DNA of 36,493 nucleotides, from the sequence record NC_034623.1. The stretch is one strand, 5' to 3'. The notes under the pieces were generated by a model. The model worked only from the letters and a program-made list of their open reading frames with translations. It ran no database searches and was not told the DNA's origin. The position numbers and the translations under genes were made by a program. The first letter of the stretch is position 1, and the number at the start of each line of letters is the position of its first letter. Shown here piece after piece: positions 1 through 36,493 of the stretch.

Positions 1-58
1 ACTACAAATACCTAGTTAATATTCTGCAATTGCAAAGGCTTAATTAGGTATTTGTAGT
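1..58. other. Terminal imperfect palindrome, probable read-through of the covalently closed hairpin end
   Basis: 1-19 (actacaaatacctagttaa) is the reverse complement of 40-58 with one mismatch. The inner palindrome tgcaattgca (25-34) has the same axis (29/30). Rudivirus genomes are known to have hairpin ends. Confidence 0.8.
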
Positions 59-99
59 TTTTTTCATTTTCTGCGAAAATTTCACAACTAATGCAAAAA

Positions 100-470
100 A
101 TTGAAAATTCCAATTTCTTTCGTTTTTTTCGTTTTTTTCGCAAATTTCCCAACTTTCGCAATAAATTGGAAATTCCAATTAATTCTACACCTCCAAATAT
201 TAATTGGAGCGGTGCAAAAAATTCAAAATTCCAAAATTCCAATTAATCTGTCATTTTGCGTAAATTGTGCAAAAAATGAGAAAAATTGTAAATTCCTAAT
301 TTCCTAAATTTGAAATAATCTATCATTTTCTGCAAAAAAGTTAAAAAATTGGAAATTCCTAAATTCCAAATAATTCTACATTTCCAAATAATTTTCCAAC
401 TATGATAAAAAATACTAATTTTCTAAATTCCTAAATTACAATTAATCTGTCATTTAGTGAAATTTGTAAT
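100..470. repeat. Degenerate terminal AAATTCC-type direct repeats, including a 21-mer matching the rudivirus terminal consensus
   Basis: Many (g)aaattcc(t/a)aa units. 290-310 aaattcctaatttcctaaatt is the reverse complement of AATTTAGGAATTTAGGAATTT (recalled consensus) with one mismatch. Longer blocks recur ~190-200 bp apart (taattctaca..tccaaata; aattaatctgtcattt at ~241 and ~440). Confidence 0.75.
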
Positions 471-569
471 ATAAAATTTGCAAATTCAAACTTTGGAAAT
501 TTGTAATAAATGTTAATTTGTGGATATTAATAACTACTAACTATAATATTATAATTTATAATTTGTAGG

Positions 570-685
570 AAACCAAACCCACAATTTAAAACTTTTAGTT
601 ACTAAACATATTCATAATTTATTTAAATTATTAATTCTAGCAAACCAAAACCTCAATTTAAAGTTAGAAAGTTACTAAACATATT
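570..685. repeat. Two-copy ~44-bp direct repeat in the ITR
   Basis: aaaccaaa(a)ccNcaatttaaa...agttactaaacatatt at 570-612 and 642-685; the last 16 bp are identical and 73 bp apart. Confidence 0.8.
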
Positions 686-800
686 GTTAATTTGTTATAT
701 TTATTCATTTCGTTATGTGTTGTTAGTTTTTTGCGTTTAGTGTTGGAGAAATTGGAAGTTTAGAAAGAAAAGTTTATATACCAGAAGAAAGCATTTAATA

Positions 801-890
801 ATGTTAGTGGACATTATCTTTCTTCTTATTATTATTTTTTTATATATATTATTATTAACATTTAAATTAGATAATTATATAACTACATAG
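801..890 (+). CDS. Candidate 29-aa hydrophobic micropeptide MLVDIIFLLIIIFLYILLLTFKLDNYITT
   Basis: Translated by hand. A purine-rich BRE plus TATA (gaaagaaaagtttatata, 763-780) lies ~20 bp upstream of the ATG. It could be a chance ORF in T-rich DNA. Confidence 0.35.
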   Translation: MLVDIIFLLIIIFLYILLLTFKLDNYITT

Positions 891-1098
891 TTAGTATATT
901 ATATAATTAGCTAACTACTAATTAGTAGTTTATAATTAATAAATTATAGTCAAACCCAAAATAGGTTTTTTTACGCGATTTCACCGTTACAAAACAATTT
1001 ATCTCTACAGCGTTGAAAGAAATTGGAGATGCAAAGTTGATACGTTCTCTATAGAGAGAGATGGCGATAAGAGAAGAAGAGATAGAAAGATAAAAAGA

Positions 1099-1132
1099 TA
1101 GAGAAAACTTTAAATATGAGTTTAGACATATG
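1099..1132 (+). promoter_or_regulatory. Conserved early/accessory-gene promoter (TAGAGAAAACTTTAAATA class), copy 1
   Basis: tagagaaaactttaaatatgagtttagacatatg upstream of ATG 1151; near-identical copies elsewhere in both arms. Confidence 0.85.
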
Positions 1133-1150
1133 TAAAATTGTGAATGAAAA

Positions 1151-1348
1151 ATGGTAGACACAAAAGTAAAAATAAGCAAGAAACAAGCAAATGAATTAGC
1201 AAAACAGCTTCAACAAGACAAAAATTTTATTCCATACAAAGGCGAAGCCGACTTTTATTATTCTTTTATTGAGAAACAAGGAAAAGTTCATATAAAATTG
1301 TACCAATTTGGAAAAGATTTTTATTTAGAAATTACCACATTAAGTTAA
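1151..1348 (+). CDS. Hypothetical 65-aa accessory protein inside the ITR (presumably diploid)
   Basis: ORF directly behind the conserved promoter and followed by a T-tract; its 3' end is mirrored at 36456-36493. Confidence 0.75.
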   Translation: MVDTKVKISKKQANELAKQLQQDKNFIPYKGEADFYYSFIEKQGKVHIKLYQFGKDFYLEITTLS

Positions 1349-1410
1349 TTTTTTAATTGTTATTTTTAATTTCCTATTTTTCTTCTGTTTTATAATTTTT
1401 TATTTTCTGT
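1349..1410 (+). terminator. T-rich archaeal terminator region
   Basis: Multiple oligo-T runs immediately after the stop codon; the same pattern follows most arm ORFs. Confidence 0.55.
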
Positions 1411-1518
1411 AATTATGCTCAATTTTTCTCATATTTGAGATAATATTACTAAATATAGAGAAATCGTATGTTGTATAGCCTAATGATAAAAATAACGAAA
1501 AATAGAGATCTAAAAAAG

Positions 1519-1537
1519 GAGAGAAAAATTTATAAAG
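1519..1537 (+). promoter_or_regulatory. BRE/TATA (gagagaaaaatttataaag) at the inner ITR boundary
   Basis: Lies ~30 bp upstream of ATG 1569; the mirror copy at 36267-36285 is upstream of the 77-aa minus-strand ORF. Confidence 0.75.
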
Positions 1538-1568
1538 GAGGAGAAAGATATGATATAATGGTGAAAAG

Positions 1569-1907
1569 ATGAAACATTTGACTGATGAACGAATCAGTGA
1601 ATTAATAAAACAAGCAATACAAGAAGGAAAAAATGATTCAAGATACTATCTCATAATTAAAGAGTACAAGGGAAGAGATGGGCATGTAAAGATTAGACAA
1701 GTTTATGGCGAATATGAAATGATATTGATGAATATTAATGATGCTGATGATAATACAAGAGAATTTGAATATGCTGTTATTCCCAAGAGTGATACGGTAA
1801 TATTGCTGGTTGAAGAAAGAATTAAATATAATTCACAGAGCCAAAAACATCAAATAGTATACGTTTTCAATTTCTTTACCGGCTGGAAGTCATTAAGTCT
1901 ATATTAA
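1569..1907 (+). CDS. Hypothetical 112-aa accessory protein (candidate anti-defence)
   Basis: Clean ORF with promoter, ggtga SD-like sequence and downstream T-tract; beta-rich with C-terminal YVFNFFTGWK. Confidence 0.8.
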   Translation: MKHLTDERISELIKQAIQEGKNDSRYYLIIKEYKGRDGHVKIRQVYGEYEMILMNINDADDNTREFEYAVIPKSDTVILLVEERIKYNSQSQKHQIVYVFNFFTGWKSLSLY

Positions 1908-2020
1908 GTTAATTGTTTTTTTTATTTTTATTTTTATTATCTTCTATTTTATATTTTCTATTTTGAGATAAAAATTGATAATATAAGATAAAAAAGTAGA
2001 TAGATAGAGAGATAAACGTT

Positions 2021-2054
2021 TAGAGAAAACTTTAAATATAAGTTTAGACATATA
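2021..2054 (+). promoter_or_regulatory. Conserved early promoter, copy 2
   Basis: tagagaaaactttaaatataagtttagacatata. Confidence 0.85.
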
Positions 2055-2068
2055 TATAATTGAGAGTT

Positions 2069-2296
2069 ATGAAGATTCAAATTATTGATGTAAAATTTCA
2101 TGACTTTGAAATAGTTCAACAAATGAACAATTTTGCTTTAGCTAAATGTAATTGTTGTTCAAAGTCAAGATTTGCGGTTTATAAAATTTCAGAAAAAAAT
2201 AGATTTTTTTATTATCATGGATTTGATCAAAAATATGCACAAAAATTATTTTCTTCTCTCGTTTCTCGTTTTAATTCACAACAACAAATTCAATAA
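2069..2296 (+). CDS. Hypothetical 75-aa protein (MKIQIIDVK..., contains CNCC)
   Basis: ORF behind promoter copy 2; ATG 2069 preferred over TTG 2060. Confidence 0.75.
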   Translation: MKIQIIDVKFHDFEIVQQMNNFALAKCNCCSKSRFAVYKISEKNRFFYYHGFDQKYAQKLFSSLVSRFNSQQQIQ

Positions 2297-2505
2297 TTTT
2301 TTTAACTTTTTTCCTTAATTTTATTTTATTTTTATAATTTTATATTTTAACTTCCTATTTTTATGTTTATTATCTTCTATTTTTATCAATATTTTTTTTC
2401 ATGTTTGGGATAATAATACTAACATTTTAGGAAATTCGTAAATCTAAAATTAAAGATACTTTTAAATTTGTCATATAACGTATGATGATTTGTAGATGAT
2501 AAAAA

Positions 2506-2694
2506 ATGACAAGAGTACATAAATTAACTGCTGAGCAGAAAAAAATTCTAGAAAGAATGAGAAATAGGATAAATTATATTATTGAAACTTATAGTGAGTA
2601 TTTGAATGCATTATCTGAATTTGATAGAACTGGTGTATTAAAAATTCATGGGAAAGTCATTTATGAAAGAAAGTATAATGATCATGAAAATTAA
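2506..2694 (+). CDS. Conserved small 62-aa rudi-/lipothrixvirus-type protein
   Basis: The motif L(S/A)EFDRTGVLKIHGKV resembles a ~62-aa family I recall from SIRVs; TATA+GTC promoter (tttaaatttgtc 2461-2472). Confidence 0.75.
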   Translation: MTRVHKLTAEQKKILERMRNRINYIIETYSEYLNALSEFDRTGVLKIHGKVIYERKYNDHEN

Positions 2695-2730
2695 CATAAT
2701 TGTAAGTCGAAAAATGAAGACATGAAAAGA

Positions 2731-2764
2731 TAGAGAAAACTTTAAATACTTTTGAAGACAGATG
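2731..2764 (+). promoter_or_regulatory. Conserved early promoter, copy 3
   Basis: tagagaaaactttaaatacttttgaagacagatg, followed by a leader similar to copy 1 (taaaaatagtgaataaaaaatg). Confidence 0.85.
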
Positions 2765-2783
2765 TAAAAATAGTGAATAAAAA

Positions 2784-3062
2784 ATGAATGCATTCGAAAT
2801 CTTGCAAAAAGCAAAAGAAAAAGGAGAAGTTTTTTTAGTTTCACTTACGCCTGAAGAGTTGAAAAGTACAGGATTTGAAGAAGAAAAAGAATTTTTTAAT
2901 TTTCAGTTTGTAGATATTTTTTTAATATATGACAACGGTTACAAGCTAAAATATATTTTTGATGGAGATAATAGCAATTTCCTATATGAAAGTGAAAAAG
3001 ATGTTGGCGGATATATATATTTTTTGGAAGTAATTAATGCGTATCTTAATGCAAGTAAATAA
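2784..3062 (+). CDS. Hypothetical acidic 92-aa protein (candidate anti-defence)
   Basis: ORF behind promoter copy 3; rich in E/D and aromatic residues. Confidence 0.8.
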   Translation: MNAFEILQKAKEKGEVFLVSLTPEELKSTGFEEEKEFFNFQFVDIFLIYDNGYKLKYIFDGDNSNFLYESEKDVGGYIYFLEVINAYLNASK

Positions 3063-3180
3063 TTTTTTAAGTTATTTTTTTTATTGATTATTTTTCTCAG
3101 ATTCATTTTAATATTTCAGGATTAACATTTATTAAGAGAAACATAAATATGTCATAAATATAAAAGAAAATCGATATATT

Positions 3181-3705
3181 ATGAATATAGTTTTAAGAGA
3201 ATTTGATAAAGAAAAATTTAATATAAATATCACTGCATGGTTAGATATTGATAATGATATTCAAAGTTGTTATACAAATTTTAAAGAAATTACGATAGTT
3301 ACAATAATTCAAATGATTTCTGAAATTGTAGAAAAAGATGGCTGGGATTTACAATATTTTGAGAAAGATGAAGAAGAAAAATTATTTAATGCATTTATGA
3401 AAAATTCTAAAATTACAGTAAGATTAAATAAAAAGATAGATGAATTAAATTATGTTTTTGAAGAAACTATTGTTGAATTTGATTTTCCAGAAATTGAGAA
3501 AAAGAGAATTGCGGAAATATATTTGAGTAATATACTTAATAATCTTTATTATTTTGATGAATGTATTATTTATAATTTAGATGAAGGAGATATTAATTTA
3601 ATACCAGAAGTTTTAAGTGATGAAGTTTATCAATTATTAAGTCCTGATGAAATAAAGGGAAAATTTAAGGAAAAGATAGAGAAAATTATTAGTGACAAAG
3701 AATAA
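3181..3705 (+). CDS. Hypothetical strongly acidic 174-aa protein
   Basis: Long ORF with TATA+GTC (ataaatatgtc ~3143-3153); very D/E rich. Confidence 0.8.
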   Translation: MNIVLREFDKEKFNINITAWLDIDNDIQSCYTNFKEITIVTIIQMISEIVEKDGWDLQYFEKDEEEKLFNAFMKNSKITVRLNKKIDELNYVFEETIVEFDFPEIEKKRIAEIYLSNILNNLYYFDECIIYNLDEGDINLIPEVLSDEVYQLLSPDEIKGKFKEKIEKIISDKE

Positions 3706-3720
3706 ATATGGTGCAGAAAT

Positions 3721-3882
3721 ATGAATTTAAATGCTCCATTGGATCCAATATGGCTTTTGGTTATTGTTGGAATTTTTTATGAATTATTATTTATCTTTTT
3801 CTTATTGGAATTAAGACAGATAATGAAACGAATTGAAGAAGAAGAATTAGTCAGAATGTTAAAAAAGAAATATAAAAATTAA
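3721..3882 (+). CDS. 53-aa single-pass membrane protein (MNLNAPLDPIWLLVIVGIFYELLFIFFLLELRQ...)
   Basis: Translated by hand; 15 bp after the previous stop with a ggtg SD-like motif; one hydrophobic segment plus a charged tail. Confidence 0.6.
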   Translation: MNLNAPLDPIWLLVIVGIFYELLFIFFLLELRQIMKRIEEEELVRMLKKKYKN

Positions 3883-3928
3883 ATAAATTTTCACTAAAAA
3901 CATGGCGTAAGCTACAAAGATAAAAGTT

Positions 3929-3962
3929 TAGAGAAAACTTTAAATATAAGTTTTTACATATG
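3929..3962 (+). promoter_or_regulatory. Conserved early promoter, copy 4
   Basis: tagagaaaactttaaatataagtttttacatatg. Confidence 0.85.
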
Positions 3963-3981
3963 TTATATTGGTGATAAAAAG

Positions 3982-4149
3982 ATGAAAGTCGTACAAGTTC
4001 AAAACACAAGATATTTCATTCAAGACAAAGATGATTTAATAAGCGTAACTCATGAGTTGGCAAGGCAAGGCTATAGTATAAGTCAAATAGCTCAAGTGTT
4101 AGGAATAAGTGAACGACAAGTAAGAAAGTATTTGGAAGATTGTTGGTAA
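3982..4149 (+). CDS. 55-aa HTH protein, homolog of SIRV1 ORF56a / SIRV2 gp1
   Basis: Translated by hand: MKVVQVQNTRYFIQDKDDLISVTHELARQGYSISQIAQVLGISERQVRKYLEDCW. It has a classic HTH (SQIAQVLGISERQVRKYL) and closely matches my recollection of SIRV ORF56a. Confidence 0.88.
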   Translation: MKVVQVQNTRYFIQDKDDLISVTHELARQGYSISQIAQVLGISERQVRKYLEDCW

Positions 4150-4353
4150 GCTAATTCTTTTTTTAATTTTCAATTTTCTCTTTTTCTTTTATTTTTATAT
4201 TTATATTTTTGTTGTCTTTGTTTTCTATCTTTATCAATAATTTTTCTCAAATTTCAAATAATAATTCTACTAGTTTAAGAAGTTTATAAACCGAAAAATA
4301 AAAAAAGTTATATATTTGTCATATCTAGTTAGTTGTTTTTTGGAGGAAAGAAA

Positions 4354-4806
4354 ATGAGTGAAAATAACCTTATAAATGAGATAATTAACAGTTTGGAAGT
4401 TTTAAAACAACAAATTGATGAAATTAAGACAAAATTAATATCTACAAATCATGACAAAGATATAGAAAATGTTTTTGAAAAATTAAGAAAAATTGCAGAT
4501 GATCATTTAATTAATGCTATAATTTTTGTTTCAAACAGTGAAGTAAAATATATTGCAATTCGTTCAGATAGCACTGGATATAAAACTCTTGTCATTTTAA
4601 ATAATAAGGCATATTATTTCTATGAATATTCAATTATCAAAGGAAGATTACAATTAAGATATTTCAAAGAATATGATATTCCAGAAGATATTATAAAAAT
4701 ATTAGAGAAATTGCCAGAGTCGAATATTGATTATGCAGAACCGAGATATTTCAAATTATATTATATTTTGAAAAAACATTATTCAATAGATTTAATTAAA
4801 GAGTAA
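4354..4806 (+). CDS. ~150-aa accessory protein with N-terminal coiled coil, paralog of 34294-34758
   Basis: ggagg SD before ATG 4354; shares FEKLR, IIFV, VKYIA, KAY, EYxIPEDII and PxYFKxYYxLKKxY with the right-arm ORF. Confidence 0.85.
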   Translation: MSENNLINEIINSLEVLKQQIDEIKTKLISTNHDKDIENVFEKLRKIADDHLINAIIFVSNSEVKYIAIRSDSTGYKTLVILNNKAYYFYEYSIIKGRLQLRYFKEYDIPEDIIKILEKLPESNIDYAEPRYFKLYYILKKHYSIDLIKE

Positions 4807-5024
4807 TGTCAATTTTATCTTTCTTTTTTATTTTTCGATTTTTTCATTTTTTACGTAACATTTTTCTGCTTCTTATTTTGATGTTTTGCCAAAATAAAGT
4901 TAATTTTTTTCTTTTTTAGTTTTAACTTTCTATTTTTTATTTTTATGTTCCATTTTTTTCACTTTTGATATATTATTTCTAAACTGGAGAAATTAAAAAA
5001 GCGTAAGATAGAAACGTAAAACTG

Positions 5025-5056
5025 TAGAGAAAACTTTATATATAAGTTTTTACATA
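5025..5056 (+). promoter_or_regulatory. Conserved early promoter, copy 5
   Basis: tagagaaaactttatatataagtttttacata. Confidence 0.85.
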
Positions 5057-5074
5057 ATAGATATTAGTGATAAA

Positions 5075-5323
5075 ATGAGTCAAGTAGAAAAGCAAAAAGT
5101 TAAATTAGGTAAAAAAGAAAAAGCGGTTTTAGATTTTTTGAAATCGTATCCTCAAGGAATATGGAAAGATGAGGTTATTAGACATTTTTCATGGGCATCA
5201 AGATATGACTCTGTAATGAGTAAACGTTTGCACAATCTGCAGAAAAAAGGATTAATAGTGATAAAAGCAGAAGTTAATCCTTCCTCTGGAAGGTCAAAAC
5301 AAAGAGTATATTTAAAACAATAA
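5075..5323 (+). CDS. 82-aa winged-helix DNA-binding protein (paralog of 32954-33202); candidate Aca-like regulator
   Basis: wHTH pattern LGKKEKAVLDFL...RLHNLQKKGLIVIK...GRSKQRVYL. Confidence 0.8.
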   Translation: MSQVEKQKVKLGKKEKAVLDFLKSYPQGIWKDEVIRHFSWASRYDSVMSKRLHNLQKKGLIVIKAEVNPSSGRSKQRVYLKQ

Positions 5324-5356
5324 TTTTTTTCTTTAAGCTTTTTCTTTTTTTTAGTT

Positions 5357-5548
5357 TTATTTTAGTTCTCTAATTAAATTTTCTATCTCACCTATTATAT
5401 CTTCTATTTCTTCAATTTTTGCTTTTTCAAAATTATGTTCTTCATAATTTTCAATAAGTTTCATAATTTCTTCTAATTTTTCTTTTGCATTTTGCAATTC
5501 TTTTATTGCATCTTCAAGATCTGATATTATTTCATCATAATCTATCAT
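5357..5548 (-). CDS. 63-aa acidic coiled-coil protein
   Basis: Heptad pattern; last gene of the minus-strand replication operon (3-bp gap to the upstream ORF). Confidence 0.75.
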   Translation of the reverse strand: MIDYDEIISDLEDAIKELQNAKEKLEEIMKLIENYEEHNFEKAKIEEIEDIIGEIENLIRELK

Positions 5549-5551
5549 TTT

Positions 5552-5818
5552 TTACACCTCTTTTATAATTTTTGAAACTTTTCCAATTGTTACATTTATT
5601 GTATTGCCAAAAGTTGAAAACCAAATTTCAAAATTTAATAGTTTATTATCAATTTCTAAATAACCAGCAATTTTATTTTTATTTTTTGTATAAAATATTA
5701 TTCTTGGTTTTTCGTTAAAAATAAAAGCTTTATTTAGTAAATTTAAAATATCTTTTTCATTCATATTTTCAACTTTGTTTTTTATTTTTTCCATTTGTTC
5801 TAAAAATTTTTCACTCAT
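5552..5818 (-). CDS. 88-aa hypothetical protein, distant paralog of 35393-35761
   Basis: Ungapped match DIxNxL..NExPxII..G......K...F to the right-arm ORF; own TATA+GTC upstream. Confidence 0.8.
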   Translation of the reverse strand: MSEKFLEQMEKIKNKVENMNEKDILNLLNKAFIFNEKPRIIFYTKNKNKIAGYLEIDNKLLNFEIWFSTFGNTINVTIGKVSKIIKEV

Positions 5819-5870
5819 ATGACATCAAATAATCATATAAATTATGACAAATAAAAATCTTTCTATTTTT

Positions 5871-6488
5871 TCAGAATAAAGAGCCAAAACATTTTGCTTT
5901 AAATTCACAATTTTTACATAAATAATTATTTGCTCCTGGTATAGTTTTATAATCTTGTGATTTCATAAATTCTTTAAATTTCTTAATCCAATCAATTGTC
6001 TTTTTTGTATATTCATCTAATACTTTTTTGTCTATTTGAAATTGCCTAACTTCTTTGTTTATTCTATTTAAATATATAATGTATACGTTATCAATTTTAT
6101 AGTTTTGTTGTTGTAGTAAATAATAGTAGATTGAGACTTGGTAAAGATGATACTCCTTTATATTAAAGTAATTACTTGTAATAGTTTTTAATTCTATAAG
6201 ATCATTATTGCAAATTAAGTCAATTCTTCCAGAAATTTTTATATTTTCAATTTCGCCTTTCACTTCAATTTCTGCTTTACAGCCTAATTTTTCTTGAAAA
6301 TAATGTTCTACTTTTTCATGATATTGTTCTCCTAAATCTAAAGTAATTTCATTTACGGCTTTCTCAAATTCAAATTTTCTACTAAAATAGCTTTTTCTAA
6401 AGCAAATTCCAATTTCGCTAGGAAATATTGTATCTTCTGGATATTTCATTTTAAAGCTTTGTTTTACAAATTCTTCATAATTTGTCAT
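5871..6488 (-). CDS. cas4: Cas4-like (RecB/PD-(D/E)xK) ssDNA nuclease with Fe-S cysteines (SIRV2 gp19-like)
   Basis: [32 protein letters not shown] and C-terminal [10 protein letters not shown]. Confidence 0.95.
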
Positions 6489-6490
6489 TT

Positions 6491-7798
6491 TTAACCACCT
6501 AAATTACTAAATCTCATTAAGTTTATTATTCTATTACAAATTTCTTCATTTTGTACTTTTCCAATTTGTAGATCTATGTCTAATGCCTGTAATAGAATTT
6601 GAATATCGATACTTTGCTCTTGTCTTCTAGATTCTAAATTATTGCAATTTACATAGTTATTAATACTATTTATTTTCTGTTGAATTAATTCAATTAAAGC
6701 TTTCAAAATTGATGGATAGAGAACTCTTGCATTTATAATTTTATCATAAGTTTTTTTAATTGCTAATTGAATAATATGAATTCTATCTAATATTGCAGAT
6801 GTAAATATTTGATAATTTTGTAAATAATCTTCTATATCTGGATTTACTAATTTATTAATTGTATAAGAATATGGATTTCCAGCGTAAATAATTGGAATAC
6901 ATTTTTGAATAGTAGCAGATTTTGACTCTGTTCCAGCACCTCTTGTCCAAATACAATTTTCAATTCCAGTTGATAGAGTTGAATTTATAGTATTTAATTC
7001 TTTTGTTGAAAAACCATCTTTCCAATTTTGAATTTCATCAAATATCAATCCATTTGATAAAAATACAGCTCCATACATATTATTTCGGGCATCATAAACT
7101 AGATTTGCATAAGTTGGAGCTTCTGTATAATATCTAAAATTGAAAACTTCTTGTAAAATCATAAAAGTTGTAGTTTTTCCAGTTCCTCTGTTAGAAATTT
7201 CAATATAATTAATTTGTCTTTTTGTAATTGGAGATTTGAATAATGGAAATAATCTAGGGAGAAAGAGAAATATATCATTTATTTCCATTTTTGATGGATC
7301 ATATCCAAAACTTTGCAATAAAAGTGCATAAGTTGAATATTCTGAATTTGCTAATTCAAATAATTCTTTTGCAATTTCATAATTGTTGGGTGGCTCAATT
7401 GAATAAATATCATAAATACGCCAACCTTCTATACCTTTTCTAATTTTGACAAACATGTAACTTGTAATTAAATTATAGAAATCTTCAGGATTATCAGCTA
7501 TAAAATGTGGATCGAAATTTGCAGTAAAACCATTTTGAAATTTTGCTATTATTTCATCATCTTTAACTTTAAAATTAACAATTTTCGAAATAAACTTAAC
7601 TTCATCATTATATAATAAATAAGACTGAAAATATTGTTGATCAATTCCGCGTTTGTAAGCTTTAAGAATTTCAACTTTTTTTGAGTCTTCAATTTGTTTT
7701 CCAGATAAAATTATATTTAAAACTCTTTCTGTATCTCTTGGATTATAAAAAAAAGAATGAGATTTTATTTTTTCAAGAAGTTGAGTTGAACTACTCAT
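6491..7798 (-). CDS. AAA+/P-loop ATPase, putative helicase (SIRV2 gp18-like)
   Basis: Walker [10 protein letters not shown], Walker B LIFDEIQ, sensor AGNP and arginine finger AILDR; located between the SSB and the nuclease. Confidence 0.92.
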
Positions 7799-7823
7799 AA
7801 AAAAAATCGTAACTTATGACATT

Positions 7824-8225
7824 TTAAAATTCGTCTTCTACGTTTTTCTTTTCTCTTTTTTTCTCTTTCTTTTGCTCTTTTTGACTTTCTGTATCTTCTT
7901 CTAATTCTAATTCTTCCTCTTGAACTGTATTATTATTCCTTGGTGTGAATTTTACATATTCGTTTAATAAGTCAGCATATTTATTTAAGAATTCTGCAAT
8001 TAATCTTAAATCTTCACTGTCATTTGCAGTTATTCCAAGTTGTTTCTTAAAATTGTTTTGTGAATGAATTGTCATACTGTATCTTACTTTATTATCTTGC
8101 GGAATTGCATTTAGTTGAACCACTAGTCTTTTTAGACCTTTGATTTTTAAAATTCTTGAAGCTATTTTATTATTTTCTTTAGCTTGTTTACCTAATTCAT
8201 CTATTATTTCTTTGAGGGAACTCAT
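7824..8225 (-). CDS. Rudiviral ssDNA-binding protein (SIRV2 gp17-like)
   Basis: Compact N-terminal domain plus acidic disordered C-tail ending NVEDEF; syntenic with the ATPase and Cas4-like genes. Confidence 0.85.
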   Translation of the reverse strand: MSSLKEIIDELGKQAKENNKIASRILKIKGLKRLVVQLNAIPQDNKVRYSMTIHSQNNFKKQLGITANDSEDLRLIAEFLNKYADLLNEYVKFTPRNNNTVQEEELELEEDTESQKEQKKEKKREKKNVEDEF

Positions 8226-8325
8226 GTGTTTCTCCTAATTTAAAACTTATAATATGACATATTTATATATTTATAAAAGTAGAGGCTATGATATTTAGAA
8301 GTTAAAAAAGAGGAGAAAAAAATAT

Positions 8326-8598
8326 TTAAATTAACTTAAAGAATATAGATCTTATTAATTTAGATATTTTCATGTTATATTTATTTGCTAATTCTTTAAG
8401 CTTTTGATAGTATAGTTCATCAATTGTGAAAAAAACACGCTCATCATAAATTTCGTTACTTTCAATTTCTTTGAATTCCCTTTGAGAATTTAGAATTCTG
8501 TCAATTTCTTGTTTTATTAACTCTCTTTTTTCGTAAAAAACATTTTTATACTTTGATGGTATACGTAATTCGATATACTTATTTCTTTGCTTTTTCAT
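8326..8598 (-). CDS. 90-aa tandem ribbon-helix-helix DNA-binding protein
   Basis: Two RHH-like units (YIELRIPSKYKNVF...; RVFFTIDELYYQKLKELANKYNMKISKLIR). Confidence 0.8.
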   Translation of the reverse strand: MKKQRNKYIELRIPSKYKNVFYEKRELIKQEIDRILNSQREFKEIESNEIYDERVFFTIDELYYQKLKELANKYNMKISKLIRSIFFKLI

Positions 8599-8669
8599 AA
8601 TTTTAGATATTTTAGAATACTATAAAAAGATGACATATACATTTAAATGTCAGGTTTTCAATTGCATAT

Positions 8670-9014
8670 GTGAATTGTGAAAAAGTTTTCATTTATCATT
8701 TTCTTTACAATTATACATATTTTGTTACTATTGCTACAAATTATCGCTATAATGATACGATAAAAATCTATAAAAAATTTCGGCAATATATTTATAATCA
8801 TGATAAAAATTCTCATTTATTTAGCGTAAAAGAGTATACAACAAAATTTCATGGTCTACATTATCATGTTTTAGTTTTCACGAATAAACGACTTGATTAT
8901 TCTAGAGTTCATAAACATATGCCTCCACATTCAGATATCAGAATTGAATTAGTTCCAAAAACAAAAAAAGATATAAAAAAAGTTTTAGCTTATATGACTA
9001 AATCTAAAAAATAG
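8670..9014 (+). CDS. rep: HUH-superfamily Rep initiator/nickase (SIRV1 ORF119 / SIRV2 gp16-like)
   Basis: Motif 1 YFVTIAT, HUH motif GLHYHVLVF, catalytic YMTK; GTG start. Confidence 0.95.
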   Translation: MNCEKVFIYHFLYNYTYFVTIATNYRYNDTIKIYKKFRQYIYNHDKNSHLFSVKEYTTKFHGLHYHVLVFTNKRLDYSRVHKHMPPHSDIRIELVPKTKKDIKKVLAYMTKSKK

Positions 9015-9015
9015 A

Positions 9016-9303
9016 TTATTTACTTTGTGACTGTTGCTGAGAACTTTGCTTTTTCTGTGCTAATGCATTTACATCTGAAAGAGTATCCATATTCAATAAT
9101 GCATTAATTCCAAGAGTTGTAGTATCTTTTATACTCTCTACTGCCGAAATTGTAGATTTTGTCATTTGATCGACTGCTATTTGGAATGATTCATTTGCTT
9201 GCTTTTGATTGTAGAGATATACTATTTCTCCAACTACATATGATCCTATTAAAACTCCCATTAATACTAGAAATCCTTCAATTGCATATTGTATTGTTGA
9301 CAT
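9016..9303 (-). CDS. pvap: PVAP, virus-associated pyramid egress protein (SIRV2 P98 / STIV C92 family)
   Basis: N-terminal TM then GEIVYLYNQKQANESF..IDQ-like..KDTTTLGINALLNMDTL, matching the recalled P98 sequence. Confidence 0.93.
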   Translation of the reverse strand: MSTIQYAIEGFLVLMGVLIGSYVVGEIVYLYNQKQANESFQIAVDQMTKSTISAVESIKDTTTLGINALLNMDTLSDVNALAQKKQSSQQQSQSK

Positions 9304-9401
9304 TTCAATTTTATTATATGCAAATTACTTAGTAATAAAGTTTATGCAAAAAATCGAAATATATAAATATGTCATAATGTTCATTTATAAAATGAGGAAA
9401 A

Positions 9402-9563
9402 ATGATGGAGAAAGGGAAACCTGAAAGAGTTGTATTTGGAATTAATATAGATAAAGAATTAAAGAGAAAATTAAAAGTATATTGTGCAAATAATGGCATA
9501 ACATTAACTGAAGCTATAGAACAAGCATTGGAAGAATATCTACAAAAGAGGCAACCAAAATGA
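9402..9563 (+). CDS. svtR: SvtR-like RHH transcriptional regulator (53 aa)
   Basis: Translated by hand: [53 protein letters not shown], matching SIRV1 ORF56b SvtR ([25 protein letters not shown]). Confidence 0.88.
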
Positions 9564-9706
9564 GAGTAATAACAGTAAAAATTGAAGAAGATCTTTTGCA
9601 AAAACTTGATAAATATGCTATGAATCATAAATTAAACAGATCTGAAGTAATTAGGCAAGCGCTAATGGAATTCTTGAGACCAAATACTACAACATATGAT
9701 AGTTAA
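9560..9706 (+). CDS. CopG-like RHH protein (48 aa)
   Basis: Translated by hand: [39 protein letters not shown]...; ATGA overlap with the svtR-like gene. Confidence 0.88.
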
Positions 9707-9761
9707 AAATAAATTAATATATCTTTTTTTATTTTTCATTTTCTGACAAATATATTTTCAT

Positions 9762-10004
9762 TTATCTCTTCTTTTTTAATCTTTCAATTTCAGCTTTAAG
9801 TTCATCAATTTCATCATAAATATCTGCAAAGATATCATAAATTACTACATATATAATTGCAAAAATTCCAGATGCAAAAAATGTTGATATTATAACTATT
9901 GGCATATTTTTTACAAGAATTCCTAATGACATGACTATTAAAGCTAAAGACATTAAAGCTAAAAAAATTAAGAAAACTATTATTTCACGAAATTCTCTTT
10001 CCAT
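9762..10004 (-). CDS. 80-aa two-TM membrane protein with C-terminal coiled coil
   Basis: Two hydrophobic segments then IDELKAEIERLKKKR; paralog of the adjacent ORF. Confidence 0.75.
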   Translation of the reverse strand: MEREFREIIVFLIFLALMSLALIVMSLGILVKNMPIVIISTFFASGIFAIIYVVIYDIFADIYDEIDELKAEIERLKKKR

Positions 10005-10016
10005 TTTTTTTCGTTT

Positions 10017-10292
10017 TTATTTTTCGTTTTCTGACAAATTTATTTCTTGTCTTCTTTCTCTTTTTAATCTTTCAATTTCTAGTTCAAGTTTATTAATTCT
10101 TGTATCTAAATCATCTACCAAATCTATTATCCAAGTAAAAATTATTGCTAACAAAATTGATGCAATTGCGGAATATAAAACTATATTTTGTAGATTTTTA
10201 GATAAAATTCCTTCAGAAAATATTAAAAGTATATTAAGTATTACAATTGAAAGAATTATAGAAATATATAACCTAAAAGCTAATTTACCCAT
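10017..10292 (-). CDS. 91-aa two-TM membrane protein with C-terminal coiled coil
   Basis: Same architecture, ending INKLELEIERLKRERRQEINLSENEK. Confidence 0.75.
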   Translation of the reverse strand: MGKLAFRLYISIILSIVILNILLIFSEGILSKNLQNIVLYSAIASILLAIIFTWIIDLVDDLDTRINKLELEIERLKRERRQEINLSENEK

Positions 10293-10347
10293 ACTTTGTC
10301 ATTCTTATTTTTCGTTTTCTGACAAATTTATAAGTTTCTATTTCAAG

Positions 10348-10482
10348 TCATTTTGAAGACTTAGGCTTATGTTCTTGATGAAGTTCATAATAAGCCTCAA
10401 TTAACATTTTTCTGAATTCTTCTAAATCTTCTTTACTTTCAATTACTAAAAACTTTTCTCCATTTTTTTCTTCAATTCTCAT
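10348..10482 (-). CDS. 44-aa small protein (MRIEEKNGEKFLVIESKEDLEEFRKMLIEAYYELHQEHKPKSSK)
   Basis: Translated by hand; TATA+GTC (tttttaaatgtc, minus strand ~10502-10513) about 25 bp upstream; protein-like composition. Confidence 0.7.
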   Translation of the reverse strand: MRIEEKNGEKFLVIESKEDLEEFRKMLIEAYYELHQEHKPKSSK

Positions 10483-10538
10483 ATATGAATATTTGTTATT
10501 AGACATTTAAAAAACTTTACTTTATCTTTAATTCTGAA

Positions 10539-10850
10539 TTAAAGAATTTCACCTTGTTCAGTTTTATCGACTTTACCACAAATTACAGTAATATTAAACA
10601 TATTTCTATTATATCTCCAATTTACTTTTATTAATTCTGGTCGTCTGAAAGTTTTAATTATATAATTTACAATTCCTAGACCTCTTTTTTCATAAAATTT
10701 TATTGTTACATTCATTATAATTTTTATAGTTACTAAGTTTTCATCTTCTAAAACTAAATAATCATAAACATTATCAGAGTAACGATTTTTTAACCATTTA
10801 AAAATTTGAACTACATATTTTCTACATTCATATTTGACAAGATCATTCAT
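10539..10850 (-). CDS. Hypothetical 103-aa protein
   Basis: ORF with an upstream ttaaattgtc promoter-like motif. Confidence 0.7.
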   Translation of the reverse strand: MNDLVKYECRKYVVQIFKWLKNRYSDNVYDYLVLEDENLVTIKIIMNVTIKFYEKRGLGIVNYIIKTFRRPELIKVNWRYNRNMFNITVICGKVDKTEQGEIL

Positions 10851-10968
10851 ATTTTAAATTTCATGATCTGACAATTTAATAGTTTTTTTAAAAATAGAAG
10901 ATAGTATATTAGATGATTAATAATTCTCTTAATTATTGTAGTATTTTAGTTTAAAATCTTGTCAACTC

Positions 10969-10990
10969 ATATACATAATATAATGTATAT
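10969..10990. promoter_or_regulatory. Palindromic element upstream of MCP, distal copy
   Basis: atatacataatataatgtatat; 60 bp upstream of the proximal copy. Confidence 0.7.
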
Positions 10991-11028
10991 AGCTTTGGTT
11001 TTGAATTTTACGCCAATTTCATCAACTT

Positions 11029-11048
11029 ATATACATTATATAGTATAT
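11029..11048 (+). promoter_or_regulatory. Palindromic element upstream of MCP, proximal copy
   Basis: atatacattatatagtatat; starts 32 bp before TTTATAT (11061). Confidence 0.7.
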
Positions 11049-11098
11049 ACGGCGTGAAAATTTATATTGTAGCAATTTTAAATATTAATTGACCAAAA

Positions 11099-11503
11099 AT
11101 GGCAAAAGGAAGAACACCAAGATCCTATAGTCAAAGGTATGCAAAATGGTCAGCTAAATTTGCATCATTTTCAAATCCTACCGTAGCATCTACTATATTA
11201 TCAAATGTTGCACCAGTTGCACAACAAAATTTCCAAACAAATGTTCCAAAATTTACTAGCGTAAATGAACAAGTTTCTAGCGTATTGTCAGAATATGGAA
11301 TTACTGGTCCTAACAGAGCCATTTACCAAGGCTTTGGTTTGAAGGTAGCTAGAGCGCTTAATAGGTTGGGAGGAGGGCCAGCACTTGTTAACATGATAAA
11401 TGGTTTGAAAGCATATTATATTTCAGCATTTAATGCTAATCCTACAGTATTAGATGCAGTTACTAATATAATTACTGGATCTCCAACTGGATATGTAAGC
11501 TAA
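11099..11503 (+). CDS. mcp: Rudiviral major capsid protein (134 aa)
   Basis: MAKGRTPRSYSQRYAKW...GITGPNRAIYQGFGLKVARALNRLGGGPAL...AFNANP, the hallmark SIRV coat protein. Confidence 0.98.
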   Translation: MAKGRTPRSYSQRYAKWSAKFASFSNPTVASTILSNVAPVAQQNFQTNVPKFTSVNEQVSSVLSEYGITGPNRAIYQGFGLKVARALNRLGGGPALVNMINGLKAYYISAFNANPTVLDAVTNIITGSPTGYVS

Positions 11504-11560
11504 AAAATTATAGAATATCTTTTAAGCTATTTTATTTTTTTATTTTTTCTTTTTCAGAAC
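11504..11560 (+). terminator. T-rich terminator after MCP
   Basis: Long oligo-T tract at ~11530-11556. Confidence 0.55.
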
Positions 11561-11614
11561 TTTAGTTCAAATTTAAAATTTTAAAAAAATCACTTTTAAC
11601 TTTTTAACTTGAAA

Positions 11615-11785
11615 TTAATCATTATCATCAATTTTTGTTTCTATATACTCATAATTTGTTTTACTTATTCTTTTACAATCACTAATTTTTACATTAGGAT
11701 GATGTTTTTTCAAATGTGTAATCATAGCTTTTCTAGTTCTCGTTAAATGTTGACAAATTGGACACTCGAACAAAAAGACGCCCAT
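11615..11785 (-). CDS. C2H2 zinc-finger protein (~56 aa)
   Basis: FECPICQHLTRTRKAMITHLKKHH; ATG 11785 preferred because tttatttgtc lies upstream at ~11803-11813. Confidence 0.85.
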   Translation of the reverse strand: MGVFLFECPICQHLTRTRKAMITHLKKHHPNVKISDCKRISKTNYEYIETKIDDND

Positions 11786-11821
11786 GATATTTTTTAATGT
11801 CATGACAAATAAAAAATTCAC

Positions 11822-12829
11822 ATGAAAACTACAATTTTGACCATGAACTATTCCTCAATTCGTAATGTTTCAGAGGATATTGCACAAGTTTTACGAAAAA
11901 ATGGAGAAATTGTAACAATTTCAACAAATCCATATTTAATTCCACAATCTGATAAATTAATAATTTTTATGCCTTTCCATCCACCATCTCTAAATCCATA
12001 TTTGTATGCATTTAGAGAATTTAAAGGTAAGAAGTATTTTTATACAACTTGTGATGGTTTACCTAATACAAATATTGTAAATCAATATCTATTAGAAAAT
12101 ATAATATTTATTCCAAATTCAAAGTTTACAGCTCAAAATCTTCAAGAAGTTGGTCTTCAAACTGATCTTCCAGTTTTCCACGGTATAAATTTTGAAATTG
12201 TAGAAAAAGCTGAAAAATTAGCTATTCAATTAAAGCAAAAGCTGGATAAAGATTTTCCAAATTCCATAAAATTTGGAATTGTAAGTGGTTTAACTAAAAG
12301 AAAAAATATGGATCTTATGATAAGAGTTTTCCAAGAAATAAATACTAAAATTCCAGAATTAGCCAAGAAAATCCATTTCTTTGTAATTTCTCATAAAGCA
12401 TTTAAAGATTTTGAAGTTCCTGAAAATGTACATTTTGTTAGCGAATTTGGACTAAATCCAAGAGAATATATTTATGCATTCTATCGCTCCATGGATTATA
12501 TGATAGTTCCTTCTGGAACTGAGGGCTTTGGACTTCCAGTTTTAGAAAGCATGGCCATGGGAACGCCGGTCATTCATCAACTTATGGCACCGTTTGATGA
12601 ATTTACCTCATGGCAGTGGAACCTTTTGATTAAATCTTCAGAAGTTGAAGAATATTATGATAAAACGCATGGGCAAAAATGGAAAATTCATAAATTTGAT
12701 ATTCATGACATGATAAATGCAATATTAATAGCTTCAGAACTTCAAGATAGAGATGAGAGAAATAAAAATTTAAGAGAGTTAGCAAGAAAATATAATATAG
12801 AAAATTTATATGTCAGATTTTTAGAGTGA
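11822..12829 (+). CDS. GT-B (GT4) glycosyltransferase (ORF335-like)
   Basis: RKNMD, VPSGTEGFGLPVLESMAMGTPVI. Confidence 0.95.
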   Translation: MKTTILTMNYSSIRNVSEDIAQVLRKNGEIVTISTNPYLIPQSDKLIIFMPFHPPSLNPYLYAFREFKGKKYFYTTCDGLPNTNIVNQYLLENIIFIPNSKFTAQNLQEVGLQTDLPVFHGINFEIVEKAEKLAIQLKQKLDKDFPNSIKFGIVSGLTKRKNMDLMIRVFQEINTKIPELAKKIHFFVISHKAFKDFEVPENVHFVSEFGLNPREYIYAFYRSMDYMIVPSGTEGFGLPVLESMAMGTPVIHQLMAPFDEFTSWQWNLLIKSSEVEEYYDKTHGQKWKIHKFDIHDMINAILIASELQDRDERNKNLRELARKYNIENLYVRFLE

Positions 12830-12892
12830 CTTCAAGAGCTGATTAATCGAAAAATTTATATGCTTTATATGATATATAATTATAGTGAGAGT

Positions 12893-13018
12893 ATGGAGGA
12901 AGTAATAATTGAATGTAAAGGTCTTACAAAGTTTCATGTAAAGAAAAAGAAAGGTATACAAATTAAAAATATAATAAATATGTGCAAAGATTATGGCTTG
13001 GAAGTGAAGGTGTATTAA
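12893..13018 (+). CDS. 41-aa small basic protein
   Basis: Translated by hand: MEEVIIECKGLTKFHVKKKKGIQIKNIINMCKDYGLEVKVY; upstream TATA (aaaatttatatg) and 3-bp gap to the next ORF. Confidence 0.55.
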   Translation: MEEVIIECKGLTKFHVKKKKGIQIKNIINMCKDYGLEVKVY

Positions 13019-13021
13019 AAA

Positions 13022-13321
13022 ATGCCAAAATTCTATTATTGCTTTTTATGTAAAACTACACTTGTTGGGAAAAAAGAATTCAAAAAACATGCACAGATAC
13101 ACTTTAAAAATAATAGATGTCCATATTGCAATATGAAAACTAAAAATTTATCAATACATTTAGCATATTATCATTTACAATTTAGAAGAAAAGCAGTCTT
13201 ATTAAGGGATTTAGCAATATTGTGCAAGGAAGCAAATACTACAAATATTCTTCATGATAAAGATTTAAAAATTGATAATTACATCAAATTCAATATACAA
13301 AGAATGATGAAAAAGTTATAA
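13022..13321 (+). CDS. Double C2H2 zinc-finger protein (99 aa)
   Basis: CFLC..HAQIH and CPYC..HLAYYH. Confidence 0.85.
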   Translation: MPKFYYCFLCKTTLVGKKEFKKHAQIHFKNNRCPYCNMKTKNLSIHLAYYHLQFRRKAVLLRDLAILCKEANTTNILHDKDLKIDNYIKFNIQRMMKKL

Positions 13322-13397
13322 TTCTTTTTTTTAATACTATTTCTTTTGTCGAATGCTTTATATCTGTCATATTACATGTTTTTATTTACGTGAAAAA

Positions 13398-13598
13398 ATG
13401 GTAAACAAAATAGACATAATAAAAATTCACATATTATCTAAATTAGAATATGAATTAATAAATGAAATAGTACAGAATAAAGAATTTGATGATAAAGACA
13501 TAGTTGATATTTTAATGTTAATAAAAAATATTTTAAATGAAATTGATACGACTTTAACAATTTTAATAAGAACAACACAAAAAAATAACAATTTATAA
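13398..13598 (+). CDS. Hypothetical helical protein (~66 aa)
   Basis: ATG 13398 after a gtga SD-like motif; leucine-rich. Confidence 0.6.
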   Translation: MVNKIDIIKIHILSKLEYELINEIVQNKEFDDKDIVDILMLIKNILNEIDTTLTILIRTTQKNNNL

Positions 13599-13614
13599 AC
13601 TTAGAGGTGTTAAA

Positions 13615-13938
13615 ATGGAGATTATAAAAGATTATGCTTTAGATAATTTAGATATAATGATAATTTTATCTATAGGGAAAAAAGGAAATTCAAGTAAAAA
13701 AATTCATGAAACAGTTATAGAACTTTCGAAATTATTAAATATAAAAATTGATTGTATTGATAATTATTGTGAAGATGTTGCAGAAAGGATAAATTCTCCA
13801 TCAAGAATTCCATTTTGGATTAAGGTCAATTATAGATATAGATTGAACAAATTAGGAAGAATAGCATATGATATAATAATAGAAAAACTAAAAGAGAAAA
13901 AAAGAGAAGATATGTTAAAAATATTAGAAAAACTTTAG
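13615..13938 (+). CDS. 107-aa protein, possible winged helix
   Basis: gaggtg SD; LDNLDIMIILSI...YRYRLNKLGRIAY resembles a wHTH wing. Confidence 0.7.
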   Translation: MEIIKDYALDNLDIMIILSIGKKGNSSKKIHETVIELSKLLNIKIDCIDNYCEDVAERINSPSRIPFWIKVNYRYRLNKLGRIAYDIIIEKLKEKKREDMLKILEKL

Positions 13939-14156
13939 CTCAATTTCTTTTTTATTTCTTCAATTTGTTGTTTTAATTCATTCTGATTTATTTTCAACTC
14001 TTCAATTTCTATTTTTAAATTTTGTAGTTCTGAATTAACTATTTCTTTAACTGCGTCTCTTAATGCATTCTTAATTTTTAAATAAAGTTGAACAATTGCA
14101 AATAATGTAGTTACAAATGTTGAAATTATAGTTAAAACAAGTGTATACTCACTCAT
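13935..14156 (-). CDS. 73-aa N-terminal TM plus coiled-coil protein
   Basis: Hydrophobic N-terminus and heptad C-terminus; overlaps the upstream ORF. Confidence 0.75.
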   Translation of the reverse strand: MSEYTLVLTIISTFVTTLFAIVQLYLKIKNALRDAVKEIVNSELQNLKIEIEELKINQNELKQQIEEIKKKLS

Positions 14157-14517
14157 CTTTGATCCCTTGTATTTCTTCTTCTAGATTATCTAAATTTGTA
14201 TTTTCATCATTTTTGAATTTCTGGTAAACAGAATCAACTTGTTTCGCGTAAGGTTGTGGATAAACTACGCGAAAATCTGCGATATCAATTCTACCAGTTT
14301 TAGGATCTTTTGCAATTAAAAACTGGAAATAAAAAGTAAATCCGGGGATATATAAATCTACAATCATGGGCAATTCTGAATTTTTCAAAACAATAATTGA
14401 ATGTGGTAAATATTTTGATAATCCATAAATTTGACCTTGAAGTTCTAGTTCTCTAATTTTGTCTATCGCGATTCTCACGGGACCGAAAATATTCGAAAAC
14501 TCATCTTTAATTTGCAT
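14149..14517 (-). CDS. Conserved 122-aa rudiviral protein (possibly late/assembly)
   Basis: Good ORF preceded by the late-type palindrome. Confidence 0.8.
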   Translation of the reverse strand: MQIKDEFSNIFGPVRIAIDKIRELELQGQIYGLSKYLPHSIIVLKNSELPMIVDLYIPGFTFYFQFLIAKDPKTGRIDIADFRVVYPQPYAKQVDSVYQKFKNDENTNLDNLEEEIQGIKDE

Positions 14518-14567
14518 GTTTATTTATTTCATAAAACAAGAATAAATAAACTCAAAGCAAATTTGCT

Positions 14568-14589
14568 ATATACATAATATTATGAATAT
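14568..14589. promoter_or_regulatory. Palindromic late-type element
   Basis: atatacataatattatgaatat, one mismatch from a perfect palindrome, upstream of the 14517 minus-strand ORF. Confidence 0.75.
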
Positions 14590-14666
14590 ACATTTGTTGA
14601 TGAGTACGTAAAGCATGAGCGAAAACTTTTTATATTTCGAAAACCAATATTATCTTGGTGAAAGGA

Positions 14667-15020
14667 ATGAGAAGTCAAAAAACACAAAACAAAAGTCAAA
14701 ACAAGTTACTTTTTTGTAAATTATGTCCTTTTGTAGCCGAATCTTATGAAGAATTAGATCATCACATAAAAATGAGTCATTCTTATGATGATGATATTGA
14801 GGAAGAATTTACGCCAATTTTTGTAGATAAAAAAACCTATGAAAAAATGTTATATAATGATTATTTAAGAATTTGTAAAGGAGGAGGATGTATTATTAGA
14901 CCACAAATTGATTTTGAAGATGACAAAAATGAAGTAAGAAGATTGTACAAAGAATATTGTGAAACTTGTGAATTAAAGAAATTATTACTTTCTGAATTAA
15001 AGCAAAATGGAAAAATGTAA
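14667..15020 (+). CDS. C2H2 zinc-finger protein with additional Cys motifs
   Basis: CKLCPF..LDHHIKMSH plus CKGGGC and CETC. Confidence 0.8.
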   Translation: MRSQKTQNKSQNKLLFCKLCPFVAESYEELDHHIKMSHSYDDDIEEEFTPIFVDKKTYEKMLYNDYLRICKGGGCIIRPQIDFEDDKNEVRRLYKEYCETCELKKLLLSELKQNGKM

Positions 15021-15146
15021 ATTTATTAATTTTTTATTTTTTTATCTCTAATTTTTTTCATCTTTGTATTAATATTTCAGCTTTTTGAAATAAATAAAGC
15101 AAAAGATTTTTAAATTTCGATTCTCAATATTATATTGGGGAAAAAT

Positions 15147-15362
15147 ATGAGTCTAAATGAAGTCAAACAAAAAGTAATTCAAATTGCCCATGAATTTGTT
15201 CAAAAATATGGTGAAGAAGCTCTACAACTAAGTTATGATGAATTAATCTCATATCTAACATCATTTTTTAATTATGAAGAATGGTTGATTTTTAAACATA
15301 ATGAAATAGAAATGTTAAGATTATTTTTAAAAACTGTAAAAGAAGATTTATCTAAATCTTAA
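15147..15362 (+). CDS. Hypothetical ~71-aa helical protein
   Basis: ORF with upstream aaaagatttttaaat BRE/TATA. Confidence 0.75.
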   Translation: MSLNEVKQKVIQIAHEFVQKYGEEALQLSYDELISYLTSFFNYEEWLIFKHNEIEMLRLFLKTVKEDLSKS

Positions 15363-15517
15363 GTTAATATTTCCAAAATTTTTTTCTTATCAATCTTTTT
15401 ATCAGTTTTGCAAGGTATATAAAATCCTTCATGTAAATCATACGGTTCACCATACCATAATTTTTTATTCAAATTACATGGCTCAATATTCCAATCTTTT
15501 TTCTTTTTAATTATCAT
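15359..15517 (-). CDS. 52-aa hypothetical protein
   Basis: Translated by hand: MIIKKKKDWNIEPCNLNKKLWYGEPYDLHEGFYIPCKTDKKIDKKKILEILT; 13 bp downstream of the 474-aa gene. Confidence 0.55.
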   Translation of the reverse strand: MIIKKKKDWNIEPCNLNKKLWYGEPYDLHEGFYIPCKTDKKIDKKKILEILT

Positions 15518-15530
15518 GTTTATCAATTCT

Positions 15531-16931
15531 TTATCTTTCAGCTATGTTTTTAAAGTTTTTGTAATAGAAGATTGGCTTATATTGTTTGGCTTTTGCAGAC
15601 TTTTGAGCTAACTTAAGCGAATTTTCAACTTTTGCTTGACCTTGTAATTTCTCTCCAAGTTGTTGAGCAAATTGCAAATCAACATTTGAAATTCCATAAA
15701 ATGACCACTTATTCTTCCAATAATTCAAAAATTCATTATAAGGAAGTGTTCTTTTTCCAGTTGAATAACTATAATTTTGTTGATAAGGATATCTAGCAAT
15801 TTCCAAAATTGCTGAAGCTACCATTTTAGCATACCATATATTAGAATATTTCTTGTTTACAATTCTTTGGACTTGTAAAAATTGTTCATATGAAACTGCA
15901 TAATTCTCAATTTCAGAACTGTAAGTTATGTTTATTCCTCCAGGTGACGGATCGTATAAATGTAGCTTAAATAGTGATCCAAATATTGAAATTACAGTTT
16001 TATCCGCAGTGAGAATAGCTATTAAGTTTTCTAATGTGACATTTTGTGGATTAAATTCCGGAATTAGCATAGCAAAGTCAAGAGGAGTATAATCTAATAT
16101 CATTCCGAAAACGTTAGCAAAATTTTGTAAAATCATACCGTTTTGTAACTGGACTTTATACTCTGGACTTTCTTCAATTTCTGGAGCTAAAACACATCTG
16201 TCTAACCATCCAACATCTAACGCAAAACCACTATTAATTATATCATTCAAATTTGGTATAAATGAAACTACAAATTTAGCTAAATCTGGAAGTTGATTAA
16301 AATTGAGATTTAAAGCATTTAACAAATCATCAACTCCAGTATCTTGAATATTAGAAAGTGAATAATTATCAACAATTGGAATTTGAGTATTTCCAATTCC
16401 TAAAGTTTGTAAGTTAATACTAATATTTGAATAACTTAAACTATTAAAATATTGTTCTATTTTTTCACATGCTTGATTTCTATTTATAATTGTATTTGCT
16501 GACTGAAAAACACTTAAGTCAAAATAAGTCTCATCAAAGACCGCTGGTTGATAAAGTACACTGCAAAGATTTACATAATTATCATAAAATTTTGTAAAGT
16601 TATTGATAAATTGAATTCCTGAAGTTTGTCCAAAAATTCCACTTTGACCTAATTGTAGAAAACTAAATGAATTTGTATTTGGATTAAATATTGAAATTGC
16701 CAAATTGTTTAATGCGGAAAGTAAAGATGAAATAATTGTAGCATATGCAATTCCATAATTAGTATTTATACCTTTAGGAACTGAAATGTTCTCAAGCGGT
16801 GTTGGTAAAACTGATGAAACTCCAGCGTTAAACATTTGCGAAAAAGCGGGAAAAGTATTTCTATTTAGTACTTTTTGATAAAGATGATATTTCATTTGTG
16901 CAATTGATCTTTGTCCTACTTTCCTACCCAT
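15531..16931 (-). CDS. Minor virion structural protein (SIRV2 ORF488/gp33-like)
   Basis: Large ORF with basic MCP-like N-terminus MGRKVGQRSIAQMKY; ATG 16931 fits the TATA at 16951-16961; position matches my recollection of SIRV2. Confidence 0.8.
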   Translation of the reverse strand: MGRKVGQRSIAQMKYHLYQKVLNRNTFPAFSQMFNAGVSSVLPTPLENISVPKGINTNYGIAYATIISSLLSALNNLAISIFNPNTNSFSFLQLGQSGIFGQTSGIQFINNFTKFYDNYVNLCSVLYQPAVFDETYFDLSVFQSANTIINRNQACEKIEQYFNSLSYSNISINLQTLGIGNTQIPIVDNYSLSNIQDTGVDDLLNALNLNFNQLPDLAKFVVSFIPNLNDIINSGFALDVGWLDRCVLAPEIEESPEYKVQLQNGMILQNFANVFGMILDYTPLDFAMLIPEFNPQNVTLENLIAILTADKTVISIFGSLFKLHLYDPSPGGINITYSSEIENYAVSYEQFLQVQRIVNKKYSNIWYAKMVASAILEIARYPYQQNYSYSTGKRTLPYNEFLNYWKNKWSFYGISNVDLQFAQQLGEKLQGQAKVENSLKLAQKSAKAKQYKPIFYYKNFKNIAER

Positions 16932-16973
16932 AATTATTATATTTGTAAAAGTCAAAATAAAAACTTAATTCTA

Positions 16974-16993
16974 ATATACAATATAATGTATAT
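16974..16993 (-). promoter_or_regulatory. Palindromic late-type element
   Basis: atatacaatataatgtatat; on the minus strand it starts 32 bp before TTTATTTT. Confidence 0.7.
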
Positions 16994-17065
16994 CAGTTTT
17001 ACTCTTTGATCTCATCATATTCAATTCATAAAATATATATTTGTCATATTTTGAGTTACAAATAT

Positions 17066-17524
17066 ATGCAGTTACAATTTAGAATAGAAGAAGCGAAAAG
17101 TAAAGAATTAATAAAATTTGTAAGAATGCTTATTGACTTTTACCATTTTCAAGGAATGCCTTTGGGCGGTGGAGCTGGAAAAAATAGCAGATATTTTATG
17201 TATATTGCTAACGACAGTGAGCAAGATTTTATTGTAGCAGTGGCATGGTTACATGATAACACGCCATTTCGTTACATAGCTCAAGAATACAAAATTCCAG
17301 ATAATAGAAGTTATTTTATTAGAAGAGTTACAAAAACAGCTCCTGGAGATTATGACATTAATTTTCTAGTTGATTTAGCTAAGAAGTTAAAAAGTGATGG
17401 ATTTGAAGTACTTTGGACACTTGGATTTCCAGATCATTCAAATGCACTTTACAAGAAAGCTGGATTTCAAGAAGTTGGGAAAACTAATAGAACTGGACAT
17501 CCAATTTTCATTAAAAAATTATAA
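17066..17524 (+). CDS. GNAT-fold acetyltransferase (SIRV2 ORF154-like)
   Basis: FIRRVTKT, HSNALYKKAGFQEVG (GNAT motif B). Confidence 0.85.
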   Translation: MQLQFRIEEAKSKELIKFVRMLIDFYHFQGMPLGGGAGKNSRYFMYIANDSEQDFIVAVAWLHDNTPFRYIAQEYKIPDNRSYFIRRVTKTAPGDYDINFLVDLAKKLKSDGFEVLWTLGFPDHSNALYKKAGFQEVGKTNRTGHPIFIKKL

Positions 17525-17800
17525 CTTATGTTTTTTAATTTTTTTTGCTACATATACCGATTCTATAATTGAAAGAAGTGTTTCAAGTTGAACATCATTA
17601 TCGATAAGTACTCCAAAAAGATAACCAAAGAAAATAATTAAAGAATCCATACTTATTTTTTCATCTTTGTAGCTTTCTAAAAGATCATAAAAAGCATATT
17701 CTAGATAACTTACTTGTTTTTCTATAATTTTAAGTGAGTTTTCATCTGGATGAAAAGTTTCTTTAAAAACTTCTATTATTTTCTGTAAACCGGGATCCAT
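17519..17800 (-). CDS. Hypothetical 93-aa helical protein
   Basis: ORF divergent from hjc through a double TATA+GTC region (atgacaaatttaaacatatatatgtcat). Confidence 0.7.
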   Translation of the reverse strand: MDPGLQKIIEVFKETFHPDENSLKIIEKQVSYLEYAFYDLLESYKDEKISMDSLIIFFGYLFGVLIDNDVQLETLLSIIESVYVAKKIKKHKL

Positions 17801-17872
17801 ATATCATCAATATAAAAATTTTTATATGACAAATTTAAACATATATATGTCATAATTTTTAAGTTTAATTTG

Positions 17873-18256
17873 ATGAATTTTAGACAATCTGGAAAATATT
17901 ATGAATATAAGACACTTAATTATCTTGAAAAACATGGATACAAAGCTATAAGAATTCCAGTTTCTGGAACTGGAAAACAGCCAATTCCAGATATTATAGC
18001 AACTAAGGATAATACAATTTTTCCAATTGAAGTTAAATCAACTTCACAAAATTATGTTGTAGTTGATAATTTTCAAATTGATAAATTGTTTAAGTTCTGT
18101 GAGATATTCAATTTTTGTAATTGTAAACCGTTAATACTAGTTCATTATAAAAAATATAAAAATGTCATAATATATAATTTGAGTCAAGATGTCAGAACAA
18201 AAGAAAAAATCAAATTTACCTTCAGAGCTAACAGCAAAACTGTATTTAGCACTTGA
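17873..18256 (+). CDS. hjc: Holliday junction resolvase (archaeal Hjc family)
   Basis: GKYYEYKT, RIPVSG, PDIIA, IEVKST. Confidence 0.95.
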   Translation: MNFRQSGKYYEYKTLNYLEKHGYKAIRIPVSGTGKQPIPDIIATKDNTIFPIEVKSTSQNYVVVDNFQIDKLFKFCEIFNFCNCKPLILVHYKKYKNVIIYNLSQDVRTKEKIKFTFRANSKTVFST

Positions 18257-18398
18257 CGATTTAACTATGGCATTAGCTACTTGTGATAGTGAAGAAATTA
18301 GAAAAAGTGAAGTTTTTCAAAAAGCTCTAGAAGTTGTAAAAATTGTTAAAGAAATGAGAAATGCTAAAATAAAATCTGATGAAGAAGAAAAAGCTTAA
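18189..18398 (+). CDS. 69-aa protein overlapping the hjc 3' end (SIRV2 ORF69-like)
   Basis: ORF with a TATA+GTC promoter inside hjc; synteny with SIRV2 from memory. Confidence 0.7.
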   Translation: MSEQKKKSNLPSELTAKLYLALDDLTMALATCDSEEIRKSEVFQKALEVVKIVKEMRNAKIKSDEEEKA

Positions 18399-18812
18399 AT
18401 TACTATTTTTTTCAAGTTAAAGAGATATCAAGTTTGATATAACTCTTTTCATCTAAAATTTTTTTCTTTATAAATCTCGTTACACTCTTTCTTTGCGTAA
18501 AATTACGTTAAGAAAAATAAAAATATCGAGAGATAAGAGTTTTAAAAGATTTCTTGTAAACTAACGCGTTTGGTTTATATACTCATCATTACAATTTCTT
18601 AGCAAGATGATGAGAAAAAATATCATCTGGAGAATTGAAAGAAAGAGATTATAAAAAATAGTGACAAAAAATGTAAATAAAAAAATCGAAAAACAAAAAA
18701 GTTTTTACTTCTTCAGTTGAAAACTTCAAAAAAAGGAAGAAGATTTTTACATAAAACAATTTTTACTTTTACAACAACATTTATAATTTTATAATATACA
18801 CATGATAATAAT

Positions 18813-21800
18813 ATGAGTTTCTTATTAAATCTTGGAGATTTAGGTACATTTTTTTCAGATGAGCTAACAGCATTAGAGAATTTTGCAAATTTCTTAAGCT
18901 CTGATTTTATAAACTTTTTTAGTGCAGTAGTTAATGATATTGAAAATGTTGTAAGTTTCATAGGTCAGGCAATTAGTGATATTCCAACTTTTATGCAAAA
19001 AATTGCTAACAATTTCTTGACGATTTTGCAAAACTTTGTACAAACTGCAATTCCAGTAGTTTCAGGATTTTTAACATTTCTTGAACAACAAATTATAAAT
19101 GTATTTCAAGATTTGTCTTCTTTAGCTTCTACATTTATTAATGATGCATATTCATTTTTACAAGGTGTTGTAAATGCATTTGCAAATTTAATAAGTACAA
19201 TAGTTCAAGATTTTCTAAATAATTTTGGTCAAAATATGAAACATATTAGTTCTGCAATTTCTCAAGTTACTCAATTTTTAACTCCATTTATCGCTCCAGT
19301 CACTTTAGGAAAATTTTTGCCAGCAATAATAGATAAATTAGCTGAAATTTTGCCAGAAGTTGAAATTGATTTAGCGCCAGTTGGCTTAGGCGGAAAAATT
19401 CCAATTAACTTTGGAGAAATTGTAAAAGCGTTTGCTGAAACTTCAGTTGACTTTTTAAATGAAGTAAGAGTAGAAATACAAACTACGCTTAAGGAGTTTA
19501 TAAAAGAGCCATTTATTTCAGATTTTAAAATTACTGCGAGAGAAATATTTAATGAAATTGGTCTTGGTGATTTGCCATTTGCAGATCCTCCATTTAGATT
19601 AATTGCAAATTGGGTCGGTTCAAGATCATTTTCTGAAATTAAAGACCATCTTAAAGAAACAATTCTATTGACTGGATTTCCAGCATGGTTTACTGATGCT
19701 TATCTAGAATCTCCAGTTGATGATTTTATTCCAAGAAATCCGTTATTTAGACCAGTAAATATAAGAGATGTAATTTTAGCTTCACAATATGGAATTTTAG
19801 ACTTTAGTGCAGTTTCTCAATATGCAGAAAATAATTTAATAACTCCAAAAACTGCAAAATTAATGTATCAAAATGAGACTGCGAGACTTTTACAAAGAGC
19901 AGTTGAAGAGGGAATTAGACAATTTGTAGTTACTCCTGAAAAAGCTTATCAAGAAATAATACAAAATGTTAATTTAGCAGGTAAAGATTTATATCTAAAA
20001 GTTTTCTCTTTGGAGTATAATTATGCAGTTCAAAGAATTGTAAGACAATTCTTAAGATCACTTTTGAGCAGAGCATTAACGAATTTTGGAAGACCTTATA
20101 TAGATTTAAAATTCCTAGAATCAACAGTTCAAAAATTATTTCAAGAACTAAATTATCCTGAAGAAGTTCAAAATGTTTTCAACATAATGATTGAACAATC
20201 TCAAATAGTTTATACTAATCAATTACTTTTGACACAATTAGAACAACTTACCAGATTAGGAATATTTGACGAAAAGAAAGTAAAAGCAGAGTTAAAAGCT
20301 AATAACTTTAATGAACAGATAGCACTTACAATTTTGAATTATGAACTTCAATATGTACAATTACAATATATCTTGAAACAATACCAATTCATGTTACAAA
20401 ATTATATTATTAGTACAAAAGATGCAGAAAATCAATTAAAGAAATTAGGCTTTGATTCATCTATAATTTCTGAGATAATTTTTGAATATCAAACAGCTCC
20501 ATTAACAAAATATCAAATTAGCCAAATTGAAAGTTTGGCTAGAAAAGGATATTTATCAGTTGATGAAATTAAAAAACAATTACATTCATTAGGCATAATT
20601 AAGGAATTTGAAGACATATTTATCAATTACACAAGTCAAGAAATTCAAATATCAACAACTTTAAGTATTGTAAAAGAACAATTAAGAAACTTCCTAATAG
20701 ATTCGAAAACTGTAGAAAATGAATTAAAAGCATTAAAAATTAATGATTATTTAATAAATGAGATAATTCAAGAAGAATATAACATAAATATATCTAAATT
20801 ACAATTATCATATTTAGAAACTTTAGCTAAGAATTTATATTATGATCAAAATCAATTAGCCGGAGAATTAGCAAAAATTCTAAAAGATAAAACTGCAATA
20901 GATCTTTATACTCAAAAATTCTATTATGAATATGTATTTCCAAAAATTGTCAGTTATCACGTTAGTTTAGCAAGACATGGAATTTCCTCAAATATTTCAA
21001 ACTTGCCAAAAGAAATTGTAGATTATGAAATTAATCCAGAAATCCAAATTTTCCAACTTACAACAGAATTAGAATATATAAAATCATTATTAAAAGATTT
21101 ACAAATAACTCCAACAAATGCTGAAAACGAGTTAATAAAATTAGGAATGCAAAAAGATTTAGCTAATTTATTTGTGCAAACTTATATTCCAACACTTTAC
21201 AGTTTACATACAATTATTGGAAATATTATAGAAGGTCAACTTTACAAAGTCGGAAAAATTCCAATTAATTTAGGAAATGCAGAACAACAATTAAGACAAT
21301 TAGAAATTCCAGAGAACCAAATTAAAGTTTTACTAGATCAATATGCCTCCAGTTTTGGCTTAGAAATTTGGAGAAAATACTTACCTTCACTTTCTCAAAT
21401 TGAAACTGCAATAAAATATAACTTTCCAATTAACCAATTAGTTGAATATTCATTTATACCATCTGAATTTCTTAACTTATATTCTAATTTATATCAATAT
21501 GAATTAATTGGACAATATGTACAATCTTTGAGAAATGAATATATTCAACTTCTCACTTATGGAGTTCAAAATATACAATTAGAGAATTTGCTAAAACAAT
21601 ATGGAATAAATCAAGTCCTATTAGAAGTTTTCAAATTATCAGCACAAATTAGAAAATTATTAATGGCTTATCAAGAACTTTACATCACTCCATCTAAAGC
21701 ACTCACAATTAGCGAATATATTAGCAATCCAAATCAACTTTTACAAAAAGTATTTTCCGAATTTCAAGTACCAACAGATTTACAAAATACTTACTTAGAA

Positions 21801-21989
21801 TATGCAAGAAATAGGAGACTTAGAACGTACGTAAATGAAATAATTTCAACAATCAATTTGTTATTTGAAAGACAAAAAATAGATCTAAATACGGCTCAAC
21901 AATACTTACAACAATTAAAACAATATGGTTTAACAAATGAAGAAATTCAATTAATCTTACTTAACTGGCAATTAAGAAGTAACTATTAA
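18813..21989 (+). CDS. Large virion terminal-fibre/end-structure protein (SIRV2 ORF1070/gp38-like)
   Basis: 1058 aa; amphipathic helical N-terminus and repeated I(S/T)xxxAxxxLxxLG units. Confidence 0.9.
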   Translation: MSFLLNLGDLGTFFSDELTALENFANFLSSDFINFFSAVVNDIENVVSFIGQAISDIPTFMQKIANNFLTILQNFVQTAIPVVSGFLTFLEQQIINVFQDLSSLASTFINDAYSFLQGVVNAFANLISTIVQDFLNNFGQNMKHISSAISQVTQFLTPFIAPVTLGKFLPAIIDKLAEILPEVEIDLAPVGLGGKIPINFGEIVKAFAETSVDFLNEVRVEIQTTLKEFIKEPFISDFKITAREIFNEIGLGDLPFADPPFRLIANWVGSRSFSEIKDHLKETILLTGFPAWFTDAYLESPVDDFIPRNPLFRPVNIRDVILASQYGILDFSAVSQYAENNLITPKTAKLMYQNETARLLQRAVEEGIRQFVVTPEKAYQEIIQNVNLAGKDLYLKVFSLEYNYAVQRIVRQFLRSLLSRALTNFGRPYIDLKFLESTVQKLFQELNYPEEVQNVFNIMIEQSQIVYTNQLLLTQLEQLTRLGIFDEKKVKAELKANNFNEQIALTILNYELQYVQLQYILKQYQFMLQNYIISTKDAENQLKKLGFDSSIISEIIFEYQTAPLTKYQISQIESLARKGYLSVDEIKKQLHSLGIIKEFEDIFINYTSQEIQISTTLSIVKEQLRNFLIDSKTVENELKALKINDYLINEIIQEEYNINISKLQLSYLETLAKNLYYDQNQLAGELAKILKDKTAIDLYTQKFYYEYVFPKIVSYHVSLARHGISSNISNLPKEIVDYEINPEIQIFQLTTELEYIKSLLKDLQITPTNAENELIKLGMQKDLANLFVQTYIPTLYSLHTIIGNIIEGQLYKVGKIPINLGNAEQQLRQLEIPENQIKVLLDQYASSFGLEIWRKYLPSLSQIETAIKYNFPINQLVEYSFIPSEFLNLYSNLYQYELIGQYVQSLRNEYIQLLTYGVQNIQLENLLKQYGINQVLLEVFKLSAQIRKLLMAYQELYITPSKALTISEYISNPNQLLQKVFSEFQVPTDLQNTYLEYARNRRLRTYVNEIISTINLLFERQKIDLNTAQQYLQQLKQYGLTNEEIQLILLNWQLRSNY

Positions 21990-22032
21990 ACAACTAAATA
22001 AATAAATTTGTCACATTTTTAAACTAGAAATT

Positions 22033-22848
22033 ATGAGCGTTAATTTATGTCATTATGAGGCGGAAAATATAAGTTATAAAGATTTAGAAAATCTTCAAGG
22101 TATGATATATTATGAGATAAAATATGATGGAACACATATTTGTTTAAAGTATGAAAATGAACTAAAAATTAATACTAGAAAAGATATACCTCATGATAAA
22201 ACATTTCAGAATTTGTTTTATCAAGTTCCAAATATTGATGAAATTATAAAATATATAAAAGAACATAACAATTATATAATACATGGGGAACTTATACATA
22301 AAAAGACATCAGCATTACAGATTCACAAAAATGAAACTCCGGAATTTATCATATATGATGTCTTTGACAAAGAAAATAATAGATATTTAAATCCATTTGA
22401 AGTTGATAGTGAAATTTACGAATGGTATCCAGAAATTTGTTTAGATTTAGATGATTTACTTGATATTATAACTAAAGAAAAACTTGAGGGCTTAGTAGCT
22501 AAAATCTATAATCCGAAATTTGCAAATTGTGAAGAAGGCAGAAATTTTAACATGTGTCTTTTCAAATACAAACCATATTTTTCAACTTTAGGAGTAATAT
22601 TTAAACCAATTAGGAGAGAAATTGATGTTAGACAATTAGCGTTTCTTCTCGGCGAAATAGATAATGATTTAAAGAATAATAAAGATGAATGGTATAGAAA
22701 TCATCCAGAACTTTACAAGTTCTTTATCGAAAATAAAGATAAAATAATACAGATACTACAAAACGAAAACTTCATATTACAAATTGAAGAAAATACACAT
22801 TTAGACATTAAGAAAATTAAAGAATATATTACAAATTTCAAAAGATAA
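22033..22848 (+). CDS. ATP-dependent polynucleotide ligase (nucleotidyltransferase domain, RNA-ligase-like)
   Basis: Motif I EIKYDGTH, Ia TRK, III IHGEL, IIIa FIIYDVFD, IV EGLVAK, V FKYKP, in the correct order; no obvious OB domain. Confidence 0.88.
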   Translation: MSVNLCHYEAENISYKDLENLQGMIYYEIKYDGTHICLKYENELKINTRKDIPHDKTFQNLFYQVPNIDEIIKYIKEHNNYIIHGELIHKKTSALQIHKNETPEFIIYDVFDKENNRYLNPFEVDSEIYEWYPEICLDLDDLLDIITKEKLEGLVAKIYNPKFANCEEGRNFNMCLFKYKPYFSTLGVIFKPIRREIDVRQLAFLLGEIDNDLKNNKDEWYRNHPELYKFFIENKDKIIQILQNENFILQIEENTHLDIKKIKEYITNFKR

Positions 22849-22866
22849 CAACATTTAGACCAAGCC

Positions 22867-22888
22867 ATATACATAATATTATGTATAA
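22867..22888. promoter_or_regulatory. Palindromic late-type element
   Basis: atatacataatattatgtataa (inner 20 bp a perfect palindrome); starts 32 bp before TTTATTTC at 22899. Confidence 0.8.
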
Positions 22889-22929
22889 GCTATGTGTGTT
22901 TATTTCTGTCAAGTTAATAATTTTTTCAT

Positions 22930-24666
22930 ATGAGCTTACCATACAAAGTACGTTTTAAGTTACCGTTAGAATTTCTAACGTTACAAGACTGGAATAATTT
23001 TGTGCAAAATTTGTTATTTATAAATCAATACGGATCAGCTCAACTTTTGCAATATTATCAAAATGGAAACTTCCAAAATCTAAATGATGTAATTGCAAAA
23101 TATCTATATGTTTCAGCTTTGAAAGTTATGGGATATAACGTTTTGCATAATTTATCAACACCACAGGCTTATACATTTGGTGAAGGAAATCGACAGCCAT
23201 TTCAAAGTATGTCAAATAGACCAACTGTAAGTTTTCCATATTCAATACCATTTGAATTTATACAATTTTATCCAATATCCAAATTACCTAGTTATCAATT
23301 TCCTGTATTTCCAGTTGAAAAATTAAAAGTTCAATTATCACAAGTTAGTAAGCAATTACAATTATTAATTCCCAAACTCATAAGTAAAATTGTAACTCCT
23401 CAATTTATTGCAGGAACACAATTTACATTTTCTGGAACAGCGACTGTTGAAGATTTAGTAAATAATTATTTAAATCCACAATATTTACAAACTTGGAGAG
23501 AAATAATAATTCAGAATTTAGGAAGTTCTACAGTTCAAATTAATAATTCTATCTATTTAATGCCTAAAAATTGTTTAAAGATAACTGCAAGCAGTCCATC
23601 AGAAATTCAATTAACTGCACAAACTCCAACACTTTTAAGTGAAGAAATTGAATTTACTGAAGTTCCAATTGTTACTTATACAATTACAATAACAAATTCA
23701 CAGAGTGACCCAACACCTTCACCTTTTCAACAATTGTTAAATTTGAATTTATCATCTATATTATCAAGCTCAAGTCAATTATTAAATTTAGAATTTTGCT
23801 TAGACGTGAATTGTAATACTCCACTTTACGCATGGATTGAAAGTCATACTTCTGATTTATCAAGTGTTTATATTTGGATTAATTTGCCAACTTCAATTCC
23901 CGCAAATTCATCAATTACAATTTATATGTTTATAAGAAATTCAATTCAGTATCCTTACACTGGAATGGCTCCAACTTTAACATCTACATATGCACAATAT
24001 GATAATGGCGAAAATGTATTTATAGATTATTGGAATTTTGCCGGCACATCGGTGCCAAATGGAATAAATGTATATCAAAATCTTGGATCTGTAACATTCA
24101 ATAATGGTGTAACAATAAAAGGTGATTCTTCAACGACTGGCGGTGAAAACGGTATTGCAACTGTAAATTTATATTCTCCGCCAATAGTAATTGATTATTA
24201 TGGAACACAATCAACTAGCCCTTCAGGAGATTCATGGGGTTGGAATATGGCAGGATTTACTAATTATTTATCTAGTAGTGATGCACATCCGGCCGGTGGA
24301 GGAACATATACACTTTTAGATTTTGAATATGGATATAATGCAAAACCAGAGACAAGTCAAGGCGGAAGTGTAAATTACGGAACACTTTCCACACCTTCTA
24401 ACAATTTATTTCCAACATCAGTTTGGACACATATCTATACTTCTTCAGCATATTATACTTACCAAAATTACCAAACTAGCACTGGATATATTACTGGTGC
24501 ATCAAATACCGCATCGTTACCTTTTGAAATAATGGTTGGAAATAATGAGGCAAGTTATGCCCCTAGTGGAATGACAGTTTACTGGTTAAGAGTAAGGGCT
24601 TATCCTCCAAATGGAGTAATGCCTTCAAATTCTCAACCACAAAAGACAATAGTTCTAGTTGGATGA
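22930..24666 (+). CDS. Virion structural/adhesin protein (SIRV2 ORF564/gp39-like) with a DUF2341-like C-terminal region
   Basis: TYTITITNSQSDPTPSPFQQLLNL..PLYAWIES..VWINLPTSIPANSSITIYM; S/T/G/N-rich beta content. Confidence 0.85.
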   Translation: MSLPYKVRFKLPLEFLTLQDWNNFVQNLLFINQYGSAQLLQYYQNGNFQNLNDVIAKYLYVSALKVMGYNVLHNLSTPQAYTFGEGNRQPFQSMSNRPTVSFPYSIPFEFIQFYPISKLPSYQFPVFPVEKLKVQLSQVSKQLQLLIPKLISKIVTPQFIAGTQFTFSGTATVEDLVNNYLNPQYLQTWREIIIQNLGSSTVQINNSIYLMPKNCLKITASSPSEIQLTAQTPTLLSEEIEFTEVPIVTYTITITNSQSDPTPSPFQQLLNLNLSSILSSSSQLLNLEFCLDVNCNTPLYAWIESHTSDLSSVYIWINLPTSIPANSSITIYMFIRNSIQYPYTGMAPTLTSTYAQYDNGENVFIDYWNFAGTSVPNGINVYQNLGSVTFNNGVTIKGDSSTTGGENGIATVNLYSPPIVIDYYGTQSTSPSGDSWGWNMAGFTNYLSSSDAHPAGGGTYTLLDFEYGYNAKPETSQGGSVNYGTLSTPSNNLFPTSVWTHIYTSSAYYTYQNYQTSTGYITGASNTASLPFEIMVGNNEASYAPSGMTVYWLRVRAYPPNGVMPSNSQPQKTIVLVG

Positions 24667-24673
24667 GGCTAAA

Positions 24674-26209
24674 ATGTCTTCAACTTACTGTGTTCAATTA
24701 ACATCAGAAATTTTAGTATTATCTATAACTACAGTAAATCCTGTAAATTTTACATCTTTACAATTTTCATTATCTGTAAATTCTTTAGTTATCTTTCTAT
24801 TTTCAAAATATCCACTTAATTCTGGAGCTTCAAATAATTTTTGTGTGAATCAAGATGAATTTGGTTTTGCTCAAGTTGGGACAACCTTTAATATAGATTT
24901 ATCAAATTATCAAGGATATTATATGTTAATTTTAATTTATCCACAAGGATTTAGTTTCTATAATTATACAAGTTGTTCAATTGTTAGTAATTTGACTATG
25001 ACTTTTCAGAATACTACAATTTCACCGATTACAAATGAAACAGTAAACAATAATTTTGATGGTCAAGGAGAAACTGGATTTTGTACATGTTTTAATATAC
25101 AAAGCCATATTTTAGGAACTACTTGTAACAATTCAAATTATGTTCCAATTATTTCATTAAATGATCTAAATAATCAATTATTAATAATGACATGTCAAGC
25201 ATTTGTATATGAAAATAATACAACTGTAGGATTTGTAACACCAAGTACATGTAGTTATTTTGGAGGATTTATATCAGCAAATATAACATTTATTGCAAAT
25301 CAACAAGTTATAGATTTTCTAAATAATAATAATATTTCTTATAATATTTTATCATCTACTTCATGTCAATCAACTTCTAGTTTATTTCCGTGTACTTCAC
25401 CATGTAAATCATTTTATCAAATTGCAAAATTACTATCTCCACCAACTAAGTATTCTATAATATCTTCAAAATTATGGAATGAAATTGTACAAGATTTATA
25501 TTTAGCTTACAGTGTATTTAAATATATTAATTATTTATCACGATTTATCTATTTAGAATATATATATCCCACAATTTTAGACTTCTATAATTTCTATGAG
25601 AACTTTCAACCATATGCATTTACTCCACTTCTACATGCAAAAAAAGGACTTCCGTTAACTGTAAATGATTTTAATAAATTAATAAATGCTATTATAGAAT
25701 TAGCAAATGAAAATAATATAAAATTGAAAAAAGGACTTTCTTATGTTCAGCATGACCAAGTAGTAAAAGCTTCACAATTTGCAGATATAGTTTATAATGT
25801 TAATCAATTTCTAACGTTTAATTATAACCAGTACTTTCTACTTAGTTGCACTGGAAACGAATTTAATAATTTATTGAGTTCAATAACTACATTTCTAAAT
25901 GTCTTAATTTCAAGTCCTATAAATAACATTACAATTCCAACTAATGTCTATATTAAAAATTTATTAATTTATAATAACGGTCTAACTATTGATATCTTTG
26001 GTTCAATAGACAAATTTTTAGTTGTTCTAAATTCTGGAACAATTATAATTGATAATAATGCTTCTATAAATACGTTAGAAATTGGAAATAATAGTGGAAC
26101 AATTCAAATTAATGATAATGCAATAATTCAAAACTTTATTTGTAATCAAAATATCGGAACTGTAAATATTTCATCAAGTGCTACAATCATAAACAATCAA
26201 TGTGCTTAA
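24674..26209 (+). CDS. Modular putative fibre/adhesin protein with C-terminal beta-solenoid repeats
   Basis: Cys-rich beta N-half, three short (L/I)TxxxWN-like motifs and terminal NSGTIxIxxNAxI repeats; translationally coupled to the upstream gene. Confidence 0.75.
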   Translation: MSSTYCVQLTSEILVLSITTVNPVNFTSLQFSLSVNSLVIFLFSKYPLNSGASNNFCVNQDEFGFAQVGTTFNIDLSNYQGYYMLILIYPQGFSFYNYTSCSIVSNLTMTFQNTTISPITNETVNNNFDGQGETGFCTCFNIQSHILGTTCNNSNYVPIISLNDLNNQLLIMTCQAFVYENNTTVGFVTPSTCSYFGGFISANITFIANQQVIDFLNNNNISYNILSSTSCQSTSSLFPCTSPCKSFYQIAKLLSPPTKYSIISSKLWNEIVQDLYLAYSVFKYINYLSRFIYLEYIYPTILDFYNFYENFQPYAFTPLLHAKKGLPLTVNDFNKLINAIIELANENNIKLKKGLSYVQHDQVVKASQFADIVYNVNQFLTFNYNQYFLLSCTGNEFNNLLSSITTFLNVLISSPINNITIPTNVYIKNLLIYNNGLTIDIFGSIDKFLVVLNSGTIIIDNNASINTLEIGNNSGTIQINDNAIIQNFICNQNIGTVNISSSATIINNQCA

Positions 26210-26278
26210 TATAAAACTTTTACATATTCGGTTTTAATTTTAAATTAAAAAGTTCTAAATTTGACCTCATAATGCTCT

Positions 26279-26761
26279 TCATAATTTACAAAATATAAAT
26301 TCTTTATTATCATCAGTTATAAAAGTTAGAACTGTGCCGTATAATTTTCGCATTAAATCAAAACGGTTCTCTGTCCAATCATGAATAGCTATACAATATT
26401 GTTTGTATTTTTGTAATTGAGAAAAATCAAGTTTACTTTCGCATCCCTCACAATCCATAACTAAAATATCAGCATTTGGATATTCTTTTCCAGTCCATTC
26501 GCCGTAAACTTCAACTTTATCACATATTTGAAATTCTTTACAAACTTTTTCTTTAAATCTTTTATTCAGCTCATCACTTTTTTCATAACCAATTATTTTC
26601 TTTGCACCTTTAAGAAGAAAATACAAAGCAGAACTTCCACAATCATTTCCAATTATTATAATTGTTTTATTTTCAACTTGCAATTTTCCATATGCATAAT
26701 CAAACTCATGCCAATAACAACACTCTAATTTACAAAAATAATCTTTATAATTTATACTCAT
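26279..26761 (-). CDS. SAM-dependent methyltransferase (FkbM-like; SIRV ORF158-like)
   Basis: IIIIGNDCGSSALYF, IIGYEK, LVMDCEGCE. Confidence 0.85.
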   Translation of the reverse strand: MSINYKDYFCKLECCYWHEFDYAYGKLQVENKTIIIIGNDCGSSALYFLLKGAKKIIGYEKSDELNKRFKEKVCKEFQICDKVEVYGEWTGKEYPNADILVMDCEGCESKLDFSQLQKYKQYCIAIHDWTENRFDLMRKLYGTVLTFITDDNKEFIFCKL

Positions 26762-26763
26762 GA

Positions 26764-27687
26764 TTAAATGACCTCAAACAAAGCATAAACTTTAGCTTTC
26801 CCGGTAGCCCATGCGTAAACATTTGCAGGATTATTTACATGTATTTCCAAACTATCATTTTGTAGAATTGGAAAATTATTATATAATTGATTTCCAATAT
26901 AAACTATATAATTGCTAAGATTTTGTAAAATTATTCTTACAGTTTCAATTGGCGGACCTGAGTATAAAGGACTTGGAACTGTAGATACATCCAACTGTAA
27001 ACCTTCTATAGTTGGCGGTGATAAATATAATGAAAGTTTATTAATTGTATTAGCTAAACCGACTGTAGCCAAATAGACATATGTTAATGTATAAGCTATA
27101 GAATCAGCAATAAAATAAATTGCATTTTGTAACGAAAGACCTAATCTTTTAGCTATTGAACTAACTAATTCATAAAATGAAACATAGAAATTCTGTAAAT
27201 CTTGACTAATTATAGCTCTAGTTTGTTGAACATTTGAAATTAAATAATTTACAACATTATAAATTGTCTCATATAAAGCAATTGTATCTTTACTCAAAGT
27301 AGAAGTTACAGTTGGAACTGCAATTATAATTTTTTCATAAATTTCTTCTGGTAACTTAACAATTGAATAATATAATTGTTCATTAGAGTATAAAATTGCA
27401 TTTATTTGTTGATTTGCAGTAGCTATAAATCCAGCGATATATATTGGGTCTAATTCTGTAAGTACTGGCTGTCCAGCTACGTAAACTTCATCATAGAAAA
27501 ATCCAGAACTAGCAGTTATTGAACCTGGAATTGTCAAATTTCCATTTTTTAGAATTGAAGTAACTGCATTTCCTCCAGTTTCATACAATTGAATTAACAA
27601 AAGTGATGCAGTGTTCCACATGGAAGAAGTAAGTCTTTGAAACGGTGAAGCTAACAAACTTGAAATTGATGTATATGTAATGCTCAT
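26764..27687 (-). CDS. 307-aa probable structural protein (SIRV2 ORF309-like)
   Basis: Shares LTxxxWN and IIxQNL..V.I.N motifs with the 578-aa protein; preceded by the late-type palindrome. Confidence 0.75.
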   Translation of the reverse strand: MSITYTSISSLLASPFQRLTSSMWNTASLLLIQLYETGGNAVTSILKNGNLTIPGSITASSGFFYDEVYVAGQPVLTELDPIYIAGFIATANQQINAILYSNEQLYYSIVKLPEEIYEKIIIAVPTVTSTLSKDTIALYETIYNVVNYLISNVQQTRAIISQDLQNFYVSFYELVSSIAKRLGLSLQNAIYFIADSIAYTLTYVYLATVGLANTINKLSLYLSPPTIEGLQLDVSTVPSPLYSGPPIETVRIILQNLSNYIVYIGNQLYNNFPILQNDSLEIHVNNPANVYAWATGKAKVYALFEVI

Positions 27688-27730
27688 ATGTTTATATACT
27701 TAAATTGTAGTAAAAATAAACTCATAACTT

Positions 27731-27750
27731 ATATATCATATTATGTATAT
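27731..27750 (-). promoter_or_regulatory. Palindromic late-type element
   Basis: Minus strand atatacataatatgatatat; starts 30 bp before TTTATTTTT (27720). Confidence 0.7.
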
Positions 27751-27818
27751 CACTTGATCTAATTGTCCTCGTTACGAATTAACAATATTTTAATTTGTCA
27801 TGAACTGGAAAAATAATT

Positions 27819-28424
27819 ATGAAAATCTTTACTTTTGCAGGTTATACAAAGCATTTAGAAGAATTAGATTTTGATTATGTAGTTGTGGACAAAACTTTTA
27901 ATGATTTAACTCCCCAGTTAATCGATAAATATTCAGATAAAATAATCTGGAATGAGACAAATAGTAACATAAGATGGATCAGAATTGCTAAACAATTACT
28001 TAAAATTCTAGAAGTAGTTAAAGATTTAGATGATGATATATTTGCGATAATTGATAGTGATCTAATAGTTCCAAAAATACGTGAAATTGATCCACAAAAT
28101 AAAATTTTGACTTTATGCTATTGGCTCTATTACGATTGGGCTAATGAAATAAGACCTTTCTGCTCTGGAACAAATTACATATTTAATAAAAAACATATCG
28201 TAATTTTAGAAACTGCAATAAATGTTTATTTAGAAAAAGAATATTATAAAGAATTTCCAGTGGATATATTTCTACATGACCATATTTTGCATATAAATAT
28301 ATTAAAATTAGGAACTATACATTATGTAAAAACTCCTGAAGGAGAAAAAAGAATGGAATTTACATTTGAAAATATAAATCAAGTATTTAAACATATTCCT
28401 GAATTTGTATTAATAGCATGGTGA
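27819..28424 (+). CDS. GT-A-like glycosyltransferase (SIRV2 ORF176-like)
   Basis: YVVVDKT, FAIIDSDL (DxD), FCSGTNY; adjacent to the GT4 gene. Confidence 0.7.
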   Translation: MKIFTFAGYTKHLEELDFDYVVVDKTFNDLTPQLIDKYSDKIIWNETNSNIRWIRIAKQLLKILEVVKDLDDDIFAIIDSDLIVPKIREIDPQNKILTLCYWLYYDWANEIRPFCSGTNYIFNKKHIVILETAINVYLEKEYYKEFPVDIFLHDHILHINILKLGTIHYVKTPEGEKRMEFTFENINQVFKHIPEFVLIAW

Positions 28425-28431
28425 GGTTAAA

Positions 28432-29496
28432 TTGGAAAAGCCAATTTATTATGTTTACCCTCAACATCATGATGTCAGTTTCAAATTTATTGCTTTGCAA
28501 CATATAAAAATGTTAAAAGAAAAATATACAGTTTATGAAATTCCAGCTTTATCATTCTATCAATTTACCCCATTCAGAAATCCAATTTCAATTATTCATC
28601 CCTTCTTTTATTCAATGTGGCACTGGGGAAAAGTTGAATTTTCATTTTTTGAACAGTATAGATCTAAAGTTAGTCAAATTATTGGTGTTGAAGTCGCTGA
28701 TTCTGATAGAATAGCAGAGAAATTTATTGATTATGCAAATAATTATGCAGATAGACTAATTGGAAATTCTGAATGGACATTAAACGCTTTTAAAAATTCT
28801 GGACTAAAAATTCCAATTTTCAAAGTTGTACACAATTTCAATTCTAGATTATTGGCAAAAGATAATGAGTTAAAAGTTGATGATCAAGTTAAATATATTG
28901 AAAAAGTTAAAAATGAAAAAAAGATTAAGTTAGTAATGATATCACTTTGGCACTCTGATTTTAGAAAAGGTGCTGATTTATTTCATGTAATCGCTAAGGA
29001 AATACAAAAAGAAAGAGACGAGATTTATTTTTTAGTTAAATCTGGAGGGCCAAGAACAGATTTTCAAGATTTGAGAATGTTTAATCTCACTGGAAATACA
29101 GATTTTGACAATATAGTTAAAATGTATAGAATTTCTGACTTATATCTTCTAACTAGCAGAGGAGGAAGTTTTGAACTTAATGGACTAGAGGCATTCATTT
29201 CCAAAATTCCGACAATTGCCACAAAAGGTGGTGCATGGGAAGAATATTTTCCTAACAATTTAAAAGATTTATTAGTAGATTCTTGTAGATTTCCAGATGT
29301 TCTTTGGAATAATCCAATTCATATTGGACAAGGAGTAGAAATGTGCATGGATAAAGCTATAGATAAAATATTAGAAGTTCTGGATAAATTGGATGAATAT
29401 AAAGCAAAAATTGAAGAAAACTATAACTTTTGGCTAGAAAACTTTAGTTATGAAACTGTAAAAAAACAATTATTTAACGCTTTGACTTTTACTTAA
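28432..29496 (+). CDS. GT-B (GT4) glycosyltransferase (ORF356-like)
   Basis: RKGADL, SRGGSFELNGLEAF, PTIATKGGAWEE; TTG start after a gtgagg SD. Confidence 0.92.
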   Translation: MEKPIYYVYPQHHDVSFKFIALQHIKMLKEKYTVYEIPALSFYQFTPFRNPISIIHPFFYSMWHWGKVEFSFFEQYRSKVSQIIGVEVADSDRIAEKFIDYANNYADRLIGNSEWTLNAFKNSGLKIPIFKVVHNFNSRLLAKDNELKVDDQVKYIEKVKNEKKIKLVMISLWHSDFRKGADLFHVIAKEIQKERDEIYFLVKSGGPRTDFQDLRMFNLTGNTDFDNIVKMYRISDLYLLTSRGGSFELNGLEAFISKIPTIATKGGAWEEYFPNNLKDLLVDSCRFPDVLWNNPIHIGQGVEMCMDKAIDKILEVLDKLDEYKAKIEENYNFWLENFSYETVKKQLFNALTFT

Positions 29497-29850
29497 AAAA
29501 TCATAAATTTTTAGTAATGCTTCAACATTTTCTTCTCTCTTTAATTTCTTTATTTCTCTTATTATTTCATCATAAATATTATTAATTTTAATCAATTCCA
29601 AAACTTCTTTAATTAGCAGAATTGAAAATCTATGAGATTGTTGAACTATAACATAAATTTTTCTTGCTAATTTTTCAGCATCAAATTTGTCATATTCAAT
29701 TGAAAGTTCAACATCTGAATATTTTGCGGTAACATTATTTTCATAAAGTGTCAAAAAAAGTTTATATTTATTTTCTACAATTACTTCAGCTTGATTATCA
29801 TTTATCTTAACTATCACGTTTTCTCTTAACTTAAACTCCATGTCTATCAA
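29470..29850 (-). CDS. Hypothetical 126-aa protein
   Basis: ORF with TATA+GTC upstream (aaataaatatgtcat on the minus strand). Confidence 0.75.
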   Translation of the reverse strand: MIDMEFKLRENVIVKINDNQAEVIVENKYKLFLTLYENNVTAKYSDVELSIEYDKFDAEKLARKIYVIVQQSHRFSILLIKEVLELIKINNIYDEIIREIKKLKREENVEALLKIYDFLSKSQSVK

Positions 29851-29930
29851 TATAATATATATTTTATGACATATTTATTTCTTTAAATTTCGAGTAAATC
29901 TTAAATTGGTCATAATGTAGGAGCTATGAT

Positions 29931-31121
29931 ATGGAATTTAAAAGAGAAAGTTCCGGAATAATAAAAAGCTTTAATTCTCTAGACATTTTTTCTATAAATT
30001 TACTTTACATGGGAATTTTAAGCGGTATAAGTTATCCAATTTTTGTCTCAAGTCTTCTAAAATCTGTAAATTTACTATTTGCAATTTTAATAGGTGCAAT
30101 TTTTGGAATTCCGTTACTTGTAATGTATTATTTACTGACTAAAAAAATTCCGTTAAACGGGGGCGATTACGCTTATATTCGTTCTTCATTTTCTCCAAAG
30201 TTTTACACAATTTTCGGAATTTCACTATGGCTAATTTACGTATTTTCAGCTCCAGTATTATCTGACTTAGTACTTCTAAATTTCAATATTCCAGTAATTG
30301 AGAAATTCTTTATTTCAGAATTATTATTTGCTATCGCTTTACTTAGCATAGTTAAAAAGTCAATTTATGCATATATTGTAGACGGAATTGCAATTTTACA
30401 AATAATTGTTTCTTTAATTCTGCCAATTTCAAGTTTCCATTTTCAAGCCCCAAATTTCATATTATCAAACACTTTACTTTCAGCTTTACTATTTGATTTG
30501 TCTATGTTTCTCTTCATAAATGCGATTAGTTATATAGCTGGCGAAACAAAAAATGTAGACAAATCCATGAAAATTGGATATTTCTTAAGTTACTTTGTAG
30601 TTACAATATTAGCGTTATTAGACAGTTATTCAAATTTAAATATCTTATTTCTATTAATGCCAATATGGTTTATGAGTTATATTTTTGTAACTTCCATGAT
30701 TCAAAGTAGATTAATTCAAAATTTAGCATTTGATAAAATCTTACCTGAAAAATTTGCAAAAATAACGCCTAATGCTTTACTGTTAATCTTTATCGCTGAT
30801 ACAATTGCAAACGTTTTAGAAAATCTATTTAATTTCTCAATTTCATTTGGATTTGATGGATTATTATTCATTTTCTGGAACTTTATAATTGTTAGTTTTG
30901 CATTTCTAAAGCTAACAAACAAAAAACTATTATTTTCAATAGTAATGATTAGCCTAATTTTACAGATCTTCTTATTCTTTTATCTAGGCATATCAAATTC
31001 AATATTCTATAATTTTGTAATTCAAGGAAATGTTCTATTTGCAATATTAAGAATATTGCTAATGCCAATTTTAGGAGGAATTATTTACTTATTGAGGAGA
31101 AAAGTGATAAATGTTGAATAA
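29931..31121 (+). CDS. APC-superfamily amino-acid/solute transporter (SIRV ORF399-like)
   Basis: Roughly 11-12 hydrophobic segments; IPLNGGDYAYI and YIAGETKN APC signatures. Confidence 0.88.
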   Translation: MEFKRESSGIIKSFNSLDIFSINLLYMGILSGISYPIFVSSLLKSVNLLFAILIGAIFGIPLLVMYYLLTKKIPLNGGDYAYIRSSFSPKFYTIFGISLWLIYVFSAPVLSDLVLLNFNIPVIEKFFISELLFAIALLSIVKKSIYAYIVDGIAILQIIVSLILPISSFHFQAPNFILSNTLLSALLFDLSMFLFINAISYIAGETKNVDKSMKIGYFLSYFVVTILALLDSYSNLNILFLLMPIWFMSYIFVTSMIQSRLIQNLAFDKILPEKFAKITPNALLLIFIADTIANVLENLFNFSISFGFDGLLFIFWNFIIVSFAFLKLTNKKLLFSIVMISLILQIFLFFYLGISNSIFYNFVIQGNVLFAILRILLMPILGGIIYLLRRKVINVE

Positions 31122-31123
31122 AG

Positions 31124-32071
31124 ATGAAATTGATTTTTGGATTAAGTTCAACATTATCATATATCTTAAAAACTAATTTTCCAATTTTAGTTAATCAACT
31201 AAGATTTAAAAGAAAAACATGGAGAAATGAAACTTGGATAGATAGCGGTGGCTATCAAATTTCATTATATAGTCTAGAAATCTCTGTTGAAGATATTTTG
31301 CAAAAATATAAAAGTGTTAATGCTTACGCATTTTTTTCGCTTGATATTCCTAGTCTATTTGCACCAATAGATAAAAGAAATTTTCAATACTTTGAATACC
31401 TTTATACAAAAATTGAATGGATAGAAAAAATTATACCGGTTTTACATATTTATCCAATTCAAGATATAGATGAAGCTATCGATTTTTATAAACAATATAC
31501 TTATTATTTCGCAATTGGTGGAATTGTAGCTTCTAGTAAAATGAAAGTTCTGATTTATACTTTTCCGTGGGTATATTATGTAAGGCGAAAAATTCCTTAT
31601 CTTCATGTTTTAGGAATGTCGGCTCCATATTTTTTACAAATTTTTAATTTTGCTAATAGCATAGATACTGCAACTTATACAAAAATATCAGGATTTAGAG
31701 AAATATTGTGGTTTGATGGCTCTAGGAGATATATTGGAAATATGAAAACAAAAAGGGAAAGATATAAAATTACAAAAGAAGAAAAAGAACAATTGTTTGA
31801 ATTTTTAGATAAATATAACTTTCCATTTGAATATAACCTAAATAACAGAAAAATTTTAGAAATGATAAACGCTTATATTCTATTATATAACAATTGGAGA
31901 ATTAAGAATAAGTATACTGAATACGCTAATAAATTAAGAAAAATGGGACTAGATAGTTTGACAAGTGAGTTAATTAGAAATTATAAAATTGCAAATGAAA
32001 TATTGAAAGAGAAAAAGAATAAAAAGAAAAAAGAAAACAAATTAAAAGATGAATTAGAAATAGAGATATAA
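31124..32071 (+). CDS. TGT-fold transglycosylase (tRNA-guanine transglycosylase/DpdA-like; SIRV ORF310-like)
   Basis: WIDSGGYQ, SLDIP, IPVLH, AIGG, HVLGM, SIDT; no CxCxxC zinc motif seen. Confidence 0.85.
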   Translation: MKLIFGLSSTLSYILKTNFPILVNQLRFKRKTWRNETWIDSGGYQISLYSLEISVEDILQKYKSVNAYAFFSLDIPSLFAPIDKRNFQYFEYLYTKIEWIEKIIPVLHIYPIQDIDEAIDFYKQYTYYFAIGGIVASSKMKVLIYTFPWVYYVRRKIPYLHVLGMSAPYFLQIFNFANSIDTATYTKISGFREILWFDGSRRYIGNMKTKRERYKITKEEKEQLFEFLDKYNFPFEYNLNNRKILEMINAYILLYNNWRIKNKYTEYANKLRKMGLDSLTSELIRNYKIANEILKEKKNKKKKENKLKDELEIEI

Positions 32072-32157
32072 AAAAGAATTAAATCTTTACATTTTTAGAT
32101 TTATTTTATAACATCCTAATTTTTTAATGTCATACTACAAACCTTATTTGATCTAGA

Positions 32158-32868
32158 GTGAGGAAGATATACGCAAATGTAAAACAAATTAGAACTTATA
32201 CATCTATACGACAAAATGATAAACTTCTATGGCAAAACGATAAATTAGCATTATATTATACCTATGATTCTTCACAAGGAAAAGTGGAATGGATTATGCA
32301 AAATAAAACAAATTCTTCTATACTTGTATCACTTCTAAGAGGTGCTGAATTAAACATAAACGGTCAAATTTATACAATTCCAGAATATCTATTTGGAAAT
32401 GCTTTTGCTGAGGTCTACTTTGCAAACGACTTATCTAATTTCATAACTGACTTAAATAATATTCCACTCTATTCGTTAGCAATTGTAAATAATAATAATG
32501 GAGTTAGAACTATAGCTTTTGTCTTCCAAATACCACCAAATTCAGTAATTATAGCTCCAGAATATGGATTTACTGGATTACAAAACATAGATGGACAATT
32601 ATTAGAGACAACTCCAATAAATCAAAATCTATTCGGAATAATTTACGATTTTAGCGAAATTATTGAGTATGAATATCAAACTGGAATTAACGTGAACTAT
32701 CCTCCAGATCCTTACATAGTTCAGAGCTATCAATTTCTAGTTGACAATTTAGGACAAATTATGACTCAGAGATTAATACTAGAAATACCAGAGAGCGATA
32801 TAAATGCTGTAAAATCTTTAGTTTCAGATTTTCAAAAAGTAATAGATAAATTAAAGAAGATATTTTAA
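32158..32868 (+). CDS. 236-aa beta-rich protein of unknown function (possibly virion-associated)
   Basis: Long ORF, GTG start, TATA+GTC upstream (tttttaatgtc); C-terminal amphipathic helix. Confidence 0.75.
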   Translation: MRKIYANVKQIRTYTSIRQNDKLLWQNDKLALYYTYDSSQGKVEWIMQNKTNSSILVSLLRGAELNINGQIYTIPEYLFGNAFAEVYFANDLSNFITDLNNIPLYSLAIVNNNNGVRTIAFVFQIPPNSVIIAPEYGFTGLQNIDGQLLETTPINQNLFGIIYDFSEIIEYEYQTGINVNYPPDPYIVQSYQFLVDNLGQIMTQRLILEIPESDINAVKSLVSDFQKVIDKLKKIF

Positions 32869-32953
32869 GCAATACAATTTGTATTTTTTAAAAATCAAAG
32901 TTCTTTTAAAGTTTTATATTTGTCATATTTCTTTTTTATATATTTGATATAAA

Positions 32954-33202
32954 ATGACTGAATCACAAGGTAGAAAAATTAGATTAGGAAGAAAAGAAAA
33001 AGAATTATTAGATTTTTTAAAAAATTATCAAGACGGAATTTGGAGAGATGAATTAATAAAACATTTTGTTCATAATACTGATTATTATGACTTTTTTATG
33101 GACAGATTGTATAATTTGAAGCAAAAAGGACTTATAGAAATAAAAAAGGTAACAAATCCAGAAACTGGAAGAAAAAAATTACGTGTTTATTTGAAACAAT
33201 GA
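32954..33202 (+). CDS. 82-aa winged-helix protein (paralog of 5075-5323)
   Basis: LGRKEKELLDFLK..GIWRDE..RLYNLKQKGLIEIK..GRKKLRVYLKQ; colinear with the left copy. Confidence 0.8.
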   Translation: MTESQGRKIRLGRKEKELLDFLKNYQDGIWRDELIKHFVHNTDYYDFFMDRLYNLKQKGLIEIKKVTNPETGRKKLRVYLKQ

Positions 33203-33214
33203 TTTTTTTGTTTT

Positions 33215-33409
33215 TTAATGATGAAAACAATGAGACCAAAGGTCTACAAAAATTCCAGCTATAATTATCAGTTGAAAGATTATAATTAATTTCAAGATTT
33301 CATTATGAACTAAAAAATAAAGAATGAAAGACAAAATAAAGAGAATTATCAGACCGTATAAATCATGAGTTTTTCCATGAGTAAAATAATAAAACATGTT
33401 ACAACTCAT
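33215..33409 (-). CDS. 64-aa two-TM membrane protein with His/Cys-rich termini
   Basis: THGKTHD..hydrophobic..DLWSHCFHH; TATA+GTC upstream. Confidence 0.6.
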   Translation of the reverse strand: MSCNMFYYFTHGKTHDLYGLIILFILSFILYFLVHNEILKLIIIFQLIIIAGIFVDLWSHCFHH

Positions 33410-33481
33410 AAATTTAAGTTAAAAAATGACAATTTAAAAGCTATTGAAAAACTAGAAAAAAATAACTATTTCTTTTTGATA

Positions 33482-34204
33482 TTAATCAACTTTATTTTTC
33501 TTAGGTCTTGGATGCGTAATTAAATAATATTTATTTCCGCTTAGCATAACTGAATTTTCTCCATGATCTGCTGATTTCATAACAAATGTTGTAGAATTTT
33601 GAAGATATACTAAAAACGTAGTACCAGGTGTTGAAAATAAATCGGTAGCTAATACAGTATTTGAAAATTGTATTTCATGATTATAAATTGTCAAACTGTT
33701 TACATGATTGAGACTAAGATTTAATTCGCTATTTGGCGATGGAACTTCATAGATCTCCAAATTGCCTTGATTAAACGTTAGATTAAATTGATATAATTGA
33801 CCTTTTATGAAATAATCATAAATTTCTATTGCATAATTAGTATAAGAAATTAATAATTCTTTAGAACTAAGATTTAAAAGCTCTAGTTCTTTTAATATAA
33901 TGTTTTTCATATCCTCTAAACTTCTTGTAATTTTATTTCTTCTATAAATTGAAATTATTGATGGAGCAGGCGTATAATATATGCCTTTAACTTCTTCTAA
34001 TTGACAATCATTATTTCTAAAACAACCATTAAATGTCATACCGCTTCTTGAAACATATTTAGAACAATTTACATAATGATTTGAAATTAACGAAATTTTT
34101 GTAACTTGACCATTTGAATGTTTCAACATAAAAACGATTGGCAAATGAATTATTTGTTTTAAAATTTTTACTTCATATTTTTTTTGATCTTCAACTTGGG
34201 ACAT
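33482..34204 (-). CDS. acrIIIB1: AcrIIIB1-like type III-B anti-CRISPR (SIRV2 gp48/ORF249-like)
   Basis: ~240 aa in the right accessory arm; QGNL...SADHG...YYLITHPRP C-terminal domain. Assigned from recalled size, position and sequence; needs an alignment. Confidence 0.68.
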   Translation of the reverse strand: MSQVEDQKKYEVKILKQIIHLPIVFMLKHSNGQVTKISLISNHYVNCSKYVSRSGMTFNGCFRNNDCQLEEVKGIYYTPAPSIISIYRRNKITRSLEDMKNIILKELELLNLSSKELLISYTNYAIEIYDYFIKGQLYQFNLTFNQGNLEIYEVPSPNSELNLSLNHVNSLTIYNHEIQFSNTVLATDLFSTPGTTFLVYLQNSTTFVMKSADHGENSVMLSGNKYYLITHPRPKKNKVD

Positions 34205-34293
34205 ACGACCTGACACCTGCAAATGAAAATATGCTATATGACAAATATAAAAATATCTTGAGTTTTCGATTTATAAAAAAGAAAAAAATAATA

Positions 34294-34758
34294 TCAAACT
34301 TTGACAAATTCGATTTTATAATTTTTCTTCAAAAGATAATATACTTTAAAATAGACAGGATCGACATGACTGACAATAGACTCTGGTATCATCTTCAACA
34401 AAACAATAATATCTTCTGGAATATTATATTCATTACCATAATATATAATTATTTTATTTTCTTTAGTTTCAAATCTATACCAAGAATACGCTTTTCTATA
34501 ATCTATAACATAATTATGAGATCCATTATTCCACTCATCATATGCAATATATTTTACGCCATCATCATTAACAAAAATTATAGAACCAACATATCGATAA
34601 TTTACGGTATTTCTTAATTTTTCAAATAGATATTCCTTTAACTCTCTATAATTGGCTTTTTGCATTTCATCCCATAACTGAATAATTTCATATCTTAAAA
34701 TCTCTAATTGATTTATTATTTGATTTATTTTCTCTAATTGTTGATCAAATTTATTCAT
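34294..34758 (-). CDS. 154-aa accessory protein, paralog of 4354-4806
   Basis: Shared motifs as listed for the left copy; ggtga SD and TATA+GTC upstream. Confidence 0.85.
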   Translation of the reverse strand: MNKFDQQLEKINQIINQLEILRYEIIQLWDEMQKANYRELKEYLFEKLRNTVNYRYVGSIIFVNDDGVKYIAYDEWNNGSHNYVIDYRKAYSWYRFETKENKIIIYYGNEYNIPEDIIVLLKMIPESIVSHVDPVYFKVYYLLKKNYKIEFVKV

Positions 34759-34935
34759 TTTCGCTTCTCACCAAATCAATTTGTGAGTTATGACAAATTT
34801 AAAACTTTCTTTATCTTTCGATTTATGAATTTCTTAAAATATTAGTATTAATATTACAAACATAAGAAAAATCAAGCATGGAGAAAGAAAACAAAAAACA
34901 AAAAAATAAAAAATAAAGAATACGAAAGAAAAAAA

Positions 34936-35250
34936 TTAGTATATATTCCAAATTAATAAAGCAATTAACTTTAATATTTCTTCCCTTGTACCCTCTGCTA
35001 TCTTCTGATTATTTACCTCTTTGTAAACCTTATAAAGTCTTGCAATTTTTTGTAGCGTCTTAACAAAATCAATATCTTCTGGATTTAAATAAGTAAAGCT
35101 AATTTCATTTTTCGTATCATTTACTACGACATATAGCTTTGAATATTCTATATGTCTTCCCTTAACTTGTTCTAACTGAATCAAAAAACTAATATTAACT
35201 TGTCCTTCCAACTTTTCTTTAAACGAATTTTGACTTTTTTCTTCCGCCAT
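34936..35250 (-). CDS. Hypothetical 104-aa accessory protein (candidate anti-defence)
   Basis: Directly behind a near-exact copy of the promoter and leader found at 1099-1150. Confidence 0.8.
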   Translation of the reverse strand: MAEEKSQNSFKEKLEGQVNISFLIQLEQVKGRHIEYSKLYVVVNDTKNEISFTYLNPEDIDFVKTLQKIARLYKVYKEVNNQKIAEGTREEILKLIALLIWNIY

Positions 35251-35301
35251 TTTTATTCACAATTTTACATATGCATAAACTCATATTTAAATCTTTCTCT
35301 A
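35251..35301 (-). promoter_or_regulatory. Conserved early promoter plus leader, copy 6
   Basis: Minus strand tagagaaagatttaaatatgagtttatgcatatgtaaaattgtgaataaaa, versus copy 1 tagagaaaactttaaatatgagtttagacatatgtaaaattgtgaatgaaaa. Confidence 0.88.
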
Positions 35302-35354
35302 TCTCTTTACTTCTTTATCTTTCATTTTTTTTATCTTCAACTTCTACAAATCTG

Positions 35355-35372
35355 TAGAAAACTTTAAATATC
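35355..35372 (+). promoter_or_regulatory. Early-type promoter, copy 7 (divergent from copy 6)
   Basis: tagaaaactttaaatatc upstream of ORF 35393. Confidence 0.75.
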
Positions 35373-35392
35373 TAAATATCGAAAGTATACAT

Positions 35393-35761
35393 GTGAGTCA
35401 AATGAAAACACAAGAAAAAAACGAATGGTTGGAAAATACAAAGTACATAGTTAGAAAAATAAGCAAAACAGACATTAGAAATACATTAATGTTTTTTTAC
35501 GAGATGAATGAAGTACCTGAAATAATAATATTAAATAGAGGAAATATACATTTAGAAGGCTTCATAAAATTAAGCAAGAAAATATTTAAATTTGATTTGA
35601 TATTTTTAAGAAAAGAAGAAAAAACCATATTAAGAGTATCATTACAATATGGAAAAGAAAAACTTGAGAAATCTGAAGAAATTTTTATTATAGAATATAA
35701 TGACAGTCTTGAAATACAGCTTGCCGAAACTAAACAATATTTGTTTAGTGTATACTTCTAA
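35393..35761 (+). CDS. ~120-aa accessory protein, distant paralog of 5552-5818
   Basis: See the paralog alignment; start GTG 35393 or ATG 35402. Confidence 0.8.
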   Translation: MSQMKTQEKNEWLENTKYIVRKISKTDIRNTLMFFYEMNEVPEIIILNRGNIHLEGFIKLSKKIFKFDLIFLRKEEKTILRVSLQYGKEKLEKSEEIFIIEYNDSLEIQLAETKQYLFSVYF

Positions 35762-35843
35762 CTTTTAATTTAAATTTATTTTTTTATACCTCATTTTTCT
35801 TAACTTCTCTATAATATTTCAAAACTTCTTTTATCTCTCTATC

Positions 35844-35875
35844 TTTCTAGATCTCTATCTTTCGTTATTTTTATC
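35844..35875 (-). repeat. Orphan 32-bp copy of the ITR promoter-upstream sequence
   Basis: tttctagatctctatctttcgttatttttatc versus 36288-36319 tttttagatctctatttttcgttatttttatc (two mismatches). Confidence 0.8.
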
Positions 35876-36008
35876 GTCTAATCCCTTACTTAGAAATCCT
35901 TCTTTATCCTGAAATAATAAAACGGAAATGAGAAAAATTTGACATAAAAATAACTAAAATAAGAAAATAAAAGCTAAAAGTTAAAAAAGAAAAATAAAAT
36001 AAAAAAAA

Positions 36009-36242
36009 TTAATCTATATCTGACAAAAGGAAATACTTTAAACCGTCACGTTTAGCTTTTATTAAAGATGTTTTTCCTATTTCTTTAGCTTTCTTGCCAA
36101 CTACAACTTTCCAATAATAATGTTCACAATTGTGATAACTTGCTAAATATCCATCTATCCTTCTTTCGCCTAGTTTCTTATTGCAAAGTAAACATATATA
36201 TACTTCCCATCTTCCGATTATATATTTTTGTATCATTTTCAC
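36009..36242 (-). CDS. 77-aa putative zinc-binding protein
   Basis: CLLC..HNCEH; driven by the ITR-boundary promoter. Confidence 0.75.
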   Translation of the reverse strand: MKMIQKYIIGRWEVYICLLCNKKLGERRIDGYLASYHNCEHYYWKVVVGKKAKEIGKTSLIKAKRDGLKYFLLSDID

Positions 36243-36261
36243 TCACATATAATTTTGCATG

Positions 36262-36493
36262 TCCTCCTTTATAAATTTTTCTCTCCTTTTTTAGATCTCT
36301 ATTTTTCGTTATTTTTATCATTAGGCTATACAACATACGATTTCTCTATATTTAGTAATATTATCTCAAATATGAGAAAAATTGAGCATAATTACAGAAA
36401 ATAAAAAATTATAAAACAGAAGAAAAATAGGAAATTAAAAATAACAATTAAAAAATTAACTTAATGTGGTAATTTCTAAATAAAAATCTTTTC
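36262..36493. repeat. Right inverted terminal repeat (truncated by the window/assembly end)
   Basis: Reverse complement of 1311-1542. Confidence 0.95.

Follow-up and report, generated by a model that had tools for sequence, protein, structure and literature searches.

The arms of the genome of the archaeal rudivirus SIRV8 probably carry a regulon of mostly monocistronic accessory early units, placed under one shared regulatory sequence of about 51 nt that is present in six copies and consists of a purine-rich BRE, a TATA box and conserved flanks. The window, that is the whole stretch of 36,493 nt that was analysed, is 100% identical to KY744229/NC_034623 and very A+T-rich (25% G+C). Both the promoter-cassette idea and its application to SIRV8 are already in print, and the arrangement is real and ordinary for the virus family: Bhoobalan-Chitty et al. 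(2024, Nat Commun 15:3699, PMC11065993) included SIRV8 among the 17 aca8-carrying rudiviruses that they analysed and entered its genes in their Supplementary Data 1. A sequence-only reading of this DNA had stated that archaeal-virus anti-defence genes have been reported to share strong early promoters, which agrees with that study, and had named six ORFs, starting at 1151, 1569, 2069, 2784, 34936 and 35393, as prime candidates for new Acrs or anti-toxin proteins. These correspond to gp01, gp03, gp04, gp06, gp58 and gp59 and are published there as predicted anti-defence genes (ADGs), namely ADG.10, ADG.05, ADG.08, ADG.07, ADG.01 and ADG.21, and thus they are candidates but not new ones. The small additions made here are a predicted A100-like fold for gp58, a confidently modelled orphan fold for gp06, the paralogy of gp59 and gp13, the alternation of two promoter classes and a dyad around the TATA box.

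An exact 18-mer core, TAGAGAAAACTTTAWATA, occurs on the plus strand at 1099, 2021, 2731, 3929 and 5025 and, with two mismatches, at 35301 (minus) and 35353 (plus), and each lies near a terminus of the record, the left-arm ones no further than 5.3 kb from its left end and the right-arm ones no further than 1.3 kb from its right end. Alignment revealed a longer block, approximately GATA.AAA.(G/A)TAAAA..TAGAGAAAACTTTAAATAT.AGTTT..ACATATGT....TTGGTGA, common to six of the seven copies, in which the purine-rich BRE abuts the upstream side of the TATA box TTTAWATA. That A/T-rich words recur by chance at 25% G+C is an explanation that we consider scarcely credible: it could appeal to the base composition and to the occurrence of the 18-mer core alone on unrelated IMG/VR contigs, but it was refuted by shuffling, since the 11 matches with up to three mismatches to the core, against 1.29 expected, were never reached in 100 shuffles (maximum 4). 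Moreover, a 51-nt PWM trained on the six full copies (1099, 2021, 2731, 3929, 5025 and 35301(-)) gave leave-one-out scores of 31–62 bits, whereas 100 random genomes matched in composition reached at most 13.1 bits, and the positions of the copies relative to genes are fixed. The start codon lies at +48 to +53, measured from the motif's first T, and each copy is followed by one ORF and then an oligo-T tract; a run of at least six T begins 0–17 nt past the stop codons of gp01, gp03, gp04, gp06, gp09, gp11, gp58, gp59 and gp60, and the following 40 nt are 65–80% T. The earlier description of the repeats at the five left-arm positions as promoters, each heading one small ORF and a T-tract, was thereby borne out, with archaeal BRE/TATA elements heading single-gene units, and the PWM scan that it had proposed, when run, placed the six copies far above the random maximum.

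Copy 1 (1087–1137, +), with BRE TAGAGAAAAC, TATA box TTTAAATA and both flanks, scores 66.6 bits (61.5 when left out of the training) and precedes gp01 (1151–1348, +; 65 aa), which lies inside the terminal inverted repeat (ITR), runs into T from its stop codon and gave no Pfam or NCBIfam match. Copy 2 (2009–2059, +; exact core, 60.6 bits) precedes gp04 (2069–2296, +; 75 aa), which has a T-run at its stop codon. Copy 3 (2719–2769, +; 55.2 bits, leave-one-out 32.5) carries a divergent downstream element, TTTGAAGACAGATG, and precedes gp06 (2784–3062, +). Copies 4 (3917–3967, +; 59.7 bits) and 5 (5013–5063, +; 51.5 bits), both with the exact core, head gp09 and gp11, respectively. In the right arm, copy 6 (35263–35313, -; 59.2 bits) lies back to back with the promoter of gp59 (35402–35761, +; 119 aa). 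Of the two mirrored right-end copies in the sequence-only reading, this minus-strand one is full length, whereas the plus-strand site at 35353–35370, TGTAGAAAACTTTAAATA, has different flanks and scores -15.5 bits with the 51-nt PWM, and therefore gp59 has only the BRE/TATA core in common with the others. Nor does ORF 1569 (gp03, 1569–1907, +; 112 aa) stand behind a near-identical copy, as had been claimed; it is headed by a weak variant, GAGAGAAAAATTTATAAA (1507–1557, +; motif at 1519, three mismatches), which scores 11.3 bits with the 51-nt PWM and 30.8 bits with a 70-nt PWM (random maximum 0.2). This variant is part of the ITR, and its mirror copy at 36285 (-) lies upstream of gp60 (36009–36236, -; 75 aa, Cys-rich; ADG.12). 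By their PWM scores both sites are borderline members of the shared regulatory sequence; the relatives of gp03 in V3 and V60 are preceded by full-motif copies.

The same 51-nt sequence occurs at 6–10 sites per genome in SIRV2, SIRV9, SIRV10, SIRV4, V3, V60 and V65, again at a fixed distance from the ATG, and in SIRV2 the sites precede genes shown by experiment to be early, namely aca8, the AcrID1 paralogues and gp47 (AcrIA3). Promoter identity is 80% between unrelated SIRV8 cassettes; orthologous cassettes compared across viruses agree at 81% in the promoter and at 76% in the coding DNA. Such similarity could in principle have arisen incidentally, through recent duplication, gene conversion or terminal-repeat recombination, without selection for common regulation, given that the arms hold inverted repeats some of which span promoter regions, and that cargo families found in the left arm of some genomes occur in the right arm of others. 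We consider this very improbable, because the sequence is kept between the Icelandic SIRV2 and Yellowstone viruses in front of cargo proteins without detectable similarity, because the similarity stops sharply at the start codon while the promoter-to-ATG spacing is fixed, and because information content is uneven, with peaks at the BRE, the TATA box and discrete flank blocks.

For the shared early regulon, the following mechanism is envisaged. The BRE and consensus TATA box would constitute a very strong host-type promoter, with the core flanked by GTAAAA upstream and by AGTTT and ACATA(TG) downstream; the short leader holds a GGTGA motif resembling a Shine-Dalgarno sequence ahead of the fixed start codon, and the oligo-T tract after each small gene would terminate the archaeal RNA polymerase. 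In SIRV2, the one virus in which the timing was measured (PMC11065993), transcription starts immediately on infection and is subsequently repressed; by homology, the SIRV8 units would likewise be transcribed at once and then silenced by the HTH protein Aca8. Its gene is present in SIRV8 as gp09 (3982–4149, +; 55 aa; Pfam HTH_23, E 2e-7), the product being 64% identical to SIRV2 gp01/gp54 (Aca8) and entered as Aca8 in PMC11065993. The RefSeq name of gp09, 'terminase small subunit', is a mislabel. Binding of Aca8 to the regulatory sequence is a proposal of PMC11065993 and, as gp09 itself stands behind the copy at 3929, the protein would regulate its own synthesis. A consensus over 45 distinct sites shows a 7-bp inverted repeat, GTAAAAA-N24-TTTTTAC, bracketing the BRE and TATA box, although the dyad signal is modest (complementary positions 48%, against a median of 31%).

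The second regulator, gp11 (5075–5323, +; 82 aa; ADG.02), is a putative MarR-like, winged-helix protein according to PMC11065993; our own Pfam and PDB searches with it yielded nothing significant, and it has a paralogue in SIRV8 gp54 (32954–33202; 52% identity, E 2e-32). Two of the five left-arm copies, or two of the six full copies, consequently head DNA-binding regulators rather than effectors. The rest of the cargo is diverse. For gp06 (92 aa, 29 representative homologues) the AF2 model is a compact alpha/beta fold of high confidence (pLDDT 94.4, pTM 0.85) without a PDB match (Foldseek best E 1.1), and some of its metagenomic relatives bear an extra C-terminal domain, while gp03 showed no relative in the PDB. 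The predicted fold of gp58 (34936–35250, -; 104 aa; pLDDT 81.9, one of five models confident) resembles SSV1 A100: the top Foldseek match is 4LID (E 3.7e-4, TM 0.65/0.77, rmsd 2.6), and a profile search against the PDB again placed 4LID first, weakly at E 0.12. A100, a putative nucleic-acid binder, carries the annotation Pur-alpha-repeat putative transcription factor. Finally, gp59 is a diverged paralogue of gp13 (5552–5818, -), a conserved rudiviral gene, and of SIRV2 gp20 (28% identity over 61 aa, E 7e-6). Since gp58 has an A100-like model and gp59 a conserved paralogue, Acr is not the sole reading of these ORFs, and some of the cargo may serve purposes other than anti-defence.

Taken further, this leads to an alternative in which the shared sequence would be a module for high early expression of host-takeover genes in general: regulators of transcription, nucleic-acid binders and helpers of the cell cycle or replication would be under its control, and most cargo would not be anti-defence. 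The DNA-binding proteins gp09 and gp11, together with gp58 and gp59, fit such a module; PMC11065993 concedes false positives among its predictions, marking some families 'host cell cycle regulation?', and reports the same core promoter upstream of highly expressed host genes. We nevertheless regard it as unlikely, if the most serious of the alternatives, since the validated inhibitors AcrID1 and gp47/AcrIA3 lie behind the same sequence in SIRV2, the cargo is accessory, variable and fast-evolving as arms-race genes would be, and the SIRV2 accessory genes were dispensable in a CRISPR-deficient host (PMC11065993). Under the preferred reading of a shared early regulon, genes that evolve fast and change arm between relatives would be accessory early genes, most of them presumably encoding anti-defence proteins and some, such as gp09 and gp11, regulators.

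A second promoter class alternates with these class-1 units within the same array. In it the TATA box is immediately followed by the GTC element TTTGTCATA (9 matches against 1.2 expected), a downstream element unlike that of class 1; SIRV 'GTC' promoters go back to Kessler et al. 2004, as cited in PMC5569661, and their host activator is Sta1 (PMC1635249). GTC-type promoters also head the core genes gp13, gp39 and gp40. In the arms they precede gp05 (2506–2694, +; 62 aa; promoter TTTTAAATTTGTCATA at 2440–2475, +, by alignment), which has no T-tract 3' of it; gp10 (4354–4806, +; 150 aa; promoter aligned at 4290–4323, +) and its paralogue gp57 (34294–34758, -; 154 aa; ADG.18; promoter 34789–34797); and gp56 (33482–34204, -; 240 aa; promoter 34237–34245). 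A GTC-like promoter, ATATGTCATAA, near 3150 heads the two-gene unit gp07-gp08 (3181–3882, +), which lacks a T-tract between or after its genes and is not among the ADGs of PMC11065993, where their locus tags are absent.

In SIRV8, gp05 and gp56 are the two genes that have validated anti-defence relatives. Both stand behind promoters of this GTC-type class; an anti-defence gene thus does not need the class-1 promoter, nor is that promoter confined to such genes. By sequence, gp56 is an AcrIIIB1 homologue (39% identity with SIRV2 gp48 over 254 columns, E 7e-48; phmmer E 4e-40) and is entered as such in PMC11065993. On similarity, gp05 is the best-supported predicted anti-defence gene in SIRV8: it is 79% identical over 53 aa to SMV1 gp44 (CF87_gp44), a validated Phd-like antitoxin, its host homologues adjoin Fic/Doc genes and, in two cases out of four host loci, the neighbour is a gene of 152–154 aa that overlaps convergently and has a Pfam Fic match above the curated cut-off (E about 1e-9). 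As ADG.17 it appears on the low-probability sheet of PMC11065993. The sequence-only reading correctly saw neither AcrID1 (DUF1374) nor AcrIII-1 (DUF1874), and neither was found in the six-frame translation of the window. An HMM of nine SIRV2 AcrID1 paralogues gave a best E of 0.03 there (the control recovered all), hhalign a best probability of 17% for gp01 (control SIRV2 gp06, 94.6%), Pfam no DUF1374 match, and the gp01 profile matched no AcrID1 structure in the PDB. For AcrIII-1, phmmer with SIRV2 gp37 gave a best E of 0.17 against the six frames, blastp gave no match, and no DUF1874-type ORF is present between the homologues of gp41 and gp42. The suggestion that the virus may use other inhibitors overlooked gp56 and, within the span of that reading, gp05.

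[quoted passage not shown] We put forward, as a doubtful conjecture when its two halves are taken jointly, that gp06 (ADG.07) is an inhibitor with a new fold, directed against a Sulfolobales defence system, and that GTAAAAA-N24-TTTTTAC is the Aca8 operator. If the dyad were the operator, the whole regulon would be switchable by a single 55-aa protein.

Compared with the SIRV2/Aca8 regulon (PMC11065993), with which SIRV8 has in common the approximately 50-nt BRE/TATA sequence, Aca8 (64%), terminal single-gene units and small unannotated cargo, nothing is different in kind; the SIRV8 cargo is without AcrID1 paralogues, gp47/AcrIA3 and DUF1874, and its aca8 gene is single-copy and outside the ITR. 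The homologous SMV1 gp44 and gp05 belong to the ADG.17 family, with gp05 lying behind a GTC-type promoter. In bacteriophages, acr-aca operons carry HTH autorepressors such as Aca1 and Aca2. There too, genes for counter-defence have a strong early promoter, which is thought to be shut off by an HTH protein whose own gene is driven by a promoter of that type. However, the bacteriophage genes form one operon, whereas in SIRV8 the promoter has been copied before many monocistronic units on both arms, it is an archaeal BRE/TATA promoter, termination is by oligo-T and repression is predicted to be exerted by Aca8.

The window of 36,493 bases is the linear rudivirus genome SIRV8; two segments, 1000–5400 and 11000–33000, were searched and each proved 100% identical to GenBank KY744229.1 / RefSeq NC_034623.1. 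On its left arm, which the finding concerns, the exact 18-mer TAGAGAAAACTTTAWATA occurs at positions 1099, 2021, 2731, 3929 and 5025, always on the plus strand, and with two mismatches at 35301 (minus strand) and 35353 (plus strand). The G+C content lies at 22–30% along the whole window, and 11 matches with three or fewer mismatches were found against 1.29 expected, a number reached in none of the shuffled sequences. On alignment, similarity extended beyond the 18-mer core in six of the seven copies, which share the block order GATA.AAA.(G/A)TAAAA, BRE/TATA, AGTTT..ACATATGT, TTGGTGA and start codon. A position weight matrix (PWM) of 51 nt, built from these six copies and used for scanning as the sequence-only reading had suggested, yielded leave-one-out scores of 31–62 bits, clearly over the maximum of 13.1 bits for 100 composition-matched random genomes. 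The repeated promoter and cassette layout is therefore real and strongly non-random. Although seven near-identical copies had been reported, only six carry the full block; the 35353 (plus) copy scores -15.5 bits and retains the BRE/TATA core and the proper distance to the ATG, without the flanks. A core promoter copy with three mismatches is also present mid-genome, at 14617, upstream of gp35 (14667–15020, plus), which encodes a C2H2 zinc finger (Pfam E 4e-6).

The ORF at 1569 (gp03), one of the listed candidates, is preceded by a weaker variant at 1519 and not by a near-identical copy. This variant belongs to the terminal inverted repeat (1311–1542 and 36262–36493, 100% complementary), and its mirror copy stands ahead of gp60 at 36285 (minus). 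The annotated genes gp02 (1468–1572, plus) and gp61 (36178–36336, minus) overlap these two promoter variants and the neighbouring gene starts, and they look like spurious ORF calls. The record is labelled a partial genome and its right end, an exact inverted copy of 1311–1542, breaks off within a repeated 3' end of gp01; the assembly thus probably lacks about 1.3 kb of the right terminal repeat, in which gp01 and its promoter would be mirrored. The left terminus opens with a palindrome that is nearly perfect (ACTACAAATACCTA...TAGGTATTTGTAGT, positions 1–58), and short direct repeats then extend over about 700 bp, as is typical for rudiviral termini.

The start codon follows the first T of the motif by 48–53 nt, both in SIRV8 and in all relatives that were examined, and a GTGA/GGTGA motif is located 7–10 nt 5' of the ATG. 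Each promoter copy had also been said to be followed by a single small ORF and a T-tract, and this holds: runs of at least six T begin 0–17 nt past the stop codons of gp01, gp03, gp04, gp06, gp09, gp11, gp58, gp59 and gp60, and for the same nine genes the 40 nt after the run are 65–80% T. In Sulfolobus, the centre of the TATA box lies near -26 and oligo-T stops RNA polymerase, so that transcripts of these class-1 units, small genes behind the shared regulatory sequence, would be monocistronic with a leader of about 12–15 nt. Scans of 900–5600 for sigma-70 promoters (42 against 37.8 expected) and hairpin terminators (none) showed no enrichment, as expected because SIRV8 is an archaeal virus for which such scans are irrelevant.

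A second promoter class was detected, characterised by TTTGTCATA immediately past the TATA box, with nine matches against 1.2 expected. Sites at 2467, 4315, 5851 (minus), 17040, 17833 (minus), 32919, 34245 (minus) and 34797 (minus) lie upstream of gp05, gp10, gp13, gp39, gp40, gp54, gp56 and gp57, with a variant ahead of gp07. The element corresponds to the known SIRV 'GTC motif' (Kessler et al. 2004, as far as summarised in PMC5569661). Five class-1 units (gp01, gp04, gp06, gp09 and gp11) and one weak variant (gp03) are interspersed in the left arm with three GTC-type units (gp05, the two-gene unit gp07-gp08, and gp10), and the arm is therefore mixed and not one uniform array. A small membrane protein may be encoded by gp08 (53 aa; 3721–3882, plus), which includes the long hydrophobic segment LLVIVGIFYELLFIFFLL and appears to be co-transcribed with gp07. 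An ORF of 128 aa at 17870–18256 (plus), lacking annotation in NC_034623, shares 72% identity with the Holliday-junction resolvase of SIRV2 (SIRV2 gp35).

Two genes with validated relatives stand behind GTC-type promoters. The product of gp56 (33482–34204, minus) is homologous to AcrIIIB1 over its full length (39% identity, E 7e-48), and gp05 (2506–2694, plus) encodes a Phd-like antitoxin homologue with 79% identity to SMV1 gp44, a protein that neutralised the host Doc toxin in experiments (PMC11065993). As an independent check, gp05 homologues with 66–73% identity were found in four Sulfolobales genomes, and at two of these four host loci a convergent, overlapping gene of 152–154 aa matches Pfam Fic/DOC (E about 1e-9). 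One cellular homologue, at 3001–3213 of a locus from Sulfolobaceae archaeon RB850M, lacks a neighbouring Fic/Doc gene; it may belong to an integrated element or act as an orphan antitoxin.

The sequence-only reading had recognised neither AcrID1 (DUF1374) nor AcrIII-1 (DUF1874) in SIRV8, and both absences were confirmed. An HMM of nine SIRV2 AcrID1 paralogues, which recovered all SIRV2 members in a control, gave a best E of 0.03 against the six-frame translation, and profile-profile comparison reached at most 17% probability (gp01), whereas a genuine but distant family member scored 94.6%. The hint that gp01 might be a shortened AcrID1 found no support; a profile search of the PDB returned no AcrID1 entry and only a 20-residue lectin match. 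Sequence searches yielded no DUF1874 homologue, and SIRV2 gp47 has no homologue in SIRV8. The suggestion that the virus may use other inhibitors overlooked gp56 and gp05, the latter lying within the very span proposed as a candidate pool although absent from its list of ORFs.

No Pfam or NCBIfam domain is present in any of the six ORFs put forward as candidates (gp01, gp03, gp04, gp06, gp58 and gp59), and the PHROG families to which they belong are labelled 'unknown function' throughout. Among the arm proteins, searches of Pfam, PHROGs and NCBIfam identified just the HTH of gp09 and the C2H2 finger of gp35. The RefSeq name of gp09 (3982–4149, plus), the 55-aa HTH regulator Aca8, is 'terminase small subunit', deriving from a weak HTH-level resemblance to Pfam Terminase_5 (E 0.0013, under the cut-off). 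For gp58, with 29 homologues exclusively from rudiviruses or hot-spring metagenomes and an invariant REEILKLIALL in the C-terminal helix, the AF2 model (pLDDT 81.9, confident in one of five models) gave SSV1 A100 (PDB 4LID) as best Foldseek match (E 3.7e-4, TM 0.65/0.77); a profile search of the whole PDB again ranked 4LID first, at E 0.12, and matches in BFVD include fusellovirus proteins. In a review, A100 is annotated as a putative transcription factor of the Pur-alpha-repeat type that has relatives in rudiviruses and, given this likeness, gp58 may bind nucleic acid. The very confident gp06 model (pLDDT 94.4, pTM 0.85, five of five models agreeing) had no match among PDB structures (best E 1.1). 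The 29 representative gp06 homologues show 32–57% identity; several are about 190 aa long with an additional C-terminal domain that Pfam did not match, and one comes from a small contig resembling a mobile element. No structural or family match was found for gp01, gp03 or gp04 in the searches run, PDB searches with gp03, gp04 and gp11 gave nothing significant, and a word-index homologue search with gp01 retrieved only itself. Several arm genes are paralogous: gp59 is a divergent relative of gp13/SIRV2 gp20, which is conserved among rudiviruses, gp11 is 52% identical to gp54, and gp10 and gp57 are related to one another.

The SIRV8 PWM detected 6–10 sites per genome, always at the fixed ATG distance, in SIRV2 (Iceland), SIRV9 (near-identical to SIRV8), SIRV10, SIRV4, V3, V60 and V65. 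In SIRV2 they precede aca8 (gp01/gp54), the AcrID1 paralogues gp02, gp03, gp05, gp08, gp52 and gp53, and also gp07 and gp47 (AcrIA3). Cargo families have 5–9 members each with 54–87% identity, and members of one family can sit on opposite arms (left or right) in different viruses. Promoter identity is 80% among unrelated cassettes within SIRV8, and 81% between orthologous cassettes against 76% for their coding DNA. In the consensus of 45 distinct sites from seven rudiviruses, the high-information positions fall in discrete blocks, and a 7-bp inverted repeat, GTAAAAA-N24-TTTTTAC, brackets the BRE/TATA (for example at 3920–3957 and 5016–5053). Its dyad complementarity is a modest signal, 48% against a median of 31%, and we infer a candidate Aca8 operator. 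The exact 18-mer was found in 30 IMG/VR stretches, with the full motif confined to rudivirus-like contigs (G+C 0.23–0.29); other contigs matched the core only and, therefore, the core alone is not diagnostic.

The sequence-only reading drew no distinction between regulators, promoters with the core alone and the second promoter class. Its functional proposal for the six ORFs is reasonable but depends on homology with SIRV2, and it is not new. We found no report on assays of the SIRV8 candidates in a literature search, and regulation by Aca8 was still termed 'predicted' in a 2026 paper. In SIRV2, expression of aca8, acrID1 and acrIIIB1 follows infection immediately, and most small genes at the termini have a conserved regulatory element in common, which includes a strong BRE/TATA (Bhoobalan-Chitty et al. 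2024, PMC11065993). The same study applied this element to 17 rudiviruses that carry aca8, SIRV8 being explicitly named among them, and predicted their anti-defence genes (ADGs). The main sheet of its Supplementary Data 1 lists gp09 (Aca8), gp58 (ADG.01), gp11 (ADG.02, a MarR-like regulator), gp03 (ADG.05), gp06 (ADG.07), gp04 (ADG.08), gp01 (ADG.10), gp60 (ADG.12) and gp59 (ADG.21), and the low-probability sheet gp56 (AcrIIIB1), gp35 (ADG.04), gp05 (ADG.17, a viral antitoxin) and gp57 (ADG.18). Remaining interest lies only in the genes that are still candidates and in small structural leads, such as those for gp58 and gp06; the six ORFs all stand on the main sheet and are thus published predictions, and the functional reading of this genome, by comparison with SIRV2, is already in the literature.

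Follow-up and report, generated by a model that had tools for sequence, protein, structure and literature searches.

What does the near-palindrome that recurs ahead of structural genes in the SIRV8 genome do, and does it mark a shared transcription activation system? The window analysed, 36,493 nucleotides in length, is the complete genome of SIRV8 (Rudiviridae; 100% identity to KY744229/NC_034623), and the six motif sites listed in the first-pass annotation were all found in place. The distal palindrome of the MCP promoter region (P1, 10969-10990, no strand assigned, ATATACATAATATAATGTATAT) has perfect 8-bp arms and a 6-bp spacer, scores 27-34 bits on both strands with a matrix trained on SIRV1/SIRV2, and is kept in SIRV7, 4, 5, 9 and 11 and in IMG/VR contigs. 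It is followed by the proximal MCP palindrome (P2, 11029-11050, plus strand, ATATACATTATATAGTATATAC), with its 13-mer oriented toward the MCP gene, and the reported 60-bp interval between these two copies was confirmed. P3 (14568-14589, no strand assigned, ATATACATAATATTATGAATAT) lies between ORF34 on the minus strand and ORF35, a C2H2 zinc finger, on the plus strand; P4 (16972-16993, minus strand, ATATACATTATATTGTATATTA) is oriented toward ORF38; P5 (22867-22888, plus strand, ATATACATAATATTATGTATAA), upstream of ORF44, has a 20-bp perfect palindrome core; and P6 (27729-27750, minus strand, ATATACATAATATGATATATAA) is oriented toward ORF47. The element is a 22-base near-palindrome with A+T at 20 of 22 positions, composed of an oriented core, C-ATATACATWATAT, then about nine A/T-rich bases (usually inverted ATGTATWW) and then G. 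The strongly conserved part is the oriented 13-mer, the second half being weaker, and some proximal half-sites in SIRV1/2 read ATGTATTAG. Spacing within the palindrome is not uniform: the 8-bp half-sites stand 4 or 6 bp apart in SIRV8 and 12 bp apart in some relatives.

Five virion-module genes carry the element. These are the MCP gene (ORF26, 11099..11503, plus strand, orthologue of SIRV2 ORF134); ORF34 (122 aa, orthologue of SIRV2 ORF110), transcribed with ORF33 (orthologue of ORF84c) as the downstream unit at 13935..14517 on the minus strand; ORF38 (466 aa, orthologue of SIRV2 ORF488 and SRV ORF464) with ORF37 (15359..16931, minus strand); ORF44 (578 aa, orthologue of SIRV2 ORF564 and SRV ORF581) with ORF45 (22930..26209, plus strand); and ORF47 (307 aa, orthologue of SIRV2 ORF269) with ORF46, a SAM methyltransferase (26279..27687, minus strand). 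Both SRV ORF464 and SRV ORF581 are annotated as structural proteins. Among the SIRV8 promoters, the motif was not found at the tail-fibre gene (ORF42, ORF1070-type) or at the pyramid (VAP) gene, so that the element does not cover all virion and egress genes.

The 13-mer ATATACATWATAT, with at most one mismatch, occurs 14 times against 1.29 expected, a count reached in none of 100 shuffles, and the 8-mer ATATACAT ranks third by enrichment in intergenic DNA alone (9 vs. 0.92 expected). When a position matrix trained solely on 16 SIRV1/SIRV2 sites was run on SIRV8, the top nine matches (≥15 bits) fell at exactly the six P sites, all intergenic, with 0.00 such matches expected by chance (60 shuffles); the next-best match scored 10 bits, which is background level. 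The genome-wide scan restricted the best matches to the six promoter sites, with none equally good elsewhere, and a chance origin of the motif is excluded. The SIRV8 promoters form three mutually exclusive classes, defined by the published early consensus (E), the published TATA+GTC arrangement and the palindrome (P); the reported absence of the motif from early genes was borne out, as no early-class promoter of SIRV8 carries it.

The element is kept at orthologous promoters in Usa-, Ice- and Hoswirudiviruses, with diverging flanks. The counterparts of P2 in SIRV1 (11072-11093) and SIRV2 (13988-14009) both lie at -70 from the ATG, as in SIRV8, and the P positions of -63, -70 and -72 at SIRV2 gp14, 26, 32, 39 and 42 are the same as those of SIRV8. 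Across 10-17 orthologous promoters, the palindrome columns were the most or nearly the most conserved (0.82-0.95 vs. 0.60-0.80 in the upstream flank), with a mean of 0.95 for P3 (13 orthologous promoters), a pattern indicating that the palindrome is under purifying selection. In IMG/VR contigs, P5 always stands 62 nt ahead of the start ATG, including cases in which protein identity is just 57%, and exact matches to the 20-bp core numbered 40 in 2.9 million contigs, 33 of them rudiviral and every one upstream of MCP, ORF34 or ORF44 orthologues. Pair scans showed enrichment in SIRV7, SIRV1, SIRV2 and SSRV1, and the MCP gene of MRV1 also has a site. Because related viruses keep the element at the same genes, the palindrome defines a third class of promoter in SIRV-type rudiviruses.

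The position of the element relative to the core promoter is likewise constrained, lying at -62 to -72 relative to the start ATGs of ORF26, 34, 38, 44 and 47. The distances reported from motif start to the TTTAT(T/A)T box proved correct when coordinates were rechecked by hand: 32 bp for MCP (TATA box TTTATATT, 11061-11068), ORF38 (TTTATTTT, 16954..16961, minus strand) and ORF44 (TTTATTTC, 22899..22906, plus strand), 30 bp for ORF47 (TTTATTTT, 27713..27720, minus strand) and 39 bp for ORF34 (TTTATTTA, 14543..14550, minus strand). The position of the ORF38 TATA box implies that this gene starts at the ATG at 16931 rather than at the TTG at 16955. The downstream end of the element lies 8-17 bp (typically 10 bp) ahead of the TATA box, upstream of BRE, so that the element spans about -62 to -41 relative to the transcription start; in SIRV8, it overlaps neither the TATA box nor the start site of the gene it serves. 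This region upstream of BRE is where archaeal activators such as Ptr2 act. The further claim that these promoters lack a purine-rich BRE fails for MCP, where the core promoter (11051..11068, plus strand) combines a BRE-like GGCGTGAAAA, with purine-rich GTGAAAA, and the TATA box in a block, cgtgaAaATTTAta, conserved in 17 sequences; at the other promoters the BREs are poor.

A binder of one such site has been described. The host protein Sta1 (Sul14a, SSO0048), a dimeric wHTH protein, was pulled down by SIRV1 promoters 134, 399 and 56, leaves a footprint of about 20 bp some 30 nt upstream of the core promoter on promoter 134 (MCP), and stimulates this promoter in vitro when TBP/TFB are limiting (Kessler et al. 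2006, PMC1635249). The left part of the palindrome, ATATACATTATATTAT, agrees exactly with the published Sta1 consensus, ATNT-N8-WNAT, and ATATAC-type sites reproducing this consensus occur in all three SIRV1 fragments. Judging from this match, the left 16 bp of the palindrome in the SIRV1 MCP promoter are almost certainly the upstream Sta1 site (probably footprint region 1), and the published SIRV1 work implies that this copy is bound by Sta1/Sul14a with stimulation of transcription in vitro. The two sites share the virus family, the gene, a form of about 20 bp as an imperfect inverted repeat, the distance of about 30 nt from the core, a dimeric binder, in vitro activation at limiting TBP/TFB and the 16-bp consensus. 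They differ in that the Sta1 study derived only ATNT-N8-WNAT, with no conserved ATATACAT...ATGTATAT element common to a promoter set, and in that the core promoter region, where there is no palindrome, is a further target of Sta1 (Kd = 10 µM on a core-promoter oligonucleotide). The view that the motif was previously undescribed is thus only partly true, since the MCP copy had been proposed as a Sta1 site, the element shared by the promoter set being unreported there (PMC1635249).

The reading that best accounts for these observations, to which we give a probability of about 60%, is that the palindrome acts positively as an upstream promoter element for a regulon of virion genes, the third promoter class, read by a dimeric or pseudo-dimeric DNA-binding protein. 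The P class would drive the virion module, comprising the MCP, ORF488-, ORF564-, ORF269- and ORF110-type genes and their downstream partners; the reader, most likely a dimeric or pseudo-dimeric protein on the palindrome, would help TBP/TFB to assemble on core promoters that are poor in BRE apart from MCP; and positive control would separate P genes from the early class, with its strong BRE, and from the GTC class. Of the shared activation system originally put forward, what stands is a real, position-constrained cis-element upstream of BRE/TATA, with a defined gene set, absent from early promoters and conserved across genera. Activation is plausible given Sta1 on the SIRV1 MCP promoter, and sequence-specific binding, activation in vivo and late timing are putative; against late timing, SIRV transcription was termed 'barely chronological' (Kessler 2004, as summarised in PMC1635249). 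A rigid dimer at a fixed helical phase fits poorly with half-site spacings of 4, 6 and 12 bp and with motif-to-TATA distances of 23 to 49 bp in some relatives.

It is possible, if rather unlikely, that the element is an architectural or chromatin site, a bendable high-affinity AT tract drawing Sta1/Sul14a or another AT-preferring chromatin protein and giving a UP-element/IHF-like boost to strong structural-gene promoters with no dedicated regulator or temporal switch. The A+T content of the element agrees with this, and Sta1 was the sole protein recovered on 134, 399 and 56, whether the extract came from infected or uninfected cells (PMC1635249), although that pull-down may have missed small viral proteins of 5-10 kDa. 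Sta1/Sul14a is now regarded as an abundant chromatin protein that prefers AT but lacks sequence specificity (PMC11841832, PMC12847825); it binds AT-rich DNA in this non-specific way and is present on promoters in vivo (PMC12847825), so that the footprint may reflect AT-richness only. The perfect 20-bp core was found in no Sulfolobales genome, and hence no host regulon is evident. However, a non-specific, AT-preferring protein does not explain the invariant C/G positions, which are kept across genera with the exact 13-mer in a genome of 25% G+C where any AT tract would do, and the Sta1 consensus matches 404 places in SIRV8, whereas the palindrome is confined to P promoters.

Repressor nucleation is unlikely. 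Here, a viral ribbon-helix-helix (RHH) protein on the palindrome would spread over BRE/TATA, as proposed for SvtR and AvtR, keeping virion genes off until replicated genomes titrate it. An upstream position is compatible with repression, since SvtR, bound about 80 nt ahead of the ORF1070 TATA box, still represses and AvtR oligomerises over about 100 nt (PMC5569661); rudiviruses encode at least three RHH proteins, and known archaeal viral regulators are mostly repressors. Against this, transcription from SIRV promoters, 134 among them, is weak when only TBP/TFB/RNAP are supplied, and the one known binder stimulates rather than inhibits (PMC1635249), the element never covers the TATA box or start site of its own gene, and the SvtR and aCcr1 motifs are unmatched.

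A bidirectional switch in the divergent regions (ORF38/39, ORF47/48, ORF34/35 and ORF25/26), by which one factor would turn the P-class gene on and the opposite GTC-class gene down, is highly improbable and elaborates the main explanation rather than replacing it. Phage phi29 p4 acts as such a switch between early and late promoters. Four of the five P-bearing regions are divergent, and the partner genes ORF39 and ORF48 are each served by a separate TATA+GTC promoter, located 33-40 bp past the palindrome, but P5 (ORF44) is in tandem arrangement and the MCP partner gene is more than 110 bp away. The absence of any regulatory role, with the sites being copied promoter cassettes, chance in AT-rich DNA or elements of replication, packaging or resolution, was already disfavoured and is scarcely credible, for although longer blocks shared by some SIRV1/2 copies (ATATACATTATATTTATTATATGAATTATAG at ORF269, ORF335 and the distal ORF564 site) suggest duplication and SIRV2 terminal repeats contain motif copies, the motif statistics exclude chance, and the element is fixed at orthologous promoters across genera with diverged flanks and keeps a constant relation to TATA box and ATG.

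Of the readers suggested earlier, the 13615 protein and the C2H2 zinc-finger protein (14667) are confined to Usarudiviruses and cannot be the common reader, and the published motifs of the 9405 (SvtR-like) and 9560 (gp21/aCcr1-like) candidates do not match the P sites: the SvtR consensus has no match anywhere in SIRV8, and the aCcr1-box/ccr-2 box occurs in none of the six sites. A speculative virus-encoded candidate is ORF17 (8326..8598, minus strand, GTC-class promoter), a predicted tandem RHH protein with a Pfam RHH_3 score just under the cut-off, an AF2 model of pLDDT 91.8 in the order beta-alpha-alpha-beta-alpha-alpha, and no detectable sequence similarity to any PDB chain. It is conserved in motif-bearing genera, and its own promoter has a ATGTATAT half-site between the TATA box and GTC.

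Phage late-promoter activators (phi29 p4, Mu C, P2 Ogr) use dyad-symmetric sites that precede weak late promoters of structural genes by a fixed distance; they work with bacterial sigma-70 machinery, and the resemblance is one of analogy only. Ptr2 sites of Methanocaldococcus jannaschii are also palindromic, sometimes two, lie upstream of BRE/TATA and activate by recruiting TBP (cited in PMC1635249), but Ptr2 is a cellular, euryarchaeal Lrp-family regulator with an unrelated sequence, and TBP recruitment in SIRV8 is putative. The operators of SvtR (SIRV1 gp08) and AvtR (AFV6 gp29) are likewise imperfect inverted repeats, found in the promoters of filamentous viruses of archaea and recognised by RHH proteins, and AvtR is a tandem-RHH monomer able to activate or repress (PMC5569661), a fold predicted for ORF17 as well; their consensus sequences (ATnnTTCAAnAnnnnnAAAATG; ATnnTnnTAnnACnTT) are unlike the P element. 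The aCcr1-box/ccr-2 box (GTA-W-TAC; AGTATTA; TGTATTAT), read by host aCcr1-3 and SIRV2 gp21 (PMC9976878, PMC9976892, PMC13199686), is a short AT-rich palindrome with GTA/TAC cores whose reader is a small RHH protein, a core rudiviral gene, and the ATGTATTAG half-sites of SIRV1/2 are a further point of likeness, whereas in the P palindrome the TAC and GTA halves stand in reverse order, 10 bp apart. The early-gene regulatory consensus of rudiviruses, with Aca8 (PMC11065993), and the GTC element close to the TATA box (Kessler 2004, as cited in PMC5569661) are likewise virus-specific promoter-class motifs serving many genes per genome and conserved across rudiviruses; they differ from P in sequence and gene sets and overlap or follow the core promoter, which the palindrome precedes.

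The genome of SIRV8 (Sulfolobus islandicus rod-shaped virus 8; Usarudivirus, Yellowstone; 36,493 bp, 25% G+C, 100% identity to KY744229/NC_034623) carries a 22-base near-palindrome just upstream of TATA boxes, and the six sites reported for it in the first-pass annotation were all found at their positions (10969, 11029, 14568, 16974, 22867 and 27731). The observation is confirmed and was considerably strengthened by comparative data. The strongly conserved, oriented part of the palindrome, the 13-mer ATATACATWATAT, occurs 14 times (strands counted) with one mismatch or fewer versus 1.29 expected from dinucleotide shuffles, and none of 100 shuffles reached 14. When an unbiased k-mer count was confined to the 6.4 kb of intergenic DNA, which takes the AT-rich composition of promoters as its background, ATATACAT was the third most over-represented 8-mer (9 vs. 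0.92), after two previously described words, the TATA+GTC element and the early-promoter consensus GAGAAAACTTTAAA. For a 27-column matrix, the only input was 16 sites taken from SIRV1 and SIRV2, which are Icelandic viruses; when SIRV8 was scanned with it, the nine top matches (15–34 bits; 0.00 expected per shuffled genome) were the six sites, all of them intergenic, and the tenth, at 10 bits, was at background level. Equally good matches away from promoters, named beforehand as evidence against the element, were not found in SIRV8 with this matrix.

Read toward their genes, the five proximal copies are ATATACATTATATAGTATATAC at the major capsid protein (MCP) gene ORF26 (spacer ggcgtgaaaa, TATA box TTTATATT), ATATACATTATATTGTATATTA at ORF38 (spacer gaattaagtt, TATA box TTTATTTT) and ATATACATAATATTATGTATAA at ORF44 (spacer gctatgtgtg, TATA box TTTATTTC), each with the motif start 32 bp before the TATA box, followed by ATATACATAATATGATATATAA at ORF47 (spacer gttatgag, TATA box TTTATTTT, 30 bp) and ATATTCATAATATTATGTATAT at ORF34 (spacer agcaaatttgctttgag, TATA box TTTATTTA, 39 bp). 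These distances match exactly those first claimed. In each of the five promoters, 8–17 bp separate the end of the palindrome from the TATA box, and the palindrome overlaps neither BRE nor TATA; the 13-mer starts 62–72 nt ahead of the start codon in every case, and the TATA boxes lie 30–38 nt ahead of the ATGs, which points to very short or absent leaders. At ORF38 the TATA box (16954–16961) overlaps the TTG at 16955 used as the start by the mechanical ORF call, so that the RefSeq ATG at 16931 is the more plausible one and the transcript probably has no leader. From its position upstream of the TATA boxes, mostly in divergent regions, the palindrome would be expected to be missing from the transcripts, which speaks against an RNA hairpin or terminator reading, and it is a DNA-level element. 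The site described as a palindromic operator is not a simple palindrome, the oriented 13-mer being what is invariant in it. The 13-mer usually has a C plus an A/C-rich flank (CAA..CAAC..C) on its 5' side. In the matrix information profile and the site lists, the second arm is weaker, and the base after it is usually G. The two 8-bp arms are 4 or 6 bp apart in SIRV8 and 12 bp apart in some SIRV1/2, SSRV1 and SBRV1 sites; this variable arm spacing, together with distances of 23–49 bp at some relatives' promoters, argues against a rigid dimer bound at one helical phase. The purine-rich BRE said to be lacking from these promoters is lacking from four of them, but the MCP promoter has a BRE-like GTGAAAA.

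A search for the three enriched motifs in the 130 nt upstream of each of the 61 SIRV8 genes divided the promoters cleanly into early consensus, TATA+TGTCAT and palindrome classes, and no promoter combined two motifs. The early consensus GAGAAAACTTTAAA, of the strong BRE/TATA type, lies 46–51 nt before the start codon of nine terminal genes (ORF1, 3, 4, 6, 9, 11, 58, 59 and 60; 1100–5100 and 34900–36300) and matches the rudiviral anti-defence/early class (PMC11065993). About 16 genes have, 27–49 nt ahead of them, a TATA box followed immediately by TGTCAT (the GTC element); most lie in the replication and accessory regions, the regulator genes ORF17 and ORF20 are among them, and example promoters are at 8630–8645, 9360–9375, 17030–17050 and 27783–27800. 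The palindrome was present only at ORF26, ORF34, ORF38, ORF44 and ORF47, and in these upstream regions neither the early consensus nor TGTCAT after the TATA box was detected at any of the five genes. The earlier claim that early genes carry no palindrome was thus borne out across all 61 genes. The divergent partners ORF39 and ORF48 are each served by a separate GTC promoter 33–40 bp beyond the palindrome, which assigns the palindrome to the side without GTC. SIRV2 gave a like picture with matching distances, the palindrome being located at −70 (gp26), −72 (gp32), −63 (gp39), −72 (gp42) and −63 (gp14) from the start codon, and the early motif was found on genes reported as early, gp3 and gp48 included (PMC11065993). 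SIRV2 gp17 and gp34–37 were reported as middle/late (bioRxiv 10.1101/2023.01.10.523387), and the promoter of the gp34–37 operon is GTC-class. Apart from the GTC element and the early consensus, no motif of rudiviral promoters is named in reviews and later papers (PMC5569661, PMC11065993), the GTC element being attributed to Kessler 2004, as cited in PMC5569661.

The comparison with other rudivirus genomes that had been proposed as a check gave a recurrent palindrome at orthologous promoters. It was found at the MCP, ORF110-, ORF488-, ORF564- and ORF269-type promoters (ORF26, ORF34, ORF38, ORF44 and ORF47 of SIRV8, respectively) of SIRV7, SIRV2 and SIRV1 and at the MCP gene of SSRV1 and MRV1, and the Icelandic viruses carry it additionally at the ORF335 glycosyltransferase gene and at ORF399, whose promoter holds two copies 114 bp apart. 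Elsewhere in SSRV1 the variant ATATTCATAATAT is found, often with a 12-bp gap. Inverted-pair scans were enriched in SIRV8, SIRV7, SIRV2, SIRV1 and SSRV1 (6–8 sites vs. 0.3–1.1 expected), with one site in MRV1 (at the MCP gene), a few in SRV and SBRV1, one in ARV1 and no palindrome in SMRV1 (47% G+C). In alignments of 10–17 non-identical orthologous upstream regions, the palindrome columns were the most or nearly the most conserved, with a mean majority frequency of 0.82–0.95 vs. 0.60–0.80 for the 25 nt upstream. The exact 20-bp core was present at 40 loci among 2.9 million IMG/VR viral contigs; 33 of these were rudiviral, and every one of the 33 precedes an MCP, ORF34 or ORF44 orthologue, always at 62 nt from the ATG in the case of ORF44, even at 57% protein identity. 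In the SIRVs, the palindrome is absent from the tail-fibre gene (ORF42, ORF1070-type), which in SIRV1 is under SvtR control, and likewise from the pyramid gene.

Related sequences were also recorded in other contexts. The promoters of the SRV structural genes ORF1059 and ORF581 (~15420–15480 and ~20300–20370) have in common a block of about 40 nt, ATATTATGAATAATRCTTGAACAATTTCTTTACATTGT, which starts with a degenerate copy of the palindrome and has the look of a promoter cassette that was duplicated. The inverted terminal repeats of SIRV2 hold perfect 13-mers at 905–917 and 34534–34546, ~220 nt outside ORF83a/b; the SIRV8 record, labelled as a partial genome, has no counterpart. A homologue of TFB (transcription factor B) is annotated in SSRV1 (21908–22720) and MRV1 (19288–20136), and a palindrome-variant site lies just upstream of the SSRV1 gene (22781–22802). 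The one-mismatch 13-mer ATATTCATAATAT at 3176–3188 (−) of SIRV8 lies a short way downstream of the GTC promoter of ORF7 and overlaps the ATG of that gene. In five genera the same variant is found within the resolvase gene, at its 5' end (SIRV8 17896–17908 (−), SIRV2 19330–19342, SIRV1 15863–15875, SSRV1 9420–9432 and SBRV1 17884–17896), where it is most simply explained as a coding look-alike of a conserved peptide (..YYEY..) and not as a regulatory site. The Hjc Holliday-junction-resolvase ORF of SIRV8 (17870–18256 (+), Pfam E 3e-18) is unannotated in the RefSeq record, and two names in that record do not seem right for a rudivirus: 'terminase small subunit' on an Aca8/ORF56a-type wHTH gene (3982–4149) and 'protease' on an ORF436/440-type gene (6491–7798), for which the SRV and SSRV1 records say helicase/ATPase.

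The position constraint, the confinement to one promoter class, the purifying selection, the activator-typical placement and, except at the MCP gene, the poor BREs suggest that the palindrome is a positive upstream element, which would help TBP and TFB assemble and would define a virion-module regulon; we put the probability of this reading at about 0.6. The late activation system proposed in the first-pass annotation is partly supported: the upstream element that defines a regulon exists, and for activation one copy offers a published precedent, that of Sta1 at the SIRV1 MCP promoter in vitro.

In Kessler et al. 2006, the SIRV1 promoters 56, 134 (MCP) and 399 were used as baits and yielded one host protein, the dimeric winged-helix protein Sta1, which protects two regions of ~20 bp in promoter 134, at the core promoter and ~30 nt upstream of the core, and stimulates its transcription in vitro at limiting TBP or TFB, SIRV promoters being weak with the basal factors alone (PMC1635249). 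The Reg2 oligonucleotide described there, covering the core region of promoter 134, begins exactly 30 nt after the palindrome start, and the consensus ATNT-N8-(A/T)NAT is exactly reproduced by the three best SIRV1 candidates, namely ATATACATTATATTAT, which makes up the palindrome's left 16 bp, ATTTAAAGAATAAAAT, which lies within Reg2, and ATATACTTATATACAT, in promoter 56. From this position and consensus match we infer that the upstream Sta1 footprint on the SIRV1 MCP promoter is the palindrome copy. All three bait fragments contain ATATAC-type sites, and that of 399 has two palindromes. A conserved motif common to a gene set was not recognised in 2006 (PMC1635249); the motif, initially taken to be undescribed, had been touched on at one copy. 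A full-text search for ATATACAT together with SIRV returned primer lists only, and Kessler 2004, Okutan 2013 or Quax 2013 may hold an earlier description.

Sta1 (Sul14a) was later re-classed as an abundant, essential chromatin protein that prefers AT-rich DNA without sequence specificity (PMC11841832, PMC12847825). The palindrome could accordingly be an architectural site for chromatin protein only, as the in vitro activation of the MCP copy, to which Sta1 presumably binds, would allow; an AT-preferring protein, however, leaves unexplained the C/G positions and the exact 13-mer, kept across genera at 75% A+T, and we consider this reading unlikely. The Sta1 consensus is matched by four of the six SIRV8 sites, yet it has 404 matches genome-wide, and the sole mapped host Sta1 site (sso0777) has an architecture unlike that of the palindrome (PMC2175319). 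Re-read in this light, the Sta1 'site' on the MCP promoter would be one copy of a family-wide conserved element, and it becomes a more pointed question whether its reader is a chromatin protein or a specific factor yet to be discovered.

A more far-reaching proposal, which we regard as doubtful, is a three-tier programme of early strong-BRE, TATA+GTC and palindrome+TATA promoters, the third tier being switched on by a dedicated virus-encoded sequence-specific activator. This activator would be made from a GTC-class gene, with Sta1/Sul14a as an architectural helper only, and, if true, this would be the first late-gene activator and the first defined regulon for an archaeal virus. The candidate is the family of ORF17 (8326–8598, minus strand), a conserved uncharacterised protein with a predicted tandem ribbon-helix-helix (RHH), unannotated in SIRV1 and SIRV2. 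A Pfam RHH match lies at its C-terminus, just below threshold, and the AlphaFold (AF2) model (pLDDT 91.8) has two beta-alpha-alpha repeats in one chain (E6–13, H15–23, H25–36, E53–60, H61–73, H78–89), predicting a tandem RHH pseudo-dimer of the AvtR/TraY-type fold. The best Foldseek matches, which were weak (probability up to 0.95, E 0.13), were F-plasmid relaxosome chains, presumably TraY. A reader with such built-in asymmetry would be well suited to an asymmetric operator. The ORF17 promoter is GTC-class; a single ATGTATAT half-site lies in it, after the TATA box and before GTC. Homologues are present in the motif-bearing genera; ARV1 has a weak ORF17-like match and one palindrome, the GC-richer SMRV1 (47% G+C) has no palindrome, and in contigs L111 and L112 the ORF17 beta-strand residues are changed and the motif is kept. 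The homologues in SIRV2 (9477–9722) and SIRV1 (6057–6302) are well conserved and lie in 'empty' gaps of the reference annotations; the SIRV2 frame opens after a stop codon without ATG, GTG or TTG and may use a non-canonical start. The case for ORF17 as the reader of the palindrome is circumstantial only, a lead and not a finding.

Other proposed readers fared less well. The published motifs for the proteins encoded at 9402 (ORF20, SvtR homologue) and 9560 (ORF21, gp21/aCcr1 homologue) do not fit, the SvtR operator consensus ATnnTTCAAnAnnnnnAAAATG having no match in SIRV8 and the aCcr1/gp21 box none inside or within 3 bp of the six sites, which lie upstream of TATA. The 13615 protein (ORF32) and the zinc-finger protein ORF35 have no homologues outside Usarudiviruses, which disqualifies them as a common reader. 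A scan of TATACATWATATWATGTATA over one genome per species of Bacteria and Archaea gave 73 loci, none of them in Sulfolobales, which speaks against a host regulon built on the perfect site, although degenerate host sites may exist. Most of the 73 cellular matches to the 20-bp palindrome were in Clostridia (Oscillospiraceae, Ruminococcus and 'Candidatus Fimenecus'), suggesting an unrelated bacterial operator or repeat of the same sequence. A near-identical palindrome, CTATACATAATATAATGTATAA, was also noted in an Aeropyrum sp. MAG contig (WAKF01000027, 56% G+C, 3710–3731), in the divergent region that separates a wHTH(ArsR-like)-RDD membrane protein gene from genes for cytochrome bd oxidase; chance is unlikely in such GC-rich DNA, and it may be an operator of that wHTH regulator.

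Nucleation of a spreading repressor of the SvtR/AvtR kind at the palindrome is quite improbable. A bidirectional switch in the divergent regions, which would really be an elaboration of the positive upstream element, is very improbable, and a palindrome conserved to this degree and having no transcriptional role is scarcely credible. The palindrome gives a sequence-defined regulon, comprising the MCP gene and four other transcription units, as well as a 22-bp probe for factor hunting, and it flags the conserved, uncharacterised ORF110-type and ORF269-type genes as members of the virion programme. How rudiviral virion genes are controlled can now be approached by a number of simple experiments, for which SIRV2 is an established laboratory system with in vitro transcription and CRISPR-based genome editing. 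To our knowledge, transcription control in archaeal viruses is known in fragments only, consisting of one early consensus, the GTC element and a few repressors. The palindrome resembles the Ptr2-type archaeal upstream activating site in being a dyad-symmetric site upstream of BRE/TATA without overlap, which is where archaeal activators act, and it takes its place among archaeal viral operators and virus-specific promoter-class motifs, one of its copies having been touched on in 2006.

Follow-up and report, generated by a model that had tools for sequence, protein, structure and literature searches.

ORF43 of the SIRV8 genome is an intact, conserved gene whose product belongs, by motif order and predicted fold, to the covalent nucleotidyltransferase (NTase) superfamily. 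We consider it probable, if only just, from its sequence and structural model, that this product is a functional ATP-dependent polynucleotide ligase of the RNA branch, an optional viral enzyme that would join or repair RNA 3'-OH/5'-PO4 ends.

ORF43 and its flanking elements

The window, that is, the whole stretch of DNA that was analyzed (NC_034623.1, 36,493 nt), is the genome of SIRV8 (KY744229.1), a rod-shaped virus infecting the hot-spring archaeon Sulfolobus. ORF43 (ARQ96449.1) lies on the plus strand at positions 22033–22848 and encodes a protein of 271 aa (32.8 kDa, pI 5.4), predicted to be an RNA-ligase-type covalent nucleotidyltransferase. The span of 22010–22866 that the first-pass annotation gave to the gene extends past this coding sequence at both the 5' and 3' ends. 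The public labels of the protein conflict, as it is called a hypothetical protein in GenBank, while its ligase domain was entered automatically as "DNA ligase domain" in a 2017 supplementary table and as "RNA ligase domain" in UniProt. That table entry is the sole record of a rudivirus ligase in the literature searched, the text of which does not mention one. The present evidence favors the RNA-ligase branch.

A promoter-like element on the plus strand at 21995–22012, composed of an A/T-rich TATA-like box (TAAATAAATAAATTT) followed by GTC, precedes ORF43; its TAAATTTGTC stretch (22003–22012) ends 21 nt upstream of the ATG. The gene had been credited with its own TATA+GTC promoter at 22012–22022, and the element stands, being kept in all 17 ligase-bearing loci, while its position had to be moved about 10 nt to the left. 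At these 17 loci the core AAATTTGTC (AAATTCGTC at one locus) keeps the same distance from the ATG, and the flanks differ. Genome-wide, TAAATTTGTC with at most one mismatch occurred 35 times compared to 15.4 expected, a count reached in none of 100 shuffles, and motifs of this type also precede at least 16 other SIRV8 start codons, by 20–36 nt. SIRV promoters have a TATA+GTC architecture, according to Kessler 2004 as cited in PMC5569661. The element at 21995–22012 is thus promoter-like and is the predicted ORF43 promoter, from which the gene would be transcribed on its own, and the 21-nt gap implies a leaderless or near-leaderless mRNA.

On the other side of the gene, a 20-nt perfect palindrome (22868–22887, without strand assignment) marks the right-hand boundary, outside the cassette and upstream of the next gene, ORF44, which encodes a P564/DUF2341 homolog. 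The palindrome is also conserved in the ligase-less V65, V3, and SIRV2. It had been described as a late operator of the next gene; the conserved palindrome is there, and no evidence for operator function or late timing was found. No convincing flanking direct repeats were detected as insertion marks around ORF43.

Nucleotidyltransferase motifs and predicted catalysis

The NTase (adenylyltransferase) domain comprises residues 1–181 (22033–22575, plus strand, as for all motifs below), as supported by the PF09414 match, the beta-strand core of the AF2 model, and the top Foldseek matches. It contains six motifs in the canonical order of the superfamily, each invariant or nearly so. Motif I is KYDGTH (22120–22137; KYDG at residues 30–33, then T-H), in which K30 is the predicted AMP-accepting lysine, and both K30 and G33 are unchanged across a 38-sequence alignment. 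Motif Ia, T48-R49 (22174–22179; TRKD at 48–51), is invariant in the SIRV family, with R49 conserved in at least 90% of the 38 sequences, and E86 of motif III (HGEL at 84–87, 22282–22293) is invariant wherever distant relatives were aligned. In motif IIIa, FIIYDVFD (22345–22368; F105, Y108, D109, and F111, with YDVFD at 108–112), F105 and D109 are invariant in the 38 sequences, as is motif IV, EGLVAK at 152–157 (22486–22503; E152, G153, and K157). K178, Y179, K180, and P181 of motif V (FKYKP at 177–181, 22561–22575) are invariant in the alignment with distant relatives, and K178 would correspond, from the profile alignments, to K238 of PpaRnl, which PMC11040149 names as its motif V lysine. Within a 19-sequence family alignment, K30, G33, T48, R49, G85, E86, L87, Y108, D109, F111, E152, G153, K157, and K178 are invariant, and at least 90% of the sequences share D32 and K180. 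The translation therefore bears out the first-pass reading that the whole set (KYDG, TRKD, HGEL, YDVFD, EGLVAK, and FKYKP) is intact.

The Arg of the DNA-ligase motif KxDGxR had also been reported as missing, and this was verified by alignment with human LIG3, which reads KYDGER where SIRV8 reads KYDGTH; H35 is invariant in the family. In profile alignment, motif I of ORF43 lines up with the KvDGyN motif I of solved Rnl3-type ligases. The distance from motif I to motif V is 148 residues, near that of Rnl3 (146–149; PpaRnl K92–K238, MthRnl K97–K246) and well below that of T4 Rnl2 (K35–K225).

In the mechanism that we propose, K30 would attack the alpha-phosphate of ATP to form ligase-(lysyl)-AMP, the adenosine being held by E86 and the motif IIIa aromatics, the catalytic metal being positioned by D32, E86, and E152, and K157, K178, and K180 providing phosphate contacts. 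The AMP would then be transferred to a 5'-PO4 end, and attack by a 3'-OH end would seal the strand. The protein is modeled as a two-part build, a compact NTase domain (1–181) and a family-specific helical domain of 90 residues (182–271), of which the latter is predicted to bind the substrate, like the flanking domains of Rnl1–Rnl6.

Sequence and fold searches point to the RNA-ligase branch

ORF43 matched Pfam PF09414 (RNA_ligase) with 43.2 bits (E 6e-11; gathering cutoff 27 bits) over residues 27–167 and model positions 5–162 of 171, and all 19 family members tested scored above the gathering cutoff, with a best E of 1.6e-12. PF01068 reached 29.3 bits (cutoff 26.2) over residues 16–91 only, which is the motif I–III region, and TIGR02779 and TIGR00574 of NCBIfam gave weak NHEJ and ATP-DNA-ligase N-terminal matches of about 20 bits, compared to cutoffs of more than 200 bits. 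Searches of PDB sequences with the single protein and with a close-family profile returned nothing meaningful. When the profile was widened with distant relatives, it aligned along the full NTase domain with chains of Rnl3, Rnl5, and Rnl2 (E 5e-12 to 5e-7), and with DNA ligase I around motif I only (E about 1e-4).

A first AF2 model, built on a shallow alignment (pLDDT 67, pTM 0.45), was discarded for a model built on the 38-sequence alignment (pLDDT 90.3, pTM 0.80), which has a compact NTase domain with an NTase-type beta-strand core. When this model was compared to the PDB with Foldseek, 66 matches were obtained at E ≤1e-3, and the best 50 of the 66 were all ligase NTase domains. Ranks 1–18 were RNA ligases (Rnl3, Rnl1, Trl1, and Rnl5), led by 2vug (Rnl3, E 2.2e-8), and the first DNA ligase appeared at rank 19. 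Identity to characterized ligases in the structural alignments was very low (12%–20%), and the TM of about 0.5 reflects the NTase core only. In BFVD, the SIRV11 ortholog came first and most of the next-best viral matches were annotated as RNA ligases; the matches include RM378 and proteins labeled "RnlA RNA ligase and tail fiber attachment catalyst". The original assignment to an RNA-ligase-like class, not to OB-containing DNA ligases or mRNA capping enzymes, is thus upheld by the stronger match to PF09414 than to PF01068, the fold search, in which neither of those two was the best structural match, and the helical C-terminus. Sequence and model together suggest that the enzyme sits in the RNA-ligase branch and would act on RNA rather than DNA. 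A DNA substrate would also be compatible with the fold, because Rnl3-type enzymes also adenylylate and circularize ssDNA (PMC11040149, PMC4797309).

A role on DNA would consist in sealing nicks or RNA-DNA junctions while the linear hairpin-ended genome replicates by strand displacement and with much recombination, for example where the 3'-OH end of an RNA primer abuts 5'-PO4 DNA, as Rnl5/Rnl2-type enzymes do on duplex nicks, or in closing the hairpin ends. The sealing by Rnl5 of nicks with an RNA 3'-OH strand on a DNA template (PMC7261155) is in line with such a role, as are the ssDNA activity of Rnl3 enzymes, the PF01068 score just over the cutoff, and the weak NCBIfam matches. However, the PF01068 match is confined to the region up to residue 91, the NCBIfam scores are far under their cutoffs, motif I has no Arg at the KxDGxR position, and DNA ligases ranked below 18 RNA ligases in the fold search. 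In addition, an OB domain follows the NTase domain in all DNA ligases (PMC7261155), whereas the AF2 model has none, and the ligase-less SIRV2, V3, and V65 still replicate, so the gene is no core replication factor. We regard a DNA role as unlikely, and an RNA ligase remains our preferred reading.

A family-specific helical C-terminal domain

Residues 182–271 (22576–22845, plus strand) form an all-helical domain in the AF2 model, with helices at 182–189, 199–214, 220–223, 225–243, 245–254, and 259–267, and with no strand after residue 179 and no OB fold. The block-mean pLDDT of the domain is about 90 up to residue 270, and the last residue has 74. The C-terminus, which had been thought to look helical rather than like an OB fold, is so over these 90 residues in the final model. 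The family shares a conserved block in this domain (LGEIDNDL..K..W..NH..L..F...NK.KI). Searches with the domain alone gave only chance-level matches in Pfam and PDB sequences (a UBA domain at E 0.09 and designed trefoil-knot proteins), and hhalign against the C-termini of the closest PF09414 relatives gave nothing significant (E 0.12); P0039 and P0051 are the only relatives that align into it. The domain has a neutral pI of 6.95, the whole protein being acidic, which is atypical of a nucleic-acid clamp. Judged by sequence and model, the architecture fits none of Rnl1–6.

Distribution, selection, and genomic position

In a tblastn search of a phage collection, homologs of ORF43 were found in SIRV4–11 and in the Yellowstone isolate record OM401713. 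The gene is present at 14 of 21 IMG/VR junction loci of metagenomic rudiviruses and missing from the other 7, and it is also missing from SIRV2, V3, and V65. Wherever it occurs, the gene is flanked by the P1070 and P564 homologs, and ORF1070 and ORF564 are indeed adjacent in SIRV2, as the first-pass annotation had stated. Because of these absences, ORF43 is an accessory cassette; the survey agrees with the view that a ligase is not a rudivirus core gene and shows that it is not universal in rudiviruses. Its optional presence, fixed position, and conserved promoter also match the earlier description of a self-contained cassette. Since SIRV2, V3, and V65 replicate without it, ORF43 is not a core replication factor, and it would serve Yellowstone-type rudiviruses (Usarudivirus) as an optional fitness gene, outside core replication and virion building.

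All 18 copies compared were intact and full length. The pairwise dN/dS had a median of 0.16 (151 pairs) and remained at 0.08–0.37 even where dS was >1, and these sequence comparisons indicate purifying selection on ORF43. The gene is accessory, is lost in several lineages, and has very few relatives anywhere: only 17 matches were found among 1.84 billion representative proteins, and no cellular homologs were found in two scans of 185,579 species genomes, which were pattern-seeded, so that distant relatives can escape. Such rarity might suit the remnant of a captured ligase gene that is decaying or no longer works, but the full length of every copy, the low dN/dS, the invariant catalytic motifs, the conserved promoter, and a GC content (24.3%) matching that of the genome (25.1%) already contradict this explanation, to which we give almost no credence.

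T4 RNA ligase 1 (gp63) doubles as a tail-fiber attachment factor, and a parallel, ligation-independent role in virion assembly could be imagined for ORF43, given its fixed place between two virion genes, for a P1070 terminal-fiber homolog and a P564/DUF2341 homolog, in every gene-bearing locus, and the tail-fiber label of some BFVD matches. P1070/gp30 is a tail-fiber protein (PMC5569661), and in one distant relative, L012, a DUF2341 protein is encoded nearby as well. However, this neighborhood was seen in only one of six distant contexts, and the ligase-DUF2341 linkage was treated as coincidence. Infectious virions are made without the gene in SIRV2, V3, and V65, the invariant catalytic residues point to selection on catalysis, and the gene has its own predicted promoter instead of operon coupling. 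T4 rnlB, too, lies among virion genes, and no such role is annotated in its record. Taken together, we find an assembly role very improbable.

Proposed function of the predicted RNA ligase

As an RNA ligase, ORF43 might join or repair 3'-OH/5'-PO4 ends of RNA during infection, relying on the host for any end-healing. The first-pass annotation had seen no kinase or phosphatase partner, and in agreement with this, a Pfam scan of the 42 SIRV8 proteins (E ≤0.01; divergent small proteins could escape) found no kinase, phosphatase, cyclic phosphodiesterase (2H), or Hen1. No end-healing partner was detected next to the ligase genes of distant relatives, neither tRNA genes nor Rfam families were found in SIRV8, and PADLOC returned nothing for ORF43.

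RNA-repair counter-defense against VapC/HEPN/Csx1-type RNases is a plausible, putative role of ORF43. RNA breaks made by RNases or heat mostly carry 2',3'-cyclic-P/5'-OH ends, which are not joinable by a classic ligase and which the host RtcB pathway could join. VapC products are reported to carry 5'-OH (PMC6459853), so resealing them would be beyond a classic 3'-OH/5'-PO4 ligase acting alone; the idea that VapC PIN toxins leave 5'-PO4/3'-OH ends, for which no healing would be needed, was dropped on this basis. The counter-defense idea survives as a hypothesis, because the best structural match is neither an OB-containing DNA ligase nor a capping enzyme and the gene is not universal in rudiviruses.

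No characterized archaeal-virus ligase was found in the literature searched, and according to a 2023 review the characterized thermophilic viral ligases are all Rnl1 enzymes from bacteriophages (PMC10423840). ORF43 is a clean, naturally polymorphic accessory cassette, SIRV8 and Sulfolobus islandicus are culturable and genetically tractable, and the natural relatives V3 and V65, which lack the ligase, exist for comparison, so the purpose of an RNA ligase in an archaeal virus is directly testable. With a mass of 33 kDa, two domains, and an origin in a hot-spring virus whose host is hyperthermophilic, the ligase could also serve high-temperature RNA ligation or adenylylation, toward which Rnl3 enzymes are being engineered (PMC11040149).

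Comparison with known ligase families

Rnl3 enzymes (Pyrococcus abyssi Pab1020, Palaeococcus pacificus PpaRnl, Methanothermobacter MthRnl, and Aquifex 3QWU) were the best fold matches of ORF43 (E 2e-8 to 5e-7, query-normalized TM about 0.5) and its best sequence-profile matches. Both have the same motif set with a non-Arg residue after KxDG and similar motif I–V spacing, and both come from thermophilic, mostly archaeal, settings. Rnl3 proteins act as homodimers, and each protomer (about 380 aa) is composed of four domains, namely N-terminal, NTase, dimerization, and C-terminal (PMC4797309), whereas ORF43 has 271 aa, a single 90-aa module after motif V, and no N-terminal domain, its lysine being at position 30 compared to K92–K97 in Rnl3. 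The helical module has no detectable sequence similarity to Rnl3, and structural identity to Rnl3 is 13%–18%.

The likeness raises the alternative that ORF43 is an Rnl3-like circularizing or 5'-adenylylating enzyme that modifies specific viral or host RNAs, for instance as protection from exonucleases, and does not repair damage. Rnl3 circularizes ssRNA and accumulates AppRNA/AppDNA (PMC11040149, PMC4797309), and the fold matches, the profile hints, the motif spacing, and the shared thermophilic background all accord with such activity. On the other hand, the physiological role of Rnl3 is itself not settled (PMC4797309), the four-domain homodimeric architecture is missing, the NTase core of ORF43 begins after only about 25 residues, 91 residues follow motif V compared to about 135–140 in Rnl3, and no counterparts of the RNA-binding residues in the dimerization and C-terminal domains of MthRnl could be identified. 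We therefore rate this alternative as rather unlikely and retain RNA joining or repair as the preferred function.

Rnl2 (T4 rnlB) shares PF09414 with ORF43 and resembles it in layout, with the NTase domain at the N-terminus (K35 compared to K30) followed by a helical C-terminal domain, which is about 90 aa in T4 Rnl2; both are stand-alone viral accessory genes among virion genes. However, the C-terminal domain PF18043, found in all but one of the T4 Rnl2 relatives (120 among the matches listed), had no match at E ≤10 in ORF43 or its isolated C-terminal domain, the stretch from motif I to motif V is about 40 residues longer in the Rnl2 NTase, and Rnl2 came only 34th in the fold search. A profile-profile comparison of ORF43 with the T4 Rnl2 family alignment (hhalign) yielded nothing, not even the NTase domain, a null that is uninformative and not evidence of unrelatedness because Neff was about 2 on both sides.

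Rnl1 (T4 RnlA) has a PF09511 NTase domain, an N-terminal extension, and a tRNA-recognition domain at the C-terminus; PF09511 gave no match at E ≤10 in ORF43, the fold alignments had an RMSD of 15–16 Å, and with the ORF43 lysine at position 30, there is no room for an N-terminal extension of the T4 Rnl1 type. Rnl4 (CthPnkp-Hen1) and Rnl6 (fungal Trl1) are fused to or dependent on kinase, phosphatase, or Hen1 functions, whereas ORF43 stands alone, and the phage Rnl1 and Pnkp RNA-repair system, which counters anticodon nucleases, has a co-encoded end-healing enzyme (polynucleotide kinase/phosphatase), of which the Pfam scan detected none in SIRV8. Rnl5 (Naegleria gruberi NgrRnl and Deinococcus DraRnl) has a PF09414-type NTase, as does ORF43, and gave the tightest core superposition (RMSD 4.3–5.0 Å over about 200 columns, TM about 0.47; profile E about 3e-10). 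Its arrangement is the opposite one, in which an OB domain (about 126 aa) comes first and a C-terminal domain is missing (PMC7261155), while ORF43 has its helical domain after the NTase core. Rnl1 enzymes of thermophilic phages (Rhodothermus phage RM378 and Thermus phage TS2126, "CircLigase") are virus-encoded thermostable RNA ligases as well, but they have about 400 aa or more (438 aa in RM378), come from bacterial viruses, and are only moderately thermophilic.

A bolder reading, which we think improbable, is that ORF43 adds a seventh class, by structure, to the ATP-dependent RNA ligases, one that is minimal (271 aa), virus-only, and hyperthermophile-adapted, and in which a core derived from archaeal Rnl3 is joined to a new helical substrate-binding domain. 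With it, usarudiviruses would rejoin RNA cut during infection, for example by host toxins or CRISPR-associated nucleases, after end-healing by the host. If true, this would be the first RNA-repair counter-defense described for an archaeal virus.

The nearest sequence relatives of ORF43, at E 7.5e-8 to 1e-3 among the 1.84 billion representatives, are the KRDGSN family, PF09414 proteins of about 280 aa from uncultivated tailed-virus contigs (P0040–P0072), together with P0039 and P0051. The KRDGSN relatives are found on contigs with terminases, not in rudiviruses, and homology of their C-terminus (LPxLPESEIxGAxDK...AMPLxAxYV..EC.KH.C) to the SIRV C-terminal domain was not detectable by hhalign. 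They nonetheless share with ORF43 a similar length, a stand-alone viral gene, and a short helical-looking C-terminal extension, and P0039 (24% identity) aligns with ORF43 across both domains.

Predicted catalytic core of the ORF43 protein

Over its 36,493 bases, the window is identical to the genome record of Sulfolobus islandicus rod-shaped virus 8 (SIRV8; KY744229.1/NC_034623.1). The SIRV8 record belongs to a Usarudivirus, an archaeal virus originating from Norris Geyser Basin, Yellowstone. Its ORF43 (22033–22848, plus strand; ARQ96449.1, "hypothetical protein") encodes 271 aa in the GenBank annotation. The nucleotidyltransferase (NTase) motifs, which the first-pass annotation had considered intact, were all read in the translation: KYDG (residues 30–33, then T-H), TRKD (48–51), HGEL (84–87), YDVFD (108–112), EGLVAK (152–157), and FKYKP (177–181). 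When the close family was aligned (19 members, relatives 66–91% identical), K30, G33, T48, R49, G85, E86, L87, Y108, D109, F111, E152, G153, K157, and K178 were invariant, and D32 and K180 were at least 90% conserved. With relatives of 20–26% identity added, K30, G33, E86, F105, D109, E152, G153, and K157 were still invariant. The arginine of DNA-ligase motif I is missing, as had been claimed, with KYDGER of human LIG3 aligning opposite KYDGTH. Four cysteines, C6, C37, C166, and C175, are invariant in 19/19 close relatives and absent from the distant homologue P0039; C166 and C175 border a conserved insert, CxEGxNFNxC, that separates motif IV from motif V. The four cysteines might serve in stabilising disulfides or as a metal site.

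In Pfam, the RNA_ligase family PF09414 matched residues 27–167 over nearly the full model (E 6e-11, 43.2 bits; cutoff 27), whereas DNA_ligase_A_M gave a weaker, partial match to residues 16–91 only (29.3 bits; cutoff 26.2); 19/19 family members behaved in the same way. NCBIfam DNA-ligase models, whose cutoffs exceed 200 bits, reached only about 20. PADLOC gave no match to ORF43, and the PHROGs entry of the family, phrog_12949, is of unknown function. As AlphaFold produced a poor model from the shallow family alignment, distant relatives were added for the final model (pLDDT 90.3, pTM 0.80). This model predicts an NTase-type beta-strand core up to residue 179 and helices only thereafter (182–189, 199–214, 220–223, 225–243, 245–254, and 259–267), with no OB fold, in agreement with the helical, non-OB C-terminus proposed earlier. 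In a Foldseek search of the PDB with the model, ranks 1–18 were RNA ligases and the first DNA ligase (T4) came at rank 19. The leading matches were Rnl3 enzymes, not an OB-bearing DNA ligase or a capping enzyme: Pab1020 2VUG (E 2.2e-8), PpaRnl (8UC entries), MthRnl 5D1O, and Aquifex 3QWU, followed by T4 Rnl1, fungal Trl1-LIG, and Naegleria Rnl5. In a viral structure library, the top matches below the SIRV11 orthologue were mostly annotated as RNA ligases. A profile including distant relatives matched Rnl3, Rnl5, and T4 Rnl2 chains along the full NTase domain (E 4.6e-12 to 4.5e-7), and DNA ligase I near motif I only; the profile alignments would equate K178 with K238, the motif V lysine of PpaRnl. 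The higher PF09414 score, the Foldseek ranking, and the lack of an OB fold support the RNA-ligase-like class suggested from the sequence.

Probable promoter and flanking signals

The promoter-like element TAAATTTGTC noted in the first-pass annotation is present, but its true site is 22003–22012, about 10 nt to the left of the position assigned to it. The element (T)AAATAAATTTGTCA keeps a fixed spacing at 17/17 loci, ending about 21 nt before the ligase ATG, and in most relatives it overlaps the upstream-gene stop codon. The TATA+GTC motif, the typical SIRV promoter form (PMC5569661), is over-represented in SIRV8 (35 observed vs 15.4 expected) and lies 20–36 nt upstream of at least 16 other genes. 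Judging from these signals, ORF43 is very probably transcribed from a promoter of its own, as an mRNA with little or no leader. When 21987–22012 was compared with the related loci L015–L029, the stop codon of the upstream P1070 homologue fell inside the ligase TATA box in most (..AAC TAT TAA ATAAATTTGTC), and in SIRV8 about 12 extra bases (AACAACTAAATA) part the two. At four loci (L019, L022, L024, and L027), the upstream ORF extends through the promoter element and ends in ..RSNLSSS.

Downstream, the proposed "late operator" corresponds to a perfect palindrome of 20 nt (halves TATACATAAT and ATTATGTATA; 22868–22887), located 43–62 nt upstream of the start of ORF44, the P564/DUF2341 homologue. 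A second TATA+GTC-like element (TTTATTTCTGTC, about 22896–22907) follows about 10 nt downstream. The palindrome is conserved upstream of the ORF44 homologue with or without the ligase gene (SIRV2, V3, and V65) and is probably a regulator binding site.

Elsewhere in SIRV8, an intact 128-aa ORF (17870–18256, plus strand; TTG start, MMNFRQSGKYYEYK...) occupies the gap between ORF40 and ORF41, where the GenBank record has no CDS. Syntenic metagenomic rudivirus loci carry a 121-aa PF01870 (Hjc Holliday-junction resolvase) gene at this position, and the SIRV2 counterpart is ORF121.

Distribution and selection of the cassette

At every locus bearing it, the ORF43 homologue lies between the homologues of P1070, the terminal-fibre protein (PMC5569661), and P564/DUF2341. 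Among 21 IMG/VR loci spanning this junction, the ligase gene was present in 14 and absent from seven, one of which is SIRV2, where ORF1070 and ORF564 are neighbours, as stated before, with 121 bp between them. The isolates V3 and V65 are likewise without the gene; in these, about 90 bp separate the two virion genes, and the conserved palindrome comes directly after. The gene is thus not universal in rudiviruses, and the earlier statement that a ligase is not a rudivirus core gene holds; Bautista et al. (2017) reported 30 core genes. In a tree built from the C-terminus of the neighbouring P1070, ligase presence and absence were clustered, and about three changes were needed, of which well-supported branches force only one. 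Two ligase-less metagenomic loci (L037 and L039) grouped with a ligase-bearing one (L038) and stood apart from the main ligase-less clade, suggesting that the cassette was lost recently and independently at least once. The upstream gene ends in ..RANY in L037 and L039, in ..RSNLS in L038, and in ..RSAY in the main ligase-less clade.

All 18 ligase gene copies compared were intact, with a median pairwise dN/dS of 0.16 (range 0.08–0.37, pairs with dS >1 included). The GC content of ORF43 equals that of the genome (24.3% vs 25.1%), so the gene is not a recent foreign insert. Across 21800–22800, where GC content is about 25% throughout, GC skew is −0.1 to −0.26 in both flanking virion genes and +0.10 to +0.15 within the ligase gene; this switch probably reflects amino-acid composition (a K/E/N-rich enzyme vs Q/T/S-rich structural proteins). 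In phage T4, rnlB (8637–9641 of locus L055) also lies among virion genes, between the gene 24 capsid vertex and hoc; finding an accessory RNA ligase within a structural block is thus nothing exceptional and gives little indication of function.

Relatives and previous notice

When the family profile was run exhaustively through 1.84 billion representative proteins with HMMER, only 17 matched at E ≤ 1e-3, namely the ORF43 family itself, P0039, P0051, and a PF09414 family of about 280 aa, called KRDGSN after its motif I. P0039 and P0051 (24–28% identity) were the sole proteins aligning into the ORF43 C-terminal domain (CTD, residues 182–271). No cellular copy turned up in two pattern-seeded scans covering 185,579 bacterial and archaeal species, each represented by one genome. 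Among 50,697 phage and archaeal-virus records queried by tblastn, Yellowstone SIRVs (SIRV4–11 and one more isolate record, OM401713) were the only carriers of the gene. The protein is confined to one archaeal-virus lineage and a few metagenomic sequences.

The stand-alone KRDGSN ligases (L011 8001–8861; L012 8001–8849; L052 8001–8852; L053 3406–4269; L054 1589–2419) come from uncultivated virus-like contigs, at least two with a terminase gene, and appear uncharacterised. They share a conserved C-terminal module (LPxLPESEIxGAxDK...AMPLxAxYV..EC.KH.C), and an N6/N4 DNA methyltransferase gene lies near the ligase in L011 and L052. In L012, a DUF2341 protein of 1174 aa (10629–14153) is encoded about 1.8 kb downstream of the ligase, a layout echoing the adjacency of ORF43 and the P564 homologue. 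Since this proximity was absent from five other distant contexts inspected, it is probably a coincidence.

The ligase domain had already been noticed automatically, because public labels exist, though in conflict: UniProt names the SIRV5 and SIRV11 orthologues "RNA ligase domain-containing protein", and a 2017 supplementary table gives "DNA ligase domain". No discussion of a rudivirus ligase domain was found in the text of the papers available, and none of the characterised thermophilic viral ligases is archaeal (PMC10423840). The enzyme is uncharacterised, experimentally accessible, and possibly useful, and introduces no new principle.

Possible function

Given the invariant motif set, the protein would follow the three-step pathway that is standard for ligases and has been described for Rnl3 and Rnl5 (PMC7261155, PMC11040149): K30 would be adenylylated by ATP, the AMP would pass to a 5ʹ-PO4 end, and a 3ʹ-OH would attack the adenylylated end, with the helical CTD binding the substrate. 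We favour an RNA 3ʹ-OH as the likely substrate on the grounds of the NTase clade and the missing OB domain, and RNA end-joining or repair ranks first among the roles considered. As noted before, no kinase/phosphatase partner is evident: no end-healing partner was detected among 42 SIRV8 proteins or beside distant relatives, and SIRV8 has no tRNA genes. RNA breaks made by RNases or heat have ends generally unusable by a classic ligase without a kinase and a phosphoesterase, and RNA repair would overlap with the host RtcB pathway. With no viral partner detected and such break ends, counter-defence by RNA repair would need host healing enzymes; VapC products have been reported with 5ʹ-OH ends (PMC6459853). 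Behind RNA end-joining or repair, we rank second the sealing of RNA-containing nicks in viral DNA replication intermediates and third an Rnl3-like circularisation or adenylylation; a gp63-like assembly role is a long shot.

Comparison with known RNA ligase families

Families Rnl1–6 are set apart by the domain joined to the NTase core (PMC7261155, PMC11040149). Motifs I and V of ORF43 are 148 residues apart, as in Rnl3 (146–149), whereas the distance in T4 Rnl2 is about 40 residues greater. Because K30 is so near the N-terminus, neither an N-terminal domain like those of Rnl1 and Rnl3 nor the OB domain that precedes the core in Rnl5 can be accommodated, and the 91 residues after motif V are too few for the Rnl3 dimerisation domain and C-terminal domain together. 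All but one of the Rnl2 relatives among the matches listed carry the PF18043 C-terminal domain, which was not detected in ORF43. Unlike Rnl4 and Rnl6, ORF43 is neither fused to nor accompanied by kinase, phosphatase, or Hen1 modules. The 90-residue CTD had no informative Pfam or PDB sequence match and did not significantly resemble the C-terminal ends of the closest PF09414 relatives. The Foldseek TM-scores (0.43–0.51) are at about the level we would expect from superposition of the predicted NTase core alone, an estimated two-thirds of the protein, and therefore give no sign that the CTD resembles a known flanking domain. The ORF43 protein combines an RNA-ligase-type NTase core, nearest to that of Rnl3, with an unrecognised helical domain, an architecture that does not fit any existing RNA-ligase family from Rnl1 to Rnl6.

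Follow-up and report, generated by a model that had tools for sequence, protein, structure and literature searches.

Does a viral transporter gene that runs almost directly into the gene of a TGT-type transglycosylase mark a coupled system for importing a modified base and exchanging it into DNA? This question is raised by gp51 and gp52 of SIRV8 (NC_034623.1), two adjoining genes, gp51 first, within the window of 36,493 nucleotides that was analysed (Table 1). The original prediction had placed transporter stop and TGT start 2 bp apart, and this spacing was exact, with the TAA stop codon of gp51 at positions 31119-31121 and the ATG of gp52 at 31124. In SIRV-type genomes the gap varies from -4 to +8 bp (17 of 17), and both genes are intact in all 17 and under purifying selection (dN/dS of 0.13 for gp51 and 0.14 for gp52). 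By comparison with the distance at which Sulfolobus TATA boxes commonly lie, TTTAAATT (29882-29889) and TTAAAT (29901-29906, ca. 27 nt 5' of the gp51 ATG) likely form the gp51 promoter, and the T-tracts 3' of gp52 resemble an archaeal terminator and may function as one. PADLOC contained no model matching either protein.

Table 1. Features of the gp51-gp52 locus in the window.
Feature	Position	Strand	Basis
TTTAAATT and TTAAAT, A/T-rich, promoter-like, upstream of gp51	29882..29907	+	sequence read
gp51, 396-aa APC-family permease, SIRV2 ORF399/gp14 orthologue	29931..31121	+	ORF, translation
2-bp intergenic gap gp51/gp52	31122..31123	+	
gp52, 315-aa TGT-fold enzyme, zinc-less, catalytic domain alone, SIRV2 ORF310/gp13 orthologue	31124..32071	+	
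T-tracts 3' of gp52 (32092-32096, 32100-32108, 32120-32125)	32092..32125	+	sequence read

The AF2 model of gp52 (pLDDT 91.8) was compared with solved structures. It aligned with ArcTGT (1iq8) at a VIA-align Z of 21.2 over 263 residues, with bacterial TGT (3unt) at Z 18.0 and with the DNA preQ0 insertase DpdA (7ui4) at Z 17.6 over 254 residues, generic TIM barrels reaching at most Z 13.2; Foldseek returned a probability of 1.0. The modeled structure thus shows gp52 to be a member of the TGT superfamily with a (beta/alpha)8 barrel of TGT type, the similarity of fold being well beyond chance. As a single sequence, gp52 was not recognized as a TGT by Pfam, NCBIfam or phmmer against the PDB, and at E 0.1 it matched no Pfam family, including PF01702 (TGT) and PF20314 (DpdA4, DUF6610, the archaeal halovirus type); only profiles and structure revealed the relationship. 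The gp52 family profile recovered 1iq8 from the PDB at E 5e-5 with every motif in register and 7ui4 at E 1, so that, by sequence as well as by fold, ArcTGT is a nearer relative of gp52 than the bacterial DpdA of known structure.

Both catalytic Asp contexts that had been read from the sequence are kept (D40-S41-G42-G43 and S179-I180-D181), together with L73-D74-I-P and an invariant H.LG motif at residues 161-164. D40 (within a DSGG.Q motif, DSGG(F/Y)Q in the family), D74 and D181 are invariant across 20 homologs, and D181, D40 and D74 align with D249, D95 and D130 of ArcTGT. This pattern is best explained by retained base-exchange chemistry in which D181 would act as the nucleophile, D40 as acid/base and D74 in base binding. 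The modules originally predicted to be missing are indeed absent. Since gp52 does not contain a single Cys, it cannot form a CxCxxC zinc site, and because each of the 24 family members examined has only 0-3 Cys, zinc loss is family-wide and common to the STSV2 enzyme. PUA, C1 and C2 tRNA-binding domains are likewise absent, the 315 residues comprising the catalytic barrel and C-terminal helices only, and the structural alignment is confined to ArcTGT residues 34-358. The best match, P. horikoshii ArcTGT (1iq8/1j2b), has its DSG, LDIP, GxGxP and D(S/T)A motifs in register with gp52, which differs from it in lacking both the Cys/His cluster that binds zinc and the domains with which ArcTGT holds tRNA (C1, C2 and PUA). 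Bacterial DpdA, the preQ0 insertase of the Dpd system, shares its fold and the proposed type of reaction with gp52 but is larger (413-436 aa), only marginally similar in sequence and accompanied by a DpdB partner which the virus lacks.

Hutinet et al. (2019, Nat Commun, PMC6884629) list gp52 (YP_009362725) in their Supplementary Data as a DpdA homolog whose virus is 'DpdA-only'; the SIRV8 protein stands in the table of singleton DpdA along with SIRV2 ORF310/gp13 and STSV2 DpdA. Most of the DpdA interpretation is therefore already published, the gene pair being annotated and the enzyme catalogued as a candidate DpdA: the original reading of a TGT/DpdA-like base-exchange enzyme is supported by fold and motifs, but it is not novel. 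SIRV8 resembles the singleton DpdA viruses in its TGT fold, its catalytic Asp residues, the lack of viral preQ0 synthesis genes and a host that makes the precursor. In agreement with the predicted absence of queC/D/E and folE, Pfam QueC, QueD, QueE, FolE and DUF5591 (ArcS) had no match in the 31 ORFs scanned, which were all but three of those of at least 100 aa (a 1058-aa ORF was searched against PHROGs only, and the 104- and 119-aa ORFs as well as those below 100 aa were left out). gp52 departs from the other singleton DpdA proteins in having no zinc site and in belonging to a rudiviral clade that stands apart from the STSV and cellular enzymes and has no ArcS2 partner.

In case of gp51, which has roughly 11-12 helices and matches PHROG 8289 at E 5e-198, the sole Pfam match of the lone sequence was AA_permease_2 at 21.9 bits, under the cut-off of 27. 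More distant homologs (P0182, P0187, P0188, P0190, P0192, P0193) exceed this cut-off, and the family profile (A3) found xCT at E 5e-13 and GkApcT at E 1e-12 (positions 19-410 of 459) in the PDB. The predicted APC identity is thus weak from the sequence by itself and solid with the family profile. Among proteins of known structure, xCT, GkApcT, LAT, CAT and AdiC are most closely related to it, which places gp51 by sequence in the amino-acid/polyamine APC family proper (TC 2.A.3) and not among nucleobase carriers; its default substrate class would be an amino acid or organocation. The G-E-x-K-N signature after TM6 is kept as in these transporters (GkApcT 5oqt/6f34), but gp51 is shorter (396 aa compared with 440-550 aa), its loops are very short and its close relatives are confined to rudiviruses. 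A word-based homolog search found SIRV-type proteins only; an exhaustive profile search additionally reached SRV, SBRV1, SSRV1 and cellular APC relatives. The AF2 model of gp51, built from a 12-sequence alignment, had a low pLDDT of 36.7. The clustering with a TGT gene is shared with the known transporters of 7-deazaguanine precursors (YhhQ/QPTR, QueT/QrtT, MFS, HlyIII and UPS; PMC11130926), for which it was the criterion of discovery. However, gp51 comes from another family, APC, which that work does not report among its transporters.

The arrangement of the two genes was followed across rudivirus lineages which have diverged to only 29-40% identity. Adjacency persists in three gene arrangements: APC followed by enzyme in the SIRVs, both genes convergent and overlapping in SRV, and enzyme followed by APC with a 1-nt overlap in two uncultured rudivirus-like contigs (L053 and L054). 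Permease and enzyme lie ca. 4.6 kb apart in SBRV1, and profile searches of the whole ARV2 and SSRV1 genomes found the permease and no enzyme. A 207-aa ORF 3' of the permease in ARV2/SSRV1 was considered as a diverged TGT or DUF5591 and is neither. In STSV1/2 and cellular Sulfolobales, the enzyme is paired with an ArcS-core gene and the permease is absent. The conserved adjacency speaks for some coupling of the two genes, but they are separable.

At 37% identity, the gp52 family takes in the STSV1/STSV2 DpdA. In the tree, the rudiviral enzymes, whose genomes always carry an APC gene, split 100/100 from a cellular and STSV clade. In several Sulfolobales chromosomes, this sister clade is found with a co-directional HerA / 1015-aa / 223-aa / NurA array. 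Canonical ArcTGT (ca. 505 aa) is present in four of five cellular genomes with a homolog, and all five contain a QueC domain in an open frame of 466-501 aa, taken as Gat-QueC; PF01702 matched only the canonical ArcTGT in cellular genomes and missed the homolog. Because ArcTGT and Gat-QueC are already there, the homolog clade points to an extra system and not to the tRNA pathway. For the same reason, it is unlikely that the cellular enzyme and its DUF5591 partner constitute a split ArcS for tRNA. The grouping with STSV2 DpdA, the ArcS-core pairing, the three arrangements, the permease-only state of ARV2 and SSRV1 and the amino-acid type of the permease are new in this analysis.

We tentatively favour the reading of gp51-gp52 as a conserved accessory two-gene operon in which gp52 would be a minimal, singleton-DpdA-like DNA modifier that uses a base made by the host. 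What gp52 acts on, which base it inserts, how this would protect the virus and what gp51 contributes are inferred as follows. gp52 would derive from an ArcTGT catalytic domain by loss of the zinc subdomain and all tRNA-binding domains and, after replication, would replace a small fraction of the guanines in viral DNA with a 7-deazaguanine (preQ0, CDG or G+ type) that the archaeosine pathway of the host would provide. The modified DNA would be marked or shielded against nuclease-type host defence, and gp51 would be a compact permease that shares a transcript with gp52 and does not supply the base. STSV2, whose enzyme is related to gp52, has dCDG in its virion DNA, which speaks for this reading; the level is very low, however (0.04% of G), and its authors could not explain the source (PMC10516641). 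A literature search turned up no rudivirus whose DNA nucleosides had been analysed. Further, SIRV2 gp13-gp14 were lost spontaneously, and the mutant, which lacks gp10-gp14, propagated as efficiently as wild type in a CRISPR-null host (PMC6315595). Both genes are dispensable in laboratory culture, and loss without growth cost in such a host fits a module with an accessory or anti-defence function. By analogy, an anti-restriction role of gp52 appears plausible, but no restriction system that the proposed modification would evade was identified for the SIRV8 host, which counts against a DNA mark. The persistence of adjacency in three arrangements also speaks against the favoured reading, as it suggests more than a bystander's part for the permease.

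That persistence would be accounted for if gp51 imported a free 7-deazaguanine or a conjugate for insertion into viral DNA by gp52, as one coupled module. The tight spacing in SIRV-type genomes and the survival of adjacency in diverged lineages are in line with such coupling, and the presence of APC in the rudiviral clade where the sister clade has ArcS-core looks like an alternative supply or tailoring of the base. Transport of preQ0/preQ1 has evolved in the unrelated MFS, HlyIII and ureide permease families, whose members were likewise found via TGT clustering (PMC11130926), and YhhQ, a preQ0 transporter, is present in some phages. We nevertheless consider this explanation unlikely. All solved relatives of gp51 are amino-acid/polyamine carriers, and Pfam gave no match of gp51 to YhhQ/QPTR (PF02592), QueT (PF12822) or nucleobase carriers, leaving the predicted import of a 7-deazaguanine without direct support. 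Scavenging by the virus is also unneeded, since its host, S. islandicus, has genes for FolE, QueD, QueE, Gat-QueC and ArcTGT and makes preQ0 and G+ itself (PMC6884629). Moreover, the permease occurs without the enzyme in ARV2/SSRV1 and at a distance from it in SBRV1, and, the small genomes being related, their cases of adjacency do not count as independent evidence. The notion of the permease feeding the enzyme is therefore a suggestive minority hypothesis. A wider version, which we regard as quite improbable, would make the short rudiviral APC a new family of importers for 7-deazaguanine or its conjugates, serving a DpdA without zinc that puts a mark on rudivirus DNA. The HerA/NurA array found with the cellular sister-clade enzyme and its ArcS-core gene would then provide the modification side of an archaeal restriction-modification system of Dpd-like type, not described so far, whose mark the viral copies would mimic.

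Alternatively, gp52 may act on RNA, as an ArcTGT catalytic domain standing by itself. It would then modify tRNA of the host or other tRNA during infection (e.g. at G15 or another site) and leave viral DNA unmodified. ArcTGT is its closest solved relative in sequence and structure, the PUA domain of ArcTGT is not strictly required for catalysis, and RefSeq names gp52 a queuine tRNA-ribosyltransferase. On balance this is improbable, given that the host already has a full ArcTGT, that cellular genomes with a homolog also have Gat-QueC and, in four of five cases, canonical ArcTGT, that gp52 has neither the C-terminal tRNA-binding domains nor the zinc subdomain, and that DNA modification is found in STSV2, which carries a related enzyme. 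It is very unlikely that gp52 is no nucleic-acid enzyme at all but an inert scaffold or a transferase joining 7-deazaguanine to protein in the manner of Cap10, which belongs to the TGT family, occurs in type IV CBASS and is reported to handle a deazaguanine-protein conjugate (bioRxiv 10.1101/2025.04.06.647259). Cap10 clearly matches gp52 in structure (Z 16.1, 236 residues), though less well than ArcTGT, TGT and DpdA do; its QueC-like partner Cap9 was not found among the SIRV8 ORFs scanned, and the invariant nucleophile and acid/base Asp fit ribosyl transfer.

If rudivirus DNA were to carry a 7-deazaguanine, anti-restriction chemistry would extend to those model viruses of hyperthermophilic archaea that have been studied most, and a TGT enzyme would be able to work without its zinc subdomain. 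Supply of the base by the permease would define a new transporter family for queuosine/archaeosine precursors and a first function for a virus-encoded APC carrier. Because the pair was already annotated, the enzyme catalogued and both genes dispensable, the value of the present analysis lies in a sharpened, testable hypothesis and not in a discovery. The matching sequencing runs, with no RNA run among them, were hot-spring DNA metagenomes only, in which the matches made up small shares.

The SIRV8 permease gene gp51 and the TGT-fold enzyme gene gp52 are separated by 2 bp, from the gp51 stop codon (TAA, 31119-31121) to the gp52 start (ATG, 31124). The original prediction had read them as a 7-deazaguanine import and DNA base-exchange module, and its observations on the enzyme were reproduced. 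Both catalytic Asp contexts are present (DSGG, residues 40-43; SID, 179-181), gp52 has no cysteines and therefore no zinc-binding motif, and it consists of the catalytic domain alone, lacking a PUA module. Further, Pfam scans covering 31 ORFs of SIRV8 (every ORF of at least 100 aa other than those of 1058, 119 and 104 aa) found no queC/D/E or folE gene and no QueC, QueD, QueE, FolE or ArcS-core domain; the 1058-aa ORF was compared with PHROGs only. A/T boxes resembling a promoter precede gp51 and T-tracts lie 3' of gp52, an arrangement that would be compatible with a bicistronic unit.

Features of the gene pair, related loci and other ORFs in the window
Feature	Size	Coordinates	Strand	Annotation or match
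gp51	396 aa	29931-31121	+	ORF; RefSeq 'aminoacid permease'; orthologue of SIRV2 ORF399/gp14
gp52	315 aa	31124-32071	+	ORF; RefSeq 'queuine tRNA-ribosyltransferase'; orthologue of SIRV2 ORF310/gp13
Window ORF	55 aa	3982-4149	+	RefSeq 'terminase small subunit'
Window ORF	435 aa	6491-7798	-	RefSeq 'protease'; sole match BrxL-like Lon ATPase domain
Window ORF	271 aa	22033-22848	+	Pfam RNA_ligase (E 6e-11); DNA-ligase adenylation domain
SSRV1 ORF (L050)	207 aa	20000-20623	-	no Pfam match
ARV2 ORF (L051)	207 aa	21879-22502	-	no Pfam match
Array gene 1	~539 aa			HerA-like DUF87 ATPase; PADLOC HerA models, E 4e-29
Array gene 2	~1015 aa			without annotation
Array gene 3	~223 aa
Array gene 4				NurA-domain nuclease

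A single-sequence search with gp52 returned no Pfam matches at E 0.1 and no PDB matches. A profile of its family matched ArcTGT, the archaeosine tRNA-guanine transglycosylase, with E 5e-5. The 20-member family alignment served as input for an AlphaFold model (pLDDT 91.8), which was compared with one representative per PDB cluster. ArcTGT was the best structural match (1iq8; Z 21.2, 263 residues), followed by bacterial TGT (Z 18.0), the DNA preQ0 insertase DpdA (7ui4; Z 17.6), QTRT2 (Z 16.9) and CBASS Cap10 (Z 16.1), with unrelated TIM barrels at Z 13.2 or below. Residues D40, D74, H-x-L-G (161-164) and D181, all invariant in the alignment, correspond in ArcTGT to D95, D130, the GAGHP loop and D249, its nucleophile. 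In contrast, the ArcTGT zinc cluster and C1/C2/PUA domains have no counterpart in gp52. Every family member has at most three cysteines, so that zinc absence is family-wide and common to the STSV2 enzyme. Based on the fold match, the aligned invariant residues and the lone catalytic domain, gp52 is a minimal zinc-less TGT-superfamily member with an intact-looking catalytic site.

The core of this DpdA-like interpretation is already known as a published prediction for rudiviruses. The DpdA-homolog list of Hutinet et al. (2019) includes gp52 itself (YP_009362725) together with SIRV1-11, SIRV3 and SRV proteins ('12 members of the Ligamenvirales'; PMC6884629). Our literature search found no papers joining SIRV2 with deazaguanine chemistry. 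Mayo-Munoz et al. (2018) described spontaneous loss of gp10-gp14 from one lineage of SIRV2 during passaging in CRISPR-null hosts; this virus and every later deletion mutant but the last matched the wild type in propagation efficiency (PMC6315595). The same study reported gp13-gp14 to be absent from ARV and SRV. However, we found diverged copies of both in SRV (L049/L044; 38% and 29% identity) and the permease in ARV2. The remaining value of the gene pair is that of a testable hypothesis, and the new comparative points are the ArcS-core partner pattern, permease-only hoswirudiviruses, a third gene arrangement and the enzyme tree.

Homology searches placed STSV1, STSV2 and STSV4 proteins in the gp52 family (37% identity), as well as proteins from Sulfolobales chromosomes and MAGs (Acidianus, Sulfurisphaera, Stygiolobus, Ca. 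Aramenus and others). A maximum-likelihood tree separates a rudiviral clade from a cellular and STSV clade (100/100), with SRV and SBRV1 enzymes on long branches. STSV2, with only DpdA and the ArcS core domain 'ArcS2', carries dCDG in its virion DNA at 149 per million nucleotides (0.04% of G; PMC10516641). Of the 11 cellular loci with sufficient flank, 10 have a ~180-aa DUF5591 (ArcS-core) gene adjoining the enzyme, the same arrangement as in STSV1/2. Each of five pair-bearing genomes has a single DUF5591 gene as well as an open frame of 466-501 aa with a QueC domain, interpreted as a Gat-QueC fusion; four of these genomes encode canonical ArcTGT (~505 aa). Since these genomes have their own QueC-domain frame and mostly ArcTGT, the cellular pair is, judged from sequence, an extra system separate from the tRNA archaeosine pathway. 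The STSV2-type pair is widespread in Sulfolobales chromosomes (L003, L007-L017, L057, L058).

In at least five Sulfolobales genomes (L007, L008, L010, L012, L057), four same-strand genes follow the pair (array genes 1-4 of the table). This array may represent a Dpd-like modification-restriction locus, or it may reflect conserved synteny alone, as upstream genes are conserved as well and L003, L013 and L017 lack it. L015, where the array is partly present, is a Thermogutta (Planctomycetota) MAG contig with archaeal enzyme, DUF5591 and HerA-like genes, and is probably a mis-binned Sulfolobales contig.

By itself, gp51 (P0001) falls under the Pfam AA_permease_2 cut-off, its close relatives are SIRV-type without exception, and its structure prediction reached pLDDT 37. 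An exhaustive profile search yielded just 58 relatives: the nearest are permeases of SBRV1, SSRV1/ARV2 and SRV, and more distant ones are APC proteins of ~480-550 aa above Pfam cut-offs. Among solved APC carriers, a ten-sequence profile matched xCT (5e-13) and GkApcT (1e-12, almost full length), then LAT2, y+LAT, Asc-1, CAT1 and AdiC, with an aligned G-E-x-K-N signature C-terminal to TM6. Families so far demonstrated to transport preQ0/preQ1 are YhhQ/QPTR and QueT/QrtT, plus a single example each from the MFS, HlyIII and ureide permease families (PMC11130926). The profile matches were amino-acid-type and included no nucleobase carriers or known preQ0 transporters, which speaks against the proposed APC nucleobase carrier.

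All 17 SIRV-type genomes examined have a gap of -4 to +8 bp between the genes, both of which are intact and under purifying selection (median dN/dS 0.13 and 0.14); every SIRV-type locus with sufficient upstream sequence has the pair. The genes are adjacent, convergent and overlapping in SRV, and two uncultured rudivirus-like contigs (L053, L054) show reversed order with a 1-nt overlap, near dUTPase, 117-like and PHA01746 genes. Adjacency through three rearrangements is a real linkage signal, from cases that are non-independent because the genomes are small and related. Other genomes speak against an obligatory link: ~4.6 kb lies between the genes in SBRV1, the complete genomes of the hoswirudiviruses ARV2 and SSRV1 contain the permease and no TGT-like gene (unfiltered profile search, all frames), and STSV1/2 and cellular loci have, of the two, only the enzyme. 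The two are therefore separable and neither requires the other. In SSRV1 and ARV2, a conserved 207-aa ORF follows the permease on the same strand in the SIRV enzyme position, with a TFB-like gene upstream.

Taken together, the original prediction is partly supported: it stands for a TGT/DpdA-like enzyme; its import half finds no direct support. As likeliest mechanism we tentatively favor, at slightly below an even chance, that gp52 would perform TGT-type base exchange on viral DNA at low stoichiometry using host-made 7-deazaguanine, with DNA as substrate by analogy to singleton phage DpdAs and STSV2. Import of the base by gp51 for insertion by gp52 would fit the adjacency kept in three arrangements, but is unlikely given the amino-acid-type profile of gp51, the separability of the genes and a host, S. 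islandicus, tabulated with FolE, QueD, QueE, Gat-QueC and ArcTGT (PMC6884629). Action on tRNA seems similarly improbable: the closest structure is ArcTGT, yet its zinc cluster and accessory domains are missing. The Cap10 match makes a Cap10-like or non-nucleic-acid role conceivable, which we regard as very improbable.

Permease and enzyme pairs also occur on contigs with ~68-71% protein identity to SIRV8 in assemblies labeled Streptomyces gamaensis, Planomonospora alba JCM 9373, Paenochrobactrum glaciei JCM 15115 and Nocardioides koreensis JCM 16022 (L004, L005, L006, L009), and one protein cluster is titled 'MULTISPECIES ... [Bacteria]'. These are almost certainly rudivirus DNA contamination. 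Within the window, the 271-aa ligase-like ORF lies between the 1058-aa and 578-aa ORFs, and the RefSeq names of the 55-aa and 435-aa products, the former a terminase subunit in a rudivirus, look doubtful.
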